This document shows, piece by piece, positions 1 through 64,000 of a DNA stretch of 64,000 nucleotides. The stretch is taken from NCBI GenBank assembly GCA_002269645.1, contig NIVC01002732.1, forward strand, positions 1 through 64,000, in the 5' to 3' direction. The notes under the pieces are model-generated. The model was not told the origin of the DNA. It saw nothing but the letters and a program-made list of their open reading frames with translations, and ran no database searches. The DNA comes from Macrostomum lignano. Lineage: Eukaryota. The position numbers were made by a program, and so were the translations under genes. Position 1 is the first letter of the stretch. Every line of letters begins with the position of its first letter.

Positions 1-233
<233 letters not shown>

Positions 234-679
234 TTTCCATAGCAACTGAAGCTTCTGGTTTTTCAGCATCATCGTCTAACACAGGCATTGGTTTTTATTT
301 CAAATTCTATTTTTGAATTCTTGTTTAAATAAAGTGAGGAATTTTTCATTTGGTTAAGGCGATTCAATGCTACACGGATTATGAAGACATGATTATGAGG
401 CTTGATTATCGACTAATAGGGTAGATTTGGGAGCTGATCACTGATGGAGGGTTTAGAATAAACAAGCAAAAAAACGATGGCGGCATTTAGAATGAGGCAC
501 TGAGGCTGAGAGATTGAAATTTTAATGTGAGGTTGAGCGAGCCGGGCTCAGATAGAGAAAAGTCGGAAGTGAGTGAAAATAAACCGTAAAAATGAGATTG
601 AGAGTGAAAATTAGCGAGTGACAATAAAAGTGTGAGAATAAAAATACGTATAAAAATGTAAGTAAAAGTGATAATGAAA

Positions 680-1530
680 GTGGGAGTAAGAGGGAGAGTG
701 AAAGTGAGAGTGAGGGGGGTAAGAAGAGTGAGAGGGAGACAGAGAGAGTGAGAGGGAGAGGGTGAGGGTGAGAGTGAGAAGGAGAGCGTGAGAGTAAGAG
801 TGAGAGGGAGTGAGGGTGAGAGTGAGAGGGGAGTGAGGGTGAGAGTGAGAGGGGAGTGAGGGTGAGAGTGAGAGGGGAGTGAGAGTGAGAATGAGACTGA
901 GAGTGAGGGGAGTGAGGGGTGAGAGTGAGAGGGAGTGAGGGTGAGAGTGAGACATGTGAGTGAGAGTGAGAGGGGAGTGAGGGTGAGAGTGAGAGGGGAG
1001 TGAGGGTGAGAGTGAGAGGGGAGTGAGGGTGAGAGTGAGACATGTGACTGAGAGTGAGAGGGGAGTCAGAGTGAGAGTGAGAGAGGAGTGAGAGTGAGAG
1101 TGAGAAATGTGACTGAGAGTGAGGGGAGTGAGGGGTGAGAGTGAGAGGGGAGTGAGGGTGAGAATGAGACATGTGACTGAGAGTGAGAGGGGAGTGAGGG
1201 TGAGAGTGAGACATGTGACTGAGAGTGAGAGGGGAGTGAGGGTGAGAGTGATAGGGGAGTGAGGGTGAGAGTGAGAGGGAGTGAGAGTGAGAAATGAGAC
1301 TGAGAGTGAGGGGAGTGAGGGGTGAGAGTGAGAGGGAGTGAGGGTGAGAGTGAGACATGTGAGTGAGAGTGAGAGGGGAGTGAGGGTGAGAGTGAGAGAG
1401 GAGTGAGGGTGAGAGTGAGAGGGGAGTGAGGGTGAGAGTGAGGGAGGAGTGAGGGTGAGAGTGAGAGGTGACTGAGAGTGAGAGATGTGACTGAGAGTGA
1501 GAGATGTGACTGAGAGTGAGAGGGGAGTGA
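680..1530. repeat. Degenerate purine-rich minisatellite (about 23-bp unit GAGAGTGAGAGGGGAGTGAGGGT)
   Basis: Recurrent GAGAGTGAGAGGGGAGTGAGGGT and GACATGTGACT variants; source of the spurious Ser/His/Leu ORFs. Confidence 0.9.
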
Positions 1531-2269
1531 GGCAGAGCGGCAGTGCTGATGCAGTGAGGGCAGCAGGCACACAGCAGCACAGCATGCCAGACTGTCATGA
1601 GCGCAGCAGTTTCTGCAGAATATTTTAATTGATTGTCACGCCAGCATGACTGTCGTTAGCTCGCATAGTAACTATCGCCTGATAAAGACTGTACTACCAC
1701 AGCCTATATATATTGCACACAATAATTGAATTACACTATATAATATAATAATGGATATGGATAGCCTCGCTTCATGTGATTATAGATTACATTAATATAT
1801 ACCATATTGCCTGTCATAATTCTGAGCATCAGACGATGTACTTGAAAGCTTAACTGAGAGAGCCATCTATTATCAAACCGAAGCTTTGTTGGCTTCAAAA
1901 AGGTTGCAGCCTTTGAAATTGCTTAAGAAATTGAATCCGGAATTTCATTTTCATTAATTTAAATCTTTCTTTGACGGTGGATAAGCCGGGCTAACTGAAT
2001 TTCTTTGAGAATGGCTTATTCCCAGAAAATTAATTTCTGAAGAGATGAGTTGAAGCGCATCAAAGTGTGTCCAATAACGAAATAATTGCAAATCTATTGT
2101 GGTTTGGAGCAGTGGGGCTGCGTGATTAATATCAGATGAAGCTGCCTTTGAAATCTCTACATAAGACAGAATCCGTACCTAGCATAGCCATCGGTGCCGA
2201 CAAAGATTAACAATTTTAAAAGGATAGGAACGATCTAGTAACCCATTTTGCATAGCAACCACCGAGTAG

Positions 2270-2487
2270 TCCTTATAGCCAGATCTGCATGGCAACTCAA
2301 AGCCCAATAGCAACCTAAATCTGCAAAGCAACCCAGATTCGCATAGCAACCCAGATCCACATACCAGCCCCAGATCCGCATAGCAACTCCGGATCCGCAT
2401 AGCAACCCCAGATCCGCATAGCAACTCCAGATCCGCATAGCAACCCCAGATCCACATAGCAACCCCAGATCCGCATAGCAACCCATA
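2270..2487. repeat. 19-bp minisatellite (GCATAGCAACCCCAGATCC)n, intronic
   Basis: About 10 imperfect copies directly downstream (minus strand) of the PDE exon donor. Confidence 0.85.
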
Positions 2488-2503
2488 GTGCATGGCAACT
2501 CAC

Positions 2504-3531
2504 CTTATAGGCGTCTTCAATCCGAGTTGGCAGGCCGGTCAGCGCCACGTTGCCCACAATGCCCTGGCCAAGCGGTATTCGAATCGTGCTCTGATTGGCC
2601 AGCGCCGCCTCCAGCGAGCTGTCCACGGTGACGTCGAACAAGCTGCTCACCAGCTCGAGCTGCTCGCCATCCCTGCCGCCAGCCGGATCGCCAACATCGT
2701 CGCCGGTCGCTGCTGTTGCTGTCGAAGCTGCCGATTCCACCAAAAACAGCGAACACCTGTCGGCATTGATCAAGAAGCAGACGTTTCTTAGAATCTTATG
2801 GCACAGCACGCTGACGTCAAGCTCGTAGAAGATGTCCCGAACTAGTTCGCCGATAATTTCGTCCTCGGTGATGCCGCCGCCTGCGGTTCACGCTGGTTGC
2901 TGTCCAGGTTGTGATGCGAGGCGGACGGCACCGGAGCCATGCTGGCGATGGCGAACGTTGCTCCGGGATCGCCGGAGACGCTGCGAGAAATTTTTGACGC
3001 TGTCGGGGTCAACTGCTGCTGTTGCTGCTGCTGTTGCCGGTGCTGCTCAAGGATGAACGAAGCCGAGCCGTCGTGGAACTTGCTGAGAATGGGCGAGGAC
3101 GGCTGGTTCCTGTCCAAGTAGGTGAGCTCGCTGGAAATCTTGCGAATCGCGGTGCTGGTGCAGCTGGAACTTCGCCTAATTGCGTGGCCAGCAATCGGGA
3201 TTGGGGCGGAGTCGGCGGTTGCTGTTGTGTCCGCTTCTTTGGCTGTAGACGGACCTTCAGTTGAGTTTGACGTCGAGTTGAGTCTTCTGTATAGCCAATT
3301 ATCAACGAGTTTTCTTGATGCTTTTCTATAGAAATAGTCTTCGAAAAATTCCGGATGACCTTCGAGCCAGGACTCGACAGAGCATTCGTCTAGTTTGGTT
3401 AGCAGAGCGGCAGGAGGCTCCTGCTGTTGCATTGAAGTCTTGGGCGACCGTCGGCTCTCCATGATTGGGGAGAAATTTTTGAGCAGAGCAGAGAAGCTTT
3501 GAGTTTTCTGTCTACTAGGAATCGACGTCAC
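2504..3531 (-). CDS. Coding exon of a GAF-domain cyclic-nucleotide phosphodiesterase (PDE5/PDE6/PDE11 family): N-terminal region plus start of GAF-A; one apparent 1-nt frameshift at 2845-2887
   Basis: Translation has VESWLEGHPEFFEDYFYRKASRKLVDNWL (PDE5/11 N-terminal motif). After a frame change it reads EIIGELVRDIFYELDVSVLCHKILRNVCFLINADRCSLFLVE...IRIPLGQGIVGNVALTG...IEDAYK (GAF-A). The exon ends at an AAG|GTGAGT donor (2504|2503). The 5' end is uncertain (first ATG 3462; frame open to about 3627). Downstream exons were not identified here and probably lie left of the window. Confidence 0.88.
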
Positions 3532-3632
3532 ATTTGCGGCCTTGTGCTTGATCTGGAATGTTGTTGGGGATTTAGAAAATGGAGTGTTGCATGAACTCTT
3601 GATGCCTATTTGTGACTGGGGTTTTAATCACG

Positions 3633-4342
3633 GATGTCTCTAGATGAGATTGGTGGCTACACGCCAGATGTCTCTAGATGAGATTGGTGGCTACACGCCA
3701 GATGTCTCTAGATGAGAGTAGTGGCAACACACCAGATATCTCTAGATGAGAGTAGTGGCTGCACACCAGATGTCTCTAGATGAGAGTAGTGGCTGCACAC
3801 CAGATGTCTCTAGATGAGAGTAGTGGCTACACACCAGATGTCTCTAGATGAGAGTAGTGGCTACACACCAGATGTCTCTAGATGAGAGTAGTGGCTACAC
3901 ACCAGATGTCTCTAGATGAGAGTAGTGGCAACACACCAGATATCTCTAGATGAGAGTAGTGGCTACACACCAGATGTCTCTAGATGAGAGTAGTGGCTAC
4001 ACACCAGATGTCTCTAGATGAGAGTAGTGGCTACACACCAGATGTCTCTAGATGAGAGTAGTGGCTACACACCAGATGTCTCTAGATGAGAGTAGTGGCT
4101 ACACACCAGATGTCTCTAGATGAGAGTAGTGGCTACACACCAGATGTCTCTAGATGAGAGTAGTGGCTACACACCAGATGTCTCTAGATGAGAGTAGTGG
4201 CTACACACCAGATGTCTCTAGATGAGAGTAGTGGCTACACACCAGATGTCTCTAGATGAGAGTAGTGGCTACACACCAGATGTCTCTAGATGAGAGTAGT
4301 GGCTACACACCAGATGTCTCTAGATGAGAGTAGTGGCTACAC
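3633..4342. repeat. 34-bp minisatellite (CAGATGTCTCTAGATGAGAGTAGTGGCTACACAC)n
   Basis: About 21 highly homogeneous copies; period 34 (3971 to 4005). Confidence 0.96.
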
Positions 4343-4609
4343 AAAATTATTTGGCATCGACAATATTGATTTTCGCTGAACGGCCCGTGACAGAAACTGA
4401 TCACTGTTAATTTGCTTGTAGCATAATTTATCAATACGAGAGAATAATGTATGACAAGTAGCTCTACGAAATCCTGAGATATTCTCGGCGATCTCCACTG
4501 ATTTATGGCCAACGCAGTAAAGAAAAATCTGGGATTACCTCGTAAAATAGAACTGACTTGCTTCTCGCTTTTATAGCAAAGTGTGGGATGCAATATATTT
4601 TGAAAATTC

Positions 4610-5630
<1,021 letters not shown>

Positions 5631-6017
5631 CACTATCAGGCCTAAAAATGCAGATCACTGCGGTGTATCAAATTTCTATAAAAAGCAATGGATTCGCGAT
5701 GGGCAACAAAAAAACAATATTTTTATTTCCTAATAAGGCTCTCACTCATAAACCTGTGATCCCAGTGAATTTATACACGAGCGTATAAATGGACTGCTAA
5801 TTAAACTTAATTAAACAAGTGCAGAATGCATCGATCCGCTATCTAGCAGTGCTTGCACTGGCTGCTCTAAAAATATTATCGATCTTGTTGGGCAATTCGG
5901 ATTGAAGAACTTTAGCAGCGATCACCACGGTCTCTCAGCCCCATCTTTCTTAGTTCGTTTCTACACCATGTCACTGACTGTCTCAAATTGGATCCCCCTA
6001 ATTCTGTCTTTCTCCCC

Positions 6018-6049
<32 letters not shown>

Positions 6050-6707
6050 CCCCTCATCTCAATTTTTCGTTGAACATTGAATCTCAAAGAAAGTTGCAAT
6101 CAACTTTAAAATACCACTGAATCCCACTGAAGACTTCTCTCCACAGCCTTTTATACAGCCTAAGCTCTGGGGCAGAGGAAAATTTATTTGCAACCAACAC
6201 TCAGAAAAAATCCAGACCAGATGTTGAGCACAGCAAAGGAGTCTCTGTAATCAATGCCTTCAGGCTTCCCCATCTCTGCATTCTCCCATCCCGATCCCGT
6301 GATCCGCAGATCCCCCGGCCAAGCGCCCACGCCGCAGCTGGGCCCCGGCCAGATCCTCTCCCTACCCACCCTCCGTAGCCGAATGAATATCCTTTATCCG
6401 TTTGCTCCCCTCTCCCAGCTCCCTCGAATCTTTTCCGCCTCATCAGTATCGATTATTTATGGCGGAGACTCTGACCCCCCCCCCTCGGAGGCCATCAAGC
6501 ATGCAACAACTAATAGGGTGAAAACTATTAACAGACCATTAGCGAATCATAACTGTTACTGGAGTATAGTAAGGAGTGACCTCAGTTGACCTGAGTTAAT
6601 CTTTGGTCTGAGAATGAGTTGAGGTATGAACTGCAAGGACAACTTAAGTAGAAGGACGCAACACTCGAAATCTCGCAACATTACGAGTGTAGCGCCCTAT
6701 ATATACA

Positions 6708-6885
6708 TATGTTACTTGAGTAGTCATTGACTCTCTGATGTGCGGCCCAGGCTCGATTCCAAGTGCAGTCAATTTGCGGCTAAATTGGAATCTCGGCTTG
6801 GCTCTGCTCGTGCAATCAGCGCCATTTGAGAGCCAACAACCCCTAAGGTACAGTGAAGTGTACATGCCTAACGATAAATAAAGTT
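6708..6885 (+). mobile_element. Possible degenerate tRNA-derived SINE
   Basis: A-box-like TACTTGAGTAGT (6713-6724) and B-box-like GGCTCGATTCC (6750-6760) at Pol III spacing; ends in an A-rich ATAAATAAA tail. Single copy in the window. Confidence 0.35.
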
Positions 6886-7082
6886 AGGGCCGCTGTGCAC
6901 TCCTGTGTGAGTGTGTGCCTGTGCGTATGACTGCGTACGTATCCGCGCGCTTGTGTGCCTGCTCAGGGGAGTCGGCGGAATGGGCAGCAATGCCTCTCGC
7001 CGGTTGTGTGACAATTTCGCTTGAAGTGCACCAGGTGTACACAGCCCCTGTCTCTAATACGAGCGCAAAAAACTACATAGAC

Positions 7083-8050
7083 TGAGGTGAAGAGTGACCC
7101 TAATGACCAGATTGACTGGGGTGAGGAGTGACCCAATGACCAGATTGACTGGGGTGAGGAGTGATCCCAATGACCAGATTGACTGGGGTGAGGAGTGATC
7201 CCAATGACCAGATTGACTGGGGTGAGGAGTGATCCCAATGACCAGATGGACTGGGGTGAGGAGTGACCCCAATTACCAGATGGATTGGGGTGAGGAGTGA
7301 TCCCAATGACCAGATGGACTGGGGTGAGGAGTGACCCCAATGACCAGATTGACTGGGGTGAGGAGTGACCCCAATGACCAGATGGACTGGGGTGAGGAGT
7401 GACCCCAATGACCAGATTGACTGGGGTGAGGAGTGATCCCAATGACCAGATGGACTGGGGTGAGGAGTGACCCCAATGACCAGATGGACTGGGGTGAGGA
7501 GTGACCCCAATGACCAGATTGACTGGGGTGAGGAGTGACCCCAATGACCAGATGGACTGGGGTGAGGAGTGACCCCAATTACCAGATGGATTGGGGTGAG
7601 GAGTGATCCCAATGACCAGATGGACTGGGGTGAGGAGTGACCCCAATTACCAGATGGATTGGGGTGAGGAGTGACCCCAATGACCAGATGGACTGGGGTG
7701 AGGAGTGACCCCAATTACCAGATGGATTGGGGTGAGGAGTGGTCCCAATGACCAGATGGATTGGGGGTGAGGAGTGACCCCAATGACCAGATGGACTGGG
7801 GTGAGGAGTGACCCCAATGACCAGATGGACTGGGGTGAGGAGTGACCCCAATGACCAGATGGACTGGGGTGAGGAGTGACCCCAATGACCAGATGGACTG
7901 GGGTGAGGAGTGACCCCAATGACCAGATGGACTGGGGTGAGGAGTGACCCCAATTACCAGATGGACTTGGGTGAGGAGTGACCCCAATTACCAGATGGAC
8001 TGGGGTGAGGAGTGACCCCAATGACCAGATGGACTGGGTGAGGAGTGCCA
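7083..8050. repeat. 34-bp minisatellite (GTGAGGAGTGACCCCAATGACCAGATGGACTGGG)n
   Basis: About 28 copies; period 34 (7801 to 7835). Confidence 0.96.
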
Positions 8051-8769
8051 CCAGTTATACGAAATAATGAATTAATTTAAATAGCAAAATATAGCATTAG
8101 CAATAAAATAGTAACTTACCGGAATCAGAATTTAATTCATTGCGGAATTAATTAGTAATAAGTAAATATATAGATATGCAGAGAACTGGAAGCGTGACAA
8201 GCGCCAATGGCAAACCCAGAACTGGCTTAGCGGACAGGGGAATTGGCGGCTTAAAAGAATAAGCGCAGAGGTGAGAAAAATTGATATTATTATTATTGTT
8301 ATTATTATTGGAGCTTGAGGAGCAGGGCGCAGGTCAACTAAGACTGTAGAGTGTAGTGGGACTTTTCTGGCTTATTTTATCCCCACTGCAGTTCGTTCAC
8401 CTCCTCCACCCCCTCCTCTCTCCGCCCTCCCTCCTCTCCTCTCTGTCCCCCACCCCTTGCCCTCCCCCACACCGGCTAAATCGCTTTGGAAATGAGGGCA
8501 GGAAGAGAGAGAGGTTAAAATGCAAAGGGAGGGGAGGAAGCGAACCTTGAAGAAAAATAGGGTGCAGTGCGTTCTCTTCGTCCCTGGGACTGGGGGGGGG
8601 GTCTGGTCCATGGGTCGGGCAGGCCTGGCTTTTTGTGGATACAGGAAGAAAAGAGGAAATCGCTGGCGGGTTAGCCAATCGAAGATGGAGATGGCGGAGG
8701 CTGAGGTCGTTGCTGTCGACAAGGCGAAAGAAACACAAAAAACTGCTGCCTAGTGTCGATTGGTTTCTG

Positions 8770-9140
8770 TTCTCTCCTGCTTTCTCCCTCACTCTCTACT
8801 CTCTCCCTCTACTCTCTTCTCTCTCTTCCTGACCCTCTACTCTCTCTCCTTCACTCTCTACTCTCTCTCCCTCACTCTCTACTCTCTCCCTCACTCTCTT
8901 CTCTCTCTTCCTGATCCTCTACTCTCTCTCCCTCACTCTCTACTCTCTCTCCCTCACTCTCTACTCTCTCCTTCACTCTCTACTCTCTCCCTCACTCTCT
9001 ACTCTCTCTCCCTCACTCTCTACTCTTACCCTCACTACCTACTCTCTCCCTCACTCTCTACTCTCTCCCTCACTCTCTACTCTCTCTCCCTCACTCTCTG
9101 CTCTTACCCTCACTCTCTACTCTCCCCCTCACTCTCTCTT
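8770..9140. repeat. CT-rich degenerate minisatellite (CTCACTCTCTACTCTCTCTCC-like)
   Basis: Units of 19-21 bp, pyrimidine-only apart from A. Confidence 0.85.
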
Positions 9141-9899
9141 CTAGCACTCCAATTTAAACTGGCACTCCTAACCCTAGTCACCTCTATACTGATACTCGTG
9201 CCCTTTTCAACTCGTATATTGATTAAGTATTCGAAAAACCAGCTTTAGTTAACTTCAGGCAGGCGGGGCAGGCTTGCAGGGCAGGCAAGCTGTTTTGCCT
9301 CTAACTAGCTTAGCATAACAGTGTATAGCCAACCCCGAGAGGGTAAGAGAGAGACCCCAGGCAGAAGAGCGAGCAGGGAGAAATGGGGGTGGGTGGATTT
9401 TCAGTCACATTTGACTTGTCCTCATCTCCGTGTTCCCAGCTCAGTGCATATTATGCACTGCCGCTCCTAAACCCCTTCCCTAACCTCTTCCCTCTGGAAC
9501 GTGTCCCCCAGCTGTCAAGCCAAATTGTATTTCAAGCCAAATGAACTGCACATAGGAAAGCTAACAGCCGTTTACCGACTCGCAAAGCATTCTCGTACAT
9601 ATGCATTGACTTACTCTTATTAGCTAGGTCTAAAAATAAAACGATCCATTTGTGGTCTTCTCGTGTGTTAATGGTCTTGGCGTATGCGGCTTTTTAAATA
9701 GGACTGGCAGGAAGAGAGTCCTCTTCTGTTCTGGTCTGGACAGATAAATTTTGTCCAAATAAATATTGCTTTAATGCCGTTAAAAATGACGTTAAAAATG
9801 ACAGCAATGAACAACCTTATTTCTGTGTTTTCATTCACAGGAGCGCCAAAATTTTGGCGTCAATTAAATTTGCTACTGCTGTTGTCTGAGCTCATGAAA

Positions 9900-11155
9900 A
9901 CAGCTGTAGCGTCCCTGACAACAGCATTAGGGTCTCCTGGCAGCAGCATTGGGGTCTCCTGACAACAGCTGTAGCGTCCCTGACAACAGCATTGGGGTCC
10001 CCTGATAACAGCATTAGGGTCTCCTGATAGCAGCTGTAGCGTCCCTGACAACAGCATTAGGGTCTCCTGATAACAGCATTAGGGTCTCCTGACAACAGCA
10101 TTAGGGTCTCCTGACAGCAGCTGTAGCGTCCCTGACAACAGCATTAGGGTCTCCTGATAGCAGCTGTAGCGTCCCTGACAACAGCATTAGGGTCTCCTGA
10201 TAGCAGCTGTAGCGTCCCTGACAACAGCATTAGGGTCTCCTGATAGCAGCTGTAGCGTCCCTGACAACAGCATTAGGGTCTCCTGATAGCAGCTGTAGCG
10301 TCCCTGACAACAGCATTAGGGTCTCCTGATAGCAGCTGTAGCGTCCCTGACAACAGCATTAGGGTCTCCTGACAGCAGCTGTAGCGTCCCTGACAACAGC
10401 ATTAGGGTCTCCTGCAGCAGCATTGGGTCTCCTGACAACAGCTGTAGCGTCCCTGACAACAGCATTGGGTCCCCTGATAACAGCATTAGGGTCTCCTGAT
10501 AGCAGCTGTAGCGTCCCTGACAACAGCATTAGGGTCTCCTGATAACAGCATTAGGGTCTCCTGACAACAGCATTAGGGTCTCCTGACAGCAGCTGTAGCG
10601 TCCCTGACAACAGCATTAGGGTCTCCTGATAGCAGCTGTAGCGTCCCTGACAACAGCATTAGGGTCTCCTGATAGCAGCTGTAGCGTCCCTGACAACAGC
10701 ATTAGGGTCTCCTGACAGCAGCTGTAGCGTCCCTGACAACAGCATTAGGGTCTCCTGGCAGCAGCATTGGGGTCTCCTGACAACAGCTGTAGCGTCCCTG
10801 ACAACAGCATTGGGGTCCCCTGATAACAGCATTAGGGTCTCCTGACTGCAGCTGTAGCGTCCCTGACAACAGCATTAGGGTCTCCTGATAACAGCATTAG
10901 GGTCTCCTGACAACAGCATTAGGGTCTCCTGACAGCAGCTGTAGCGTCCCTGACAACAGCATTAGGGTCTCCTGATAACAGCATTAGGGTCTCCTGACTG
11001 CAGCTGTAGCGTCCCTGACTGCAGCATTAGGGTCTCCTGACAGCAACTGTAGCGTCCCTGACAACAGCATTAGCATTAGGGCCTCCTGACAACATTAGTG
11101 TGTCGCTTCTAATGTAGCGTTCCTTGACAACGACGTTAAAGCCCCTGACAACATT
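9900..11155. repeat. Composite 43-bp minisatellite (CAGCTGTAGCGTCCCTGACAA + CAGCATTAGGGTCTCCTGATAG) with higher-order blocks
   Basis: Period 43 (10201 to 10244), built from two related 21/22-bp subunits; a marker block recurs near 9935, 10408 and 10752. Confidence 0.93.
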
Positions 11156-11534
11156 TATGTCGCCTGACAGTAACCACAGAAAAATACTGCAGCGTCTCGG
11201 AAAAAGCAGCAAAAAACTTACATTTATTCGCTCGCTATCGCAGAATCTGCTCCTAATAGCTCTTCTGGTTTTCCACGGGTTTCAGTTTCTACGCTTTCCG
11301 TTTTTTTAATGACGAGTTTCCTTTTTTACACAAGCTTAGCCAAGTCAAAAACTCCTTTGCGCAAACACGCAAACGCACAAAACTCTCTCTTTCATTTTCG
11401 TTTCCTAACTTTCGTGTACTTTTTCAGTTGTACTTGGCTGCGGCAGCAACATATTTACTGTTCTGCATGCAGATCAGACTTGTTTCTGATGCCGGTCACT
11501 GTGTGCGTTTTATTTGGACATGCAGAGACAGCGC

Positions 11535-11792
11535 AAGGGAGAGGGGAGAGAGAGGGAGAGAGGAGAGAGAGGGAGAGAGGAGAGAGAGGGAGAGAGGAGA
11601 GAGAGGGAGAGAGGAAAGTGAGAGGGAGAGAGGGGAGAGAGGGAGAGAGGAGAGAGAGGAAGAGAGGAGAGAGAGGGAGAGAGGAGAGAGGGAGAGAGGA
11701 GAGAAAGGGGGAGGGGAGAGAGAGGGAGAGAGGAAAGTGAGAGGGAGAGAGGAGAAAGGCGGAGAAGGAGATAGGGAGAGAGAGAGAGGGGG
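11535..11792. repeat. GA-rich low-complexity repeat
   Basis: GGGAGAGAGGAGAGA-type purine run. Confidence 0.9.
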
Positions 11793-12979
11793 AAATGATG
11801 GTTTTGTTTGCCAAATTGAAAATAGCAAATATAATAATTTTGATAGGTAAAGCTTGCTTATGCTTTTCGGTTGCATTTGCATTTGAACCTCTCTTTCTAT
11901 GCTTATTTCTGCTACTTAAATTGACATTTGCTCTCTTGTGCTCTTTACCCTCGAAAAAATGCTTTCTGTTTAGTAGGACCGACTATTTGTATCAGTGACT
12001 GCCTAATTGCAGATATCAGTTATCCTCTAACTAAGTTATAAGTTCCTCTTGATTCGCATATTTTTATTGCTGTTTCATTCTACGAAAGCAAAAAAAAGGA
12101 TTTAGCGAAATGTACTGTCGAGATAGGAAGCTTTCAGATTATGAAAAACAATTGAGCCTTTTGTTCTGAAACCAATCACATAACTATAATACGTACCTAC
12201 CAACAGACAACTCAGTTTTAGTATAGTGGACTAGCAAGTTGCGCCCCCCTTGGGGAGGCAGCAGCAAAGAAAAGAATAAAGATATTTAAATAGACTACAT
12301 CTATAGGATTCTGACCTTGCGTTGTGCAGCCACTGTTTTCAATTTTAAGGAAATGGTTAAAGCAAAAATGCATCCGGCCTGAAAGCCTAAAATAGCAGCT
12401 CCTCTGTGAGCTTTGGTTCAAAAGCCCCTGAGCAACTCCCATGAGCCTTGAAGTCTCAAAAATCCCTCATGATCCTTGTCATCTTAGCAGGTCCCCTCGT
12501 AAGCCTTAATAACTCCTGTAAGCCTTGGGATGCGGATTTGCTACATGGGAGGTTTCGCCATAGACTAATTCGATCAAGAAAAAAGGCGGCTTGAACAAAT
12601 GCACTAAAGAAGAGACAGGAACAGCTGAAATCTAGCCAGAACTTAGTAAAATTTTGCATAGTAAGTTCCATCTTTTTTAGGGCCAGCGAGTCAGTAACTC
12701 TGTGATTGCAGAGGATTTTTTCGACCAATATTTCTCTAACCGCTGCTAGGATGGGGATTTAAAGCAGAAAGGGCTGCATCAATCACCACCCAGGGCTACA
12801 CGAGAGAGAAGATTTATTGCATCAATGTGATTGTCTTGGGGGTGTCTGTGGTGATTGATCAGTGCTAGGAATTCTCTGTAGCATAGGGACGATCAGTGAA
12901 TTCTGAGCAAGTCAGGAGTATGCGGACTTTATGGATAGGCTTTCTGCAGACATTTTTATCTCATGTCGGTGATCAATGA

Positions 12980-13217
<238 letters not shown>

Positions 13218-13236
13218 GTGCTAACTTGAGCCGCAG

Positions 13237-13322
13237 AAGTCACAGGAGAGATGAAGACAAAAAAGGCTGATCAACTGGGCAACAGACGATCGTCAAAGAA
13301 GGCCAGCCCAGTCGAGTGGCAA
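13237..13322 (+). other. Candidate internal exon of an unidentified plus-strand transcript
   Basis: CTAAC branch point 13221-13225, CAG acceptor, GTAAGT donor 13323; open frame VTGEMKTKKADQLGNRRSSKKASPVEWQ. Confidence 0.35.
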
Positions 13323-13529
13323 GTAAGTTTTCTCGCTAATTGCAGCTCAAGGTAGAGCCTTCTGTTCACATTCGTCTGTGCAATACAGACTGCTCCATCA
13401 TAATTACTCAATGCTTCGTTTCATTTTATGGCTTTCTCGTTAATGTAAGCGCAGAAGTGAACTCGGAGAGTGTATGAATAATTTGTCTGCACTTTCCACG
13501 CAATGCACTAAAATAGTTGTATTTGTCAG

Positions 13530-13553
13530 GTGTCCTTGACAGACTGGGATGAG
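13530..13553 (+). other. Candidate 24-nt micro-exon (VSLTDWDE)
   Basis: TTTGTCAG acceptor and GAG|GTGAGT donor; phase 0-0, compatible with the preceding candidate exon. Confidence 0.35.
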
Positions 13554-13949
13554 GTGAGTGCGCACTTTGCACGAAAGTCTTCATTCGACTCTTCTACGAG
13601 CGTACAATGGAAATACGAAGTAAGAATTCTTTTCGGGATTTTTCTTAACATCAGACATCCTTGTTCCCAATGCAGACATCATATTTCCTAATGTCCGAAA
13701 TCATTGTTCCAAATCTTCAATCCGAAGGCAATTACTGCATCAACTTTGCGACTACACCTATATGAATCGAGACTGCCGTATCAGGAGTAACTCTGATATG
13801 CCTAGTATTAGGGGCAATAAAGTTACTGAACTTAATGTTACATCAACACTAGATAATAACGCCAGCTAATTCTCCAATTATTGCTTATTCTGATGCAAAT
13901 TTAGCTTTTTGCTCTTTGCTAGCTAGTCTCTTCAGGGCTGTCTTTACAG

Positions 13950-13957
13950 TATAAATA
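13950..13957 (+). promoter_or_regulatory. Candidate TATA box of insulin-like gene copy 1 (equivalent at 17200 and in all later copies)
   Basis: TATAAATA; homology between the divergent copy and the amplified copies begins about 30 bp upstream of it. Confidence 0.45.
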
Positions 13958-14245
13958 TATGCGTTTAAGACTACGAAAGGCATATGAAAATGGTTAAACT
14001 GTACTGACTCAGTGTGTACTTTTTGCCACACGCTGGAAAGCAGCGAAGCCATAGACGAGAGTAATAAAATTGAGAACAGATTTGACCATAGACAGTCTGC
14101 CGATTATTATATTCATCAATTGAAAAGCGGGACAGTCCTGGCATTCCTTGCTTACTCAGCAGAGCATCACTTTTATTACGAGAGCCAAGTTCGGACGATC
14201 ATTTCTTCAAGCAATTTGAGAGTGAAATCTTGAGATACTCCCAAG

Positions 14246-14553
14246 GTAAGATCGGGTATTTCTTGGACTAATTTAATTTTACAGTACAAGGGACAGAGCA
14301 CCTCAGCGGTAAAAGCTTCTGACCACCAGGCGCCACATTAATTTGGGGCATGTGTGCTTGAAGAAGAACGTCTCTGAGGGCCAACCCACAACGCTCAGAG
14401 AGTGTACATGTCTGACGATTAGAAATTGTGCAGTGCAGAATTGTGCAGAATGTGCAGAATTGCCTCGCGTTTGGTTGCGTGACGACGTGGACAAAGGCAT
14501 CCTGCAGTTATTTTATCATTTATATAACTTATTTCTTTGGTTACATTCCAAAG
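14246..14553 (+). other. Predicted 5'-UTR intron of insulin-like gene copy 1
   Basis: CAAG|GTAAGA donor; pyrimidine-rich tract then AAG|G ATG. Confidence 0.55.
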
Positions 14554-14554
14554 G

Positions 14555-14866
14555 ATGCTCAAACTGCTGGTCTGCCTATTGGCGATGGCCTCCATCAGCG
14601 GCTGCCAGGCAAATTCACCGTACAAAGGCAAATTTCTCTATTGCGGTTCGGGCGAACCCGGCATGATCCGCTGGCTCTGCGGGGCAATCAAACACCTGGA
14701 GAGCCTCGGTATCAAGGATGGCTACCTCGATCCGTCTAGAGGATACGTGCCGCTAGACGCTCCTCCGCCTTGGAAGAAGAGGTCTGTTCGGCAGATTCAC
14801 AGAACCCTCATTTTTTTGAGCTGCCGGCGAAAATTCGATGCCAGAGTGCTCTGTAGGGGCCACTGA
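14555..14866 (+). CDS. Insulin-like prepropeptide, divergent 4-Cys paralog (copy 1, 103 aa)
   Basis: Signal peptide MLKLLVCLLAMASISGCQA; B chain CG-x10-C (CGSGEPGMIRWLC); KKRSVR processing site; A chain LSCRRKFDARVLC aligns to LCCRRLCDARVFC of the paralogs; AATAAA at 15026. Confidence 0.8.
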   Translation: MLKLLVCLLAMASISGCQANSPYKGKFLYCGSGEPGMIRWLCGAIKHLESLGIKDGYLDPSRGYVPLDAPPPWKKRSVRQIHRTLIFLSCRRKFDARVLCRGH

Positions 14867-15083
14867 TACAAATTATCTAAGACATCAGAGAATCAACAGA
14901 AAGTCGTTATGAAACGATTTTGTTGATTACACACGCAAACTGCTGTTGAAAGTTTTGAATATACGGCCCTGTTTCTAATACTAGCATAAACTGTATTCTG
15001 CTATTCAAAAAGTACATTATTCTACAATAAATCACTATAAAACCCGAGTCTGCAAATTAAATGCAATCGCACAGCATAAGTAC

Positions 15084-16630
15084 AGTGGTGCTAATCTGGG
15101 GGAGTAGTGCTAATCTGGATAAGTGGTGCTAATCTGGGGAAGTGGTGCTAATCTAGATAAGTGGTGCTAAACTGGGGGAAATGGTGCTAATCTGGAGGGA
15201 GTGGTGCTAAGCTGGAGGGAGTGCTGCTAATCTGGATAAGTGGTGCTAAACTGGGGGAAATGGTGCTAATCTGGAGGGAGTGGTGCTAAGCTGGAGGGAG
15301 TGCTGCTAATCTGGATAAGTGGTGCTAATCTGGGGGAAGTGGTGCTAATCTGGAGGGAGTGGTGCTAATCTGGAGCAAGTGGTGCTAATCTGGGGGAAGT
15401 GGTGCTAATCTGGAGGGAGTGGTGCTAATCTGGAGGAAGTGGTGCTAATCTGGAGGGAGTGGTGCTAATCTGGATAAGTGGCGCTAATCTGGGGAAGTGG
15501 TGCTAATCTGGATAATGGTGCTAATCTGGGGGAAGTGGTGCTAATCTGGATAAGTGGTGCTAATCTGGGGGAAGTGGTGCTAATCTGGAGGGAGTGGTGC
15601 TAATCTGGATAAGTGGCGCTAATCTGGGGAAGTGGTGCTAATCTGGATAAGTGGTGCTAATCTGGGGGAAGTGGTGCTAATCTGGATAAGTGGCGCTAAT
15701 CTGGGGAAGTGGTGCTAATCTAGGGAAGTGGTGCTAATCTGGATAACTGGTGCTAATCTGGAGGGAGTGCTGCTAATCTGGATAAGTGGTGCTAATCTGG
15801 GGAAGTGGTGCTAATCTGGATAAGTGGTGCTAAACTGGGGGAAATGGTGCTAATCTGGAGGGAGTGGTGCTAAGCTGGAGGGTGTGCTGCTAATCTGGAT
15901 AAGTGGTGCTAATCTGGGGAAGTGGTGCTAATCTGGAGGGAGTGGTGCTAATCTGGAGCAAGTGGTGCTAATCTGGGGGAAGTGGTGCTAATCTGGAGGG
16001 AGTGGTGCTAATCTGGAGGAAGTGGTGCTAATCTGGGGGAAGTGGTGCTAATCTGGATAAGTGGTGCTAATCTGGAGGAAGTGGTGCTAATCTGGGGGAA
16101 GTGGTGCTAATCTGGATAAGTGGCGCTAATCTGGGGAAGTGGTGCTAATCTAGGGAAGTGGTGCTAATCTGGATAACTGGTGCTAATCTGGAGGGAGTGC
16201 TGCTAATCTGGATAAGTGGTGCTAATCTGGGGAAGTGGTGCTAATCTGGATAAGTGGTGCTAATCTGGGGGAAGTGGTGCTAATCTGGATAAGTGGCGCT
16301 AATCTGGGGAAGTGGTGCTAATCTAGGGAAGTGGTGCTAATCTGGATAACTGGTGCTAATCTGGAGGGAGTGCTGCTAATCTGGATAAGTGGTGCTAATC
16401 TGGGGAAGTGGTGCTAATCTGGAGGGAGTGGTGCTAATCTGGAGCAAGTGGTGCTAATCTGGGGGAAGTGGTGCTAATCTGGAGGGAGTGGTGCTAATCT
16501 GGAGGAAGTGGTGCTAATCTGGGGGAAGTGGTGCTAATCTGGATAAGTGGTGCTAATCTGGAGGACGTGGTGCTAATCTGGGGGAAGTGGTGCTAATCTG
16601 GATAAGTGGTGCTAATCTGGGGGAAGTGGT
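15084..16630 (+). repeat. G-rich 19-20 bp minisatellite (GTGGTGCTAATCTGGA/G...) of unit A
   Basis: Variant units ending GATAA, GGGGAA, GAGGGA; about 1.55 kb. Confidence 0.96.
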
Positions 16631-17503
16631 ATAAAGATTTGGTACATTATAATTTTTTTGTTGATAGCTTCAGGTTGGTTGTGGTTGTTTTTGAAGTCGG
16701 ATGTGAGCTGCTCAGTGGTTGCTTTTGAGCGATTTCTGGGGTTGCTTCCAACAGGTGGTAAATACCTATATTGTGATACACAGTTCAAGAATACTGTACA
16801 TTTAAAAGCCTCAAGTTTTTTATAATAAATCATAAACTTGGTTAAATTAGTATTTGAGCGATGAGGTGGCTTTATTAGATTGATTCTCATGCAAGACAGG
16901 GTGGAATTGATTGATTCTCATCGTCTCTATGATCAAACGGTCATTGTAAAATGGGTTGATTTTCCATCTTCAAGAGTAAAGAAACTTTCAGAGTGCGGAG
17001 CAAGAGTAAATGTCCTTTTTCTCCCTACATGAGGCAATTGGCTGCTAGTATAACATGCTGACAGAAGCGAATTGTGTAAAACACACGAAGTTCCACTTAG
17101 TGACGGTTTGGGCCATAGACATAATGCAGGTCAAAATTAAAACATCAAATTAAGCTTCTTGGCCCTGTACTAGCAGTCTCTTCAGGGCTGTCTTTACAGT
17201 ATAAATATTCGTTTAGGACTACGAAAGGCATATGAAAATGGTTAAACTGTACTGACTCAGTGTGTACTTTTTGCCACACGCTGGAAAGCAGCGAAGCCAT
17301 AGACGAGAGTAATAAAATTGAGAACAGATTTGACCATAGACAGTCTGCCGATTATTATATTCATCAAATGAAAAGCGGGACAGTCCTGGTAGTCCCTGGC
17401 ATTCCTTGCTTACTCAGCAGAGCATCACTTTTATCACGAGAGCCAAGTTCGGACGATCATTTCTTCAAGCAATTTGAGAGTGAAATCTTGAGATACTCCC
17501 AAG

Positions 17504-17794
17504 GTAAGATCGAATATTTCTTGGACTAATTTAATGTTACAGTACAAGGGACAGAGAACCTTAGCGGGAAACGCTTCTGATCACCAGGCGCCACATTAAT
17601 TTGAGGCCTGTGTGCTCGAAGAACGTCCATGATGGCCAACCCACAAGGCTCAGAGAATGTACATGTCTGACGATTAGAAATTCATGGCCGCTGTACAGCC
17701 TGTGTGAGCGTGTTTGTGAGTGCGTGTCTGCGTACAGTACTGGCGCGCAGTTATTTTGTCATTTATATAACTTATTTCGTTGCTTACATTCCAG
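17504..17794 (+). other. Predicted 291-nt 5'-UTR intron of copy 2 (same in copies 3-6)
   Basis: CAAG|GTAAGA donor; TTATTTCGTTGCTTACATTCCAG|AGA ATG acceptor 3 nt before the start codon. Confidence 0.6.
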
Positions 17795-17797
17795 AGA

Positions 17798-18178
17798 ATG
17801 TTCAAACTGCTGGTGTGCCTATTGGCGATGGCCTCCATTAGCTGCTGCCAGGCAAGCGCTGAGTCAAAGCACAAAGGCAAATTTCTCTATTGCGGTCCGG
17901 CCAGTCCCGTCATGATCGACTGGCTCTGCCGGTCAATCAAACACCTGGAGAGCTTCGGAGTCAAGGACGGTTACATCGATCCGGCTCAAGGATACCTGCC
18001 GCTAAGCGCTCCAGCGCCTTGGAAGAAGAGGTCTGTTCGGTCTATTGGATTAGATTACGGATTATGGGACCCACCATCGGCTCACCAGATCAACAGGCGC
18101 GGCATTCACGCGCATGTGGCCATGTCACTGTGCTGTCGGAGACTGTGTGATGCCAGGGTGTTCTGCAAAGGCTACTGA
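17798..18178 (+). CDS. Insulin-like prepropeptide, 6-Cys type (copy 2, 126 aa)
   Basis: Signal peptide MFKLLVCLLAMASISCCQA; B chain C-x11-C (YCGPASPVMIDWLC); KKR and RR sites; A chain starting GI with CC-x3-C-x5-C. True ATG at 17798 (the ORF track starts at an upstream TTG). Confidence 0.88.
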   Translation: MFKLLVCLLAMASISCCQASAESKHKGKFLYCGPASPVMIDWLCRSIKHLESFGVKDGYIDPAQGYLPLSAPAPWKKRSVRSIGLDYGLWDPPSAHQINRRGIHAHVAMSLCCRRLCDARVFCKGY

Positions 18179-19137
18179 TAGGAATTAGCTAAGACTAAAT
18201 TATAGCTAAGCAGAGAATCAAACTGAAAGTCATGAATCGTTTTGTTGATTAAAATACATGTTTAACTGCTTTCGAAAGTTAACATTTCCAGTTTTTAAAG
18301 TTATCATAAATCGCATTCACTTATTAAAAGTTTTAAATTAATCTATACCATAATCTACACCATAAAGCCCAATCTGCAAATTTATGAATTCACTTGCACA
18401 GCATAGCTAGTTTTATTAAATGGCCTGCATACTCTTGAACATTCCTGTCTGAAAAGTGACCCCCCCTTGGCTGTCTAGCAAGGGACACACCTGTCTAGGG
18501 GCAGAGTAGTCCAAATCTCGTGCTACAATCCCTGATTCGATTCATTTTAATCATTGGTTACATATGTATTTGTACATATATACACTTATATGTACACAGC
18601 TTTTATTTCGCAGCAATACATGCATTTTTATGCACGAATAAAAATTTCTGGCTGGGGTTTTATCGTGCGATTCACGTACGCCCCCCCCATAGTCAGAAAG
18701 TGTAAAATGAACGTACTGACGATCAGAAGATATTCAGAGTCACAGCTGCACACGCGACCCGCTGCTATATGAGCGTGTGTTACGCATACATGTATGTTCC
18801 ACATGATGAATCGTCTGTAGTAAACCATGCACGGGCTAGCTAATACATTTAAATGTGAGCAAGAGTCAGATTGATGGGTAATAATTGCCTCTCTGTTGGT
18901 TGCGAGACGACGTAGCGGAAAGCGTTGCTCCAGTTTGCCAAACCCCCTATGTGATTTACATGTACGTGTACACATGTACATGTATGTGCAACACTTGTAC
19001 GCAAGTCCATGCATAACTCAATTGCATGGTTTTCACACATTTAACTGTAGAACCATAGTCGTACGGCTCGTACATGGCTCAGCTTGAGCTTACTATTTTA
19101 AATTGGATATGAAAATTCTGCACCGGTTACCGTTTGT

Positions 19138-19179
19138 ACCAAGGACCACTGTATATAGCTATATACAGTGGTCCTTGGT
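19138..19179. repeat. Perfect 42-bp spacerless palindrome (also 24287-24328, 33785-33826, 38072-38113, 42253-42294)
   Basis: ACCAAGGACCACTGTATATAG|CTATATACAGTGGTCCTTGGT; the arms are exact reverse complements. Confidence 0.95.
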
Positions 19180-19675
19180 TTGTACATAGACAAAGTAATC
19201 TATTGAATTGGAATTCAACTTACAATTTTCAAGCAAACTTCACATTAACTAGAAAAGAAACACTAAGATCGATTGTGGAATCAACTTAATAGGTACTTAA
19301 AATATTATGTGATCAGGCAAACTCGAATTTATAAAATTGTGAAACATGGGACTTATACATAAACCTTGTTATAGTGTAATCACATTCGACTCGCTATTTT
19401 AAATTCGAAAGTCATGATCTTCGATTTCGAAATTAAATATAGAATTTTAGCCGGATCCATAGCCAATAGAAAACGGGTTCCGGTGCCGGAACTCTAGCCA
19501 TTACCTATATTATATAGCCTACTGACTTGTATTGTCATAAATCATGTGATGGCCCTAGGCTAGCCTGGCTAGGTTTAGGTAGGCTTATTACGTATAACAT
19601 TTTTTACTTTTGACATTTGTTTCAGTTTATAAAACCCGAGTCTGCAAATTAAATGCAATCGCACAGCATAAGTAC

Positions 19676-21792
19676 AGTGGTGCTAATCTGGGGGAAATGG
19701 TGCCAATCTGGAGGGAGTAGTGCTAATCTGGAGGGAGTAGTGCTAATCTGGAGGGAGTAGTGCTAATCTGGAGGGAGTAGTGCTAATCTGGAGGGAGTGA
19801 TGCTAATCTGGAGGGAGTGGTGCTAATCTGGGGGAAATTGTGCTAATCTGGAGGGAGTAGTGCTAATCTGGAGGGAGTAGTGCTAATCTGGAGGGAGTAG
19901 TGCTAATCTGGAGGGAGTAGTGCTAATCTGGAGGGAGTGATGCTAATCTGGAGGGAGTGGTGCTAATCTGGATAAGTGGTGCTAATCTTGATAAGTGATG
20001 CTAATCTGGGGGAAATGGTGCTAATCTGGAGGGAGTGTTGCTAATCAGGAGGGAGTGGTGCTAATCTGGAGGGAGTGTTGCTAATCTGGAGGGAGTGTTG
20101 CTAATCTGGATAAGTGGTGCTAAACTGGGGGAAATGGTGCTAATCTGGAGTGGTGCTAATCTGGAGGGAGTGTTGCTAATCTGGAGGGAGTGGTGCTAAT
20201 CTAGAGGGAGTGCTGCTAATCTGGATAAGTGGTGCTAATCTGGATAAGTGGTGCTAAACTGGGGGAAATGGTGCTAATCTGGAGGGAGCAGTGCTAATCT
20301 GGAGGGAGTGGTGCTAATCTGGAGGGAGTGGTGCTAATCTGGATAAGTGGTGCTAATCTGGGGAAGTGCTGCTAATCTGGATAAGTGGTGCTAAACTGGG
20401 GGAAATGGTGCTAATCTGGATGGAGCAGTGCTAATCTGGAGGGAGCAGTGCTAATCTGGAGGGAGCAGTGCTAATCTGGAGGGAGCAGTGCTAATCTGGA
20501 GGGAGTGTTGCTAATCTGGAGGGAGTGATGCTAAGCTGGAGGGAGTGCTGCTAATCTGGATAAGTGGTGCTAAACTGGGGGAAATGGTGCAAATCTGGAG
20601 AGAGTGGTGCTAATCTGGATAAGTGGTGCTAAACTGGGGGAAATGGTGCTAATCTGGATGGAGCAGTGCTAATCTAGAGGGAGTAGTGCTAATCTGGAGG
20701 GAGCAGTGCTAATCTGGAGGGAGCAGTGCTAATCTGGAGGGAGCAGTGCTAATCTGGAGGGAGTAGTGCTAATCTAATCTGGGGGAAGTGGTGCTAATCT
20801 GGGGGAAGTGGTGCTAATCTGGAGGGAGTGGTGCTAATCTGGAGAGAGTGGTGCTAAGCTGGAGGGAGTGGTGCTAATCTGGATAAGTGGTGCTAATCTG
20901 GGGAAGTGGTGCTAATCTGGATAAGTAGTGCTAATCTGGATAAGTGGTGCTAATCTGGGGAAGTGGTGCTAAACTGGGGGAAATGGTGCAAATCTGGAGA
21001 GAGTGGTGCTAATCTGGATAAGTGGTGCTAAACTGGGGGAAATGGTGCTAGTCTGGAGGGAGTGGTGCTAATCTGGAGGGAGCAGTGCTAATCTGGAGGG
21101 AGTGGTGCTAATCTGGAGGGAGTGATGCTAAGCTGGAGGGAGTGGTGCTAAGCTGGAGGGAGTGGTGCTAAACTGGAGGGAGTGGTGCTAATCTGGATAA
21201 GTGGTGCTAAACTGGGGGAAATGGTGCTAATCTGGAGGGAGTGGTGCTAATCTGGGGGAAGTGGTGCTAATCTGGATAAGTGGTGCTAATCTGGATAAGT
21301 GGTGCTAAACTGGGGGAAATGGTGCTAATCTGGAGGGAGTGGTGCTAAGCTGGAGGGAGTGCTGCTAATCTGGATAAGTGGTGCTAATCTGGGGAAGTGG
21401 TGCTAATCTGGGGGCAGTGGTGCTAATCTGGAGGGAGTGGTGCTAATCTGGAGAGAGTGGTGCTAATCTGGGGAAGTGGTGCTAATCTGGGGGAAGTGGT
21501 GCTAATCTGGGGGAAGTGGTGCTAATCTGGAGGGAGTGGTGCTAATCTGGAGAGAGTGGTGCTAAGCTGGAGGGAGTGGTGCTAATCTGGATAAGTGGTG
21601 CTAATCTGGGGAAGTGGTGCTAATCTGGATAAGTGGTGCTAAGCTGGGGAAGTGGTGCTAATCTGGATAAGTGGTGCTAATCTGGGGGAAGTGGTGCTAA
21701 TCTGGATAAGTGGTGCTAATCTGGATAAGTGGTGCTAATCTGGGGGAAGTGGTGCTAATCTGGATAAGTGGTGCTAATCTGGGGGAAGTGGT
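19676..21792 (+). repeat. G-rich minisatellite of unit B
   Basis: Same family as 15084-16630; about 2.1 kb. Confidence 0.96.
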
Positions 21793-22942
21793 ATAAAGAT
21801 TTGGTACATTATAATTTTTTGTTGATAGCTTCAGGTTGGTTGTGGTTGTTTTTGAAGTCGGATGTGAGCTGCTCAGTGGTTGCTTTTGAGCGATTTCTAA
21901 GGTGGCTTCCAACAGGTGGTAAATACCTGTATTGTGATACACAGTTCAAAAATACTGTGCATTTAAAAGGCTCAAGTTTTTTATATTGAATCATAAACTT
22001 GGTTAAATTAGTATTTTAGCGATGAGGTGGCTTTATTAGATTGATTCTCATGCAGGACAGGGTGGAATTGATTGATTGTCATAGTCTCTATGAACGGTCA
22101 TTGTAAAATGTGTTGATTTTCCGTCTTCAAGAGTAAAGAAACTCTTAGAGTGCGGAGCGTAAATGTCCTTTTTCTCCCTACATGAGGCAATTGGCTGCTA
22201 GTATAACATGCTGACAGAAGCGAATTGTGTAAAACACACGAAGTTCCACTTAGTGACGGTTTGGGCTATAGACATAATGCAGGTCAAAATTAAAACATCA
22301 AATTAAGCTTCTTGGCCCTGTACTAGCAAAGTCTCTTCAGGGCTGTCTTTACAGTATAAATATTCGTTTAGGACTACGAAAGGCATATGAAAATGGTTAA
22401 ACTGTACTGACTCAGTGTGTACTTTTTGCCACACGCTGGAAAGCAGCGAAGCCATAGACGAGAGTAATAAAATTGAGAACAGATTTGACCATAGACAGTC
22501 TGCCGATTATTATATTCATCAATTGAAAAGCGGGACAGTCCTGGCATTCCTTGCTTACTCAGCAGAGCATCACTTTTATCACGAGAGCCAAGTTCGGACG
22601 ATCATTTCTTCAAGCAATTTGAGAGTGAAATCTTGAGATACTCCCAAGGTAAGATCGAATATTTCTTGGACTAATTTAATGTTACAGTACAAGGGACAGA
22701 GAACCTTAGCGGGAAACGCTTCTGATCACCAGGCGCCACATTAATTTGAGGCCTGTGTGCTCGAAGAACGTCCATGATGGCCAACCCACAAGGCTCAGAG
22801 AATGTACATGTCTGACGATTAGAAATTCATGGCCGCTGTACAGCCTGTGTGAGCGTGTTTGTGAGTGCGTGTCTGCGTACAGTACTGGCGCGCAGTTATT
22901 TTATCATTTATATAACTTATTTCGTTGCTTACATTCCAGAGA

Positions 22943-23323
22943 ATGTTCAAACTGCTGGTCTGCCTATTGGCGATGGCCTCCATCAGCTGCTGCCAGGCAA
23001 GCGCTGAGTCAAAGCACAAAGGCAAATTTCTCTATTGCGGTCCGGCCAGTCCCGTCATGATCGACTGGCTCTGCCGGTCAATCAAACACCTGGAGAGCTT
23101 CGGAGTCAAGGACGGCTACATCGATCCGGCTCAAGGATACCTGCCGCTAAGCGCTCCGGCGCCTTGGAAGAAAAGGTCTGTTCGGTCTATTGGATTAGAT
23201 TACGGATTATGGGACCCACCATCGGCTCACCAGATCAACAGGCGCGGCATTCACGCGCATGTGGCCATGTCACTGTGCTGTCGGAGACTGTGTGATGCCA
23301 GGGTGTTCTGCAAAGGCTACTGA
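22943..23323 (+). CDS. Insulin-like prepropeptide, 6-Cys type (copy 3, 126 aa)
   Basis: Protein identical to copy 2; differs only at synonymous sites. Confidence 0.88.
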   Translation: MFKLLVCLLAMASISCCQASAESKHKGKFLYCGPASPVMIDWLCRSIKHLESFGVKDGYIDPAQGYLPLSAPAPWKKRSVRSIGLDYGLWDPPSAHQINRRGIHAHVAMSLCCRRLCDARVFCKGY

Positions 23324-25344
23324 TAGGAATTAGCTAAGACTAAATTATAGCTAAGCAGAGAATCAAACTGAAAGTCATGAATCGTTTTGTTGATTAAAAT
23401 ACATGTTTAACTGCTTTCGAAAGTTAACATTTCCAGTTTTTAAAGTTATCATAAATCGCATTCACTTATTAAAAGTTTTAAATTAATCTATACCATAATC
23501 TACACCATAAAGCCCAATCTGCAAATTTATGAACTCACTTGCACAGCATAGCTAGTTTTATTAAATGGCCTGCATACTCTTGAACATTCCTGTCTGAAAA
23601 GTGACCCCCCCTTGGCTGTCTAGCAAGGGACACACCTGTCTAGGGGCAGAGTAGTCCAAATCTCGTGCTACAATCCCTGATTCGATTCATTTTAATCATT
23701 GGTTACATATGTATTTGTACATATATACACTTATATGTACACAGCTTTTATTTCGCAGCAATACATGCATTTTTATGCACGAATAAAAATTTCTGGCTGG
23801 GGTTTTATCGTGCGATTCACGTACGCCCCCCCATAGTCAGAAAGTGTAAAATGAACGTACTGACGATCAGAAGATATTCAGAGTCACAGCTGCACACGCG
23901 ACCCGCTGCTATATGAGCGTGTGTTACGCATACATGTATGTTCCACATGATGAATCGTCTGTAGTAAACCATGCACGGGCTAGCTAATACATTTAAATGT
24001 GAGCAAGAGTCAGATTGATGGGTAATAATTGCCTCTCTGTTGGTTGCGAGACGACGTAGCGGAAAGCGTTGCTCCAGTTTGCCAAACCCCCTATGTGATT
24101 TACATGTACGTGTACACATGTACATGTATGTGCAACACTTGTACGCAAGTCCAAGCATAACTCAATTGCATGGTTTTCACACATTTAACTGTAGAACCAT
24201 AGTCGTACGGCTCGTACATGGCTCAGCTTGAGCTTACTATTTTAAATTGGATTGGATATGAAAATTCTGCACCGGTTACCGTTTGTACCAAGGACCACTG
24301 TATATAGCTATATACAGTGGTCCTTGGTTTGTACATAGACAAAGTAATCTATTGAATTGGAATTCAACTTACAATTTTCAAGCAAACTTCACATTAACTA
24401 GAAAAGAAACACTAAGATCGATTGTGGAATCAACTTAATAGGTACTTAAAATATTATGTGATCAGGCAAACTCGAATTTATAAAATTGTGAAAAATGGGA
24501 CTTATACATAAACCTTGTTATAGTGTAATTACATTCGACTCGCTATTTTAAATTCGAAAGTCATGATATTCGATTTCGAAATTAAATAGAATTTTAGCCG
24601 GATCCATAGCCAATAGAAAACGGGTTCCGGTGCCGGAACTCTAGCCATTACCTATATTATATAGCCTACTGACTTGTATTGTCATAAATCATGTGATGGC
24701 CCTAGGCTAGCCTGGCTAGGTTTAGGTAGGCTTATTACGTATAACATTTTTTACTTTTGACATTTGTTTCAGTTTATAAAACCCGAGTCTGCAAATTAAA
24801 TGCAATCGCACAGCATAAGTACAGTGGTGCTAATCTGGGGGAAATGGTGCTAATCTGGAGGGAGTGGGGCTAAACTGGGGAAATTGTGCTAATCTGGAGG
24901 GAGCAGTGCTAATCTGGATAAGTGGTGCTAATCTGGATAAGTGATGCTAAACTGGGGGAAATGGTGCTAATCTGGAGAGAGTGGTGCTAAGTTGGAGGGA
25001 GTGCTGCTAATCTGGATAAGTGATGCTAATCTGGATAAGTGGTGCTAAACTGGGGGAAATGGTGCTAATCTGGAGGGAGCAGTGCTAATCTGGAGGGAGT
25101 AGTGCTAATCTGGAGGGAGCAGTGCTAATCTGCAGGGAGTAGTGCTAATCTGGAGGGAGCAGTGCTAATCTTGAGGGAGCAGTGCTAATCTGGAGGGAGT
25201 AGTGCTAATCTGGAGGGAGCAGTGCTAATCTGGAGGGAGTGCTGCTAATCTGGAGAGAGCAGTGCTAATCTGGAGGGAGTAGTGCTAATCTGGAGGGAGC
25301 AGTGCTAATCTGGAGGGAGCAGTGCTAATCTGGACTGGAGGGAG

Positions 25345-25560
25345 TGTTGTATACCGATCCGAATCCAATGTACTTTGATTTTCAGTCGTTGCCCCAGCGT
25401 TAATTTATTTGTCTGTGTCCCAAACAGCTACCGACTGACTCTGACTCTATAAAGGCTTGCCGTTACTTATATCGTTAAATAAAATATACATTCAACTTAG
25501 GCTACGCTCTCGTTATAACAGCTTTCGGCTCAGCACAGAGTCAAAGCACAAAACACAACA
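25345..25560 (+). repeat. 5' LTR
   Basis: Matches 29541-29756 with no difference seen by eye; contains TATAAA and AATAAA. Confidence 0.97.
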
Positions 25561-27008
25561 ATGGCGTCGCAGTCACTTGGCCAACTGCCGCTGGAGAAGC
25601 CCGATCGAGCTCAAACCTGGATGACTGCCTTCCAAGCGCTGGCCCGAGCAAAGGACTGGACTGATAGTGATGGAAAGAAGACCATCGCAGACAACTTTTT
25701 GGCGCACTGCGGGCTCACAGCCTTGGAGAAGATACAAAGCATAATCGCCCCCAAATCCGTGACCGACCTGACTTTCGATGAAATCAACACTGCCGTGCAA
25801 GCGTACCTAAAGCCAAAGGAAAAGCTGGTCATCGCTGAACGCGTTCGTTTCTTCGCCATGCGGCAAGCACCAAATGAATCAATTTCTGACTTCGTTAGCC
25901 GACTTCGTCGTGCCGCTAAGGACTGTAAGTTTGATGATTTGAAGACATCCACCAGTCCTCTCGAGGAACTGCTCCAAATGGCGCTAATTTCTGGGCTCAG
26001 CAATGTAAACCAACAACAACGCGTTCTGGAAGCCACTCAAATCAAATCATTTAAGTCCGTTCCCGAAATTGTCGACTTTATTCGCGACCTAGAGCAGGTG
26101 ACAGCTTTTGTGTCCATAAAATCAAGCGACTTTCAAGCGACTTTGACTCAGCCAGCTCCTTCAATCCAAACACACGAAGCCTCTGTGCATTACTCGCAGC
26201 GACATAATGGACATCGGAGTGTCAAGGACTGTCGTTACTGCGGCAAAGCACATTCGAAAGGAAAATGCCCGGCTTTTGGCAAGCTCTGTTCAAAATGTGG
26301 TAAGAAAAATCACTTCGCCAGTGTATGTCGCTCATCATCTGCACGGCCTGTGCACCAAGTCACTGACCCATCAGCTCATGAAATAGACAATGAGCCACAT
26401 GAGAAGACTTCTCTGATGCATCTCAGCGACGTGGGCACCGTCCACGCTGTCAACGTGGCCACCGAGCCACTTATTATCGATGGCAAGACCGTCGACATGC
26501 AGATCGATACAGGCGTCTCTGTCTCCGTGCTCTCCAGTTCGCAATGGGAACGACTGGGTCGACCCTCGCTGCAGAAGTGTTTTCGGCGGCTAGAAGCCTT
26601 TGATGGTCACGTGATGAAATCACTCGGAAAGCTGGCAACCACGGTTGAACTACGAGGTCATCTGCACCCTGCAGAACTCATTGTGGTCAACTCGAGCAAA
26701 CCATATGGCTTACTTGGTCGCGATCTGTTGGACGCGGATGACCTCTTTCACACCACAAGTGTGCCCCAGAACAACACCCGCGTAGTTGAGCCACTGCCTA
26801 CCATAAAAGGCGTGAAAGCTCGCATGGAGGTTGTTGACGGTGCCAGACCCAGATTCTGCCGTGCTCGATCCGTGCCTATTGCAATTGAGGGGCAGATTAA
26901 CGCCGAACTCGACCGCTTGCAACAGCTAGGAATAATTGAACCCATCGAGGGACCCGTGAGCAATGCGTCGCCCGTGGTGTGGGTGAAAAAGAAAGATGGC
27001 ACCTTGCG
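25561..27008 (+). CDS. gag-pol: Gag (two Zn knuckles) - aspartic protease - start of RT
   Basis: CRYCGKAHSKGKC and CSKCGKKNHFASVC knuckles; IDTG protease motif; ASPVVWVKKKDGTLR RT motif; frame lost near 27009. Confidence 0.93.
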
Positions 27009-28350
27009 ATGTGTGCCGATTACAGTGTACACGTGAATGAGAAAATAAAGTCCGACTCTCATCCGATCCCCAATGTAGAAATCCTTTTCTCACGCTTGAA
27101 AAACGCAAAAGTCTTCGCCACCGTCGACCTCCGCTCGGCCTACTGGCAAATTGAACTGGATGAAGCGGCCAGAGATCTCTCTATCATCAACACGTCGCGT
27201 GGACTGTACCGAGTAAACAGACTGCAAATGGGGATGAAAAACGCCTCGTTCATCTTCCAGAGAACTATGGAATCGATTTTGTCAGACATCAAAGGACTGC
27301 TGATTTATCAAGACGACATCCTGGTGCACGCACCAGATGCGGCTACTCTAGAAAAGCGCCTTGCCGCGGTGCGCACCCGACTACAAGAAAAGCGCGTCAC
27401 CATCAACGAGTCAAAGTGCATCAACTACACCGATTCCATCTCTTTTCTTGGATTCAAGATCTCTGCCGCCGGAATCCAGCCAGACGATCGGCTTGTTGAA
27501 AAAGTCAGACAAGTTTCTGCACCGACTAACAAATCTGAGCTCGCGAGCTTTCTGGGACTAGTCAACTTCTTTGGGAGACTGATTCCGAACTTCGCTCGAA
27601 AGACCGCTCCTCTTAACCATCTGCGAAAATCCAACGTCAACTTTGACTGGACCGACGAGTGCTCTCGAGCTTTTAATAACCTCAAAGCCGAAATCGCCTC
27701 TGCGCCAATAGTGCAGCCCTATAGCCTATCAAAGGAGCTGACTCTAACAACGGATGCCTCGAAGAGCTCAATAGCTGCTGTAGTGACTCAGGAAGGGCAT
27801 CCCGTAATATTTGTATCAAGGACGCTGTCATCCGCCGAATCAAATTATTCAAATATTGAGCGCGAGGCCCTCGCCATCTTCTGGGCCGTCGCTCGACTGA
27901 AGCACTTCCTTCATGGCCGTCACTTCACAATCAAGACAGATCATCAGCCACTGACTCGCCTTTTCCGCGGTGGCATCCCTCTGAACACATCGGCGAGAAT
28001 CGGGCGCTGGGCTATGCATCTCATGCAATTTGACTTCAACATCGAGTACGTGCGAGGCCGCGACATTCCACACGCTGACGCTTTATCTCGGCTCCGCTTT
28101 GATCACCCGTCAGCAGACGACAAGGAAACGTTTGATGCTATCAACGTCGTGGTATTTGAATCGCCGGTGATCGAGGCCGGAAGAATTTTGGCAGAAATGG
28201 ACGCAGACCCGTTCACCCAGAAGATTTTAATGAGAGTACGCAATGGAAATTGGCAAGGTTGCTCGCAGGCAGAGTCAAGCTTCAAAGCCGTTTCCGGAAA
28301 GCTAACGCTGGAAAACGGACTTCTTTACATGCAGAGGAGGGTTTACATCC
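27009..28350 (+). CDS. pol: Reverse transcriptase and RNase H segment of pol
   Basis: MCADY, DLRSAYWQI, YQDD, FLG, TDAS, YSNIEREALAI, TDHQPL, HADALSR motifs. Confidence 0.93.
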
Positions 28351-29403
28351 CCCACGGTTGCGCCGGGCTGCCTTTGACGCGATCCATGACACCCACTCTG
28401 GAATTCAGGCCTCATACAACCTGCTTTCAGCGTCTTGCTTGTGGCCTGGGATGCAACAGGATGTGTCACGATTTGTCCAACGCTGCCCGGTCTGCAGCCG
28501 CCTACGACCGCGTGTCGGCCACGACAGGGATCGATGGCCCGCCCCGGACTATCCATTCCAACGCATTCACATGGACTGGGCGCATGTAAGAGGAGCTGGC
28601 GACATACTGATTATCGTTGACGCTCATTCTGGCTGGATAGAAGCGTTTCCCTGCCAAAACAGAGTGGCCAGCACTGTCCAGCGGTGCCTCTGCGCCATCT
28701 TTGCACGCTTTGGTATGCCGGAGCTGGTTGTGTCAACAACGCACCCGAATTTGTGGCCGATAGCCTCAACGCATGGCTGCGCGCACATGGAGTGAAGAAA
28801 ATGGAGTCACCCGCCTACTATCCTCAGGCAAACGGCCTCGCAGAAAGGGCAGTGCAGACCGTTAAATCAGCGCTGCGTGCATGGTCGGAGAGAATAACTC
28901 ACATGGATTTCCCATTCTACCTGCAAAAAGTGCTCATGCACCATCGCAACTCCTCAAGAAGCCGCGGCCAGTGCCCAGCCGAGTTGGTGCTTGGTAGACG
29001 CCTTCGTGTACCGGTCGTCTCACAGTTCGAGCAAGGAGACAACGTCATCTACCAGCCACAGAAATCAACTCAGGGAAGCCAGGCTACATTTCTAATGACT
29101 GCTGGACACAATACGGCATGGATTTTAGAAGATGAGAGCCTGAAGCTGGCCAGCACCAATCAGTTGGCCCCATCAATGCCACAGCAGGACGCCCTTACAG
29201 CGGACGAAGAGGAAGCGAATGACAATCTGCCTGTGCAACAGCCCCCGATGCAAATGGCGGCCGGAGAAGAGCAGGCACCAACGACCCATCAGCAGGATGC
29301 CCCAGAGCAACCGAATGACAACCCGATGCGCCGAAGCTCGCGAAATCGTCGGGCCCCTGATCGATTTGTGCCGTCATTGCTGAACAGTATAGACGCTGAT
29401 TAA
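28351..29403 (+). CDS. pol: Integrase segment of pol (frameshift near 28735)
   Basis: HDTH...CPVC zinc finger; IHMDW, IIVDAHSGWIE; (D)NAPEF; QANGLAERAVQTVK; stop at 29401-29403. Confidence 0.9.
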
Positions 29404-29540
29404 ATTCCAAACTTTCAACGAATTCGCCGTTACTTTGTTAAGCACCAAGCTCCCTAAGCTCATCCGTTCATACTCAAACCCACTAATCAATAACCACCAA
29501 CGCTTTTCCGTTGCAGTTCTCATTCCCTCGAAGGGGGACA

Positions 29541-29756
29541 TGTTGTATACCGATCCGAATCCAATGTACTTTGATTTTCAGTCGTTGCCCCAGCGTTAAT
29601 TTATTTGTCTGTGTCCCAAACAGCTACCGACTGACTCTGACTCTATAAAGGCTTGCCGTTACTTATATCGTTAAATAAAATATACATTCAACTTAGGCTA
29701 CGCTCTCGTTATAACAGCTTTCGGCTCAGCACAGAGTCAAAGCACAAAACACAACA
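29541..29756 (+). repeat. 3' LTR
   Basis: Direct repeat of 25345-25560, preceded by the polypurine tract. Confidence 0.97.
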
Positions 29757-32443
29757 GGGAGCAGTGCTAATCTGGAGGGAGTGTTGCTAATCTGGAGGGA
29801 GTGGTGCTTATCTGGAGGGAGTGGTGCTAATCTGGAGGGAGTGGTGCTAAACTGGAGGGAGTGGTGCTAATCTGGAGGGAGTGGTGCTAAACTGGAGGGA
29901 GTGGTGCTAATCTGGAGGGAGTGGTGCTAAACTGGAGGGAGTGTTGCTAATCTGGAGGGAGTGGTGCTAATCTGGAGGGAGTGGTGCTAATCTGGAGGGA
30001 GTGGTGCTAATCTGGAGGGAGTGGTGCTAATCTGGAGGGAGTGGTGCTAATCTGGATAAGTGGTGCTAAACTGGGGGAAATGGTGCTAATCTGGAGGGAG
30101 TGGTGCTAATCTGGAGGGAGTGATGCTAAGCTGGAGGGAGTGATGCTAAGCTGGAGGGAGTGGTGCTAAACTGGAGGGAGTGGTGCTAATCTGGATAAGT
30201 GGTGCTAAACTGGGGGAAATGGTGCTAATCTGGAGGGAGTGGTGCTAATCTGGGGGAAGTGGTGCTAATCTGGATAAGTGGTGCTAATCTGGATAAGTGG
30301 TGCTAAACTGGGGGAAATGGTGCTAATCTGGAGGGAGTGGTGCTAAGCTGGAGGGAGTGCTGCTAATCTGGATAAGTGGTGCTTATCAGGGGAAGTCGTG
30401 CTAATCTGGATAAGTGGTGCTTATCTGGGGAAGTCGTGCTAATCTGGATAAGTGGTGCTAAACTGGGGGAAATGGTGCTAATCTGGAGGGAGCAGTGCTA
30501 ATCTGGAGGGAGTAGTGCTAATCTGGAGGGAGCAGTGCTAATCTGGAGGGAAATGGTGCTAATCTGGAGGGAGCAGTGCTAATCTGGAGGGAGCAGTGCT
30601 AATCTGGAGGGAGTAGTGCTAATCTGGAGGGAGTAGTGCTAATCTGGAGGGAGTAGTGCTAATCTGGAGGAAATGGTGCTAATTTGGATAAGTGGTGCTA
30701 ATCTGGATAAGTGATGCTAAACTGGGGGAAATGGTGCTAATCTGGAGAGAGTGGTGCTAATCTGGAGGGAGCAGTGCTAATCTGGGGGAAGTGGTGCTAA
30801 TCTGGAGGGAGTAGTGCTAATCTGGAGGGAGTGCTGCTAATCTGGATAAGTGGTGCTAAACTGGGGGAAATGGTGCTAATCTGGAGGGAGTGGTGCTAAG
30901 CTGGAGGGAGTGCTGCTAATCTGGATAAGTGGTGCTTATCTGGGAAAGTGCTGCTAATCTGGATAAGTGGTGCTAATCTGGGGAAGTGGTGCTAATCTGG
31001 GGAAGTGGTGCTAATCTGGAGGGAGTGGTGCTAAGCTGGAGGGAGTGCTGCTAATCTGGATAAGTGGTGCTAAGCTGGGGAAGTGGTGCTAATCTGGATA
31101 AGTGGTGCTAATCTGGGGGAAGTGGTGCTAATCTGGGGGAAGTGGTGCTAATCTGGGGGAAGTGGTGCTAATCTGGATAAGTGGTGCTAATCTGGGGGAA
31201 GTGGTGCTAATCTGGAGGAAGTGGTGCTAATCTGGGGGAAGTGGTGCTAATCTGGATAAGTGGTGCTAATCTGGGGGAAGTGGTATAAAGATTTGGTACA
31301 TTATAATTTTTTTGTTGATAGCTTCAGGTTGGTTGTGGTTGTTTTTGAAGTCGTTTGTGAGCTGCTCAGTGGTTGCTTTTTAGCGATTTCTGGGGTTGCT
31401 TTCAACAGGTGGTAAGCATAATACCTGTATTGTGATACACAGTTCAAAAATACTGTGCATTTAAAAGCCTCAAGTTTTAATAATAAATCATAAACTTGGT
31501 TAAATTAGTATTTTAGCGATGATGTGGCTTAATTAGATTGATTCTCATGCAGGACAGGGTGGAATTGTTTGATTGTCATAGTCTCTATGAACGGTCATTG
31601 TAAAATGGGTTGATTTTCCGTCTTCAAGAGTAAAGAAACTTTCAGAGTGCGGAGCAAGAGTAAATGTCCTTTTTCTCCCTACATGAGGCAATTGGCTGCT
31701 AGTATAACATGCTGACAGAAGCGAATTGTGTAAAACACACGAAGTTCCACTTAGTGACGGTTTGGGCTATAGACATAATGCAGGTCAAAATTAAAACATC
31801 AAATTAAGCTTCTTGGCCCTGTACTAGCAAAGTCTCTTCAGGGCTGTCTTTACAGTATAAATATTCGTTTAGGACTACGAAAGGCATATGAAAATGGTTA
31901 AACTGTACTGACTCAGTGTGTACTTTTTGCCACACGCTGGAAAGCAGCGAAGCCATAGACGAGAGTAATAAAATTGAGAACAGATTTGACCATAGACAGT
32001 CTGCCGATTATTATATTCATCAATTGAAAAGCGGGACAGTCCTGGCATTCCTTGCTTACTCAGCAGAGCATCACTTTTATCACGAGAGCCAAGTTCGGAC
32101 GATCATTTCTTCAAGCAATTTGAGAGTGAAATCTTGAGATACTCCCAAGGTAAGATCGAATATTTCTTGGACTAATTTAATGTTACAGTACAAGGGACAG
32201 AGAACCTTAGCGGGAAACGCTTCTGATCACCAGGCGCCACATTAATTTGAGGCCTGTGTGCTCGAAGAACGTCCATGATGGCCAACCCACAAGGCTCAGA
32301 GAATGTACATGTCTGACGATTAGAAATTCATGGCCGCTGTACAGCCTGTGTGAGCGTGTTTGTGAGTGCGTGTCTGCGTACAGTACTGGCGCGCAGTTAT
32401 TTTATCATTTATATAACTTATTTCGTTGCTTACATTCCAGAGA

Positions 32444-32824
32444 ATGTTCAAACTGCTGGTCTGCCTATTGGCGATGGCCTCCATTAGCTGCTGCCAGGCA
32501 AGCGCTGAGTCAAAGCACAAAGGCAAATTTCTCTATTGCGGTCCGGCCAGTCCCGTCATGATCGACTGGCTCTGCCGGTCAATCAAACACCTGGAGAGCT
32601 TCGGAGTCAAGGACGGCTACATCGATCCGGCTCAAGGATACCTGCCGCTAAGCGCTCCGGCGCCTTGGAAGAAGAGGTCTGTTCGGTCTATTGGATTAGA
32701 TTACGGATTATGGGACCCACCATCGGCTCACCAGATCAACAGGCGCGGCATTCACGCGCATGTGGCCATGTCACTGTGCTGTCGGAGACTGTGTGATGCC
32801 AGGGTGTTCTGCAAAGGCTACTGA
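32444..32824 (+). CDS. Insulin-like prepropeptide, 6-Cys type (copy 4, 126 aa)
   Basis: Protein identical to copy 2. Confidence 0.88.
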   Translation: MFKLLVCLLAMASISCCQASAESKHKGKFLYCGPASPVMIDWLCRSIKHLESFGVKDGYIDPAQGYLPLSAPAPWKKRSVRSIGLDYGLWDPPSAHQINRRGIHAHVAMSLCCRRLCDARVFCKGY

Positions 32825-34322
32825 TAGGAATTAGCTAAGACTAAATTATAGCTAAGCAGAGAATCAAACTGAAAGTCATGAATCTTTTTGTTGATTAAAA
32901 TACATGTTTAACTGCTTTCGAAAGTTAACATTTCCAGTTTTTAAAGTTATCATAAATCGCATTCACTTATTAAAAGTTTTAAATTAATCTATACCATAAT
33001 CTACACCATAAAGCCCAATCTGCAAATTTATGAATTCACTTGCACAGCATAGCTAGTTTTATTAAATGGCCTGCATACTCTTGAACATTCCTGTCTGAAA
33101 AGTGACCCCCCCCTTGGCTGTCTAGCAAGGGACACACCTGTCTAGGGGCAGAGTAGTCCAAATCTCGTGCTACAATCCCTGATTCGATTCATTTTAATCA
33201 TTGGTTACATATGTATTTGTACATATATACACTTATATGTACACAGCTTTTATTTCGCAGCAATACATGCATTTTTATGCACGAATAAAAATTTCTGGCT
33301 GGGGTTTTATCGTGCGATTCACGTACGCCCCCCCCATAGTCAGAAAGTGTAAAATGAACGTACTGACGATCAGAAGATATTCAGAGTCACAGCTGCACAC
33401 GCGACCCGCTGCTATATGAGCGTGTGTTACGCATACATGTATGTTCCACATGATGAATCGTCTGTAGTAAACCATGCACGGGCTAGCTAATACATTTAAA
33501 TGTGCGCAAGAGTCAGATTGATGGGTAATAATTGCCTCTCTGTTGGTTGCGAGACGACGTAGCGGAAAGCGTTGCTCCAGTTTGCCAAACCCCCTATGTG
33601 ATTTACATGTACGTGTACACATGTACATGTATGTGCAACACTTGTACGCAAGTCCAAGCATAACTCAATTGCATGGTTTTCACACATTTAACTGTAGAAC
33701 CATAGTCGTACGGCTCGTACATGGCTCAGCTTGAGCTTACTATTTTAAATTGGATATGAAAATTCTGCACCGGTTACCGTTTGTACCAAGGACCACTGTA
33801 TATAGCTATATACAGTGGTCCTTGGTTTGTACATAGACAAAGTAATCTATTGAATTGGAATTCAACTTACAATTTTCAAGCAAACTTCACATTAACTAGA
33901 AAAGAAACACTAAGATCGATTGTGGAATCAACTTAATAGGTACTTAAAATATTATGTGATCAGGCAAACTCGAATTTATAAAATTGTGAAAAATGGGACT
34001 TATACATAAACCTTGTTATAGTGTAATTACATTCGACTCGCTATTTTAAATTCGAAAGTCATGATCTTCGATTTCGAAATTAAATATAGAATTTTAGCCG
34101 GATCCATAGCCAATAGAAAACGGGTTCCGGTGCCGGAACTCTAGCCATTACCTATATTATATAGCCTACTGACTTGTATTGTCATAAATCATGTGATGGC
34201 CCTAGGCTAGCCTGGCTAGGTTTAGGTAGGCTTATTACGTATAACATTTTTTACTTTTGACATTTGTTTCAGTTTATAAAACCCGAGTCTGCAAATTAAA
34301 TGCAATCACACAGCATAAGTAC

Positions 34323-35580
34323 AGTGGTGCTAATCTGGGGGAAATGGTGCTAATCTGGAGGGAGTGGTGCTAAACTGGAGGGAGTAGTGCTAATCTGGAG
34401 GGAGTGGTGCTAATCTGGATAAGTGGTGCTAATCTGGAGGGAGTGGTGCTAATCTGGATAAGTGATGCTAAACTGGGGGAAATGGTGCTAATCTGGAGAG
34501 AGTGGTGCTAAGCTGGAGGGAGTGCTGCTAATCTGGATAAGTGGTGCTAATCTGGATAAGTGGTGCTAAACTGGATAAGTGGTGCTAAACTGGGGGAAAT
34601 GGTGCTAATCTGGATAAGTGGTGCTAATCTGGATAAGTGGTGCTAATCTGGATAAGTGGTGCTAATCTGGATAAGTGGTGCTAATCTGGATAAGTGGTGC
34701 TAATCTGGATAAGTGGTGCTAATCTGGATAAGTGGTGCTAATCTGGATAAGTGGTGCTAATCTGGATAAGTGGTGCTAATCTGGATAAGTGGTGCTAATC
34801 TGGATAAGTGGTGCTAATCTGGATAAGTGGTGCTAAACTGGGGGAAATGGTGCTAATCAGGATGGAGCAGTGCTAATCTGGAGGGAGTAGTGCTAATCTG
34901 GAGGGAGCAGTGCTAATCTGGAGGCAGCAGTGCTAATCTGGAGGAGCAGTGCTAATCTGGAGGGAGTAGTGCTAATCTGGAGCGAGCAGTGCTAATCTGG
35001 AGGGAGCAGTGCTAATCTGGAGGGAGCAGTGCTAATCTGGAGGGAGCAGTGCTAATCTGGAGAGAGTAGTGCTAATCTGGAGCGAGCAGTGCTAATCTGG
35101 AGGGAGTGGTGCTAATTGGAAAAGTGGTGCTAATCTGGAGGGAGTGGTGCTAATCTGGATAAGTGGTGCTAAACTGGGGGAAATGGTGCTAATCTGGAGG
35201 GAGTGGTGCTAAGCTGGAGGGAGTGCTGCTAATCTGGATAAGTGGTGCTAAACTGGGGGAAATGGTGCTAATCTGGAGGGAGTGGTGCTAAGCTGGAGGG
35301 AGTGCTGCTAATCTGGATAAGTGGTGCTAATCTGGGGAAGTGGTGCTAATCTGGATAAGTGGTGCTAATCTGGGGGAAGTGGTGCTAATCTGGATAAGTG
35401 GTGCTAATCTGGGGGAAGTGGTGCTAATCTGGAGGGAGTGGTGCTAATCTGGAGAAGTGGTGCTAATCTGGGGGAAGTGGTGCTAATCTGGAGGGAGTGG
35501 TGCTAATCTGGAGGAAGTGGTGCTAATCTGGGGGAAGTGGTGCTAATCTGGATAAGTGGTGCTAATCTGGGGGAAGTGGT
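34323..35580 (+). repeat. G-rich minisatellite of unit D
   Basis: About 1.26 kb; the order of variant units is nearly the same as in unit E. Confidence 0.96.
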
Positions 35581-36729
35581 ATAAAGATTTGGTACATTAT
35601 AATTTTTTGTTGATAGCTTCAGGTTGGTTGTGGTTGTTTTTGAAGTCGGATGTGAGCTGCTCAGTGGTTGCTTTTGAGCGATTTCTGGGGTTGCTTCCAA
35701 CAGGTGGTAAATACCTGTATTGTGATACACAGTTCAAGAATACTGTACATTTAAAAGCCTCAAGTTTTTTTATAATAAATCATAAACTTGGTTATATTAG
35801 TATTTGAGGTATGAGGTGGCTTTATTAGATTGATTCTCATGCAGGACAGGGTGGAATTGATTGATTGTCATAGTCTCTATGAACGGTCATTGTAAAATGG
35901 GTTGATTTTCCGTCTTCAAGAGTAAAGAAACTTTCAGAGTGCGGAGCGTAAATGTCCTTTTTCTCCCTACATGAGGCAATTGGCTGCTAGTATAACATGC
36001 TGACAGAAGCGAATTGTGTAAAACACACGAAGTTCCACTTAGTGACGGTTTGGGCCATAGACATAATGCAGGTCAAAATTAAAGAATCAAATTAAGCTTC
36101 TTGGCCCTGTACTAGCAGTCTCTTCAGGGCTGTCTTTACAGTATAAATATTCGTTTAGGACTACGAAAGGCATATGAAAATGGTTAAACTGTACTGACTC
36201 AGTGTGTACTTTTTGCCACACGCTGGAAAGCAGCGAAGCCATAGACGAGAGTAATAAAATTGAGAACAGATTTGACCATAGACAGTCTGCCGATTATTAT
36301 ATTCATCAATTGAAAAGCGGGACAGTCCTGGCATTCCTTGCTTACTCAGCAGAGCATCACTTTTATCACGAGAGCCAAGTTCGGACGATCATTTCTTCAA
36401 GCAATTTGAGAGTGAAATCTTGAGATACTCCCAAGGTAAGATCGAATATTTCTTGGACTAATTTAATGTTACAGTACAAGGGACAGAGAACCTTAGCGGG
36501 AAACGCTTCTGATCACCAGGCGCCACATTAATTTGAGGCCTGTGTGCTCGAAGAACGTCCATGATGGCCAACCCACAAGGCTCAGAGAATGTACATGTCT
36601 GACGATTAGAAATTCATGGCCGCTGTACAGCCTGTGTGAGCGTGTTTGTGAGTGCGTGTCTGCGTACAGTACTGGCGCGCAGTTATTTTGTCATTTATAT
36701 AACTTATTTCGTTGCTTACATTCCAGAGA

Positions 36730-37110
36730 ATGTTCAAACTGCTGGTGTGCCTATTGGCGATGGCCTCCATTAGCTGCTGCCAGGCAAGCGCTGAGTCAAA
36801 GCACAAAGGCAAATTTCTCTATTGCGGTCCGGCCAGTCCCGTCATGATCGACTGGCTCTGCCGGTCAATCAAACACCTGGAGAGCTTCGGAGTCAAGGAC
36901 GGTTACATCGATCCGGCTCAAGGATACCTGCCGCTAAGCGCTCCGGCGCCTTGGAAGAAGAGGTCTGTTCGGTCTATTGGATTAGATTACGGATTATGGG
37001 ACCCACCATCGGCTCACCAGATCAACAGGCGCGGCATTCACGCGCATGTGGCCATGTCACTGTGCTGTCGGAGACTGTGTGATGCCAGGGTGTTCTGCAA
37101 AGGCTACTGA
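36730..37110 (+). CDS. Insulin-like prepropeptide, 6-Cys type (copy 5, 126 aa)
   Basis: Protein identical to copy 2. Confidence 0.88.
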   Translation: MFKLLVCLLAMASISCCQASAESKHKGKFLYCGPASPVMIDWLCRSIKHLESFGVKDGYIDPAQGYLPLSAPAPWKKRSVRSIGLDYGLWDPPSAHQINRRGIHAHVAMSLCCRRLCDARVFCKGY

Positions 37111-38609
37111 TAGGAATTAGCTAAGACTAAATTATAGCTAAGCAGAGAATCAAACTGAAAGTCATGAATCGTTTTGTTGATTAAAATACATGTTTAACTG
37201 CTTTCGAAAGTTAACATTTCCAGTTTTTAAAGTTATCATAAATCGCATTCACTTATTAAAAGTTTTAAATTAATCTATACCATAATCTACACCATAAAGC
37301 CCAATCTGCAAATTTATGAATTCACTTGCACAGCATAGCTAGTTTTATTAAATGGCCTGCATACTCTTGAACATTCCTGTCTGAAAAGTGACCCCCCCCT
37401 TGGCTGTCTAGCAAGGGACACACCTGTCTAGGGGCAGAGTAGTCCAAATCTCGTGCTACAATCCCTGATTCGATTCATTTTAATCATTGGTTACATATGT
37501 ATTTGTACATATATACACTTATATGTACACAGCTTTTATTTCGCAGCAATACATGCATTTTTATGCACGAATAAAAATTTCTGGCTGGGGTTTTATCGTG
37601 CGATTCACGTACGCCCCCCCCCATAGTCAGAAAGTGTAAAATGAACGTACTGACGATCAGAAGATATTCAGAGTCACAGCTGCACACGCGACCCGCTGCT
37701 ATATGAGCGTGTGTTACGCATACATGTATGTTCCACATGATGAATCGTCTGTAGTAAACCATGCACGGGCTAGCTAATACATTTAAATGTGCGCAAGAGT
37801 CAGATTGATGGGTAATAATTGCCTCTCTGTTGGTTGCGAGACGACGTAGCGGAAAGCGTTGCTCCAGTTTGCCAAACCCCCTATGTGATTTACATGTACG
37901 TGTACACATGTACATGTATGTGCAACACTTGTACGCAAGTCCAAGCATAACTCAATTGCATGGTTTTCACACATTTAACTGTAGAACCATAGTCGTACGG
38001 CTCGTACATGGCTCAGCTTGAGCTTACTATTTTAAATTGGATATGAAAATTCTGCACCGGTTACCGTTTGTACCAAGGACCACTGTATATAGCTATATAC
38101 AGTGGTCCTTGGTTTGTACATAGACAAAGTAATCTATTGAATTGGAATTCAACTTACAATTTTCAAGCAAACTTCACATTAACTAGAAAAGAAACACTAA
38201 GATCGATTGTGGAATCAACTTAATAGGTACTTAAAATATTATGTGATCAGGCAAACTCGAATTTATAAAATTGTGAAAAATGGGACTTATACATAAACCT
38301 TGTTATAGTGTAATTACATTCGACTCGCTATTTTAAATTCGAAAGTCATGATCTTCGATTTCGAAATTAAATATAGAATTTTAGCCGGATCCATAGCCAA
38401 TAGAAAACGGGTTCCGGTGCCGGAACTCTAGCCATTACCTATATTATATAGCCTACTGACTTGTATTGTCATAAATCATGTGATGGCCCTAGGCTAGCCT
38501 GGCTAGGTTTAGGTAGGCTTATTACGTATAACATTTTTTACTTTTGACATTTGTTTCAGTTTATAAAACCCGAGTCTGCAAATTAAATGCAATCACACAG
38601 CATAAGTAC

Positions 38610-39771
38610 AGTGGTGCTAATCTGGGGGAAATGGTGCTAATCTGGAGGGAGTGGTGCTAAACTGGAGGGAGTAGTGCTAATCTGGAGGGAGTGGTGCTAA
38701 TCTGGATAAGTGGTGCTAATCTGGAGGGAGTGGTGCTAATCTGGATAAGTGATGCTAAACTGGGGGAAATGGTGCTAATCTGGAGAGAGTGGTGCTAAGC
38801 TGGAGGGAGTGCTGCTAATCTGGATAAGTGGTGCTAATCTGGATAAGTGGTGCTAAACTGGATAAGTGGTGCTAAACTGGGGGAAATGGTGCTAATCTGG
38901 ATAAGTGGTGCTAATCTGGATAAGTGGTGCTAATCTGGATAAGTGGTGCTAATCTGGATAAGTGGTGCTAATCTGGATAAGTGGTGCTAATCTGGATAAG
39001 TGGTGCTAATCTGGATAAGTGGTGCTAATCTGGATAAGTGGTGCTAATCTGGATAAGTGGTGCTAATCTGGATAAGTGGTGCTAATCTGGATAAGTGGTG
39101 CTAAACTGGGGGAAATGGTGCTAATCAGGATGGAGCAGTGCTAATCTGGAGGGAGTAGTGCTAATCTGGAGGGAGCAGTGCTAATCTGGAGGCAGCAGTG
39201 CTAATCTGGAGGGAGCAGTGCTAATCTGGAGGGAGTAGTGCTAATCTGGAGCGAGCAGTGCTAATCTGGAGGGAGCAGTGCTAATCTGGAGGGAGCAGTG
39301 CTAATCTGGAGGGAGCAGTGCTAATCTGGAGAGAGTAGTGCTAATCTGGAGCGAGCAGTGCTAATCTGGAGGGAGTGGTGCTAATTTGGAAAAGTGGTGC
39401 TAATCTGGAGGGAGTGGTGCTAATCTGGATAAGTGGTGCTAAACTGGGGGAAATGGTGCTAATCTGGAGGGAGTGGTGCTAAGCTGGAGGGAGTGCTGCT
39501 AATCTGGATAAGTGGTGCTAAACTGGGGGAAATGGTGCTAATCTGGAGGGAGTGGTGCTAAGCTGGAGGGAGTGCTGCTAATCTGGATAAGTGGTGCTAA
39601 TCTGGGGAAGTGGTGCTAATCTGGATAAGTGGTGCTAATCTGGGGGAAGTGGTGCTAATCTGGATAAGTGGTGCTAATCTGGGGGAAGTGGTGCTAATCT
39701 GGAGGGAGTGGTGCTAATCTGGGGGAAGTGGTGCTAATCTGGATAAGTGGTGCTAATCTGGGGGAAGTGGT
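38610..39771 (+). repeat. G-rich minisatellite of unit E
   Basis: About 1.16 kb. Confidence 0.96.
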
Positions 39772-40920
39772 ATAAAGATTTGGTACATTATAATTTTTTG
39801 TTGATAGCTTCAGGTTGGTTGTGGTTGTTTTTGAAGTCGGATGTGAGCTGCTCAGTGGTTGCTTTTGAGCGATTTCTGGGGTTGCTTCCAACAGGTGGTA
39901 AATACCTGTATTGTGATACACAGTTCAAGAATACTGTACATTTAAAAGCCTCAAGTTTTTTTATAATAAATCATAAACTTGGTTATATTAGTATTTGAGG
40001 TATGAGGTGGCTTTATTAGATTGATTCTCATGCAGGACAGGGTGGAATTGATTGATTGTCATAGTCTCTATGAACGGTCATTGTAAAATGGGTTGATTTT
40101 CCGTCTTCAAGAGTAAAGAAACTTTCAGAGTGCGGAGCGTAAATGTCCTTTTTCTCCCTACATGAGGCAATTGGCTGCTAGTATAACATGCTGACAGAAG
40201 CGAATTGTGTAAAACACACGAAGTTCCACTTAGTGACGGTTTGGGCCATAGACATAATGCAGGTCAAAATTAAAACATCAAATTAAGCTTCTTGGCCCTG
40301 TACTAGCAGTCTCTTCAGGGCTGTCTTTACAGTATAAATATTCGTTTAGGACTACGAAAGGCATATGAAAATGGTTAAACTGTACTGACTCAGTGTGTAC
40401 TTTTTGCCACACGCTGGAAAGCAGCGAAGCCATAGACGAGAGTAATAAAATTGAGAACAGATTTGACCATAGACAGTCTGCCGATTATTATATTCATCAA
40501 TTGAAAAGCGGGACAGTCCTGGCATTCCTTGCTTACTCAGCAGAGCATCACTTTTATCACGAGAGCCAAGTTCGGACGATCATTTCTTCAAGCAATTTGA
40601 GAGTGAAATCTTGAGATACTCCCAAGGTAAGATCGAATATTTCTTGGACTAATTTAATGTTACAGTACAAGGGACAGAGAACCTTAGCGGGAAACGCTTC
40701 TGATCACCAGGCGCCACATTAATTTGAGGCCTGTGTGCTCGAAGAACGTCCATGATGGCCAACCCACAAGGCTCAGAGAATGTACATGTCTGACGATTAG
40801 AAATTCATGGCCGCTGTACAGCCTGTGTGAGCGTGTTTGTGAGTGCGTGTCTGCGTACAGTACTGGCGCGCAGTTATTTTGTCATTTATATAACTTATTT
40901 CGTTGCTTACATTCCAGAGA

Positions 40921-41301
40921 ATGTTCAAACTGCTGGTGTGCCTATTGGCGATGGCCTCCATTAGCTGCTGCCAGGCAAGCGCTGAGTCAAAGCACAAAGG
41001 CAAATTTCTCTATTGCGGTCCGGCCAGTCCCGTCATGATCGACTGGCTCTGCCGGTCAATCAAACACCTGGAGAGCTTCGGAGTCAAGGACGGTTACATC
41101 GATCCGGCTCAAGGATACCTGCCGCTAAGCGCTCCGGCGCCTTGGAAGAAGAGGTCTGTTCGGTCTATTGGATTAGATTACGGATTATGGGACCCACCAT
41201 CGGCTCACCAGATCAACAGGCGCGGCATTCACGCGCATGTGGCCATGTCACTGTGCTGTCGGAGACTGTGTGATGCCAGGGTGTTCTGCAAAGGCTACTG
41301 A
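40921..41301 (+). CDS. Insulin-like prepropeptide, 6-Cys type (copy 6, 126 aa)
   Basis: Protein identical to copy 2; CDS appears identical to copy 5. Confidence 0.88.
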   Translation: MFKLLVCLLAMASISCCQASAESKHKGKFLYCGPASPVMIDWLCRSIKHLESFGVKDGYIDPAQGYLPLSAPAPWKKRSVRSIGLDYGLWDPPSAHQINRRGIHAHVAMSLCCRRLCDARVFCKGY

Positions 41302-42707
41302 TAGGAATTAGCTAAGACTAAATTATAGCTAAGCAGAGAATCAAACTGAAAGTCATGAATCGTTTTGTTGATTAAAATACATGTTTAACTGCTTTCGAAA
41401 GTTAACATTTCCAGTTTTTAAAGTTATCATAAATCGCATTCACTTATTAAAAGTTTTAAATTAATCTATACCATAATCTACACCATAAAGCCCAATCTGC
41501 AAATTTATGAATTCACTTGCACAGCATAGCTAGTTTTATTAAATGGCCTGCATACTCTTGAACATTCCTGTCTGAAAAGTGACCCCCCCTTGGCTGTCTA
41601 GCAAGGGACACACCTGTCTAGGGGCAGAGTAGTCCAAATCTCGTGCTACAATCCCTGATTCGATTCATTTTAATCATTGGTTACATATGTATTTGTACAT
41701 ATATACACTTATATGTACACAGCTTTTATTTCGCAGCAATACATGCATTTTTATGCACGAATAAAAATTTCTGGCTGGGGTTTTATCGTGCGATTCACGT
41801 ACGCCCCCCCCCATAGTCAGAAAGTGTAAAATGAACGTACTGACGATCAGAAGATATTCAGAGTCACAGCTGCACACGCGACCCGCTGCTATATGAGCGT
41901 GTGTTACGCATACATGTATGTTCCACATGATGAATCGTCTGTAGTAAACCATGCACGGGCTAGCTAATACATTTAAATGTGCGCAAGAGTCAGATTGATG
42001 GGTAATAATTGCCTCTCTGTTGGTTGCGAGACGACGTCGCGGAAAGCGTTGCTCCAGTTTTCCAACCCCCTATGCGATTTACATGTACGTGTACACATGT
42101 ACATGTATGTGCAACACTTGTACGCAAGTCCATGCATAACTCAATTGCATGGTTTTCACACATTTAACTGTAGAACGTACGGCTCGTACATGGCTCAGCT
42201 TGAGCTTACTATTTTAAATGGATATGAAAATTCTGCACCGGTTACCGTTTGTACCAAGGACCACTGTATATAGCTATATACAGTGGTCCTTGGTTTGTAC
42301 ATAGACAAAGTAATCTATTGAATTGGAATTCAACTTACAATTTTCAAGCAAACTTCACATTAACTAGAAAAGAAACACTAAGATCGATTGTGGAATCAAC
42401 TTAATAGGTACTTAAAATATTATGTGATCAGGCAAACTCGAATTTATAAAATTGTGAAACATGGGACTTATACATAAACCTTGTTATAGTGTAATCACAT
42501 TCGACTCGCTATTTTAAATTCGAAAGTCATGATCTTCGATTTCGAAATTAAATATAGAATTTTAGCCGGATCCATAGCCAATAGAAAACGGGTTCCGGTG
42601 CCGGAACTCTAGCCATTACCTATATTATATAGCCTACTGACTTGTATTGTCATAAATCATGTGATGGCCCTAGGCTAGCCTGGCTAGGTTTAGGTAGGCT
42701 TATTACG

Positions 42708-45700
42708 TATAACATTTTTTACTTTTGACATTTGTTTCAGTTTATAAACTATATATGATATGGCATCATAGGGTAGAATCCTAGGCCTAGTAGGCCTATC
42801 TTATCTAAAGGGCAAGGCTAAAGTCTAAAGATTCTGAGGTCAGCTGGATAGGAATATCACAGGTTTCACAGTAGGACATTATTACAATTTTATGCAAATG
42901 ATAACATAAACATAGCCATCATAGGCCTATCTCAAGTTTTCATTCAACTTCAAGCATAGTTAGGCCTATAATTGATATTTTGGGTTTGTGTTTGTGGTAT
43001 ATTTATATTTGGGTGATGATATTTTGGGCATATGATATTGATAGAAAGAACTTTTGGAGTTGTGATTTTTTGGGTTTTTGATTCCCTCCTATACTATAGT
43101 CCTAGAATTCCTAAGCTAGGCCAGGTTTATAGGACTATGTACTATAGTCTAGCTTTTAGTATACTTAGATTTCTTATCAAATGTCAATACTTGTTGGTAT
43201 TGATAAACTATATTTATATCAAATATAATAATTTGGTTATTCTATTCCATAGAGATCCTAATTCAATGGGATCCTAGAAAATTGGATAATTAGGAAAAGA
43301 AGGAATAAGGAAAATTGGATTCTCACAGACTAGGATCCCAACCCTATGAAACACAAAAATCAAAAATAGGTCTTTTGATTAAAAATTTATAGAATTAGTG
43401 ATCAATTGTACTTATTTACATGATCAGATTAGGCCTAGCCTACTTTGTTGGTTATAAAACTTTGCATTGATTTTATTGTGATCTTTATATTTTTTGCTCA
43501 ATTTTATTTAACTTTATATAGACCTACAAACTACAATATACTAAAAGACCTAATCCCAATTCCCAAATCCCAATCCCAATCCCAAGAAAAAAATGATTCC
43601 CAATCCTGATCTTGCCCAAAGATTTCAATCCCATCTGACCTCTAATTTTAACAGCCTGTAAAAAATAAATATCAAATAAAAACCATTTGCCTTCATTATC
43701 TCCATTACTATTATATGTATCTTCTTAATAGTATATGTATATATATATATGTATATGTATATATATATATGTATATATGTATCTTCTTAATATTATATGT
43801 ATTCTTCAACAATAGTATTTAGGTGTTTTGAAGACAATATTTGCCTTTTCACATATTTTCTTAATCAAAATTTCATTTTTAGCAATCTATAAAATTTCTC
43901 AAATCTTGTCTCAAAATTTTCCACAAAAGTCAATATTTCTCAACAATAGAAAAATGTTGAGATCTCATCTCAAATCTCATCTCATCAAGATCTTGCAACA
44001 CCTCTAATAAACATTACCTTTGGCTTTAACTTTTATTGTAGCCTGACCTATATATATTTATTCCACTAAATAAAGCAAGTATACTAGTACAAAATAAATA
44101 TCTTACATATTTATTCTATTTTTGCAAATCATTACCACTAGCAATGGTTTCTTGATAATAATAATGACTAATAAAGATAGATTTAATAGATATAATAATA
44201 AGGAATAAATTGGCACAAATACTCAAAAAGAGTAAAGCTTTGTATCATAGATCATACATTAGTTCGAATCTATCATTATATAGGTATTTATGAATATGAT
44301 TGACTACACATGATAATTAATATAAAATAACTAATAAATAAAATAACTATTTCATTATTTCAAAATAACTAATGAAATAACTAATATTTTAGGATAAAAT
44401 AATTAATGATAAAAAAGAGAAATGTAAATATAATATACATTCAATATTGTGGCCATCTAAATTTAATTTGATTTTAAAATACATTTAATATTTTTATACT
44501 TGATTTTAATTTTAAAGACCCTTTAATAGTTTTATCAAAAATTTTTATTTTAATTATACTATAGTATACTATAGGCCACATGTGACCTGCAAAGCCTCCC
44601 TATCCAGCCCTTGAGTCCTTTGAAACTTCAACAGCAATCTAGCTATCAATGTCTATATCTTTTCTTAGCAGTCTTCTTTCTAATCCTTTCCCTTTTTCTC
44701 TCCTAGTCTTGTCTTCTCTCTCCTTTCTTCTCTAATATTTTTTCTCCTTTCTCCTCTCGTTTCTCTTCCCTCTCTTCTTTATTTTCTCACCTTTCCTTTT
44801 TCCTATCTTCCTTCTCTCTGGTCTCTCTGGTACTTGAGATAAAAAAGTTAGCCAACCCCTAGTCTATGCAATTGATAATAGAAATAATATCTTAACTGAT
44901 TTTCTTTAAACTTATACCATTTGATTAGAAATTTTTTTATGGTGATACACCTTTTGTGGCTAAGTAGAGAGCAATATACTGCATTGTTCAATTCTAAAAG
45001 AAATTAAATATAAAAAAACATGCTTTTTGCAAAGCCCAAGTAGACTTTCAACCTGAAATGCATTGTAAGAATACTAGAAAAAAACCTGACTGACTGAATT
45101 CTGATTTTGATAAGGATTGTAGAACAATAGGCCTTTTATCATCAGTTTACTGGCTGGTTTTGACATTGACTTGAATTTTGCAACAGTTTAAAATATAGTA
45201 TGGAAGCATGTAGTGCAAGACTTGTTTGAGATTGCATAATTGAATTGCTAACTTTAATGGTGACTCCAACCAACTTGATTTGGGTATTGAATTATAAGTG
45301 CTACAATTTATATAATCAGATTAATGACAGCTAGCCTAAATGCAAATGGCTGGAACTGCTAATCTCTGATCTCTGTGTATATATTTTAAAGTAGATATTA
45401 GACATACTTAGTGGATATAGTTATATAAAATTTTTACCAAGGAATGACAATTTCTTTGAAACCTTTGCTAGTAAAACTGTTTAAATTAAGGCCTATTCTT
45501 ATTTATAGTAGGATCAATAAGGTTTTAATAGTCTTATATTGATAAAAACTTAGGATCATTGTTTATGTTTATTGCATTTTAAAATATGCTTGCAATATAC
45601 TGCATTTTATTAAAACTTATTGAGTCATTGACAGATAATCTATAATTTAGCTTATTTTCTTATGAGTAGTAGTTTAAAGTGAGTGATTGGCCATTTGTTA

Positions 45701-45938
45701 TTGCACTCTTTAGACTGCAGTGTGGATTGAAGACTGGTGAGGAGGTTGCTGTCTAGGCCAGCAATTGCTAGCTATTGTTGTTCAAAGTGTCAGTGAACTC
45801 ATTCAGTCTGTCTGAAGTCTGAACTAGTCTATTCTTATGTCCTCATTTGTATTCCCCAGTTTGAAAGGGTGTATAAACAATTATTCAATATATTTTAATC
45901 TTCCTCATATTTATTATCTAAAACTGCCTTTTGCTGCT
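42708..45938. other. AT-rich, CpG-depleted segment
   Basis: Only two CG dinucleotides found by eye (44265, 44758) in about 3.2 kb; TAGGCCTA-type motifs recur. Confidence 0.85.
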
Positions 45939-46202
45939 CGACATATTTTTAAAATCCCCTATGGCTTCCCATTTGGGCTTAATCGCATCAGATTTATAAA
46001 TGCGTGTGAAAGCTTTTTTAAACTTAAATTTCGCTAATCAGTTTTGTGTGACACTATTGAACTGTTAGTAGCATTCATTGAGTATCAAATATGTTTTAGT
46101 TTTCTGCTGACAAAATTTAATATTCCAAGACCTAAGATTGCAGCCATGCTGAGATAGTTATTGATTCCTTCATCCAAGATTATCAGATTCGGATTTGATC
46201 AC

Positions 46203-46500
46203 CGCCAGCCTCCCAGATCCTCAGTTGCTGGGCCAGCCTCCCAGATCCTCAGTTGCTAGGCCAGCTTCCCAGATTCTCAGTTGCTAGGCCAGCCTCCCAG
46301 ATCCTCAGTTGCTGGGCCAGCCTCCCAGATCCTCAGTTGCTAGGCCAGCCTCCCAGATCCTCAGTTGCTGGGCCAGCCTCCCAGATCCTCAGTTGCTAGG
46401 CCAGCTTCCCAGATCCTCAGTTGCTGGGCCAGCCTCCCAGATCCTCAGTTGCTAGGCCAGCCTCCCAGATCCTTATTTGCTTGGCTACCCTCCCAGATCC
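46203..46500. repeat. 28-bp minisatellite (CCTCCCAGATCCTCAGTTGCTAGGCCAG)n
   Basis: About 10 copies; period 28. Confidence 0.93.
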
Positions 46501-47404
46501 AGGGGCTGGTTCTCAGTACCATTAAGAACACTTAACACTGGGATCTCAGTGGTTATGTAAGTAGCGCTTTAAGCATAAAAAGTTCTAGAAAAGTTTCTTA
46601 CTTGGATTTGATTCCTAATTTGAATTGGAATGCACCGGGATTTTTTGGTTTGGGCTGAACTTAACCAACTTAACCAAACATGGCCTACAAAGGGAAGAAA
46701 TCTAGTAAGTATAGAAAGACGGTTAAAGCTTTAATAGGAAGGTCGTGTGTGTAGAGCTATTTTATTTTATTATTCAGTTCTAACTCTTCGGAAAGGAAAT
46801 GCCATGTTGCTAGACTATTTAATAGGACAGCGAAATGCCTTGAAGCAAATGCAGAATGCATTAATTAAGGTCTGATTATTGCATGTACGACTTCAAGGCT
46901 TTCTCGGCTTCATTTGTTTCGGGTAAAATGCGCTATTCGAAATGCGTATTTCAAGCAAATTGAGCAGCTCTTTATCAGCTGAGCTAGTTGTTAGTTGCTA
47001 GTTGCTGCTCAAATGTTAAAGCAAAACAGTCCCTATGAACTTGAGTACCCTTATAGTTCTATAAGTGTTTTGAGCTTTGATCCCCGTCCAAAAAGTTTTG
47101 CAACTAAAAATATTTATAGTTGACGGATTCCACCTTGGCTTGGGCGCCTAATCAGTAAGCAATGCGACGGTCGGTTGGCTACTGAACATGCATTTTTTTC
47201 TATCCGAGTGCCTCAATATGTACTCTTTGATTGCCTCAATCCGTGTCTGCTTTGTCCACTGCGCTAGCGGCTGAGGGACGCGGCTCAGGAATCGGGATAG
47301 AGATATAGGAGAGAGAGACAAAATGGCCTAGTTGTATCTGTCAGGGCCAACGAATATCTAAATTCTGGAATGGCGATTCCGCTACTAGACTGTTCTCACT
47401 TTGT

Positions 47405-47790
<386 letters not shown>

Positions 47791-48242
47791 CTGTTTTCGG
47801 CCGTTATTGAAAGACCCATAGTTAGTCACTGTTTTAAGATTGGCAAACCAGATGACAACAGTCAGTTGTCCTTGCCCACGACCAGCCCGCGTTTTTGCTC
47901 TGTATTTTTTGCTCACCCCTCACCGCACCCAATAGCAGATAACAAGATCCGTTTTCTCGCTCATACATACAGGCCGCAGAAAACGAGCAAGCATATCACT
48001 GGCGTGCACATATTATTTATTACGTAAATTGTAGTAAATGACAGTTACTATACGAATTAAGAAATGGTATTCTCGATTTCTTAGAAATATATTGTTTATG
48101 AACAATAGTCACTAAAAATACGTGCTTTTAAGTGTTGGTTTTTATTGCATTGGTTTCAGTCAGTCTAATGCGATAAACAAGATTCTCTTTTAATTGGACT
48201 CTGTCAGCGAATTGATTTATTGGTGCCAGCTGATTTTCTATC

Positions 48243-48267
48243 ATGGCAGTCTCCGCTTCGTTGCAGG
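48243..48267 (+). CDS. PDZ-domain gene, predicted first coding exon (MAVSASLQ-G)
   Basis: ATG 48243; G|GTGAGT donor; phase 1 matches the PDZ exon at 49604; an upstream CAG acceptor near 48207 suggests non-coding exons further 5'. Confidence 0.55.
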
Positions 48268-48365
48268 GTGAGTTCTAGTAATAATATGTCCCTCGTAAAT
48301 ATTAAAGCACTGCTCTTTTCCTTCACATTTTAGCTAAGTAGATTTTCTTTGCGCTTCGCGCTGCA

Positions 48366-49290
48366 ACTGATCTTGTTGCCCCCTAGCACTGATCTTGTTG
48401 CCCGCTAGCACTGATCTTGTTGCCCGCTAGCACTGATCTTGTTGCCCGCTAGCACTGATCTTGTTGCCCCCTAGCACTGATCTTGTTGCCCCCTAGCACT
48501 GATCTTGTTGCCCCCTAGCACTGATCTTGTTGCCCCCTAGCACTGATCTTGTTGCCCGCTAGCACTGATCTTGTTGCCCCCTAGCACTGATCTTGTTGCC
48601 CCCTAGCACTGATCTTGTTGCCCGCTAGCACTGATCTTGTTGCCCGCTAGCACTGATCTTGTTGCCCGCTAGCACTGATCTTGTTGCCCCCTAGCACTGA
48701 TCTTGTTGCCCCCTAGCACTGATCTTGTTGCCCGCTAGCACTGATCTTGTTGCCCCTAGCACTGATCTTGTTGCCCCCTAGCACTGATCTTGTTGCCCGC
48801 TAGCACTGATCTTGTTGCCCCCTAGCACTGATCTTGTTGCCCGCTAGCACTGATCTTGTTGCCCCCTAGCACTGATCTTGTTGCCCCCTAGCACTGATCT
48901 TGTTGCCCGCTAGCACTGATCTTGTTGCCCCTAGCACTGATCTTGTTGCCCCCTAGCACTGATCTTGTTGCCCCCTAGCACTGATCTTGTTGCCCCCTAG
49001 CACTGATCTTGTTGCCCGCTAGCACTGATCTTGTTGCCCCCTAGCACTGATCTTGTTGCCCCCTAGCACTGATCTTGGCGCCCTCAACCCGAGGACTGAT
49101 CTTGGCGCCCTCAACCCGAGGACTGATCTTGGCGCCCTCAACCCTAGCACTGATCCTGGCGCCCCCAACCTAGCACTGATCTTGGCGCCCTCAACCCTAG
49201 CACTAATCCTGGCGCCCCCAACCTAGCACTGATCTTGGCGCCCCTAGGACTATATTGGCGCCCCTAGCACTGATCCTGGCGCCCTCTGTA
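48366..49290. repeat. 22-bp minisatellite (GCACTGATCTTGTTGCCCCCTA)n, intronic
   Basis: Period 22; degenerates to GATCTTGGCGCCC variants at the 3' end. Confidence 0.95.
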
Positions 49291-49603
49291 TCACTGAACT
49301 TAGCCAGTTCTTAACACTTGACTGCTCTCTTGCCCTGAGTAAGGTGAAAAAAAATATTTGGGTCTAGGTAGATCATGTCCCCAATAATTTCTGTATATTA
49401 TAGTGCGCTGTTTGAACTCTATTTTGCACGTGATAAGTTAACTCATTTAGAAACTCTCACCGATAGGTTAGTTTGTTACGTAACAAGTAGTTTTTGACAG
49501 GTAAATGATTACGTCATAAGGTCTCTAGGGGTTCTTAAGTTTCTAGTATTGACCTGAATAATTAATTTGCCAATATATTAATTTATATATTTTTGTATTT
49601 TAG

Positions 49604-49711
49604 GCGACATCGGCGAAAATCTGAAGACAGTTGTAGTGATAAAATCCAGTAAAGGCTTTGGCTTTGGCATACACAAGGAAAATCCTGTGGTGATTAACAA
49701 AGTTACTGACA
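49604..49711 (+). CDS. PDZ-domain gene exon (first half of PDZ)
   Basis: TTTTAG acceptor, GTAAGT donor; DIGENLKTVVVIKSSKGFGFGIHKENPVVINKVTD contains the GFGF carboxylate-binding loop. Confidence 0.88.
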
Positions 49712-49797
49712 GTAAGTTCTGCTTTAATATTAAGTTAGTTGCTAGTTCAGTCTACTATATTCTCAACTAATCGTGCTAATTGCTTTAAAAAATTCAG

Positions 49798-49905
49798 ATG
49801 GACCAGCCTTCAAAGCTGGTATTAAAATTGGAGATGAAATTGTTTGTGTCGAAGGCCGATCAGTATTGGATTCTCCTCACGAAGTTGTTGCTAGTATGAT
49901 AAAAA
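49798..49905 (+). CDS. PDZ-domain gene exon (second half of PDZ)
   Basis: TTCAG acceptor, GTGAGT donor; (N)GPAFKAGIKIGDEIVCVEGRSVLDSPHEVVASMIK fits the PDZ alphaA-betaD-alphaB pattern. Confidence 0.9.
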
Positions 49906-50029
49906 GTGAGTTCCTATTACTCAGCCGCGACATAATAATTGACTTCGTTGTCACAATGGTCGACATGTTTATTAATTTAATTAGCGACATAGTTAAATGC
50001 ACAGTGATCAACATATATTAAGTGACTTT

Positions 50030-50700
50030 ATTACCGACACATTTAGCGACACAATTATAGAGATATTTAGCGACATATTTATTGACATATGTAGCGAAAC
50101 ACTTATTTAGCGACATATTTAGCGACATAATTATCGACATATTTAGCGACAAAATTATCGACATATTTAGCGTCACAATTATCGACATATTTAGCGACAC
50201 TTATCGACATATTTAGCGACAAAATTATCGACATATTTAGCGTCACAATTATCGACATATTTAGCGACACTTATCGACATATTTAGCGACAATAATCAAC
50301 ATGTTTAGCGACACAATTATAGAGATATTTAGCGACATATTTATTGACATCCAGAAACACTTATTTAGCGACATATTTAGCGACATAATTATCGACATAT
50401 TTAGCGACAAAATTATCGACATATTTAGCGTCACTATTATCGACATATTCAGCGACACTTATCGACATATTTAGCGACACACTTATAGGGATATTTAGCT
50501 ACATAATTATCAATAGATTTAGCGGCACAATTTTCAAAAAATTAAGCGACAATTATCGAAATATTTAGCGGCACTATTATCGACAAATTAAGCGACACAA
50601 TTATCGACACAATTATTGACACAATTATTGACATATTTAGCGACGCAATTATCGACCTATTAAACGACACAATGATTGACATATTAAGCGAACGTATTTC
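50030..50700. repeat. Degenerate 12/24-bp repeat (ATTTAGCGACAC/AATTATCGACAT)
   Basis: GCGAC/TCGAC cores every about 12 bp, with block duplications. Confidence 0.88.
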
Positions 50701-50767
50701 CGACAAATTTAACATTGGGTAAAAATATCCTAACCTAAGCCCAATTATCCAAATTAACAACCCGCAG

Positions 50768-50970
50768 GCAAGCGTCAGGTTCGCCTATTATTGCGACCCG
50801 CTGGAGCTTGCAGTCAGGTCGACAAGCGCCAGTCAGACGCGTCCACCCTCAAGCGTGAGCGGAATTCCATAGCAGACGAAGTAGGAGACGCCAGCCTTGA
50901 CAGGCGGCCCTCTGCCGTTTCGGCGGCTGATTTTAACGGCGATTCCGACAGCCCGTTGGGAGCCCAGCTA
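50768..50970 (+). CDS. PDZ-domain gene exon (PDZ betaF plus linker)
   Basis: CCCGCAG acceptor in phase 1 gives (S)KRQVRLLLRP, completing the PDZ; open to the CTA|GTGAGT donor. Confidence 0.78.
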
Positions 50971-51119
50971 GTGAGTTTTCCCGCTCCTTCAATCCGATCC
51001 CCCCCCCCTTGTCATGTAGCCCACTCTACATACACTGCTGATTGTTGTACCGCCTATCTCAGATTTTATACGCCTGCATGCTGATTATTGACCCTATACT
51101 TTTCTGGCGCTATATATTT

Positions 51120-51157
51120 TCTGTCTGTCTGTCTGCCTGTCTGTCTGTCTGTCTGCC

Positions 51158-51222
<65 letters not shown>

Positions 51223-51355
51223 GCCTGCCTGTCTGTCTGTCTGTCTGTCTGCCTGTCTGTCTGTCTGTCTGCCTGTCTGTCTGTCTGTCTGCCTGCCTGT
51301 CTGTCTGTCTGTCTGTCTGTCTGCCTGTCTGTCTGTCTGTCTGTCTCTTTGTCTC

Positions 51356-51404
<49 letters not shown>

Positions 51405-51450
51405 TTGTCTCTCTGTCTGTCTGTCTGTCTGTCTGTCTGTCAGTCAGTCA
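51120..51450. repeat. (TGTC)n microsatellite
   Basis: TGTC/TGCC run. Confidence 0.95.
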
Positions 51451-52253
51451 GAGTGCTAGTGCCTGTCTGCATTGCCATCGCAGCTGTTGTGTGCTGTCAG
51501 TTACTAACACAATACAAGCTACAAACAGTGGCATATGGCACATATTAGATCGCGCATCAAACCTGATAATCCTGTTTATTCCCGCTAGCCACTGGTTGTT
51601 GTGTAGAAAATTATCATAGCACATCGTTGTGGCGTTATTTGTAGATCAACAAGCCTTCAATCTCCATAGAACTGGTCTGTTCCGTCTTGTTTTGTTTTAT
51701 TTTGCATCTATTTGATTTATAGGCATCGCTGAAGCTCAAATATCGGCAATCTGTCATCGGTTTGCCGAGGCACTGGAGAGTGAGTAGTTTATTTTGCGAG
51801 CTGAGTTTAATATTAGAAGTGTCTACTCGGTGTTGCATTTATTTTAACATACGAACGATTTTTTTCCCTACTGTCCTACTGATTTTTCAAGTAGTATGCT
51901 TCACCTTTTTAGTTTTCTTTGTTGCTGTCTTGGCCCTTTAAATAAAAAAAAATATATATGTATATATAATGTGTAAACGGCGCCACTGATTTCAAATTTG
52001 CTGATTGCTTTTTCTGTCAGCTCAGCTCTGTTACCTTTCACCTTATTTGTAATCAGTTCATTTAATAAAATCTGCCTTGATTCGTCTGTGTTTGCTTTAG
52101 TAGGCTTATTATCTAAGCTGTACTTATGCTAAAGCTCGTAATTTAATAACTATTAGTCTAATTGGCTTTAATTTTATCATTATCGGATTAAATTGGTTAC
52201 AAAAATTTTATTTTATTTTTTTGTTTACTTATATGCTTGTTACCACATTTCAG

Positions 52254-52337
52254 TCCCACAAAGCATCAAAAATTGAAAATAATTCTGACAAGGATCGAGC
52301 AACTGCTTCTAGAGCTGAGGATTGTCACAAGATTATG
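52254..52337 (+). CDS. PDZ-domain gene, candidate 84-nt exon
   Basis: ATTTCAG acceptor after a T-rich tract; ATG|GTACGT donor; phase 0-0; SHKASKIENNSDKDRATASRAEDCHKIM. Confidence 0.55.
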
Positions 52338-52479
52338 GTACGTAGGAGCTGATTTCATTTCAGTTTACAAATTTTACTTTGTTTATGTACTCGTGGATTC
52401 GGTCTTAATAGAAGGTCTTCAACTTGAACAGTCTTCAGTTTACCTTCGATCTGTGAAAACGATTTTAGTTGAACCACAT

Positions 52480-52930
52480 AGACAATAGCCTCAGTTGACC
52501 TTGAACCATAGAGAATGGCCTCAGTTGACCATGAACCATAGAAAATGGCCTCAGTTGACCTTGAACCATAGAGAATGGCCTCATTTGACCTTAAACCATA
52601 GAGCATGGCCTCAGTTGACCTTGAACCGTAGAGCATGGCCTCAGTTGACCTTGAACCATAGAGAATAGCCTCAGTTGACCTTGAACCATAGAGCATGGCC
52701 TCAGTTGACCTTGAACCATAGAGAATAGCCTCAGTTGACCTTGAACCATAGAGAATAGCCTCAGTTGACCTTGAACCATAGAGAATAGCCTCAGTTGACC
52801 TTGAACCATAGAGAATAGCCTCAGTTGACCTTGAACCATAGAGAATAGCCTCAGTTGACCTTTAACCATAGAGAATAGCCTCAGTTGACCTTGAACCATA
52901 TAGAATAGCCTCAGTTGACCTTGAACCCCA
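52480..52930. repeat. 30-bp minisatellite (GCCTCAGTTGACCTTGAACCATAGAGAATA)n
   Basis: About 15 copies. Confidence 0.95.
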
Positions 52931-53340
52931 GGTGAGCATATTGACCTAAAGTCTCAGGTGAATTATGATTGAACTATTGAAACATTGAAGCATTGAAGCA
53001 TCGTGCTCGCTGTTAGTAAGTAGAAATTTGCAGTCATGTCTGCTTTTCGTCGCCTTGCATTGCATTCAATGCGCTCAGGCTAATTACGAGTATTTTTAAC
53101 CCTTGAAGCAATCCAATTGTCGTTCTTAGGAATTGACTGCATTCTGCTACCTTCTAGTGTGTTTATTTTCTAACCTGTCAATCTGTCTCACTCTCTGGCT
53201 CGCTAAGCCCTTTGCTTAAAAACTATACTTCTGCCCACATGATAAGGTAAAGGTTTGGTTAGATGACCTCCAGAGGCAGGACAGTGAAGGCTGCACAATA
53301 TTCTGCGGTGGTGCCTGTCTGTGCTGGGAATAGCTTTTAC

Positions 53341-53421
<81 letters not shown>

Positions 53422-55105
53422 GCTAGTGTCTGCTAGTGTCTGTGCTCGTGTCTGCTAGTGTCTGTGCTAGTGTCTGCTAGTGTCTGTGCTAGTGTCTGCT
53501 AGTGTCTGCTAGTGTCTGTGCTAGTGTCTGTGCTAGTGTCTGCTAGTGTCTGTGCTAGTGTCTGCTAGTGTCTGCTAGTGTCTGCTAGTGTCTGTGCTCG
53601 TGTCTGCTAGTGTCTGCTAGTGTCTGTGCTAGTGTCTGTGCTAGTGTCTGCTAGTGTCTGCTAGTGTCTGTGCTAGTGTCTGTGCTAGTGTCTGCTAGTG
53701 TCTGTGCTAGTGTCTGCTAGTGTCTGCTAGTGTCTGTGCTAGTGTCTGTGCTAGTGTCTGCTAGTGTCTGCTAGTGTCTGTGCTAGTGTCTGCTAGTGTC
53801 TGCTAGTGTCTGCTAGTGTCTGCTAGTGTCTGTGCTCGTGTCTGCTAGTGTCTGTGCTAGTGTCTGCTAGTGTCTTCTAGTGTCTGTGCTAGTGTCTGCT
53901 AGTGTCTGTGCTAGTGTCTGCTAGTGTCTGCTAGTGTCTGTGCTAGTGTCTGCTAGTGTCTGCTAGTGTCTGCTAGTGTCTGTGCTAGTGTCTGCTAGTG
54001 TCTGTGCTAGTGTCTGCTAGTGTCTGCTAGTGTCTGCTAGTGTCTGTGCTAGTGTCTGCTAGTGTCTGTGCTAGTGTCTGCTAGTGTCTGCTAGTGTCTG
54101 CTAGTGTCTGCTAGTGTCTGTGCTAGTGTCTGTGCTAGTGTCTGCTAGTGTCTGTGCTAGTGTCTGCTAGTGTCTGCTAGTGTCTGCTAGTGTCTGCTAG
54201 TGTCTGTGCTAGTGTCTGTGCTAGTGTCTGCTAGTGTCTGTGCTAGTGTCTGCTAGTGTCTGTGCTAGTGTCTGCTAGTGTCTGCTAGTGTCTGTGCTCG
54301 TGTCTGCTAGTGTCTGTGCTAGTGTCTGCTAGTGTCTTCTAGTGTCTGTGCTAGTGTCTGCTAGTGTCTGTGCTAGTGTCTGTGCTAGTGTCTGCTAGTG
54401 TCTGCTAGTGTCTGTGCTAGTGTCTGCTAGTGTCTGCTAGTGTCTGTGCTAGTGTCTGTGCTAGTGTCTGCTAGTGTCTGTGCTAGTGTCTGCTAGTGTC
54501 TGTGCTAGTGTCTGCTAGTGTCTGTGCTAGTGTCTGCTAGTGTCTGTGCTAGTGTCTGCTAGTGTCTGTGCTAGTGTCTGTGCTAGTGTCTGCTAGTGTC
54601 TGTGCTAGTGTCTGCTAGTGTCTGCTAGTGTCTGCTAGTGTCTGCTAGTGTCTGTGCTAGTGTCTGTGCTAGTGTCTGCTAGTGTCTGTGCTAGTGTCTG
54701 CTAGTGTCTGCTAGTGTCTGCTAGTGTCTGCTAGTGTCTGCTAGTGTCTGTGCTAGTGTCTGTGCTAGTGTCTGCTAGTGTCTGCTAGTGTCTGCTAGTG
54801 TCTGCTAGTGTCTGTGCTAGTGTCTGCTAGTGTCTGCTAGTGTCTGTGCTAGTGTCTGCTAGTGTCTGCTAGTGTCTGTGCTAGTGTCTGTGCTAGTGTC
54901 TGCTAGTGTCTGTGCTAGTGTCTGCTAGTGTCTGTTAGTGTCTTCTAGTGTCTGTGCTAGTGTCTGCTAGTGTCTGCTAGTGTCTGTGCTAGTGTCTGCT
55001 AGTGTCTGTGCTAGTGTCTGCTAGTGTCTGCTAGTGTCTGCTAGTGTCTGTGCTAGTGTCTGCTAGTGTCTGCTAGTGTCTGTGCTAGTGTCTGCTAGTG
55101 TCTTG
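53341..55105. repeat. (TGTC)n grading into a 10/12-bp repeat (CTAGTGTCTG / CTAGTGTCTGTG)n
   Basis: Pure TGTC to about 53421, then about 1.7 kb of the two derived units. Confidence 0.96.
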
Positions 55106-55966
55106 GTGCTCTGCATGCAAATTTCCTAACCGAGTTGCTCAGCATGCAAGTCAGCTAGGCGTATGGGAATATAAATTTGTTTGTTTGTGTTTGGCACGCG
55201 TCAAATCCTGCAGATTCACTAAAACACAGGCTCGCGAGTCTAGCTATTAAAGCTAAACAACCAACGCTAGGGAGAAAAGAAACGCGTTTTTACTTTTGGA
55301 TTGCGCTGGTCCTGGCCTCTACCATTAGTGTTTTCATCAGTTACTAAAAATGGCAGACCGCTCGATTGTAATAAGGAGACCAGGTCAACTGAATAGCGAA
55401 TAGAAGGAAAGGAAAGAATATAGTTTGTCTTTAGGCTCTGGGTATTCTGTGCGCGCGTGTCCAGAGAGAGGCCAGTCTTTGCCACACTTTGCCACACTTT
55501 ACCTTAGCAGCAGCGGAAGAGCCCCGTTTGGTTTCCCATAGGTTTAGTTTGTGTATACACACCCAATCTGAAATTTCCTACCCCCCCCCCCCCAAATAGT
55601 GTGCAGCCAACCCGAACGAATGCAAATACAAGAGCATGAGAGAGAGAGAGAGAGAGAGAGTTTGGTGGTGCGGGGTGAGGCAGCTTTAGTCGGTCTGCAC
55701 AGAGTTAAAGGATTGAAAAATAAATGTACAAGCTTTGGCTGGCTAGTTAGTTCGTTTTACTTTTTATTCGCCAAAGAAGTTCGCTAATATACAGCTAGCT
55801 CAAAAATCTTTTCTCCTAGACTTTCTTTGTGTGCCCTGACTTTTTGTGCTTCTGGGGCTGATCTGTCTTAGTCTCTTCTGTGTTTGCTTGAGCCTATTTG
55901 CTTGTACTATGAGTGTGTAGTAATGTACGTATAATTGAAACCTTTACACCGCGGCCCAATATTAAG

Positions 55967-56104
55967 GAGGAGAAGTTTGATCAAGAGACTTGTGCGGTGG
56001 CGCCATCAGCTGCTGAGACTGACTCGCCTGTTCAAGAGCAGCAGCAGCAACAGCAGTGCAATAACGGGCAGTTTTCTGACAGCGACACCGAGTCACATTC
56101 GTCT
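55967..56104 (+). CDS. PDZ-domain gene, candidate exon (acidic, poly-Q)
   Basis: Open frame EEKFDQETCAVAPS...QEQQQQQQ...SDSDTESHSS ending at a TCT|GTGAGT donor in phase 0; the acceptor (AAG 55966) is weak and uncertain. Confidence 0.45.
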
Positions 56105-56149
56105 GTGAGTTTCTGAGTTGTAATTTGGCTTGTAGTTCTGTTAGTTTTT

Positions 56150-58712
56150 ATCAGTCTCAGTAGTTTCAGTGGGTGCTCAGGCGGCTTCTCAGTAATTTCA
56201 GTGTGTGTTCAGGTGGTTTCTCAGTAGTTCAGGTGGTTTCTCAGTAGTTTCGGTGGTAGTTCAGGTGGTTTCTCAGTAGTTTCGGTGGTAGTTCAGGTGG
56301 TTTCTCAGTAGTTTCAGTAGTAGTTCAGGTGGTTTCTCAGTAGTTTCAGTGGTAGTTCAGGTGGTTTCTCAGTAGATTCAGTGGTAGTTCAGGTGGTTTC
56401 TCAGTAGTTTCCGTGGTAGTTCAGGTGGTTTCTCAGTAGTTTCGGTGGTAGTTCAGGTGGTTTCTCAGTAGTTTCGGTGGTAGTTCAGGTGGTTTCTCAG
56501 TAGTTTCAGTGGTAGTTCAGGTGGTTTCTCAGTAGTTTCAATAGTAGTTCAGGTGGTTTCTCAGTAGTTTCAGTAGTAGTTCAGGTGGTTTCTCAGTAGT
56601 TTCGATGGTAGTTCAGGCGGCTCCTCTGTAGTTTCAGTGGGTGCTCAGGCGGCTCCTCAGTATTTTCGGTGGTAGTTCAGGTGGTTTCTCAGTAGTTTCC
56701 GTGGTAGTTCAGGTGGTTTCTCAGTAGTTTCAGTGGTAGTTCAGGTGGTTTCTCAGTAGTTTCAGTGGTAGTTCAGGTGGTTTCTCAGTAGTTTCCGTGG
56801 TAGTTCAGGTGGTTTCTCAGTAGTTTCAGTGGTAGTTCAGATGGTTTCTCAGTAGTTTCAGTAGTAGTTCAGGTGGTTTCTCAGTAGTTTCGGTGGTAGT
56901 TCAGGTGGCTTCTCAGTAGTTTCGGTGGTAGTTCAGATGGTTTCTCAGTAGTTTCGGTGGTAGTTCAGGTGGTTTCTCAGTAGTTTCATTGGTAGTTCAG
57001 GTGGTTTCTCAGTAGTTTCAGTGGTAGTTCAGGTGGTTTCTCAGTAGTTTCGGTGGTAGTTCAGGTGGTTTCTCAGTAGTTTCGGTGGTAGTTCAGGTGG
57101 TTTCTCAGTAGTTTCAGTGGTAGTTCAGGTGGTTTCTCAGTAGTTTCAGTAGTAGTTCAGGTGGTTTCTCAGTAGTTTCGGTGGTAGTTCAGGTGGTTTC
57201 TCAGTAGTTTCAGTAGTAGTTCAGGTGGTTTCTCAGTAGTTTCGGTGGTAGTTCAGGTGGTTTCTCAGTAGTTTCAGTGGTAGTTCAGGTGGTTTCTCAG
57301 TAGTTTCCGTGGTAGTTCAGGTGGTTTCTCAGTAGTTTCGGTGGTAGTTCAGGTGGTTTCTCAGTAGTTTCAGTAGTAGTTCAGGTGGTTTCTCAGTAGT
57401 TTCAGTGGTAGTTCAGGTGGTTTCTCAGTAGTTTCAATAGTAGTTCAGGTGGTTTCTCAGTAGTTTCAGTAGTAGTTCAGGTGGTTTCTCAGTAGTTTCG
57501 GTGGTAGTTCAGGCGGCTCCTCTGTAGTTTCAGTGGGTGCTCAGGCGGCTCCTCAGTATTTTCGGTGGTAGTTCAGGTGGTTTCTTAGTAGTTTCAGTAG
57601 TAGTTCAGATGGTTTCTCAGTAGTTTCGGTGGTAGTTCAGGTGGTTTCTCAGTAGTTTCAGTAGTAGTTCAGGTGGTTTCTCAGTAGTTTCAGTAGTAGT
57701 TCAGGTGGTTTCTCAGTAGTTTCAGTAGTAGTTCAGATGGTTTCTCAGTAGTTTCGGTGGTAGTTCAGGTGGTTTCTCAGTAGTTTCGGTGGTAGTTCAG
57801 GTGGTTTCTCAGTAGTTTCAGTAGTAGTTCAGGTGGTTTCTCAGTAGTTTCAGTGGTAGTTCAGGTGGTTTCTCAGTAGTTTCAGTGGTAGTTCAGGTGG
57901 TTTCTCAGTAGTTTCCGTGGTAGTTCAGGTGGTTTCTCAGTAGTTTCGGTGGTAGTTCAGGTGGTTTCTCAGTAGTTTCGGTGGTAGTTCAGGTGGTTTC
58001 TCAGTAGTTTCAGTGGTAGTTCAGGTGGTTTCTCAGTAGTTTCAATAGTAGTTCAGGTGGTTTCTCAGTAGTTTCAGTAGTAGTTCAGGTGGTTTCTCAG
58101 TAGTTTCGGTGGTAGTTCAGGCGGCTCCTCTGTAGTTTCAGTGGGTGCTCAGGCGGCTCCTCAGTATTTTCGGTGGTAGTTCAGGTGGTTTCTTAGTAGT
58201 TTCAGTAGTAGTTCAGATGGTTTCTCAGTAGTTTCGGTGGTAGTTCAGGTGGTTTCTCAGTAGTTTCAGTAGTAGTTCAGGTGGTTTCTCAGTAGTTTCA
58301 GTAGTAGTTCAGGTGGTTTCTCAGTAGTTTCAGTAGTAGTTCAGATGGTTTCTCAGTAGTTTCGGTGGTAGTTCAGGTGGTTTCTCAGTATTTTCAGTAG
58401 TAGTTCAGATGGTTTCTCAGTAGTTTCGGTGGTAGTTCAGGTGGTTTCTCAGTAGTTTCAGTGGTAGTTCAGGTGGTTTCTCAGTAGTTTCAGTAGTAGT
58501 TCAGATGGTTTCTCAGTAGTTTCAGTGGTAGTTCAGGTGGTTTCTCAGTAGTTTCAGTGGTAGTTCAGGTGGTTTCTCAGTAATTTCAGTGGTAGTTCAG
58601 GTGGTTTCTCAGTAGTTTCAGTGGGTGTTCAGGCGGCTCCTCAGTAGTTTCAGTGGGTGTTCAGGCGGCTTCTCAGTAGTTTCAGTGGGTGTTCAGGCGG
58701 CTTCTCAGCAGT
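56150..58712. repeat. 32-bp minisatellite (GTGGTTTCTCAGTAGTTTCAGTGGTAGTTCAG)n, about 2.5 kb, intronic
   Basis: Period 32 (57001 to 57033); internal block duplication with GCGGCTCC variants. Confidence 0.96.
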
Positions 58713-58817
58713 TTTAGATTAGCCAGGTATCCCAATATCCGGAGTGTACATTATTAAATTACTAATAAAAATTTCAAACTGCAGTGTATAATATGATCAC
58801 TATTTTCATATAAACAG

Positions 58818-59021
58818 TCGGAGTCTTCCTCAGCATCAATTGAGTCCGATTCCGAGTCAGACTCCGCACCAGCTGCCGGCATGGACACCGTTGATTCTGT
58901 ACAATCGCCAATTGATTTGGAGTCCTTGACCGATCAGTTAGTTCAGTCGGAACCAATTGGCGCAGATGATAATAAAAATGCTTCATCAGTTCCCAATGAG
59001 AATAGCGGAGATGCTGGATTG
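58818..59021 (+). CDS. PDZ-domain gene, candidate 204-nt exon (Ser/Asp-rich)
   Basis: TAAACAG acceptor, TTG|GTGAGT donor, 68 open codons in phase 0-0 (SESSSASIESDSESDS...GDAGL). Confidence 0.65.
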
Positions 59022-59116
59022 GTGAGTTGAGGGATCCAGCAGTTTGCTGAAAATCAATTTTTATCCTGTTTAAAAGTAATTAAATCAATACGATTAATCA
59101 TCAATAAACAATTGGA

Positions 59117-59250
59117 ACATCAAAGAAAACGCCGACAAAGCGCTTAGTTAGGTGTGCGGCTGTTCGACTAAGATCAAAGGCAGGCGCCGCCGCCGCCGCC
59201 GCGGCCTTTGTCTTTGATGTTGGCGCCGCTGCGGCCTCCGCCAGTGCCGC
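59117..59250. promoter_or_regulatory. Cluster of TCF/LEF sites with GCCG helper motifs (candidate Wnt-response element)
   Basis: ACATCAAAG 59117-59125, ACAAAG 59135-59140, AGATCAAAGG 59171-59180, CTTTGT 59206-59211, CTTTGATGT 59212-59220; (GCC)n run 59186-59201 and further GCCG motifs. Confidence 0.65.
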
Positions 59251-59382
59251 ATCTGGCACAGCTCACAGCTACAGGGTGCAAATTATTTCATTTTGTCATT
59301 TTCACTATCTACAGGTGGAATTTTGCTAATTGCAAGGAATTTTTTTAACGGTAGTTATTGCTTTTATTAATGGACTTTTACC

Positions 59383-59660
59383 GAGAGGTTGTAGCCCAGT
59401 GGTTAGAGAGTCGGAATTACGATTGAAAGGTCGGGGGTTCGATTCTTGACCCACTCGGAACAAGTTGTGTCCCTTGAGTAAGGCAACTTAACTCTGCATT
59501 GCTTCAGTTCACCCAGCTGTAAAATGGGTGCCAGCATTAGCTGGGGTAATTGAGGCTGTGTGTGTGGCGACCCCCCAAGTCCTTGGACTGAACAGCCGTA
59601 CGCAGCCTTCAGATGCGCCGCGCAATAACTGCGGCTGAGCTGTCGGTCACTTTAATCAAA
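59383..59660 (+). mobile_element. tRNA-derived SINE with CORE-like central domain
   Basis: A box TAGCCCAGTGG 59392-59402; B box GGTTCGATTC 59436-59445; then TGTGTCCCTTGAGTAAGGCAACTTAACTC...TTCAGTTCACCCAGCTGTAAAATGGG, resembling the MIR/CORE consensus. The 3' end is approximate. Confidence 0.75.
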
Positions 59661-60004
59661 AACTATTCTTTAGTTTGTTTTTTGTATTCCCCTTACTACC
59701 GATTTTTCCCAAGCGGATCAATACTTGATACGTTATTAATATTTAATAATCGCAATAAGTTATAATCGTGATAAATATTGATAATTATCTTCTTGCAGCG
59801 GGTTTGCAGAAAAAAAACTAAACAAACACCTTGCAGTGCTCACCTGAACCTGTTGCTTATTAGAAAAAAACTGATTCTGATGTTCTGAATGAAAACTTCA
59901 TACCTGATTCCGCTTTCATTATGTAATTATGCCAGTTTTAGCAAAATAAAGCAGGCGCACCCCATTGCAAATGAATTATGTGAAATTTAATATTTCTGTT
60001 ACAG

Positions 60005-60139
60005 AGCAGGCGCCATCCGTTGCGTCAGAGTTCGCGGCGTAATCCGCAGTTGCGGCATAAAAACAGCCTGACTAATAGCGGTCGGAAAGCCGCCTCTGTT
60101 GTTAGGGAGGCTGATTGCGAAGATGAGGCAAGGAGTTAA
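60005..60139 (+). CDS. PDZ-domain gene, candidate terminal (or alternative terminal) exon
   Basis: TTTCTGTTACAG acceptor; 44 open codons in phase 0 (SRRHPLRQSSRRNPQLRHK...) then TAA 60137-60139. Confidence 0.5.
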   Translation, partial: SRRHPLRQSSRRNPQLRHKNSLTNSGRKAASVVREADCEDEARS

Positions 60140-61257
60140 TAATAGTGCAGTTAATATAGATATAGTCATTTAGTATTATTAATAATAATTTAAGCAAGTT
60201 ACTTTAAAAGAAATATCTAAGAAATTTTAAAATCGTGCCATTGTTTTACATTTTTGTCAAGTAAAACAAAATTATCCAATAGCGAAGTCAAGTAATTATA
60301 TGACGAGGCGATGACTTACTCCCGCCTTTTACCTGCTTGTTTAAAAATTGGCTCGATTTTAAATTCACAATAAATCTGTTTAGTAAAGTGTCGCATTAGT
60401 GCTACTGAGCCCTTGTAGATCTTAAATTAGGCTATACTTGTTAAGTTTGTCTACAAATAGGTAGACTTGCCTAATTAAGTGAGATCCAAGGACTACTCAA
60501 GAAGGACGGAAAAGTACGTTTCTTGGAAAAGTTTAGCTTTTACTCGAAAAATACACTACAGAGAAAGGAAATTTTCTTTTTTTCAGCACAAAAACCCAGT
60601 GTTCATCTTTCGATATGTCTTAACTATCATATAGCTCTGTTGCTATTCAATCCTGTCTATTAGGATTCTATGCTAATTTTATATTCTACGTCCAGTCGTA
60701 CATGTGCCTAAAAATCATAAATTCAGTTACCCAAGAAACGTAGTTTACCGTCCGACTTTAATAGTCCTTGGTGAAATTTTATATCTATAAAAACTGTCAA
60801 CACCGTTTTAACTTTTAACCAGTTGGTTATTAATCGACTCCATTATTGAGATCATTGTTTTACTACTAACTATACTATACAAGCGTAGTTGTTGTTGATG
60901 CAAGGATCTACAACAGCGAACTAATAAAATAATATTGCACAATTAGACATTTTATGTAATTTCATTAGCTAATTATTATACATGTAAAATAGTACATCAG
61001 TATATGTTAATATAGCGCTAACCCCAAGCAGTCTGTACTGCGCCCACAAACACACAAACGCATTTATTCAAGGCACTTATAAATAGATCGATGCGTACAT
61101 ATGTGCACCAGCGAATCTGCTTGTACTTTTGTTTGCTCAGTAGTCAGTTAGTTTTCTAGCATAGTGTATATAAGCGATGATGTGCTAAACCTGGCTTGGA
61201 GGATTAGTGGGGCCTACTCGATTTAGTTGTTTGTTGGGTTAGTTGATCTTCATTCGT

Positions 61258-62385
61258 GTCTGTCTCTGTCTGTCTGCCTGTCTGTCTGCCTGTCTGTCTG
61301 TCTGTCTCTGCCTGCCTGTCTCTGTCTGTCTGCCTGTCTCTGTCTGTCTGTCTGTCTGCCTGTCTCTGTCTGTCTGTCTGTCTGCCTGCCTGTCTCTGTC
61401 TGCCTGCCTGTCTCTGTCTGTCTGCCTGTCTCTGTCTGTCTGCCTGTCTCTGTCTGTCTGCCTGTCTGCCTGTCTCTGTCTGCCTGCCTGTCTCTGTCTG
61501 TCTGCCTGTCTGCCTGTCTCTGTCTGTCTGCCTGCCTGCCTGTCTCTGTCTGTCTGCCTGTCTGCCTGTCTCTGTCTGCCTGCCTGTCTCTGTCTGTCTG
61601 CCTGTGCCTGTCTCTGTCTGTCTGCCTGTCTGTCTGTCTGCCTGCCTGTCTCTGTCTTTCTGCCTGTCTGCCTGTCTCTGTCTGTCTGCATGTCTCTGTC
61701 TGTCTGCCTGTCTCTGTCTGTCTGCCTGTCTGCCTGTCTCTGTCTGCCTGCCTGTCTCTGTCTGTCTGCCTGTCTGCCTGTCTCTGTCTGCCTGCCTGTC
61801 TGCCTGTCTCTGTCTGCCTGTCTGTCTGCCTGTCTCTGTCTGCCTGTCTGCCTGTCTCTGTCTGTCTGCCTGTCTCTGTCTGTCTGTCTACCTGTCTGCC
61901 TGTCTCTGTTTGTCTGCCTGTCTGCCTGTCTCTGTCTGCCTGCCTGTCTCTGTCTGTCTGCCTGTCTGCCTGTCTCTGTCTGCCTGCCTGTCTCTGTCTG
62001 CCTGCCTGTCTCTGTCTGTCTGCCTGTCTGCCTGTCTCTGTCTGCCTGCCTGTCTCTGTCTGCCTGCCTGTCTCTGTCTGTCTGCCTGTCTGCCTGTCTC
62101 TGTCTGCCTGCCTGTCTCTGTCTGTCTGCCTGTCTGCCTGTCTGCCTGTCTCTGTCTGTCTGTCTGTCTGCCTGCCTGTCTCTGTCTGCCTGCCTGTCTG
62201 CCTGTCTCTGTCTGCCTGCCTGTCTCTGTCTGTCTGCCTGTCTGCCTGTCTCTGTCTGTCTGTCTGCCTGCCTGCCTGTCTCTGTCTGTCTGCCTGTCTG
62301 CCTGTCTCTGTCTGCCTGCCTGTCTCTGTCTGTCTGCCTGTCTGCCTGTCTGTCTGTCTGTCTGTCTGCCTGCCTGCCTGCCTGC

Positions 62386-62415
<30 letters not shown>
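61258..62415. repeat. Compound (TGTC/TGCC/TCTC)n microsatellite
   Basis: About 1.15 kb of mixed tetranucleotide units. Confidence 0.95.
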
Positions 62416-62417
<2 letters not shown>

Positions 62418-63213
62418 TATTCTACCTTGTCATCTATATTGTCTATCAACCTGTCTATATAGTTGCTATATTCGTTTTCTATACCCCCTACAAAAATATT
62501 TGGCCTATAAGTACAATTGTTTTAATTTTAAAATGTTTTACAGAGAGCCTAGCTTTATTGATGAGTGCATTAGTTGCTTAACACCTTGTTCTTAAAATAC
62601 TAGTGATTCAACTATTAAAGTACTTCAGTGTGGTGTTGTGTAGTCATTACTGCGTTTGTGGTTTTTTAATGACGCGAAACAAAAAATTATAATATATCTT
62701 GATGTCGTTGGACGTGTTATATAGTTCATAAAATTTAGCTAATTATGATGGCGTGTTTGCGTATCAATCTGGAGCAAAAATTAAGAGAAACTTCTTGTCA
62801 ATATGCGGTATTTTCCAATTAGTTATCGTGTGCATGTGATTTGAAAGTTTTATTGCATCAATTTAAATTTGAAATCTCAGTGTACTGCGCAATGGGGCTT
62901 AAGTGTCTGATATAATTGTTTTGCGCGAATAACTTGTTTAATAGGTATGAATAAATTATGAGTTTAAAAAGTTAATCAATTTTTTATCTTTGTATGAAAC
63001 TCAAGTCAAACTGGCGTTTTAAGTTTTAGCAATGCCGCATCTTTTTGTCTCCCAAAGCTGAAACTAAGAGGGTTAAATAGGTCCATTGAGAGCTGAAGCA
63101 GAAAGAAGCTAGACTCCATTTTCTTAGAAATAACCTGGCGGCAGGCAAAGGAACGTATATCTGTTGCATCGCTAGTGCGAATGCTGTAGAGAAATCGGAT
63201 TTTTTTTGACCGA

Positions 63214-63830
63214 ATTTGTCTATGGCGAAACCCCATTCACCGAATTTGTCTATGGCAAAACTTGATTCACCGAGTTTGTCTATGGCGAAACCCCATTCAT
63301 CGAATTTGTCTATGGCAAAACTTGATTCACCGAGTTTGTCTATGGCAAACCCCATTCACCGAATTTGTCTATGGCAAAACTTGATTCACCGAGTTTGTCT
63401 ATGGCAAAACTTGATTCACCGAGTTTGTCTATGGCAAAACTTGATTCACCGAGTTTGTCTATGGCGAAACCCCATTCACCGAATTTGTCTATGGCAAAAC
63501 TTGATTCACCGAGTTTGTCTATGGCAAACCCCATTCACCGAATTTGTCTATGGCAAAACTTGGTTCACCGAGTTTGTCTATGGCAAAACCCCATTCACCG
63601 AATTTGTCTATGGCAAAACCCCATTCACCGAATTTGTCTATGGCAAAACCCCATTCACCGAATTTGTCTATGGCAAAACTTGATTCACCGAGTTTGTCTA
63701 TGGCAAAACCTCATTTGCCGAATTTTTCTATTGCAAAACCCGATTTACCTAATTTATCTATAGCAAAACCCTCTTCGTCTAATTTGTCTATGGCAAAACT
63801 CCATTCACAGAGTTTGTCTATTTATCTATT
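63214..63830. repeat. 30-bp minisatellite (AATTTGTCTATGGCAAAACCCCATTCACCG)n with two alternating variants
   Basis: Period 30; CCCCATT and CTTGATT variants. Confidence 0.93.
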
Positions 63831-64000
63831 AGCAGCAGCAGCTAGTGTCTATGGCCCTAACCCCGGGGTTTTTAAGGGCCACGGAGAGGGCCCTTGCCGG
63901 TTTCCGGGTTATTTCTAAGAAAAAAGAGAATCGTAGGTCTGTTTTTGAATTTTGGATTGCGAAACCTTTTTTCATTGCTGTTTATACGGATGCAATTGTT

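What the first reader, a model, noticed from the sequence alone, without database searches (positions are those of the whole stretch)
13921..42748. Six-gene tandem array of an atypical insulin-like peptide, five copies encoding one identical protein
Seen: six plus-strand ORFs with a signal peptide and a B-chain C-x11-C including the CG motif. All have a KKRSVR site; the five identical copies also have RR before an A chain that starts GI and carries CC-x3-C...C. Established: this Cys/processing layout defines the insulin/IGF/relaxin superfamily. Inference: keeping five copies of one identical precursor points to dosage selection for a bulk-secreted product (for example a gland, seminal or venom-like secretion) rather than an ordinary low-abundance hormone. 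This is the best candidate for an undescribed system in the window.
Basis: partly seen in the sequence, partly recalled or inferred. Interest (0 to 1): 0.9.

Follow-up and report, generated by a model that had tools for sequence, protein, structure and literature searches.

The report
Flatworm tandem array, insulin-shaped peptide gene
A real, recently amplified array in the flatworm Macrostomum lignano carries five identical copies and one decayed copy of a species-restricted gene for a small secreted peptide precursor that is laid out like proinsulin but shows no detectable sequence or fold similarity to insulins.

Summary
The window is Macrostomum lignano contig NIVC01002732.1. It carries five identical 126-aa ORFs and one divergent ORF in head-to-tail units at 13896-42748.

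The copies are separate loci, not an assembly artefact. They differ by SNVs and minisatellite length, and one unit carries a retrotransposon insertion. A syntenic contig has two copies.

The gene is under purifying selection. All 5 variable CDS sites are synonymous. Against an old paralogue (Mlig028676), dN/dS is 0.02-0.04 in the two Cys-bearing domains. The spacer between conserved dibasic sites is unalignable and predicted disordered. This fits a convertase-processed two-chain peptide.

Insulin membership is not shown:
- The A-chain spacing is CC-x3-C-x5-C, not x8.
- Pfam PF00049 gives no hit even on trimmed B+A constructs, while controls hit.
- A custom insulin HMM scores no better than Cys-preserving shuffles.
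- AlphaFold/Foldseek find no insulin or IGF match.

The dosage-selection inference is weak. Whole units, non-coding DNA included, are 99.4-99.8% identical, so protein identity mainly reflects recent duplication or gene conversion. Copy 0 looks like a pseudogene.

Verdict: an uncharacterised, lineage-restricted, insulin-shaped prohormone family of moderate interest.

The parts
13896..17058 (+). Array unit 0: the divergent, decayed copy (ORF 14555-14866, 103 aa) followed by a 20-bp minisatellite (15084-16630).
   Evidence: It is 88% identical to the other units in the gene part. An in-frame deletion removes most of the spacer and the start of the A domain, and two A-domain Cys are lost. dN/dS against copy 1 is 1.3. 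The orthologous copy on the syntenic contig is frameshifted. It is probably a pseudogene.
17798..18178 (+). Copy 1 CDS (126 aa + stop), in unit 17059-22211.
   Evidence: TATATAA lies 34 nt before the ATG, a TTCCAG|AGA acceptor-like site lies just before the ATG, and ATTAAA lies 70 nt after the stop.
22943..23323 (+). Copy 2 CDS, in unit 22212-31712. This unit is interrupted by an LTR retroelement.
   Evidence: It differs from copy 1 at 5 sites, all synonymous third-codon positions.
32444..32824 (+). Copy 3 CDS, in unit 31713-36000.
36730..37110 (+). Copy 4 CDS, in unit 36001-40191.
40921..41301 (+). Copy 5 CDS, in the terminal unit 40192-42748. This unit has no minisatellite; the array ends here.
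   Evidence: The flank beyond 42748 is shared with the syntenic contig.
19676..21792 (.). 20-bp G-rich minisatellite (AGTGGTGCTAATCTGGAGGG) between genes. Equivalent blocks lie at 15084-16630, 24823-25334 plus 29756-31284, 34323-35580 and 38610-39771.
   Evidence: The block lengths differ, which accounts for the different unit lengths. The blocks are a likely substrate for unequal crossing-over (inference).
25346..29757 (+). Ty3/Gypsy-type LTR retroelement inserted in the minisatellite of unit 2. It is not part of the gene family but shows that unit 2 is a distinct locus.
   Evidence: The 216-bp LTRs (25346-25561 and 29542-29757) are identical apart from the ambiguous boundary base. The termini are TG..CA and the 5-bp target duplication is GGGAG. 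Protease, RT, RNase H and integrase domains are present.

Best explanation
The region is a genuine, young tandem array in Macrostomum lignano. It has five intact copies and one decaying copy of a gene known only from this species.

Proposed mechanism (inferred unless marked shown):
- The gene encodes a small secreted pro-peptide. The precursor enters the ER and loses a ~21-aa signal peptide (inferred cut ASA|ESK).
- It folds around six conserved cysteines.
- A prohormone-convertase-type enzyme cuts it at two conserved basic sites, KKR78 (or RSVR81) and RR101.
- This releases a variable, disordered 21-aa connecting peptide.
- What remains is a 54-aa 'B' chain (ESKHK...APAPW) disulfide-linked to a 25-aa 'A' chain (GIHAHVAMSLCCRRLCDARVFCKGY).
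- The product most likely acts as an extracellular signalling peptide.

Relation to insulin: the layout is that of proinsulin or prorelaxin. Homology to the insulin superfamily is unproven, and I put it at about 40%.

Origin of the array: it grew by unequal crossing-over, probably helped by the 20-bp minisatellite between genes. It is kept uniform by recency and/or gene conversion. The five identical proteins therefore reflect recent amplification plus ordinary purifying selection, not demonstrable selection for dose.

Shown: the array itself, its distinct units, copy-number difference between contigs, purifying selection, domain-wise conservation and spacer disorder.

Inferred: signal cleavage site, convertase cleavage, disulfide pairing, two-chain product and signalling role.
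For: Array is real:
- Units differ by SNVs, by minisatellite length and by a unique retroelement insertion with a target-site duplication.
- A second, syntenic contig (NIVC01002081.1) has the same flanks, a degraded copy and two intact copies.

Gene is functional:
- All 5 variable CDS sites among the copies are synonymous third positions (P about 0.002).
- The paralogue Mlig028676 (P0002) is alignable only within the CDS.
- Against it, the B domain has dN/dS 0.04 at dS 0.60, and the A domain has dN/dS 0.02 at saturated dS.

Prohormone logic:
- Both paralogues keep KKR and RR/KR, while the sequence and length between those sites are unalignable.
- AlphaFold puts pLDDT below 50 on exactly that segment in both runs, and predicts ordered elements on either side.
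- M. lignano has a neuronal PC2 homologue needed for development (PMC4490696).

Transcription:
- The GenBank gene models of this assembly derive from transcript assemblies (PMC5730564), and all seven copies are annotated genes.
- Each copy has TATATAA 34 nt before the ATG, an acceptor-like CAG 3 nt before the ATG, and ATTAAA 70 nt after the stop.

Young array:
- Units are 99.4-99.8% identical over 2.5 kb, with the CDS no more conserved than the flanks.
Against: - No peptide, transcript-level or tissue data could be retrieved here.
- Cleavage at the basic sites is inferred only. An RR also sits inside the A domain (CCRRLC).
- The exact signal-peptide cut is uncertain. The conserved SISCC motif might belong to the mature peptide, which would then have 8 Cys.
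- The structure models rest on 3-4 sequences. Only the best of five models is reasonable (mean pLDDT 67-71), and disulfide geometry could not be inspected.
- No relatives outside M. lignano were found, so conservation rests on one paralogue pair.
Confidence: 0.6

Rival explanations
1. It is a true but highly divergent member of the insulin/IGF/relaxin superfamily. It would adopt the insulin fold with B7-A7, B19-A20 and A6-A11-type disulfides, and signal through the worm's insulin-receptor kinase or a relaxin-type GPCR.
For: - The precursor order is signal, B, spacer, A.
- C-G-x10-C has exactly the insulin spacing. CC-x3-C is present, and there are six conserved Cys.
- Dibasic sites bound a variable, disordered spacer.
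- The predicted helix order is one helix through the second B Cys, then a long and a short helix in A.
- Schistosome insulin-like peptides also have very long B chains of 51-53 aa (PMC5391603).
- Clustered, intronless multi-copy ILP genes with pseudogenes are known for bombyxin (PMC3745042).
Against: - The A-chain interval is x5, not the x8 of the family signature. Schistosome ILPs keep x8.
- PF00049 and Ins_beta give no hit at E<=10 for the full protein, for two B+A mini-constructs, or for a construct padded back to x8. Relaxin-2, bombyxin-II, INSL3 mini-constructs and proinsulin all pass.
- A custom six-member insulin HMM run with filters off gives 3.9 bits. Of 500 Cys-preserving shuffles, 192 score as high.
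- Foldseek finds no insulin, IGF or relaxin match for either model.
- There is no intron in the C-peptide region. The paralogue's only intron is in the signal-peptide region.
Confidence: 0.4
2. It is an uncleaved single-chain secreted Cys-rich protein made in bulk by a gland, for example a prostate or seminal, adhesive, rhabdite or antimicrobial product. On this view, copy number is selected for dose and the insulin-like pattern is coincidental. This is the functional part of the first reader's proposal.
For: - The gene is species-restricted and tandemly amplified, as many gland and reproductive genes are.
- The predicted beta-alpha-beta-beta unit in the 'B' region is not an insulin feature.
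- There is no profile similarity to insulins.
- Copy number differs between contigs, 5 against 2.
Against: - dN/dS of 0.02-0.04 between paralogues is far from the fast evolution usual for reproductive secretions.
- The conserved dibasic pairs around a freely evolving, disordered spacer are hard to explain without cleavage.
- Identity of the copies extends equally to non-coding DNA, so it is no evidence for dosage selection.
- No expression data were found.
Confidence: 0.2
3. The array is an assembly artefact, or the ORFs are meaningless reading frames inside a long repeated DNA unit.
For: - The M. lignano assembly is highly redundant and repeat-rich (PMC5730564).
- All ORFs in the units are conserved simply because the units are ~99.6% identical.
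Against: - Copies carry distinct SNVs and minisatellite lengths, and one carries a private retroelement insertion with a target-site duplication.
- An independent contig has the same locus with a different copy number.
- An old paralogue shares only the CDS, at dN/dS of 0.04 or less.
- All five CDS variants are synonymous.
Confidence: 0.03
4. It is a thioredoxin-fold-like redox protein. The YCGP motif sits at the start of a helix after a beta-strand, as WCGPC does in thioredoxin.
For: Thioredoxin, DsbA, Sco, GPX and glutaredoxin appear among the weak Foldseek matches to the beta-alpha-beta part.
Against: - All these matches have E>=0.7, probability <=0.25 and TM <=0.27.
- There is no Pfam thioredoxin hit at E<=10.
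- There is no second active-site Cys (CGPA).
- The rest of the thioredoxin fold is absent, and a disordered spacer with dibasic sites interrupts the chain.
Confidence: 0.02

Closest known systems
Insulin/IGF/relaxin superfamily precursors (Pfam PF00049; PROSITE-type A-chain signature CC-x3-C-x8-C)
   Same: - The precursor order is signal peptide, B domain, excised spacer, A domain.
- The B motif C-G-x10-C is present, and the A domain starts with CC-x3-C.
- There are six Cys.
- Dibasic sites flank a variable spacer.
- About 10 residues precede CC, as in relaxin A chains.
   Different: - The last A-chain interval is 5 residues, not 8.
- There is no profile similarity beyond the Cys positions.
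- Prolines at B9/B12-equivalent positions push the helix start later.
- The B chain is 54 aa, with a predicted beta-hairpin extension.
- No structural match was found by Foldseek.
Flatworm insulin-like peptides (Schistosoma SjILP/SmILP/ShILP; PMC5391603)
   Same: - Both come from the same phylum.
- Both have unusually long B chains (51-53 aa in schistosomes, 54 aa here).
- Both are small precursors of about 130 aa.
   Different: - Schistosome ILPs have the A motif CCC-x2-C-x8-C and two exons split by an 8-12 kb intron.
- Here the A motif is CC-x3-C-x5-C and the array genes are intronless.
- No sequence match to any flatworm protein outside M. lignano was found in 1.84 billion representatives.
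Bombyxin multigene family of Bombyx mori (PMC3745042)
   Same: Both comprise many intronless preproinsulin-like genes clustered in the genome as pairs or triplets, with near-identical copies and some pseudogenes. Bombyxin shows that multi-copy arrays occur for an ordinary neurosecretory hormone.
   Different: - Bombyxins are recognisable insulins (PF00049 E=1e-12 for bombyxin-II).
- Bombyxin clusters hold diverged families rather than ~99.6%-identical 4-5 kb units separated by a minisatellite.
Mlig028676 (g1/g2/g4; PAA52434.1, PAA91742.1, PAA63362.1), 'hypothetical protein' of M. lignano
   Same: It is the only detectable relative. It is 74-79% identical, with the same six Cys, the same KKR and K/R-R sites, and nearly identical B and A domains.
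   Different: - It is a single gene per contig, flanked by unrelated genes.
- It has one intron in the signal-peptide region and a different N-terminus.
- Its spacer is acidic and unalignable with the one here.
- There is no similarity outside the CDS.

Membership tests
Insulin/IGF/relaxin superfamily | N-terminal signal peptide on a small precursor | tested here: met
   By inspection only; no signal-peptide predictor was available. The sequence MFK-LLVCLLAMA-SISCCQASA|E has the n-, h- and c-regions and small residues at -3 and -1. The paralogue has an equivalent ...QTSA|E.
Insulin/IGF/relaxin superfamily | B-chain motif C-G-x10-C (two Cys 11 residues apart) | tested here: met
   YCGPASPVMIDWLC is present in all six ORFs and in the paralogue.
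Insulin/IGF/relaxin superfamily | A-chain signature CC-x3-C-x8-C | tested here: not met
   The sequence is CCRRLCDARVFC, that is CC-x3-C-x5-C, in both paralogues. The position where the x8 Cys would fall is the C-terminal Tyr. That x8 is the family rule comes from PROSITE-type knowledge and from PMC5391603.
Insulin/IGF/relaxin superfamily | Connecting peptide bounded by basic cleavage sites and free to vary | tested here: met
   KKR and RR/KR are conserved while the 21-27 residues between them are unalignable. That segment has pLDDT below 50. Actual cleavage was not tested.
Insulin/IGF/relaxin superfamily | Profile similarity to PF00049 (or nematode Ins_beta PF03488) | tested here: not met
   No hit at E<=10 for the full precursors, for B+A mini-constructs, or for an x8-padded construct. 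Four positive controls passed. A custom HMM with filters off scored 3.9 bits, within the Cys-preserving shuffle distribution of 3.3 +/- 3.3.
Insulin/IGF/relaxin superfamily | Insulin fold: B helix plus two A helices held by three specific disulfides | tested here: inconclusive
   Two AlphaFold2 runs gave three helices in the right order, plus an extra beta-strand and hairpin. Mean pLDDT was 67.5 and 70.6 from MSAs of 3-4 sequences. Foldseek against PDB and BFVD gave no insulin or IGF match; the best E was 0.7. Model coordinates and Cys distances were not available.
Insulin/IGF/relaxin superfamily | Conserved intron in the C-peptide region (typical, not universal) | tested here: not met
   The array genes are single-exon ORFs. 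The paralogue's intron lies after codon 3, in the signal-peptide region. This is weak evidence, since bombyxins also lack introns.
Insulin/IGF/relaxin superfamily | Mature two-chain peptide that binds an insulin-receptor kinase or relaxin-type GPCR | not testable with these tools
   This needs peptidomics and receptor assays.
Thioredoxin-fold proteins | CxxC (or CxxS) active site within a full beta-alpha-beta-alpha-beta-beta-alpha fold; Pfam thioredoxin-clan hit | tested here: not met
   Only a CGPA motif is present. There is no Pfam hit. Foldseek matches to thioredoxin, DsbA and GPX are non-significant and cover only about 40 residues.

The most novel reading that the evidence does not exclude
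This is a previously unrecognised, structurally remodelled branch of the insulin superfamily, or a convergent two-chain hormone. It would be specific to macrostomid flatworms and have three distinctive features:
- a shortened A-chain loop (CC-x3-C-x5-C);
- a 54-aa B chain carrying a beta-hairpin;
- a copy-number-variable tandem array.
It would serve as a ligand in growth, regeneration or reproductive signalling of a regeneration model organism.
Probability: 0.35. Interest if true: 0.6.

Novelty: new variant of a known kind. Interest (0 to 1): 0.42.

Why it matters
M. lignano is a model for regeneration, stem cells, ageing and sexual selection. Insulin-type signalling bears on all of these, yet I found no description of its peptide ligands in the papers searched.

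If this family is a real two-chain hormone, it would add a lineage-specific signalling peptide. It would also test how far the insulin scaffold can be remodelled, for example by removing one helical turn from the A chain.

It also illustrates a point for genome scans. Identical tandem copies in a repeat-rich, recently duplicated genome are not in themselves evidence of dosage selection. The informative signals here were the synonymous-only variation and the domain-wise dN/dS against an old paralogue.

Tried and rejected
1. Pfam on the full proteins gave nothing. Trimmed and padded constructs with positive controls also gave no insulin hit.
2. PDB sequence searches with the protein and with a two-sequence profile gave only chance hits at E about 0.4-0.6, such as PGRP-LB and V1a receptor.
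3. An exhaustive phmmer search against 1.84 billion representatives found only the M. lignano paralogue and one low-complexity repeat protein (P0004), judged spurious.
4. Foldseek against PDB (twice) and BFVD gave no significant match. The weak thioredoxin-like beta-alpha-beta matches were considered and rejected.
5. Retrocopy origin of the intronless array genes cannot be established. Similarity to the intron-containing paralogue is confined to the CDS and the flanks are unrelated, so either intron loss or retroposition long ago is possible.
6. Literature and supplement look-ups for Mlig028676, for insulin-like peptides in Macrostomum, and for tissue expression gave nothing usable. The gene identifier of the array copies themselves is masked in the tools, so expression tables could not be queried for it.
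7. Assembly artefact was rejected (see rival explanations).
8. Rfam and tRNA scans of the window were empty.

Full report
**Origin of the window.** The 126-aa protein is encoded seven times in Macrostomum lignano assembly GCA_002269645.1 (Mlig_3_7). Five copies lie on contig NIVC01002732.1, at record positions equal to the window coordinates. Two lie on NIVC01002081.1. The window is therefore the first 64 kb of a contig from a free-living flatworm. That genome is known to be more than half repetitive and partly duplicated (PMC5730564).

**Checking the observation.**
- One search lists the six plus-strand ORFs, and one search shows the five longer ones translate identically.
- From the first ATG the protein is MFKLLVCLLAMASISCCQASAESKHKGKFLYCGPASPVMIDWLCRSIKHLESFGVKDGYIDPAQGYLPLSAPAPWKKRSVRSIGLDYGLWDPPSAHQINRRGIHAHVAMSLCCRRLCDARVFCKGY.
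- The sixth ORF (14555-14866) keeps the leader, the first Cys pair and KKRSVR. An in-frame deletion removes most of the spacer and the start of the A domain, and two of the four A-domain Cys are replaced.

**Anatomy of the array.**
- Self-comparison gives head-to-tail units at 13896-17058 (divergent), 17059-22211, 22212-31712, 31713-36000, 36001-40191 and 40192-42748.
- Each full unit has about 0.73 kb upstream, the 381-bp CDS, about 1.5 kb of unique downstream sequence, and a 20-bp G-rich minisatellite of 1.2-2.1 kb.
- Differences in minisatellite length explain the different unit lengths.
- In unit 2 the minisatellite is split by a 4.4-kb Ty3/Gypsy-type LTR element at 25346-29757. Its LTRs are identical, and it has TG..CA ends and a GGGAG target duplication.
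- Each gene has TATATAA 34 nt before the ATG. A pyrimidine-rich ...TTCCAG|AGA sits immediately before the ATG; it could be a spliced-leader or cis-splice acceptor. ATTAAA lies 70 nt after the stop.

**Real or artefact.**
- The units carry private SNVs, private minisatellite lengths and one private transposon insertion.
- A second contig has the same left flank, a frameshifted relic of copy 0, two intact copies and the same right flank, at 92-98% identity.
- These are separate loci, and copy number differs (5 against 2) between what are probably homeologous or allelic regions.

**Selection versus recency.**
- Over 2.5 kb around the genes the five units are 99.4-99.8% identical.
- Variable sites number 5/725 upstream, 5/381 in the CDS and 10/1425 downstream.
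- The CDS is not more uniform than the non-coding DNA. Identical proteins are what recent duplication or gene conversion would give anyway, so the dosage-selection inference has no support from the sequence.
- The gene is not drifting, however. All five CDS variants are synonymous third-position changes. The probability is about 0.002, given 4 transitions and 1 transversion and the synonymous fractions of this CDS.

**The old paralogue.**
- The only relatives found are M. lignano 'hypothetical protein' Mlig028676 g1/g2/g4 and fragments of it. This held across 5.8 billion clustered proteins and 1.84 billion exhaustively scanned representatives.
- DNA similarity is confined to the CDS.
- That gene has one intron in the signal-peptide region and different neighbours.
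- Against it, the B domain has dN/dS 0.04 at dS 0.60, and the A domain has dN/dS 0.02 at saturated dS.
- The segment between KKR and RR/KR differs in length and cannot be aligned.
- Copy 0 against copy 1 gives dN/dS 1.3. Together with its lost Cys and the frameshifted orthologue, this marks it as a probable pseudogene.

**Structure.**
- Two AlphaFold2 runs were made, on the precursor and on the mature region, with 3-4-sequence MSAs. Both give the same picture.
- The predicted order is a short strand (FLY), a 16-residue helix from P37 through C44 to S52, a beta-hairpin (YIDP..GYL), a disordered stretch, a long helix into CCRR, and a short helix (ARVF).
- The disordered stretch coincides with the KKR...RR spacer.
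- Confidence is high only for the B region. Only the top-ranked models are reasonable, with mean pLDDT 67.5 and 70.6.
- Foldseek against PDB (twice) and BFVD found nothing significant, and no insulin, IGF or relaxin among the listed matches.
- Weak matches to thioredoxin-like beta-alpha-beta units are not meaningful.

**Is it an insulin?**
- For: the layout, the exact C-G-x10-C spacing, CC-x3-C, six conserved Cys, the excisable spacer and three helices in the expected order.
- Against: the x5 interval breaks the family signature.
- Against: PF00049 and Ins_beta fail at E<=10 even on idealised B+A constructs and on an x8-padded construct. Relaxin-2, bombyxin-II and INSL3 constructs and proinsulin all pass.
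- Against: a custom insulin HMM run without filters scores 3.9 bits, no better than shuffles that keep the Cys in place (192 of 500 score as high).
- Against: there is no fold match.
- The resemblance therefore lies in the Cys framework and precursor logic only.
- Schistosome ILPs also have long B chains but keep x8 (PMC5391603).
- I rate true homology at about 0.4. The claim that it works like a proinsulin-type precursor is stronger than the claim that it is an insulin.

**Likely mechanism.** The evidence tags are as in the Best explanation section.
- Secretion follows signal cleavage (inferred ASA|ESK).
- Oxidative folding pairs the two B-domain Cys with two A-domain Cys and forms one intra-A bridge (inferred by analogy).
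- Cleavage occurs at KKR78 or RSVR81 and at RR101 by a PC-type convertase, which M. lignano has (PMC4490696).
- Carboxypeptidase trimming follows, releasing a 54 + 25-aa two-chain peptide.
- Transcription is supported indirectly, because the GenBank annotation of this assembly is built from transcript assemblies.
- Tissue and expression level remain unknown.

**Comparison and novelty.**
- Clustered, intronless, multi-copy insulin-like genes with pseudogenes are a known pattern for bombyxin, an ordinary neurohormone (PMC3745042). The array as such is not surprising.
- What is new is an uncharacterised, species-restricted family with insulin-like architecture, a shortened A loop and an extended B chain.
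- I file it as a new variant of a known kind, of moderate interest, with insulin membership unproven.

Noticed in passing
window 25346-29757: A full-length Ty3/Gypsy-type LTR retroelement (4.4 kb) with identical 216-bp LTRs, TG..CA ends and a 5-bp GGGAG target duplication. It is inserted inside the minisatellite of array unit 2. The protease, RT/RNase H and integrase ORFs lie in different frames. The identical LTRs imply a very recent insertion.
   Followed up: partly
window 15084-16630, 19676-21792, 24823-25334 + 29756-31284, 34323-35580, 38610-39771: A 20-bp G-rich minisatellite (AGTGGTGCTAATCTGGAGGG), with 26-107 repeats per block, sits between all array genes. Block length varies. It is a plausible substrate for the unequal crossing-over that built the array.
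   Followed up: partly
L007 2576-2816 (NIVC01002081.1, about 127.7 kb): On the syntenic contig, the counterpart of copy 0 is broken into three reading frames and lacks the A domain. Only two intact copies follow it. Copy number at this locus therefore differs between the two contigs.
   Followed up: yes
window, 34 nt and 3 nt before each ATG; 70 nt after each stop: Each copy has TATATAA only 34 nt before the ATG, and a pyrimidine tract ending in CAG three nt before the ATG. This implies either an extremely short leader or a spliced-leader or cis-splice acceptor. An ATTAAA poly(A) signal follows each stop.
   Followed up: no
window 2315-2809 (minus strand): An ORF with a weak GAF-domain hit (E 6.7e-5, just above the Pfam cut-off). 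It may be an exon of a phosphodiesterase-like gene upstream of the array.
   Followed up: no
window 1-13900 and 42750-64000: The flanks are almost wall-to-wall satellites. Examples are (GA)n, (TAGA)n at 4610-5630, 34-mers at 3633-4343 and 7080-8047, a 43/65-mer at 9891-11073, a 10/22-mer at 53417-55103, a 32-mer at 56224-58714 and (TGTC)n at 61257-62415. Many long 'ORFs' there are only translated repeats. There are no Rfam or tRNA hits in the window.
   Followed up: partly
precursor residues 13-21 (SISCCQASA) in all copies and in P0002: A CC pair at the end of the presumed signal peptide is conserved between the old paralogues, although the hydrophobic core before it is not. If the signal peptide is cut earlier, the mature peptide would have eight Cys.
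   Followed up: no

What the first reader, a model, noticed from the sequence alone, without database searches (positions are those of the whole stretch)
14555..14866. Divergent paralog has lost exactly the two cysteines of the intra-A-chain disulfide
Seen: SLCCRRLCDARVFC (copies 2-6) aligns ungapped to FLSCRRKFDARVLC (copy 1); the first Cys is Ser and the third is Phe. Established: in insulin these positions (A6, A11) pair with each other, while A7-B7 and A20-B19 are inter-chain; C. elegans type-alpha insulins also lack this bond. Inference: the paired loss supports the insulin connectivity and implies a folded, selected two-disulfide variant rather than a decaying pseudogene. The frame also survives three in-frame length differences (2, 15 and 6 codons).
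Basis: partly seen in the sequence, partly recalled or inferred. Interest (0 to 1): 0.85.

Follow-up and report, generated by a model that had tools for sequence, protein, structure and literature searches.

The report
Divergent edge copy of flatworm insulin-like array
A flatworm (Macrostomum lignano) carries a tandem array of an unannotated secreted-peptide gene whose cysteines are laid out like insulin's, and the odd first copy has lost one cysteine pair with its reading frame intact, but it evolves almost as fast as neutral DNA, so it is not shown to be a selected two-disulfide hormone.

Summary
The window is Macrostomum lignano contig NIVC01002732.1. The ORF at 14555-14866 (103 aa) is a diverged paralog of five protein-identical 126-aa ORFs. 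It has Ser and Phe where they have the first and third Cys of CC-x3-C-x5-C, and it differs by in-frame gaps of 2, 15 and 6 codons.

The family looks like an insulin-type prohormone: signal peptide, C-G-x10-C, and dibasic sites flanking a hypervariable disordered linker. B and A domains have dN/dS 0.035 against paralog P0002. But it fails every statistical test of insulin membership (Pfam, PDB sequences, profile comparison, Foldseek), and the last A-chain spacing is 5, not 8.

On copy 1's own lineage there are 36 nonsynonymous and 9 synonymous changes (omega about 1.2), against 5 and 7 on the sister lineage. Cysteines were lost at the background rate (3 of 9 versus 30 of 103 residues). The RR processing site and the predicted N-terminal A helix are gone, and no gene model exists. 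A near-identical copy on a second contig is frameshifted as assembled, probably by PacBio error.

For coding constraint: no stop (P 0.18) and three in-frame deletions (P about 0.04). My verdict is a fast-evolving, possibly still coding edge paralog; a pseudogene is not excluded.

The parts
13896..14554 (+). Upstream region of copy 1 shared with the array units. The block 13950-14350 is 94-96.5% identical to the upstream blocks of copies 2-6. 14350-14500 is diverged (63-76%). The last ~55 nt before the ATG are about 90% identical.
14521..14527 (+). TATATAA box 28-34 nt upstream of the ATG, conserved in copy 1 and copy 2 (candidate core promoter; function inferred)
14555..14866 (+). Copy 1 ORF, 103 aa plus stop: the divergent paralog
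14555..14611 (+). Predicted signal peptide MLKLLVCLLAMASISGCQA. The cleavage site is inferred from the hydrophobic core and the small residues at -3/-1.
   Evidence: (hydropathy), inference
14612..14782 (+). B-like domain (aa 20-76). It contains Cys30-Gly31-x10-Cys42, a predicted helix, a beta-hairpin extension and the KKR tribasic site (14774-14782).
14783..14863 (+). Shortened linker plus A-like segment SVRQIHRTLIFLSCRRKFDARVLCRGH. Ser89 is at 14819-14821 and Phe94 at 14834-14836, replacing the two cysteines. The RR site is lost (RT).
17798..18178 (+). Copy 2 ORF, 126 aa
22943..23323 (+). Copy 3 ORF, 126 aa, protein identical to copy 2
32444..32824 (+). Copy 4 ORF, 126 aa, protein identical to copy 2
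36730..37110 (+). Copy 5 ORF, 126 aa, protein identical to copy 2
40921..41301 (+). Copy 6 ORF, 126 aa, protein identical to copy 2
15084..16630 (.). 20-bp minisatellite (AGTGGTGCTAATCTGG...) that follows copy 1. Equivalent arrays follow copies 2-5 and probably mediate unequal exchange (inference).

Best explanation
Copy 1 is the 5'-edge member of a tandem array of a Macrostomum-restricted secreted prohormone-like gene. The family precursor reads: signal peptide; a 'B' domain with Cys-Gly-x10-Cys in and before a helix, plus a conserved beta-hairpin tail; a KKR site; a hypervariable disordered linker; an RR/KR site; and an 'A' peptide GIHAHVAMSLCCRR(L/M)CDARVFCKGY. This layout works like an insulin or relaxin-type two-chain peptide, but homology to insulin is not demonstrated.

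Copy 1 is a mosaic. Its upstream block has been homogenised with the array, its B domain is moderately diverged, and its A segment and 3'UTR are strongly diverged. Along its own lineage it lost most of the linker (15 codons), six codons of the A-peptide N-terminus, the RR cleavage site and the Cys pair equivalent to A6/A11. It took about seven times more amino-acid replacements than its sisters (omega about 1.2).

The most likely reading is that it still encodes a secreted product. That product would be cleaved once at KKR or not at all, and held by the two remaining putative inter-segment disulfides. It would be evolving under strongly relaxed or diversifying selection rather than under the tight constraint of copies 2-6.

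Shown: the sequence facts, the substitution counts, the lack of database homology and the AF2 secondary structure. Inferred: processing, disulfide connectivity, expression and function.
For: Organism and array.

Family under strong constraint: the five array copies differ at 5 sites, all synonymous. B+A domains of copy 2 against paralog P0002 give dN/dS 0.035 at dS 0.63, while the linker is saturated at both kinds of site.

Prohormone layout: the sequence shows C-G-x10-C, CC-x3-C-x5-C and the KKR and RR/KR sites. AF2 gives the linker pLDDT below 50 and the B domain pLDDT 81-94. The order of elements is strand, helix, hairpin, then helix-turn-helix.

Copy 1 coding constraint: no stop codon (P=0.18 for 45 random substitutions). 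There are three deletions of 6, 45 and 18 nt, all in frame, and free DNA alignment recovers the two larger ones. Their joint probability under neutrality is about 0.007. The two cysteines lost from the mature part form one putative bonded pair (1 in 5 by chance), and that pair is the one dispensable for proinsulin folding (PMC8514764). The TATA-containing proximal region and the 400-nt upstream block are kept like those of the array copies. AF2 predicts the same B-domain structure for copy 1 with pLDDT 83-95.
Against: Lineage-polarised changes are 36 N: 9 S on copy 1 (omega about 1.2, indistinguishable from neutrality, p=0.73) against 5 N: 7 S on the sister lineage (Fisher p=0.025). In the B domain omega is 1.2 pairwise. 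Cysteines were lost at the background replacement rate: 3 of 9 against 30 of 103 residues. Hydrophobic positions are not significantly better preserved than in neutral simulations (p=0.13). The exact protein is absent from a 15-billion-protein collection, whereas the neighbours are present, so the transcript-evidence-based Mlig_3_7 annotation has no gene model for it. The near-identical copy on contig NIVC01002081.1 stops after 36 codons as assembled. AF2 no longer predicts the N-terminal A helix. The AF2 alignments have only 3 sequences, so the models are not independent evidence.
Confidence: 0.45

Rival explanations
1. Copy 1 is a young or slowly decaying pseudogene at the edge of the array. 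It escaped concerted evolution, lost constraint, and its cysteine losses, linker deletion and processing-site loss are neutral decay. The open frame is luck plus the short time elapsed.
For: Omega is about 1.2 on its lineage, not different from 1. Cys loss is at the background rate. There is no significant preservation of hydrophobic positions. No gene model exists in a transcript-based annotation although five neighbours have one. The second-contig copy is frameshifted as assembled. P(no stop)=0.18 alone is unremarkable.
Against: Three independent deletions are all multiples of three (about 0.04), and together with no stop the probability is about 0.007. The lost Cys are exactly one putative pair. 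In the A segment pairwise dN is below dS (Fisher p=0.007), although much of that constraint may lie on the sister lineage. The upstream and core promoter region is kept. The frameshifts on the other contig have an error-like signature. From 14403 to 15100 there are 13 small indels against 7 substitutions, whereas the array units show 5 indels against 33 substitutions per 2.7 kb. The indels also lie exactly where the two contigs are otherwise identical, so short-read Pilon polishing could not place reads there.
Confidence: 0.4
2. The family is not an insulin-superfamily member at all. It would be a lineage-specific secreted cysteine-containing protein whose Cys pattern resembles insulin by convergence. 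The paired loss in copy 1 would then only say that the two neighbouring cysteines (i, i+5) bond to each other locally. This rival concerns family identity and can hold together with either reading of copy 1.
For: No Pfam hit even at E up to 10, for the full precursors and for trimmed B+A constructs. No PDB sequence hit. An exhaustive HMM search of 1.84 billion representatives finds only the M. lignano paralog and one spurious repeat protein. hhalign against nine insulin, IGF, relaxin and bombyxin sequences gives 5% probability. Foldseek finds nothing with E<=0.001 (the best E-values are 0.69 in PDB and 1.9 in BFVD). The last Cys spacing is 5, not 8. The predicted B helix starts 5 residues after the first Cys and runs 8 residues past the second. 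A 31-residue, highly conserved hairpin tail follows, which insulin B chains lack.
Against: The combination is specific. There are exactly six mature cysteines, 2+4. C-G-x10-C has the invariant Gly. CC-x3-C-[D]-x3-[F] fits the insulin A-chain signature up to the last Cys (PROSITE PS00262 as I recall it). The A peptide starts with Gly-Ile directly after a dibasic site. The linker is hypervariable and disordered between dibasic sites. Insulin-like peptides are notoriously hard to detect by profile methods. Foldseek is weak on very small proteins, and PDB insulins are split into two chains.
Confidence: 0.4

Closest known systems
Insulin/IGF/relaxin superfamily precursors (Pfam PF00049), including flatworm ILPs such as SjILP/SmILP
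   Same: Signal peptide. B segment with Cys-Gly-x10-Cys around a helix. Dibasic sites flanking a variable connecting peptide. A segment beginning Gly-Ile with CC-x3-C...C. Six cysteines in the mature part. Tandem gene amplification, as in bombyxins and nematode ins clusters.
   Different: No significant sequence, profile or fold match. The last A-chain spacing is x5 instead of x8, whereas schistosome ILPs keep x8 (PMC5391603). There is a long conserved hairpin extension after the second B cysteine. There is no intron in the connecting peptide.
C. elegans alpha-type insulin-like peptides (from my own knowledge of Pierce et al. 2001; the paper was not retrievable here)
   Same: Natural members of an insulin-like family that lack the A6-A11 intrachain bond.
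   Different: Alpha-type peptides compensate with an extra interchain disulfide and so keep three bonds. Copy 1 has no compensating cysteines (four in the mature part). It also lost part of the A-chain N-terminus and one processing site.
Engineered des-[A6-A11] insulin/proinsulin analogues
   Same: Pairwise removal of this cystine is the best tolerated of the three. A20-B19 and A7-B7, but not A6-A11, are needed for folding and ER exit (PMC8514764).
   Different: Those are laboratory variants of a bona fide insulin, with reduced stability and activity. Here neither the fold nor any activity is known.
Divergent edge copies and pseudogenes of tandem arrays under concerted evolution
   Same: Position at the array edge. 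Sisters homogenised to protein identity. Mosaic identity: upstream 94-96%, CDS 81%, 3'UTR about 58%. Omega close to 1.
   Different: The ORF is intact and all three deletions are in frame, which is unusual for a plain pseudogene.

Membership tests
Insulin/IGF/relaxin superfamily | Significant match to the family profile (Pfam PF00049 Insulin) | tested here: not met
   No Pfam family at E up to 10 for copy 1, for copy 2, or for trimmed B+A, B-only and A-only constructs. hhalign against nine superfamily sequences: probability 5%, P=0.0076, covering only the CC-x3-C stretch.
Insulin/IGF/relaxin superfamily | A-chain signature CC-x3-C-x8-C | tested here: not met
   Copies 2-6 and P0002/P0004 have CC-x3-C-x5-C. 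Copy 1 has SC-x3-F-x5-C.
Insulin/IGF/relaxin superfamily | B-chain C-x11-C with Gly directly after the first Cys | tested here: met
   YCGPASPVMIDWLC in copies 2-6 and YCGSGEPGMIRWLC in copy 1.
Insulin/IGF/relaxin superfamily | Precursor order signal - B - dibasic - variable C peptide - dibasic - A | tested here: met
   The KKR and RR/KR sites flank a linker that is unalignable between copy 2 and P0002 (dN 1.16). The flanking B+A domains have omega 0.035. The linker has pLDDT below 50. Actual cleavage was not tested. In copy 1 the second site is lost (RT).
Insulin/IGF/relaxin superfamily | Insulin fold (B helix packed against two A helices) | tested here: inconclusive
   The AF2 secondary-structure order is compatible: helix 37-52, then helices 95-115 and 119-122. 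Foldseek finds no insulin, IGF or any other match with E<=0.001 in PDB or BFVD.
Insulin/IGF/relaxin superfamily | Disulfide connectivity A6-A11, A7-B7, A20-B19 | not testable with these tools
   The only indirect hint is the joint loss of the two cysteines at the A6- and A11-equivalent positions in copy 1, which has a 1 in 5 chance expectation.
Insulin/IGF/relaxin superfamily | Signals through an insulin-receptor-type kinase or a relaxin-type GPCR | not testable with these tools
C. elegans alpha-type ILPs | Loss of A6-A11 compensated by an additional interchain cysteine pair | tested here: not met
   The copy 1 mature part has only four cysteines (C30, C42, C90, C100) and no new ones.
Pseudogene | Stop codons or frameshifts in the copy | tested here: not met
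   The window copy is open from ATG to TGA with all three gaps in frame. The copy on contig NIVC01002081.1 is frameshifted as assembled, but with an error-like pattern.
Pseudogene | dN/dS not different from 1 on its own lineage | tested here: met
   36 N: 9 S against a neutral expectation of 77% N, p=0.73. The sister lineage has 5 N: 7 S, p=0.009.

The most novel reading that the evidence does not exclude
The family is a real but highly derived, Macrostomum-specific branch of the insulin superfamily. Its last A-chain cysteine has moved one helical turn (x5 instead of x8), and its B chain carries a conserved beta-hairpin extension. Copy 1 would be a naturally selected, two-disulfide, single-cleavage paralog that arose under positive selection on the B-domain surface. 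It would then be a natural experiment on the minimal disulfide set of an insulin-type fold.
Probability: 0.2. Interest if true: 0.6.

Novelty: new variant of a known kind. Interest (0 to 1): 0.35.

Why it matters
If confirmed, the array would be a previously unrecognised insulin-type hormone family in a regenerating flatworm model. All members are currently annotated 'hypothetical protein'. The family would have an unusual cysteine spacing, and copy 1 would show that the intrachain bond can be shed in nature without compensation. As things stand, the practical value is more modest. It gives a candidate peptide-hormone family for M. lignano, and a clear example of a tandem array in which the edge copy escaped concerted evolution. 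It is also a caution that 'paired cysteine loss' alone does not demonstrate selection.

Tried and rejected
- Pfam scans of the full and trimmed proteins gave nothing relevant.
- The PDB sequence search with the family profile gave nothing.
- The exhaustive HMM search of 1.84 billion representatives returned only paralog P0002 and P0006. P0006 is a 2211-aa repeat protein that matches a 16-residue motif many times, so I rejected it as spurious.
- Foldseek of the copy-2 model against PDB and BFVD gave only insignificant thioredoxin/GPX-like beta-alpha fragments.
- Searching main texts and four papers' supplements for the gene identifier Mlig028676 to obtain expression data found nothing. One of the four papers held no supplements at all.
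- The literature search for a described M. lignano insulin-like peptide found none.
- Rfam and tRNA scans of the array, run to explain the highly conserved upstream block as an RNA gene, found nothing.
- A test for preferential retention of hydrophobic positions in copy 1 was not significant.
- The first repeat finder was swamped by minisatellites and was replaced by BLAST self-comparison.
- Ortholog searches in other Macrostomum species were not possible. The DNA collections on offer are viral, metagenomic or prokaryotic, and the protein collections hold only M. lignano members.

Full report
**Origin of the window.** The 126-aa protein encoded five times in the window is found only in Macrostomum lignano assembly GCA_002269645.1. 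The window corresponds to positions 1-64000 of contig NIVC01002732.1. This is a free-living flatworm, so the bacterial-style ORF list is only a mechanical aid.

**The observation.** The ORF at 14555-14866 encodes MLKLLVCLLAMASISGCQANSPYKGKFLYCGSGEPGMIRWLCGAIKHLESLGIKDGYLDPSRGYVPLDAPPPWKKRSVRQIHRTLIFLSCRRKFDARVLCRGH. Five ORFs starting at 17798, 22943, 32444, 36730 and 40921 all encode the same 126-aa protein, which ends ...RRGIHAHVAMSLCCRRLCDARVFCKGY.

The C-terminal 14 residues align without gaps. The first Cys of the CC doublet is Ser in copy 1 (TGC to AGC), and the third Cys is Phe (TGT to TTC). The three length differences are 2, 15 and 6 codons. An unconstrained DNA alignment recovers the 45-nt and 18-nt gaps at codon boundaries as one of three co-optimal solutions.

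- A third Cys, in the signal peptide, is also lost.
- The Leu-Cys to Lys-Phe change is a cluster of 5 changed bases in 6.
- The RR site in front of the A peptide has become RT.

**What the family is.** The only relatives in 5.8 billion clustered proteins and in 1.84 billion representatives are M. lignano paralogs:
- P0002 and P0004 (141-143 aa), named 'hypothetical protein BOX15_Mlig028676g1/g2/g4'.
- Two mis-predicted UniProt models, P0003 and P0005.

P0006 is a spurious repeat match.

The comparison of copy 2 with the P0002 gene is informative. The B-like domain (KGKF...WKKR) and the A-like peptide together have dN/dS 0.035 at dS 0.63. The stretch between the KKR and RR/KR sites is unalignable and saturated at both kinds of site. 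The five array copies differ at five nucleotide sites, all synonymous third positions.

AlphaFold2 was run on a three-sequence alignment, so the model deserves caution. Its results for copy 2 are:
- The B domain has pLDDT 81-94, with a strand at 29-31, a helix at 37-52 and a hairpin at 58-67.
- The linker is disordered.
- The A peptide forms a long helix that ends at the CC doublet, then a turn with the third Cys, then a one-turn helix before the last Cys.

Several features work like an insulin or relaxin-type prohormone:
- a signal peptide;
- Cys-Gly-x10-Cys;
- a hypervariable connecting peptide between dibasic sites;
- an A peptide that begins Gly-Ile;
- a 2+4 cysteine layout.

**Membership in the insulin superfamily.** Membership is a separate question, and the tests do not support it:
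- Pfam gives no hit at E up to 10 for full or trimmed sequences.
- The family profile hits no PDB sequence.
- hhalign against nine insulin, IGF, relaxin and bombyxin sequences gives 5% probability.
- Foldseek finds nothing significant in PDB or BFVD.
- The A-chain spacing is CC-x3-C-x5-C, three residues short of the canonical x8. Known flatworm ILPs keep x8 (PMC5391603).
- The B domain carries a conserved 31-residue tail that insulin lacks.

Small disulfide-rich hormones often escape such tests, and I could not run a positive control. I therefore put homology to insulin at roughly 0.55-0.6, not more.

**Architecture of the locus.** Each unit consists of about 650 nt of upstream sequence, the intronless ORF, a 3' region, and a 20-bp minisatellite of 0.5-2.1 kb. 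A Ty3/gypsy-type retroelement remnant splits the minisatellite between copies 3 and 4, which explains the 9.5-kb spacing there. Copy 1 sits at the 5' edge of the array.

Its similarity to the array falls from 5' to 3':
- The upstream block 13950-14350 is 94-96.5% identical, as similar as the array units are to each other.
- The CDS is about 81% identical.
- The 3'UTR is about 58% identical.

Synonymous differences are 8 per 52 sites in the signal and B part, but 11 per 19 in the linker and A part (Fisher p=0.0007). The P0002 locus shares only the CDS, so the upstream similarity reflects recent homogenisation, not deep constraint. I infer that gene conversion or unequal exchange has overwritten the 5' side of an older divergent paralog. 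One caveat applies: the copy 2 to P0002 comparison also shows higher dS in the A part (p=0.017), so part of the heterogeneity may be regional.

**Is copy 1 selected or decaying? Evidence for relaxed or absent constraint.**
- With the P0002 gene as outgroup, 36 nonsynonymous and 9 synonymous changes map to the copy-1 lineage. Only 5 and 7 map to the sister lineage.
- With about 3.4 nonsynonymous sites per synonymous site, this gives omega of about 1.2 for copy 1. That is not different from neutrality (p=0.73). The sister has about 0.2 (p=0.009), and the two lineages differ (Fisher p=0.025).
- The pairwise value of 0.60 hides this asymmetry.
- Three of nine cysteines are replaced against 30 of 103 residues overall, so cysteines are not specially protected.
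- Hydrophobic positions are not significantly better kept than in neutral simulations (p=0.13).
- AF2 keeps the B domain for copy 1 (pLDDT 83-95) but no longer predicts the N-terminal A helix.
- The exact 103-aa protein is absent from the 15-billion-protein collection, although its five neighbours are present. The Mlig_3_7 annotation is built from transcript evidence (PMC5730564). This hints at low or no expression.

**Is copy 1 selected or decaying? Evidence for coding constraint.**
- Only 18% of neutral simulations with 45 substitutions stay free of stops.
- Three independent deletions that are all multiples of three have a chance of about 0.04. The joint probability is about 0.007.
- The two cysteines lost from the mature part are one putative bonded pair, which happens 1 time in 5 by chance. 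That pair is the one whose removal proinsulin tolerates best (PMC8514764).
- Within the A segment, pairwise dN is below dS (p=0.007). Much of that constraint may belong to the sister lineage, however.

**The other haplotype or duplicate contig.** Contig NIVC01002081.1 (loci L006 and L007) carries two intact 126-aa copies and a copy-1 homolog at L007:2576-2877. Within the copy-1 CDS it differs from the window copy by:
- one substitution (Gly16 back to Cys);
- a +1/-1 indel pair;
- deletions of 1, 1, 2 and 1 nt.

As assembled, it stops after 36 codons.

The pattern argues for assembly error, however. From 14403 to 15100 there are 13 small indels against 7 substitutions. The array units of the same contig show 5 indels against 33 substitutions per 2.7 kb. 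The indel-rich stretch is also exactly where the two contigs are otherwise identical. Mlig_3_7 is a Canu PacBio assembly polished only with short reads by Pilon, and it contains 180 Mb of near-identical duplicate blocks. Multi-mapping reads would leave one duplicate unpolished. I treat this point as unresolved but probably technical.

**Verdict.** The sequence facts are right. The insulin-type reading of the family is reasonable as a mechanism but unproven as membership. The claim that the paired cysteine loss 'implies a folded, selected two-disulfide variant' goes beyond the data.

Copy 1 is best described as a fast-evolving edge paralog whose frame has been kept. I assign these rough probabilities:
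- about 0.45 that it is a still-coding gene under relaxed or diversifying selection;
- about 0.40 that it is a young pseudogene;

The decisive data are copy-specific RNA-seq coverage, raw-read support for the frameshifts, orthologs in other Macrostomum species, and disulfide mapping. None of these is reachable with the tools here.

Noticed in passing
window 15084-16630, 19676-21792, 24823-25334, 29756-31284, 34323-35580, 38610-39771: A 20-bp minisatellite (AGTGGTGCTAATCTGGAGGG) of 0.5-2.1 kb follows gene copies 1-5. Its length differs between units and between the two contigs, so it is a likely substrate for unequal exchange.
   Followed up: partly
window 25334-29756: A Ty3/gypsy-type LTR retroelement remnant is inserted in the minisatellite between copies 3 and 4. 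It has a gag-aspartyl protease ORF at 25561-27036, an RT-RNaseH ORF at 26979-28589 and an integrase ORF at 28250-28795, in different frames. It explains the 9.5-kb spacing.
   Followed up: partly
window 13950-14350 versus 14555-15083: Mosaic divergence of copy 1. The upstream block is 94-96.5% identical to the array, the CDS 81% and the 3'UTR about 58%. Synonymous divergence is significantly higher in the linker and A part than in the signal and B part (p=0.0007). This suggests a gene-conversion boundary inside or just upstream of the gene.
   Followed up: yes
L007:2576-2877 (NIVC01002081.1, about 127.7-128.0 kb): A second contig holds a near-identical copy-1 homolog with five 1-2-nt deletions and one 1-nt insertion but only one substitution. 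It is broken as assembled, with a pattern typical of unpolished PacBio sequence in a duplicated block. That contig shows only two intact 126-aa copies, against five here.
   Followed up: partly
window 14831-14836: The Leu-Cys to Lys-Phe replacement is CTGTGT to AAATTC, with five of six adjacent bases changed. It looks like a multinucleotide event rather than independent point mutations. Such clusters inflate dN.
   Followed up: no
L008:10001-10869: Paralog P0002 (Mlig028676 g2/g4) has a 10-nt first coding exon (ATGGGTAACG) and an intron of about 470 nt inside the signal-peptide region. It lies as a single copy next to a VWA-domain gene. The array copies are intronless, with their own ATG.
   Followed up: partly
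window 1-12000 and 46000-64000: The flanks of the array are dominated by unrelated micro- and minisatellites. Examples are a 34-bp unit at 3633-4343 and 7080-8047, (TAGA)n at 4610-5630, a 43/65-bp unit at 9891-11073, a 22-bp unit at 48366-49284 and a 32-bp unit x78 at 56224-58714. The long ORFs listed there are repeat translations, not genes.
   Followed up: no
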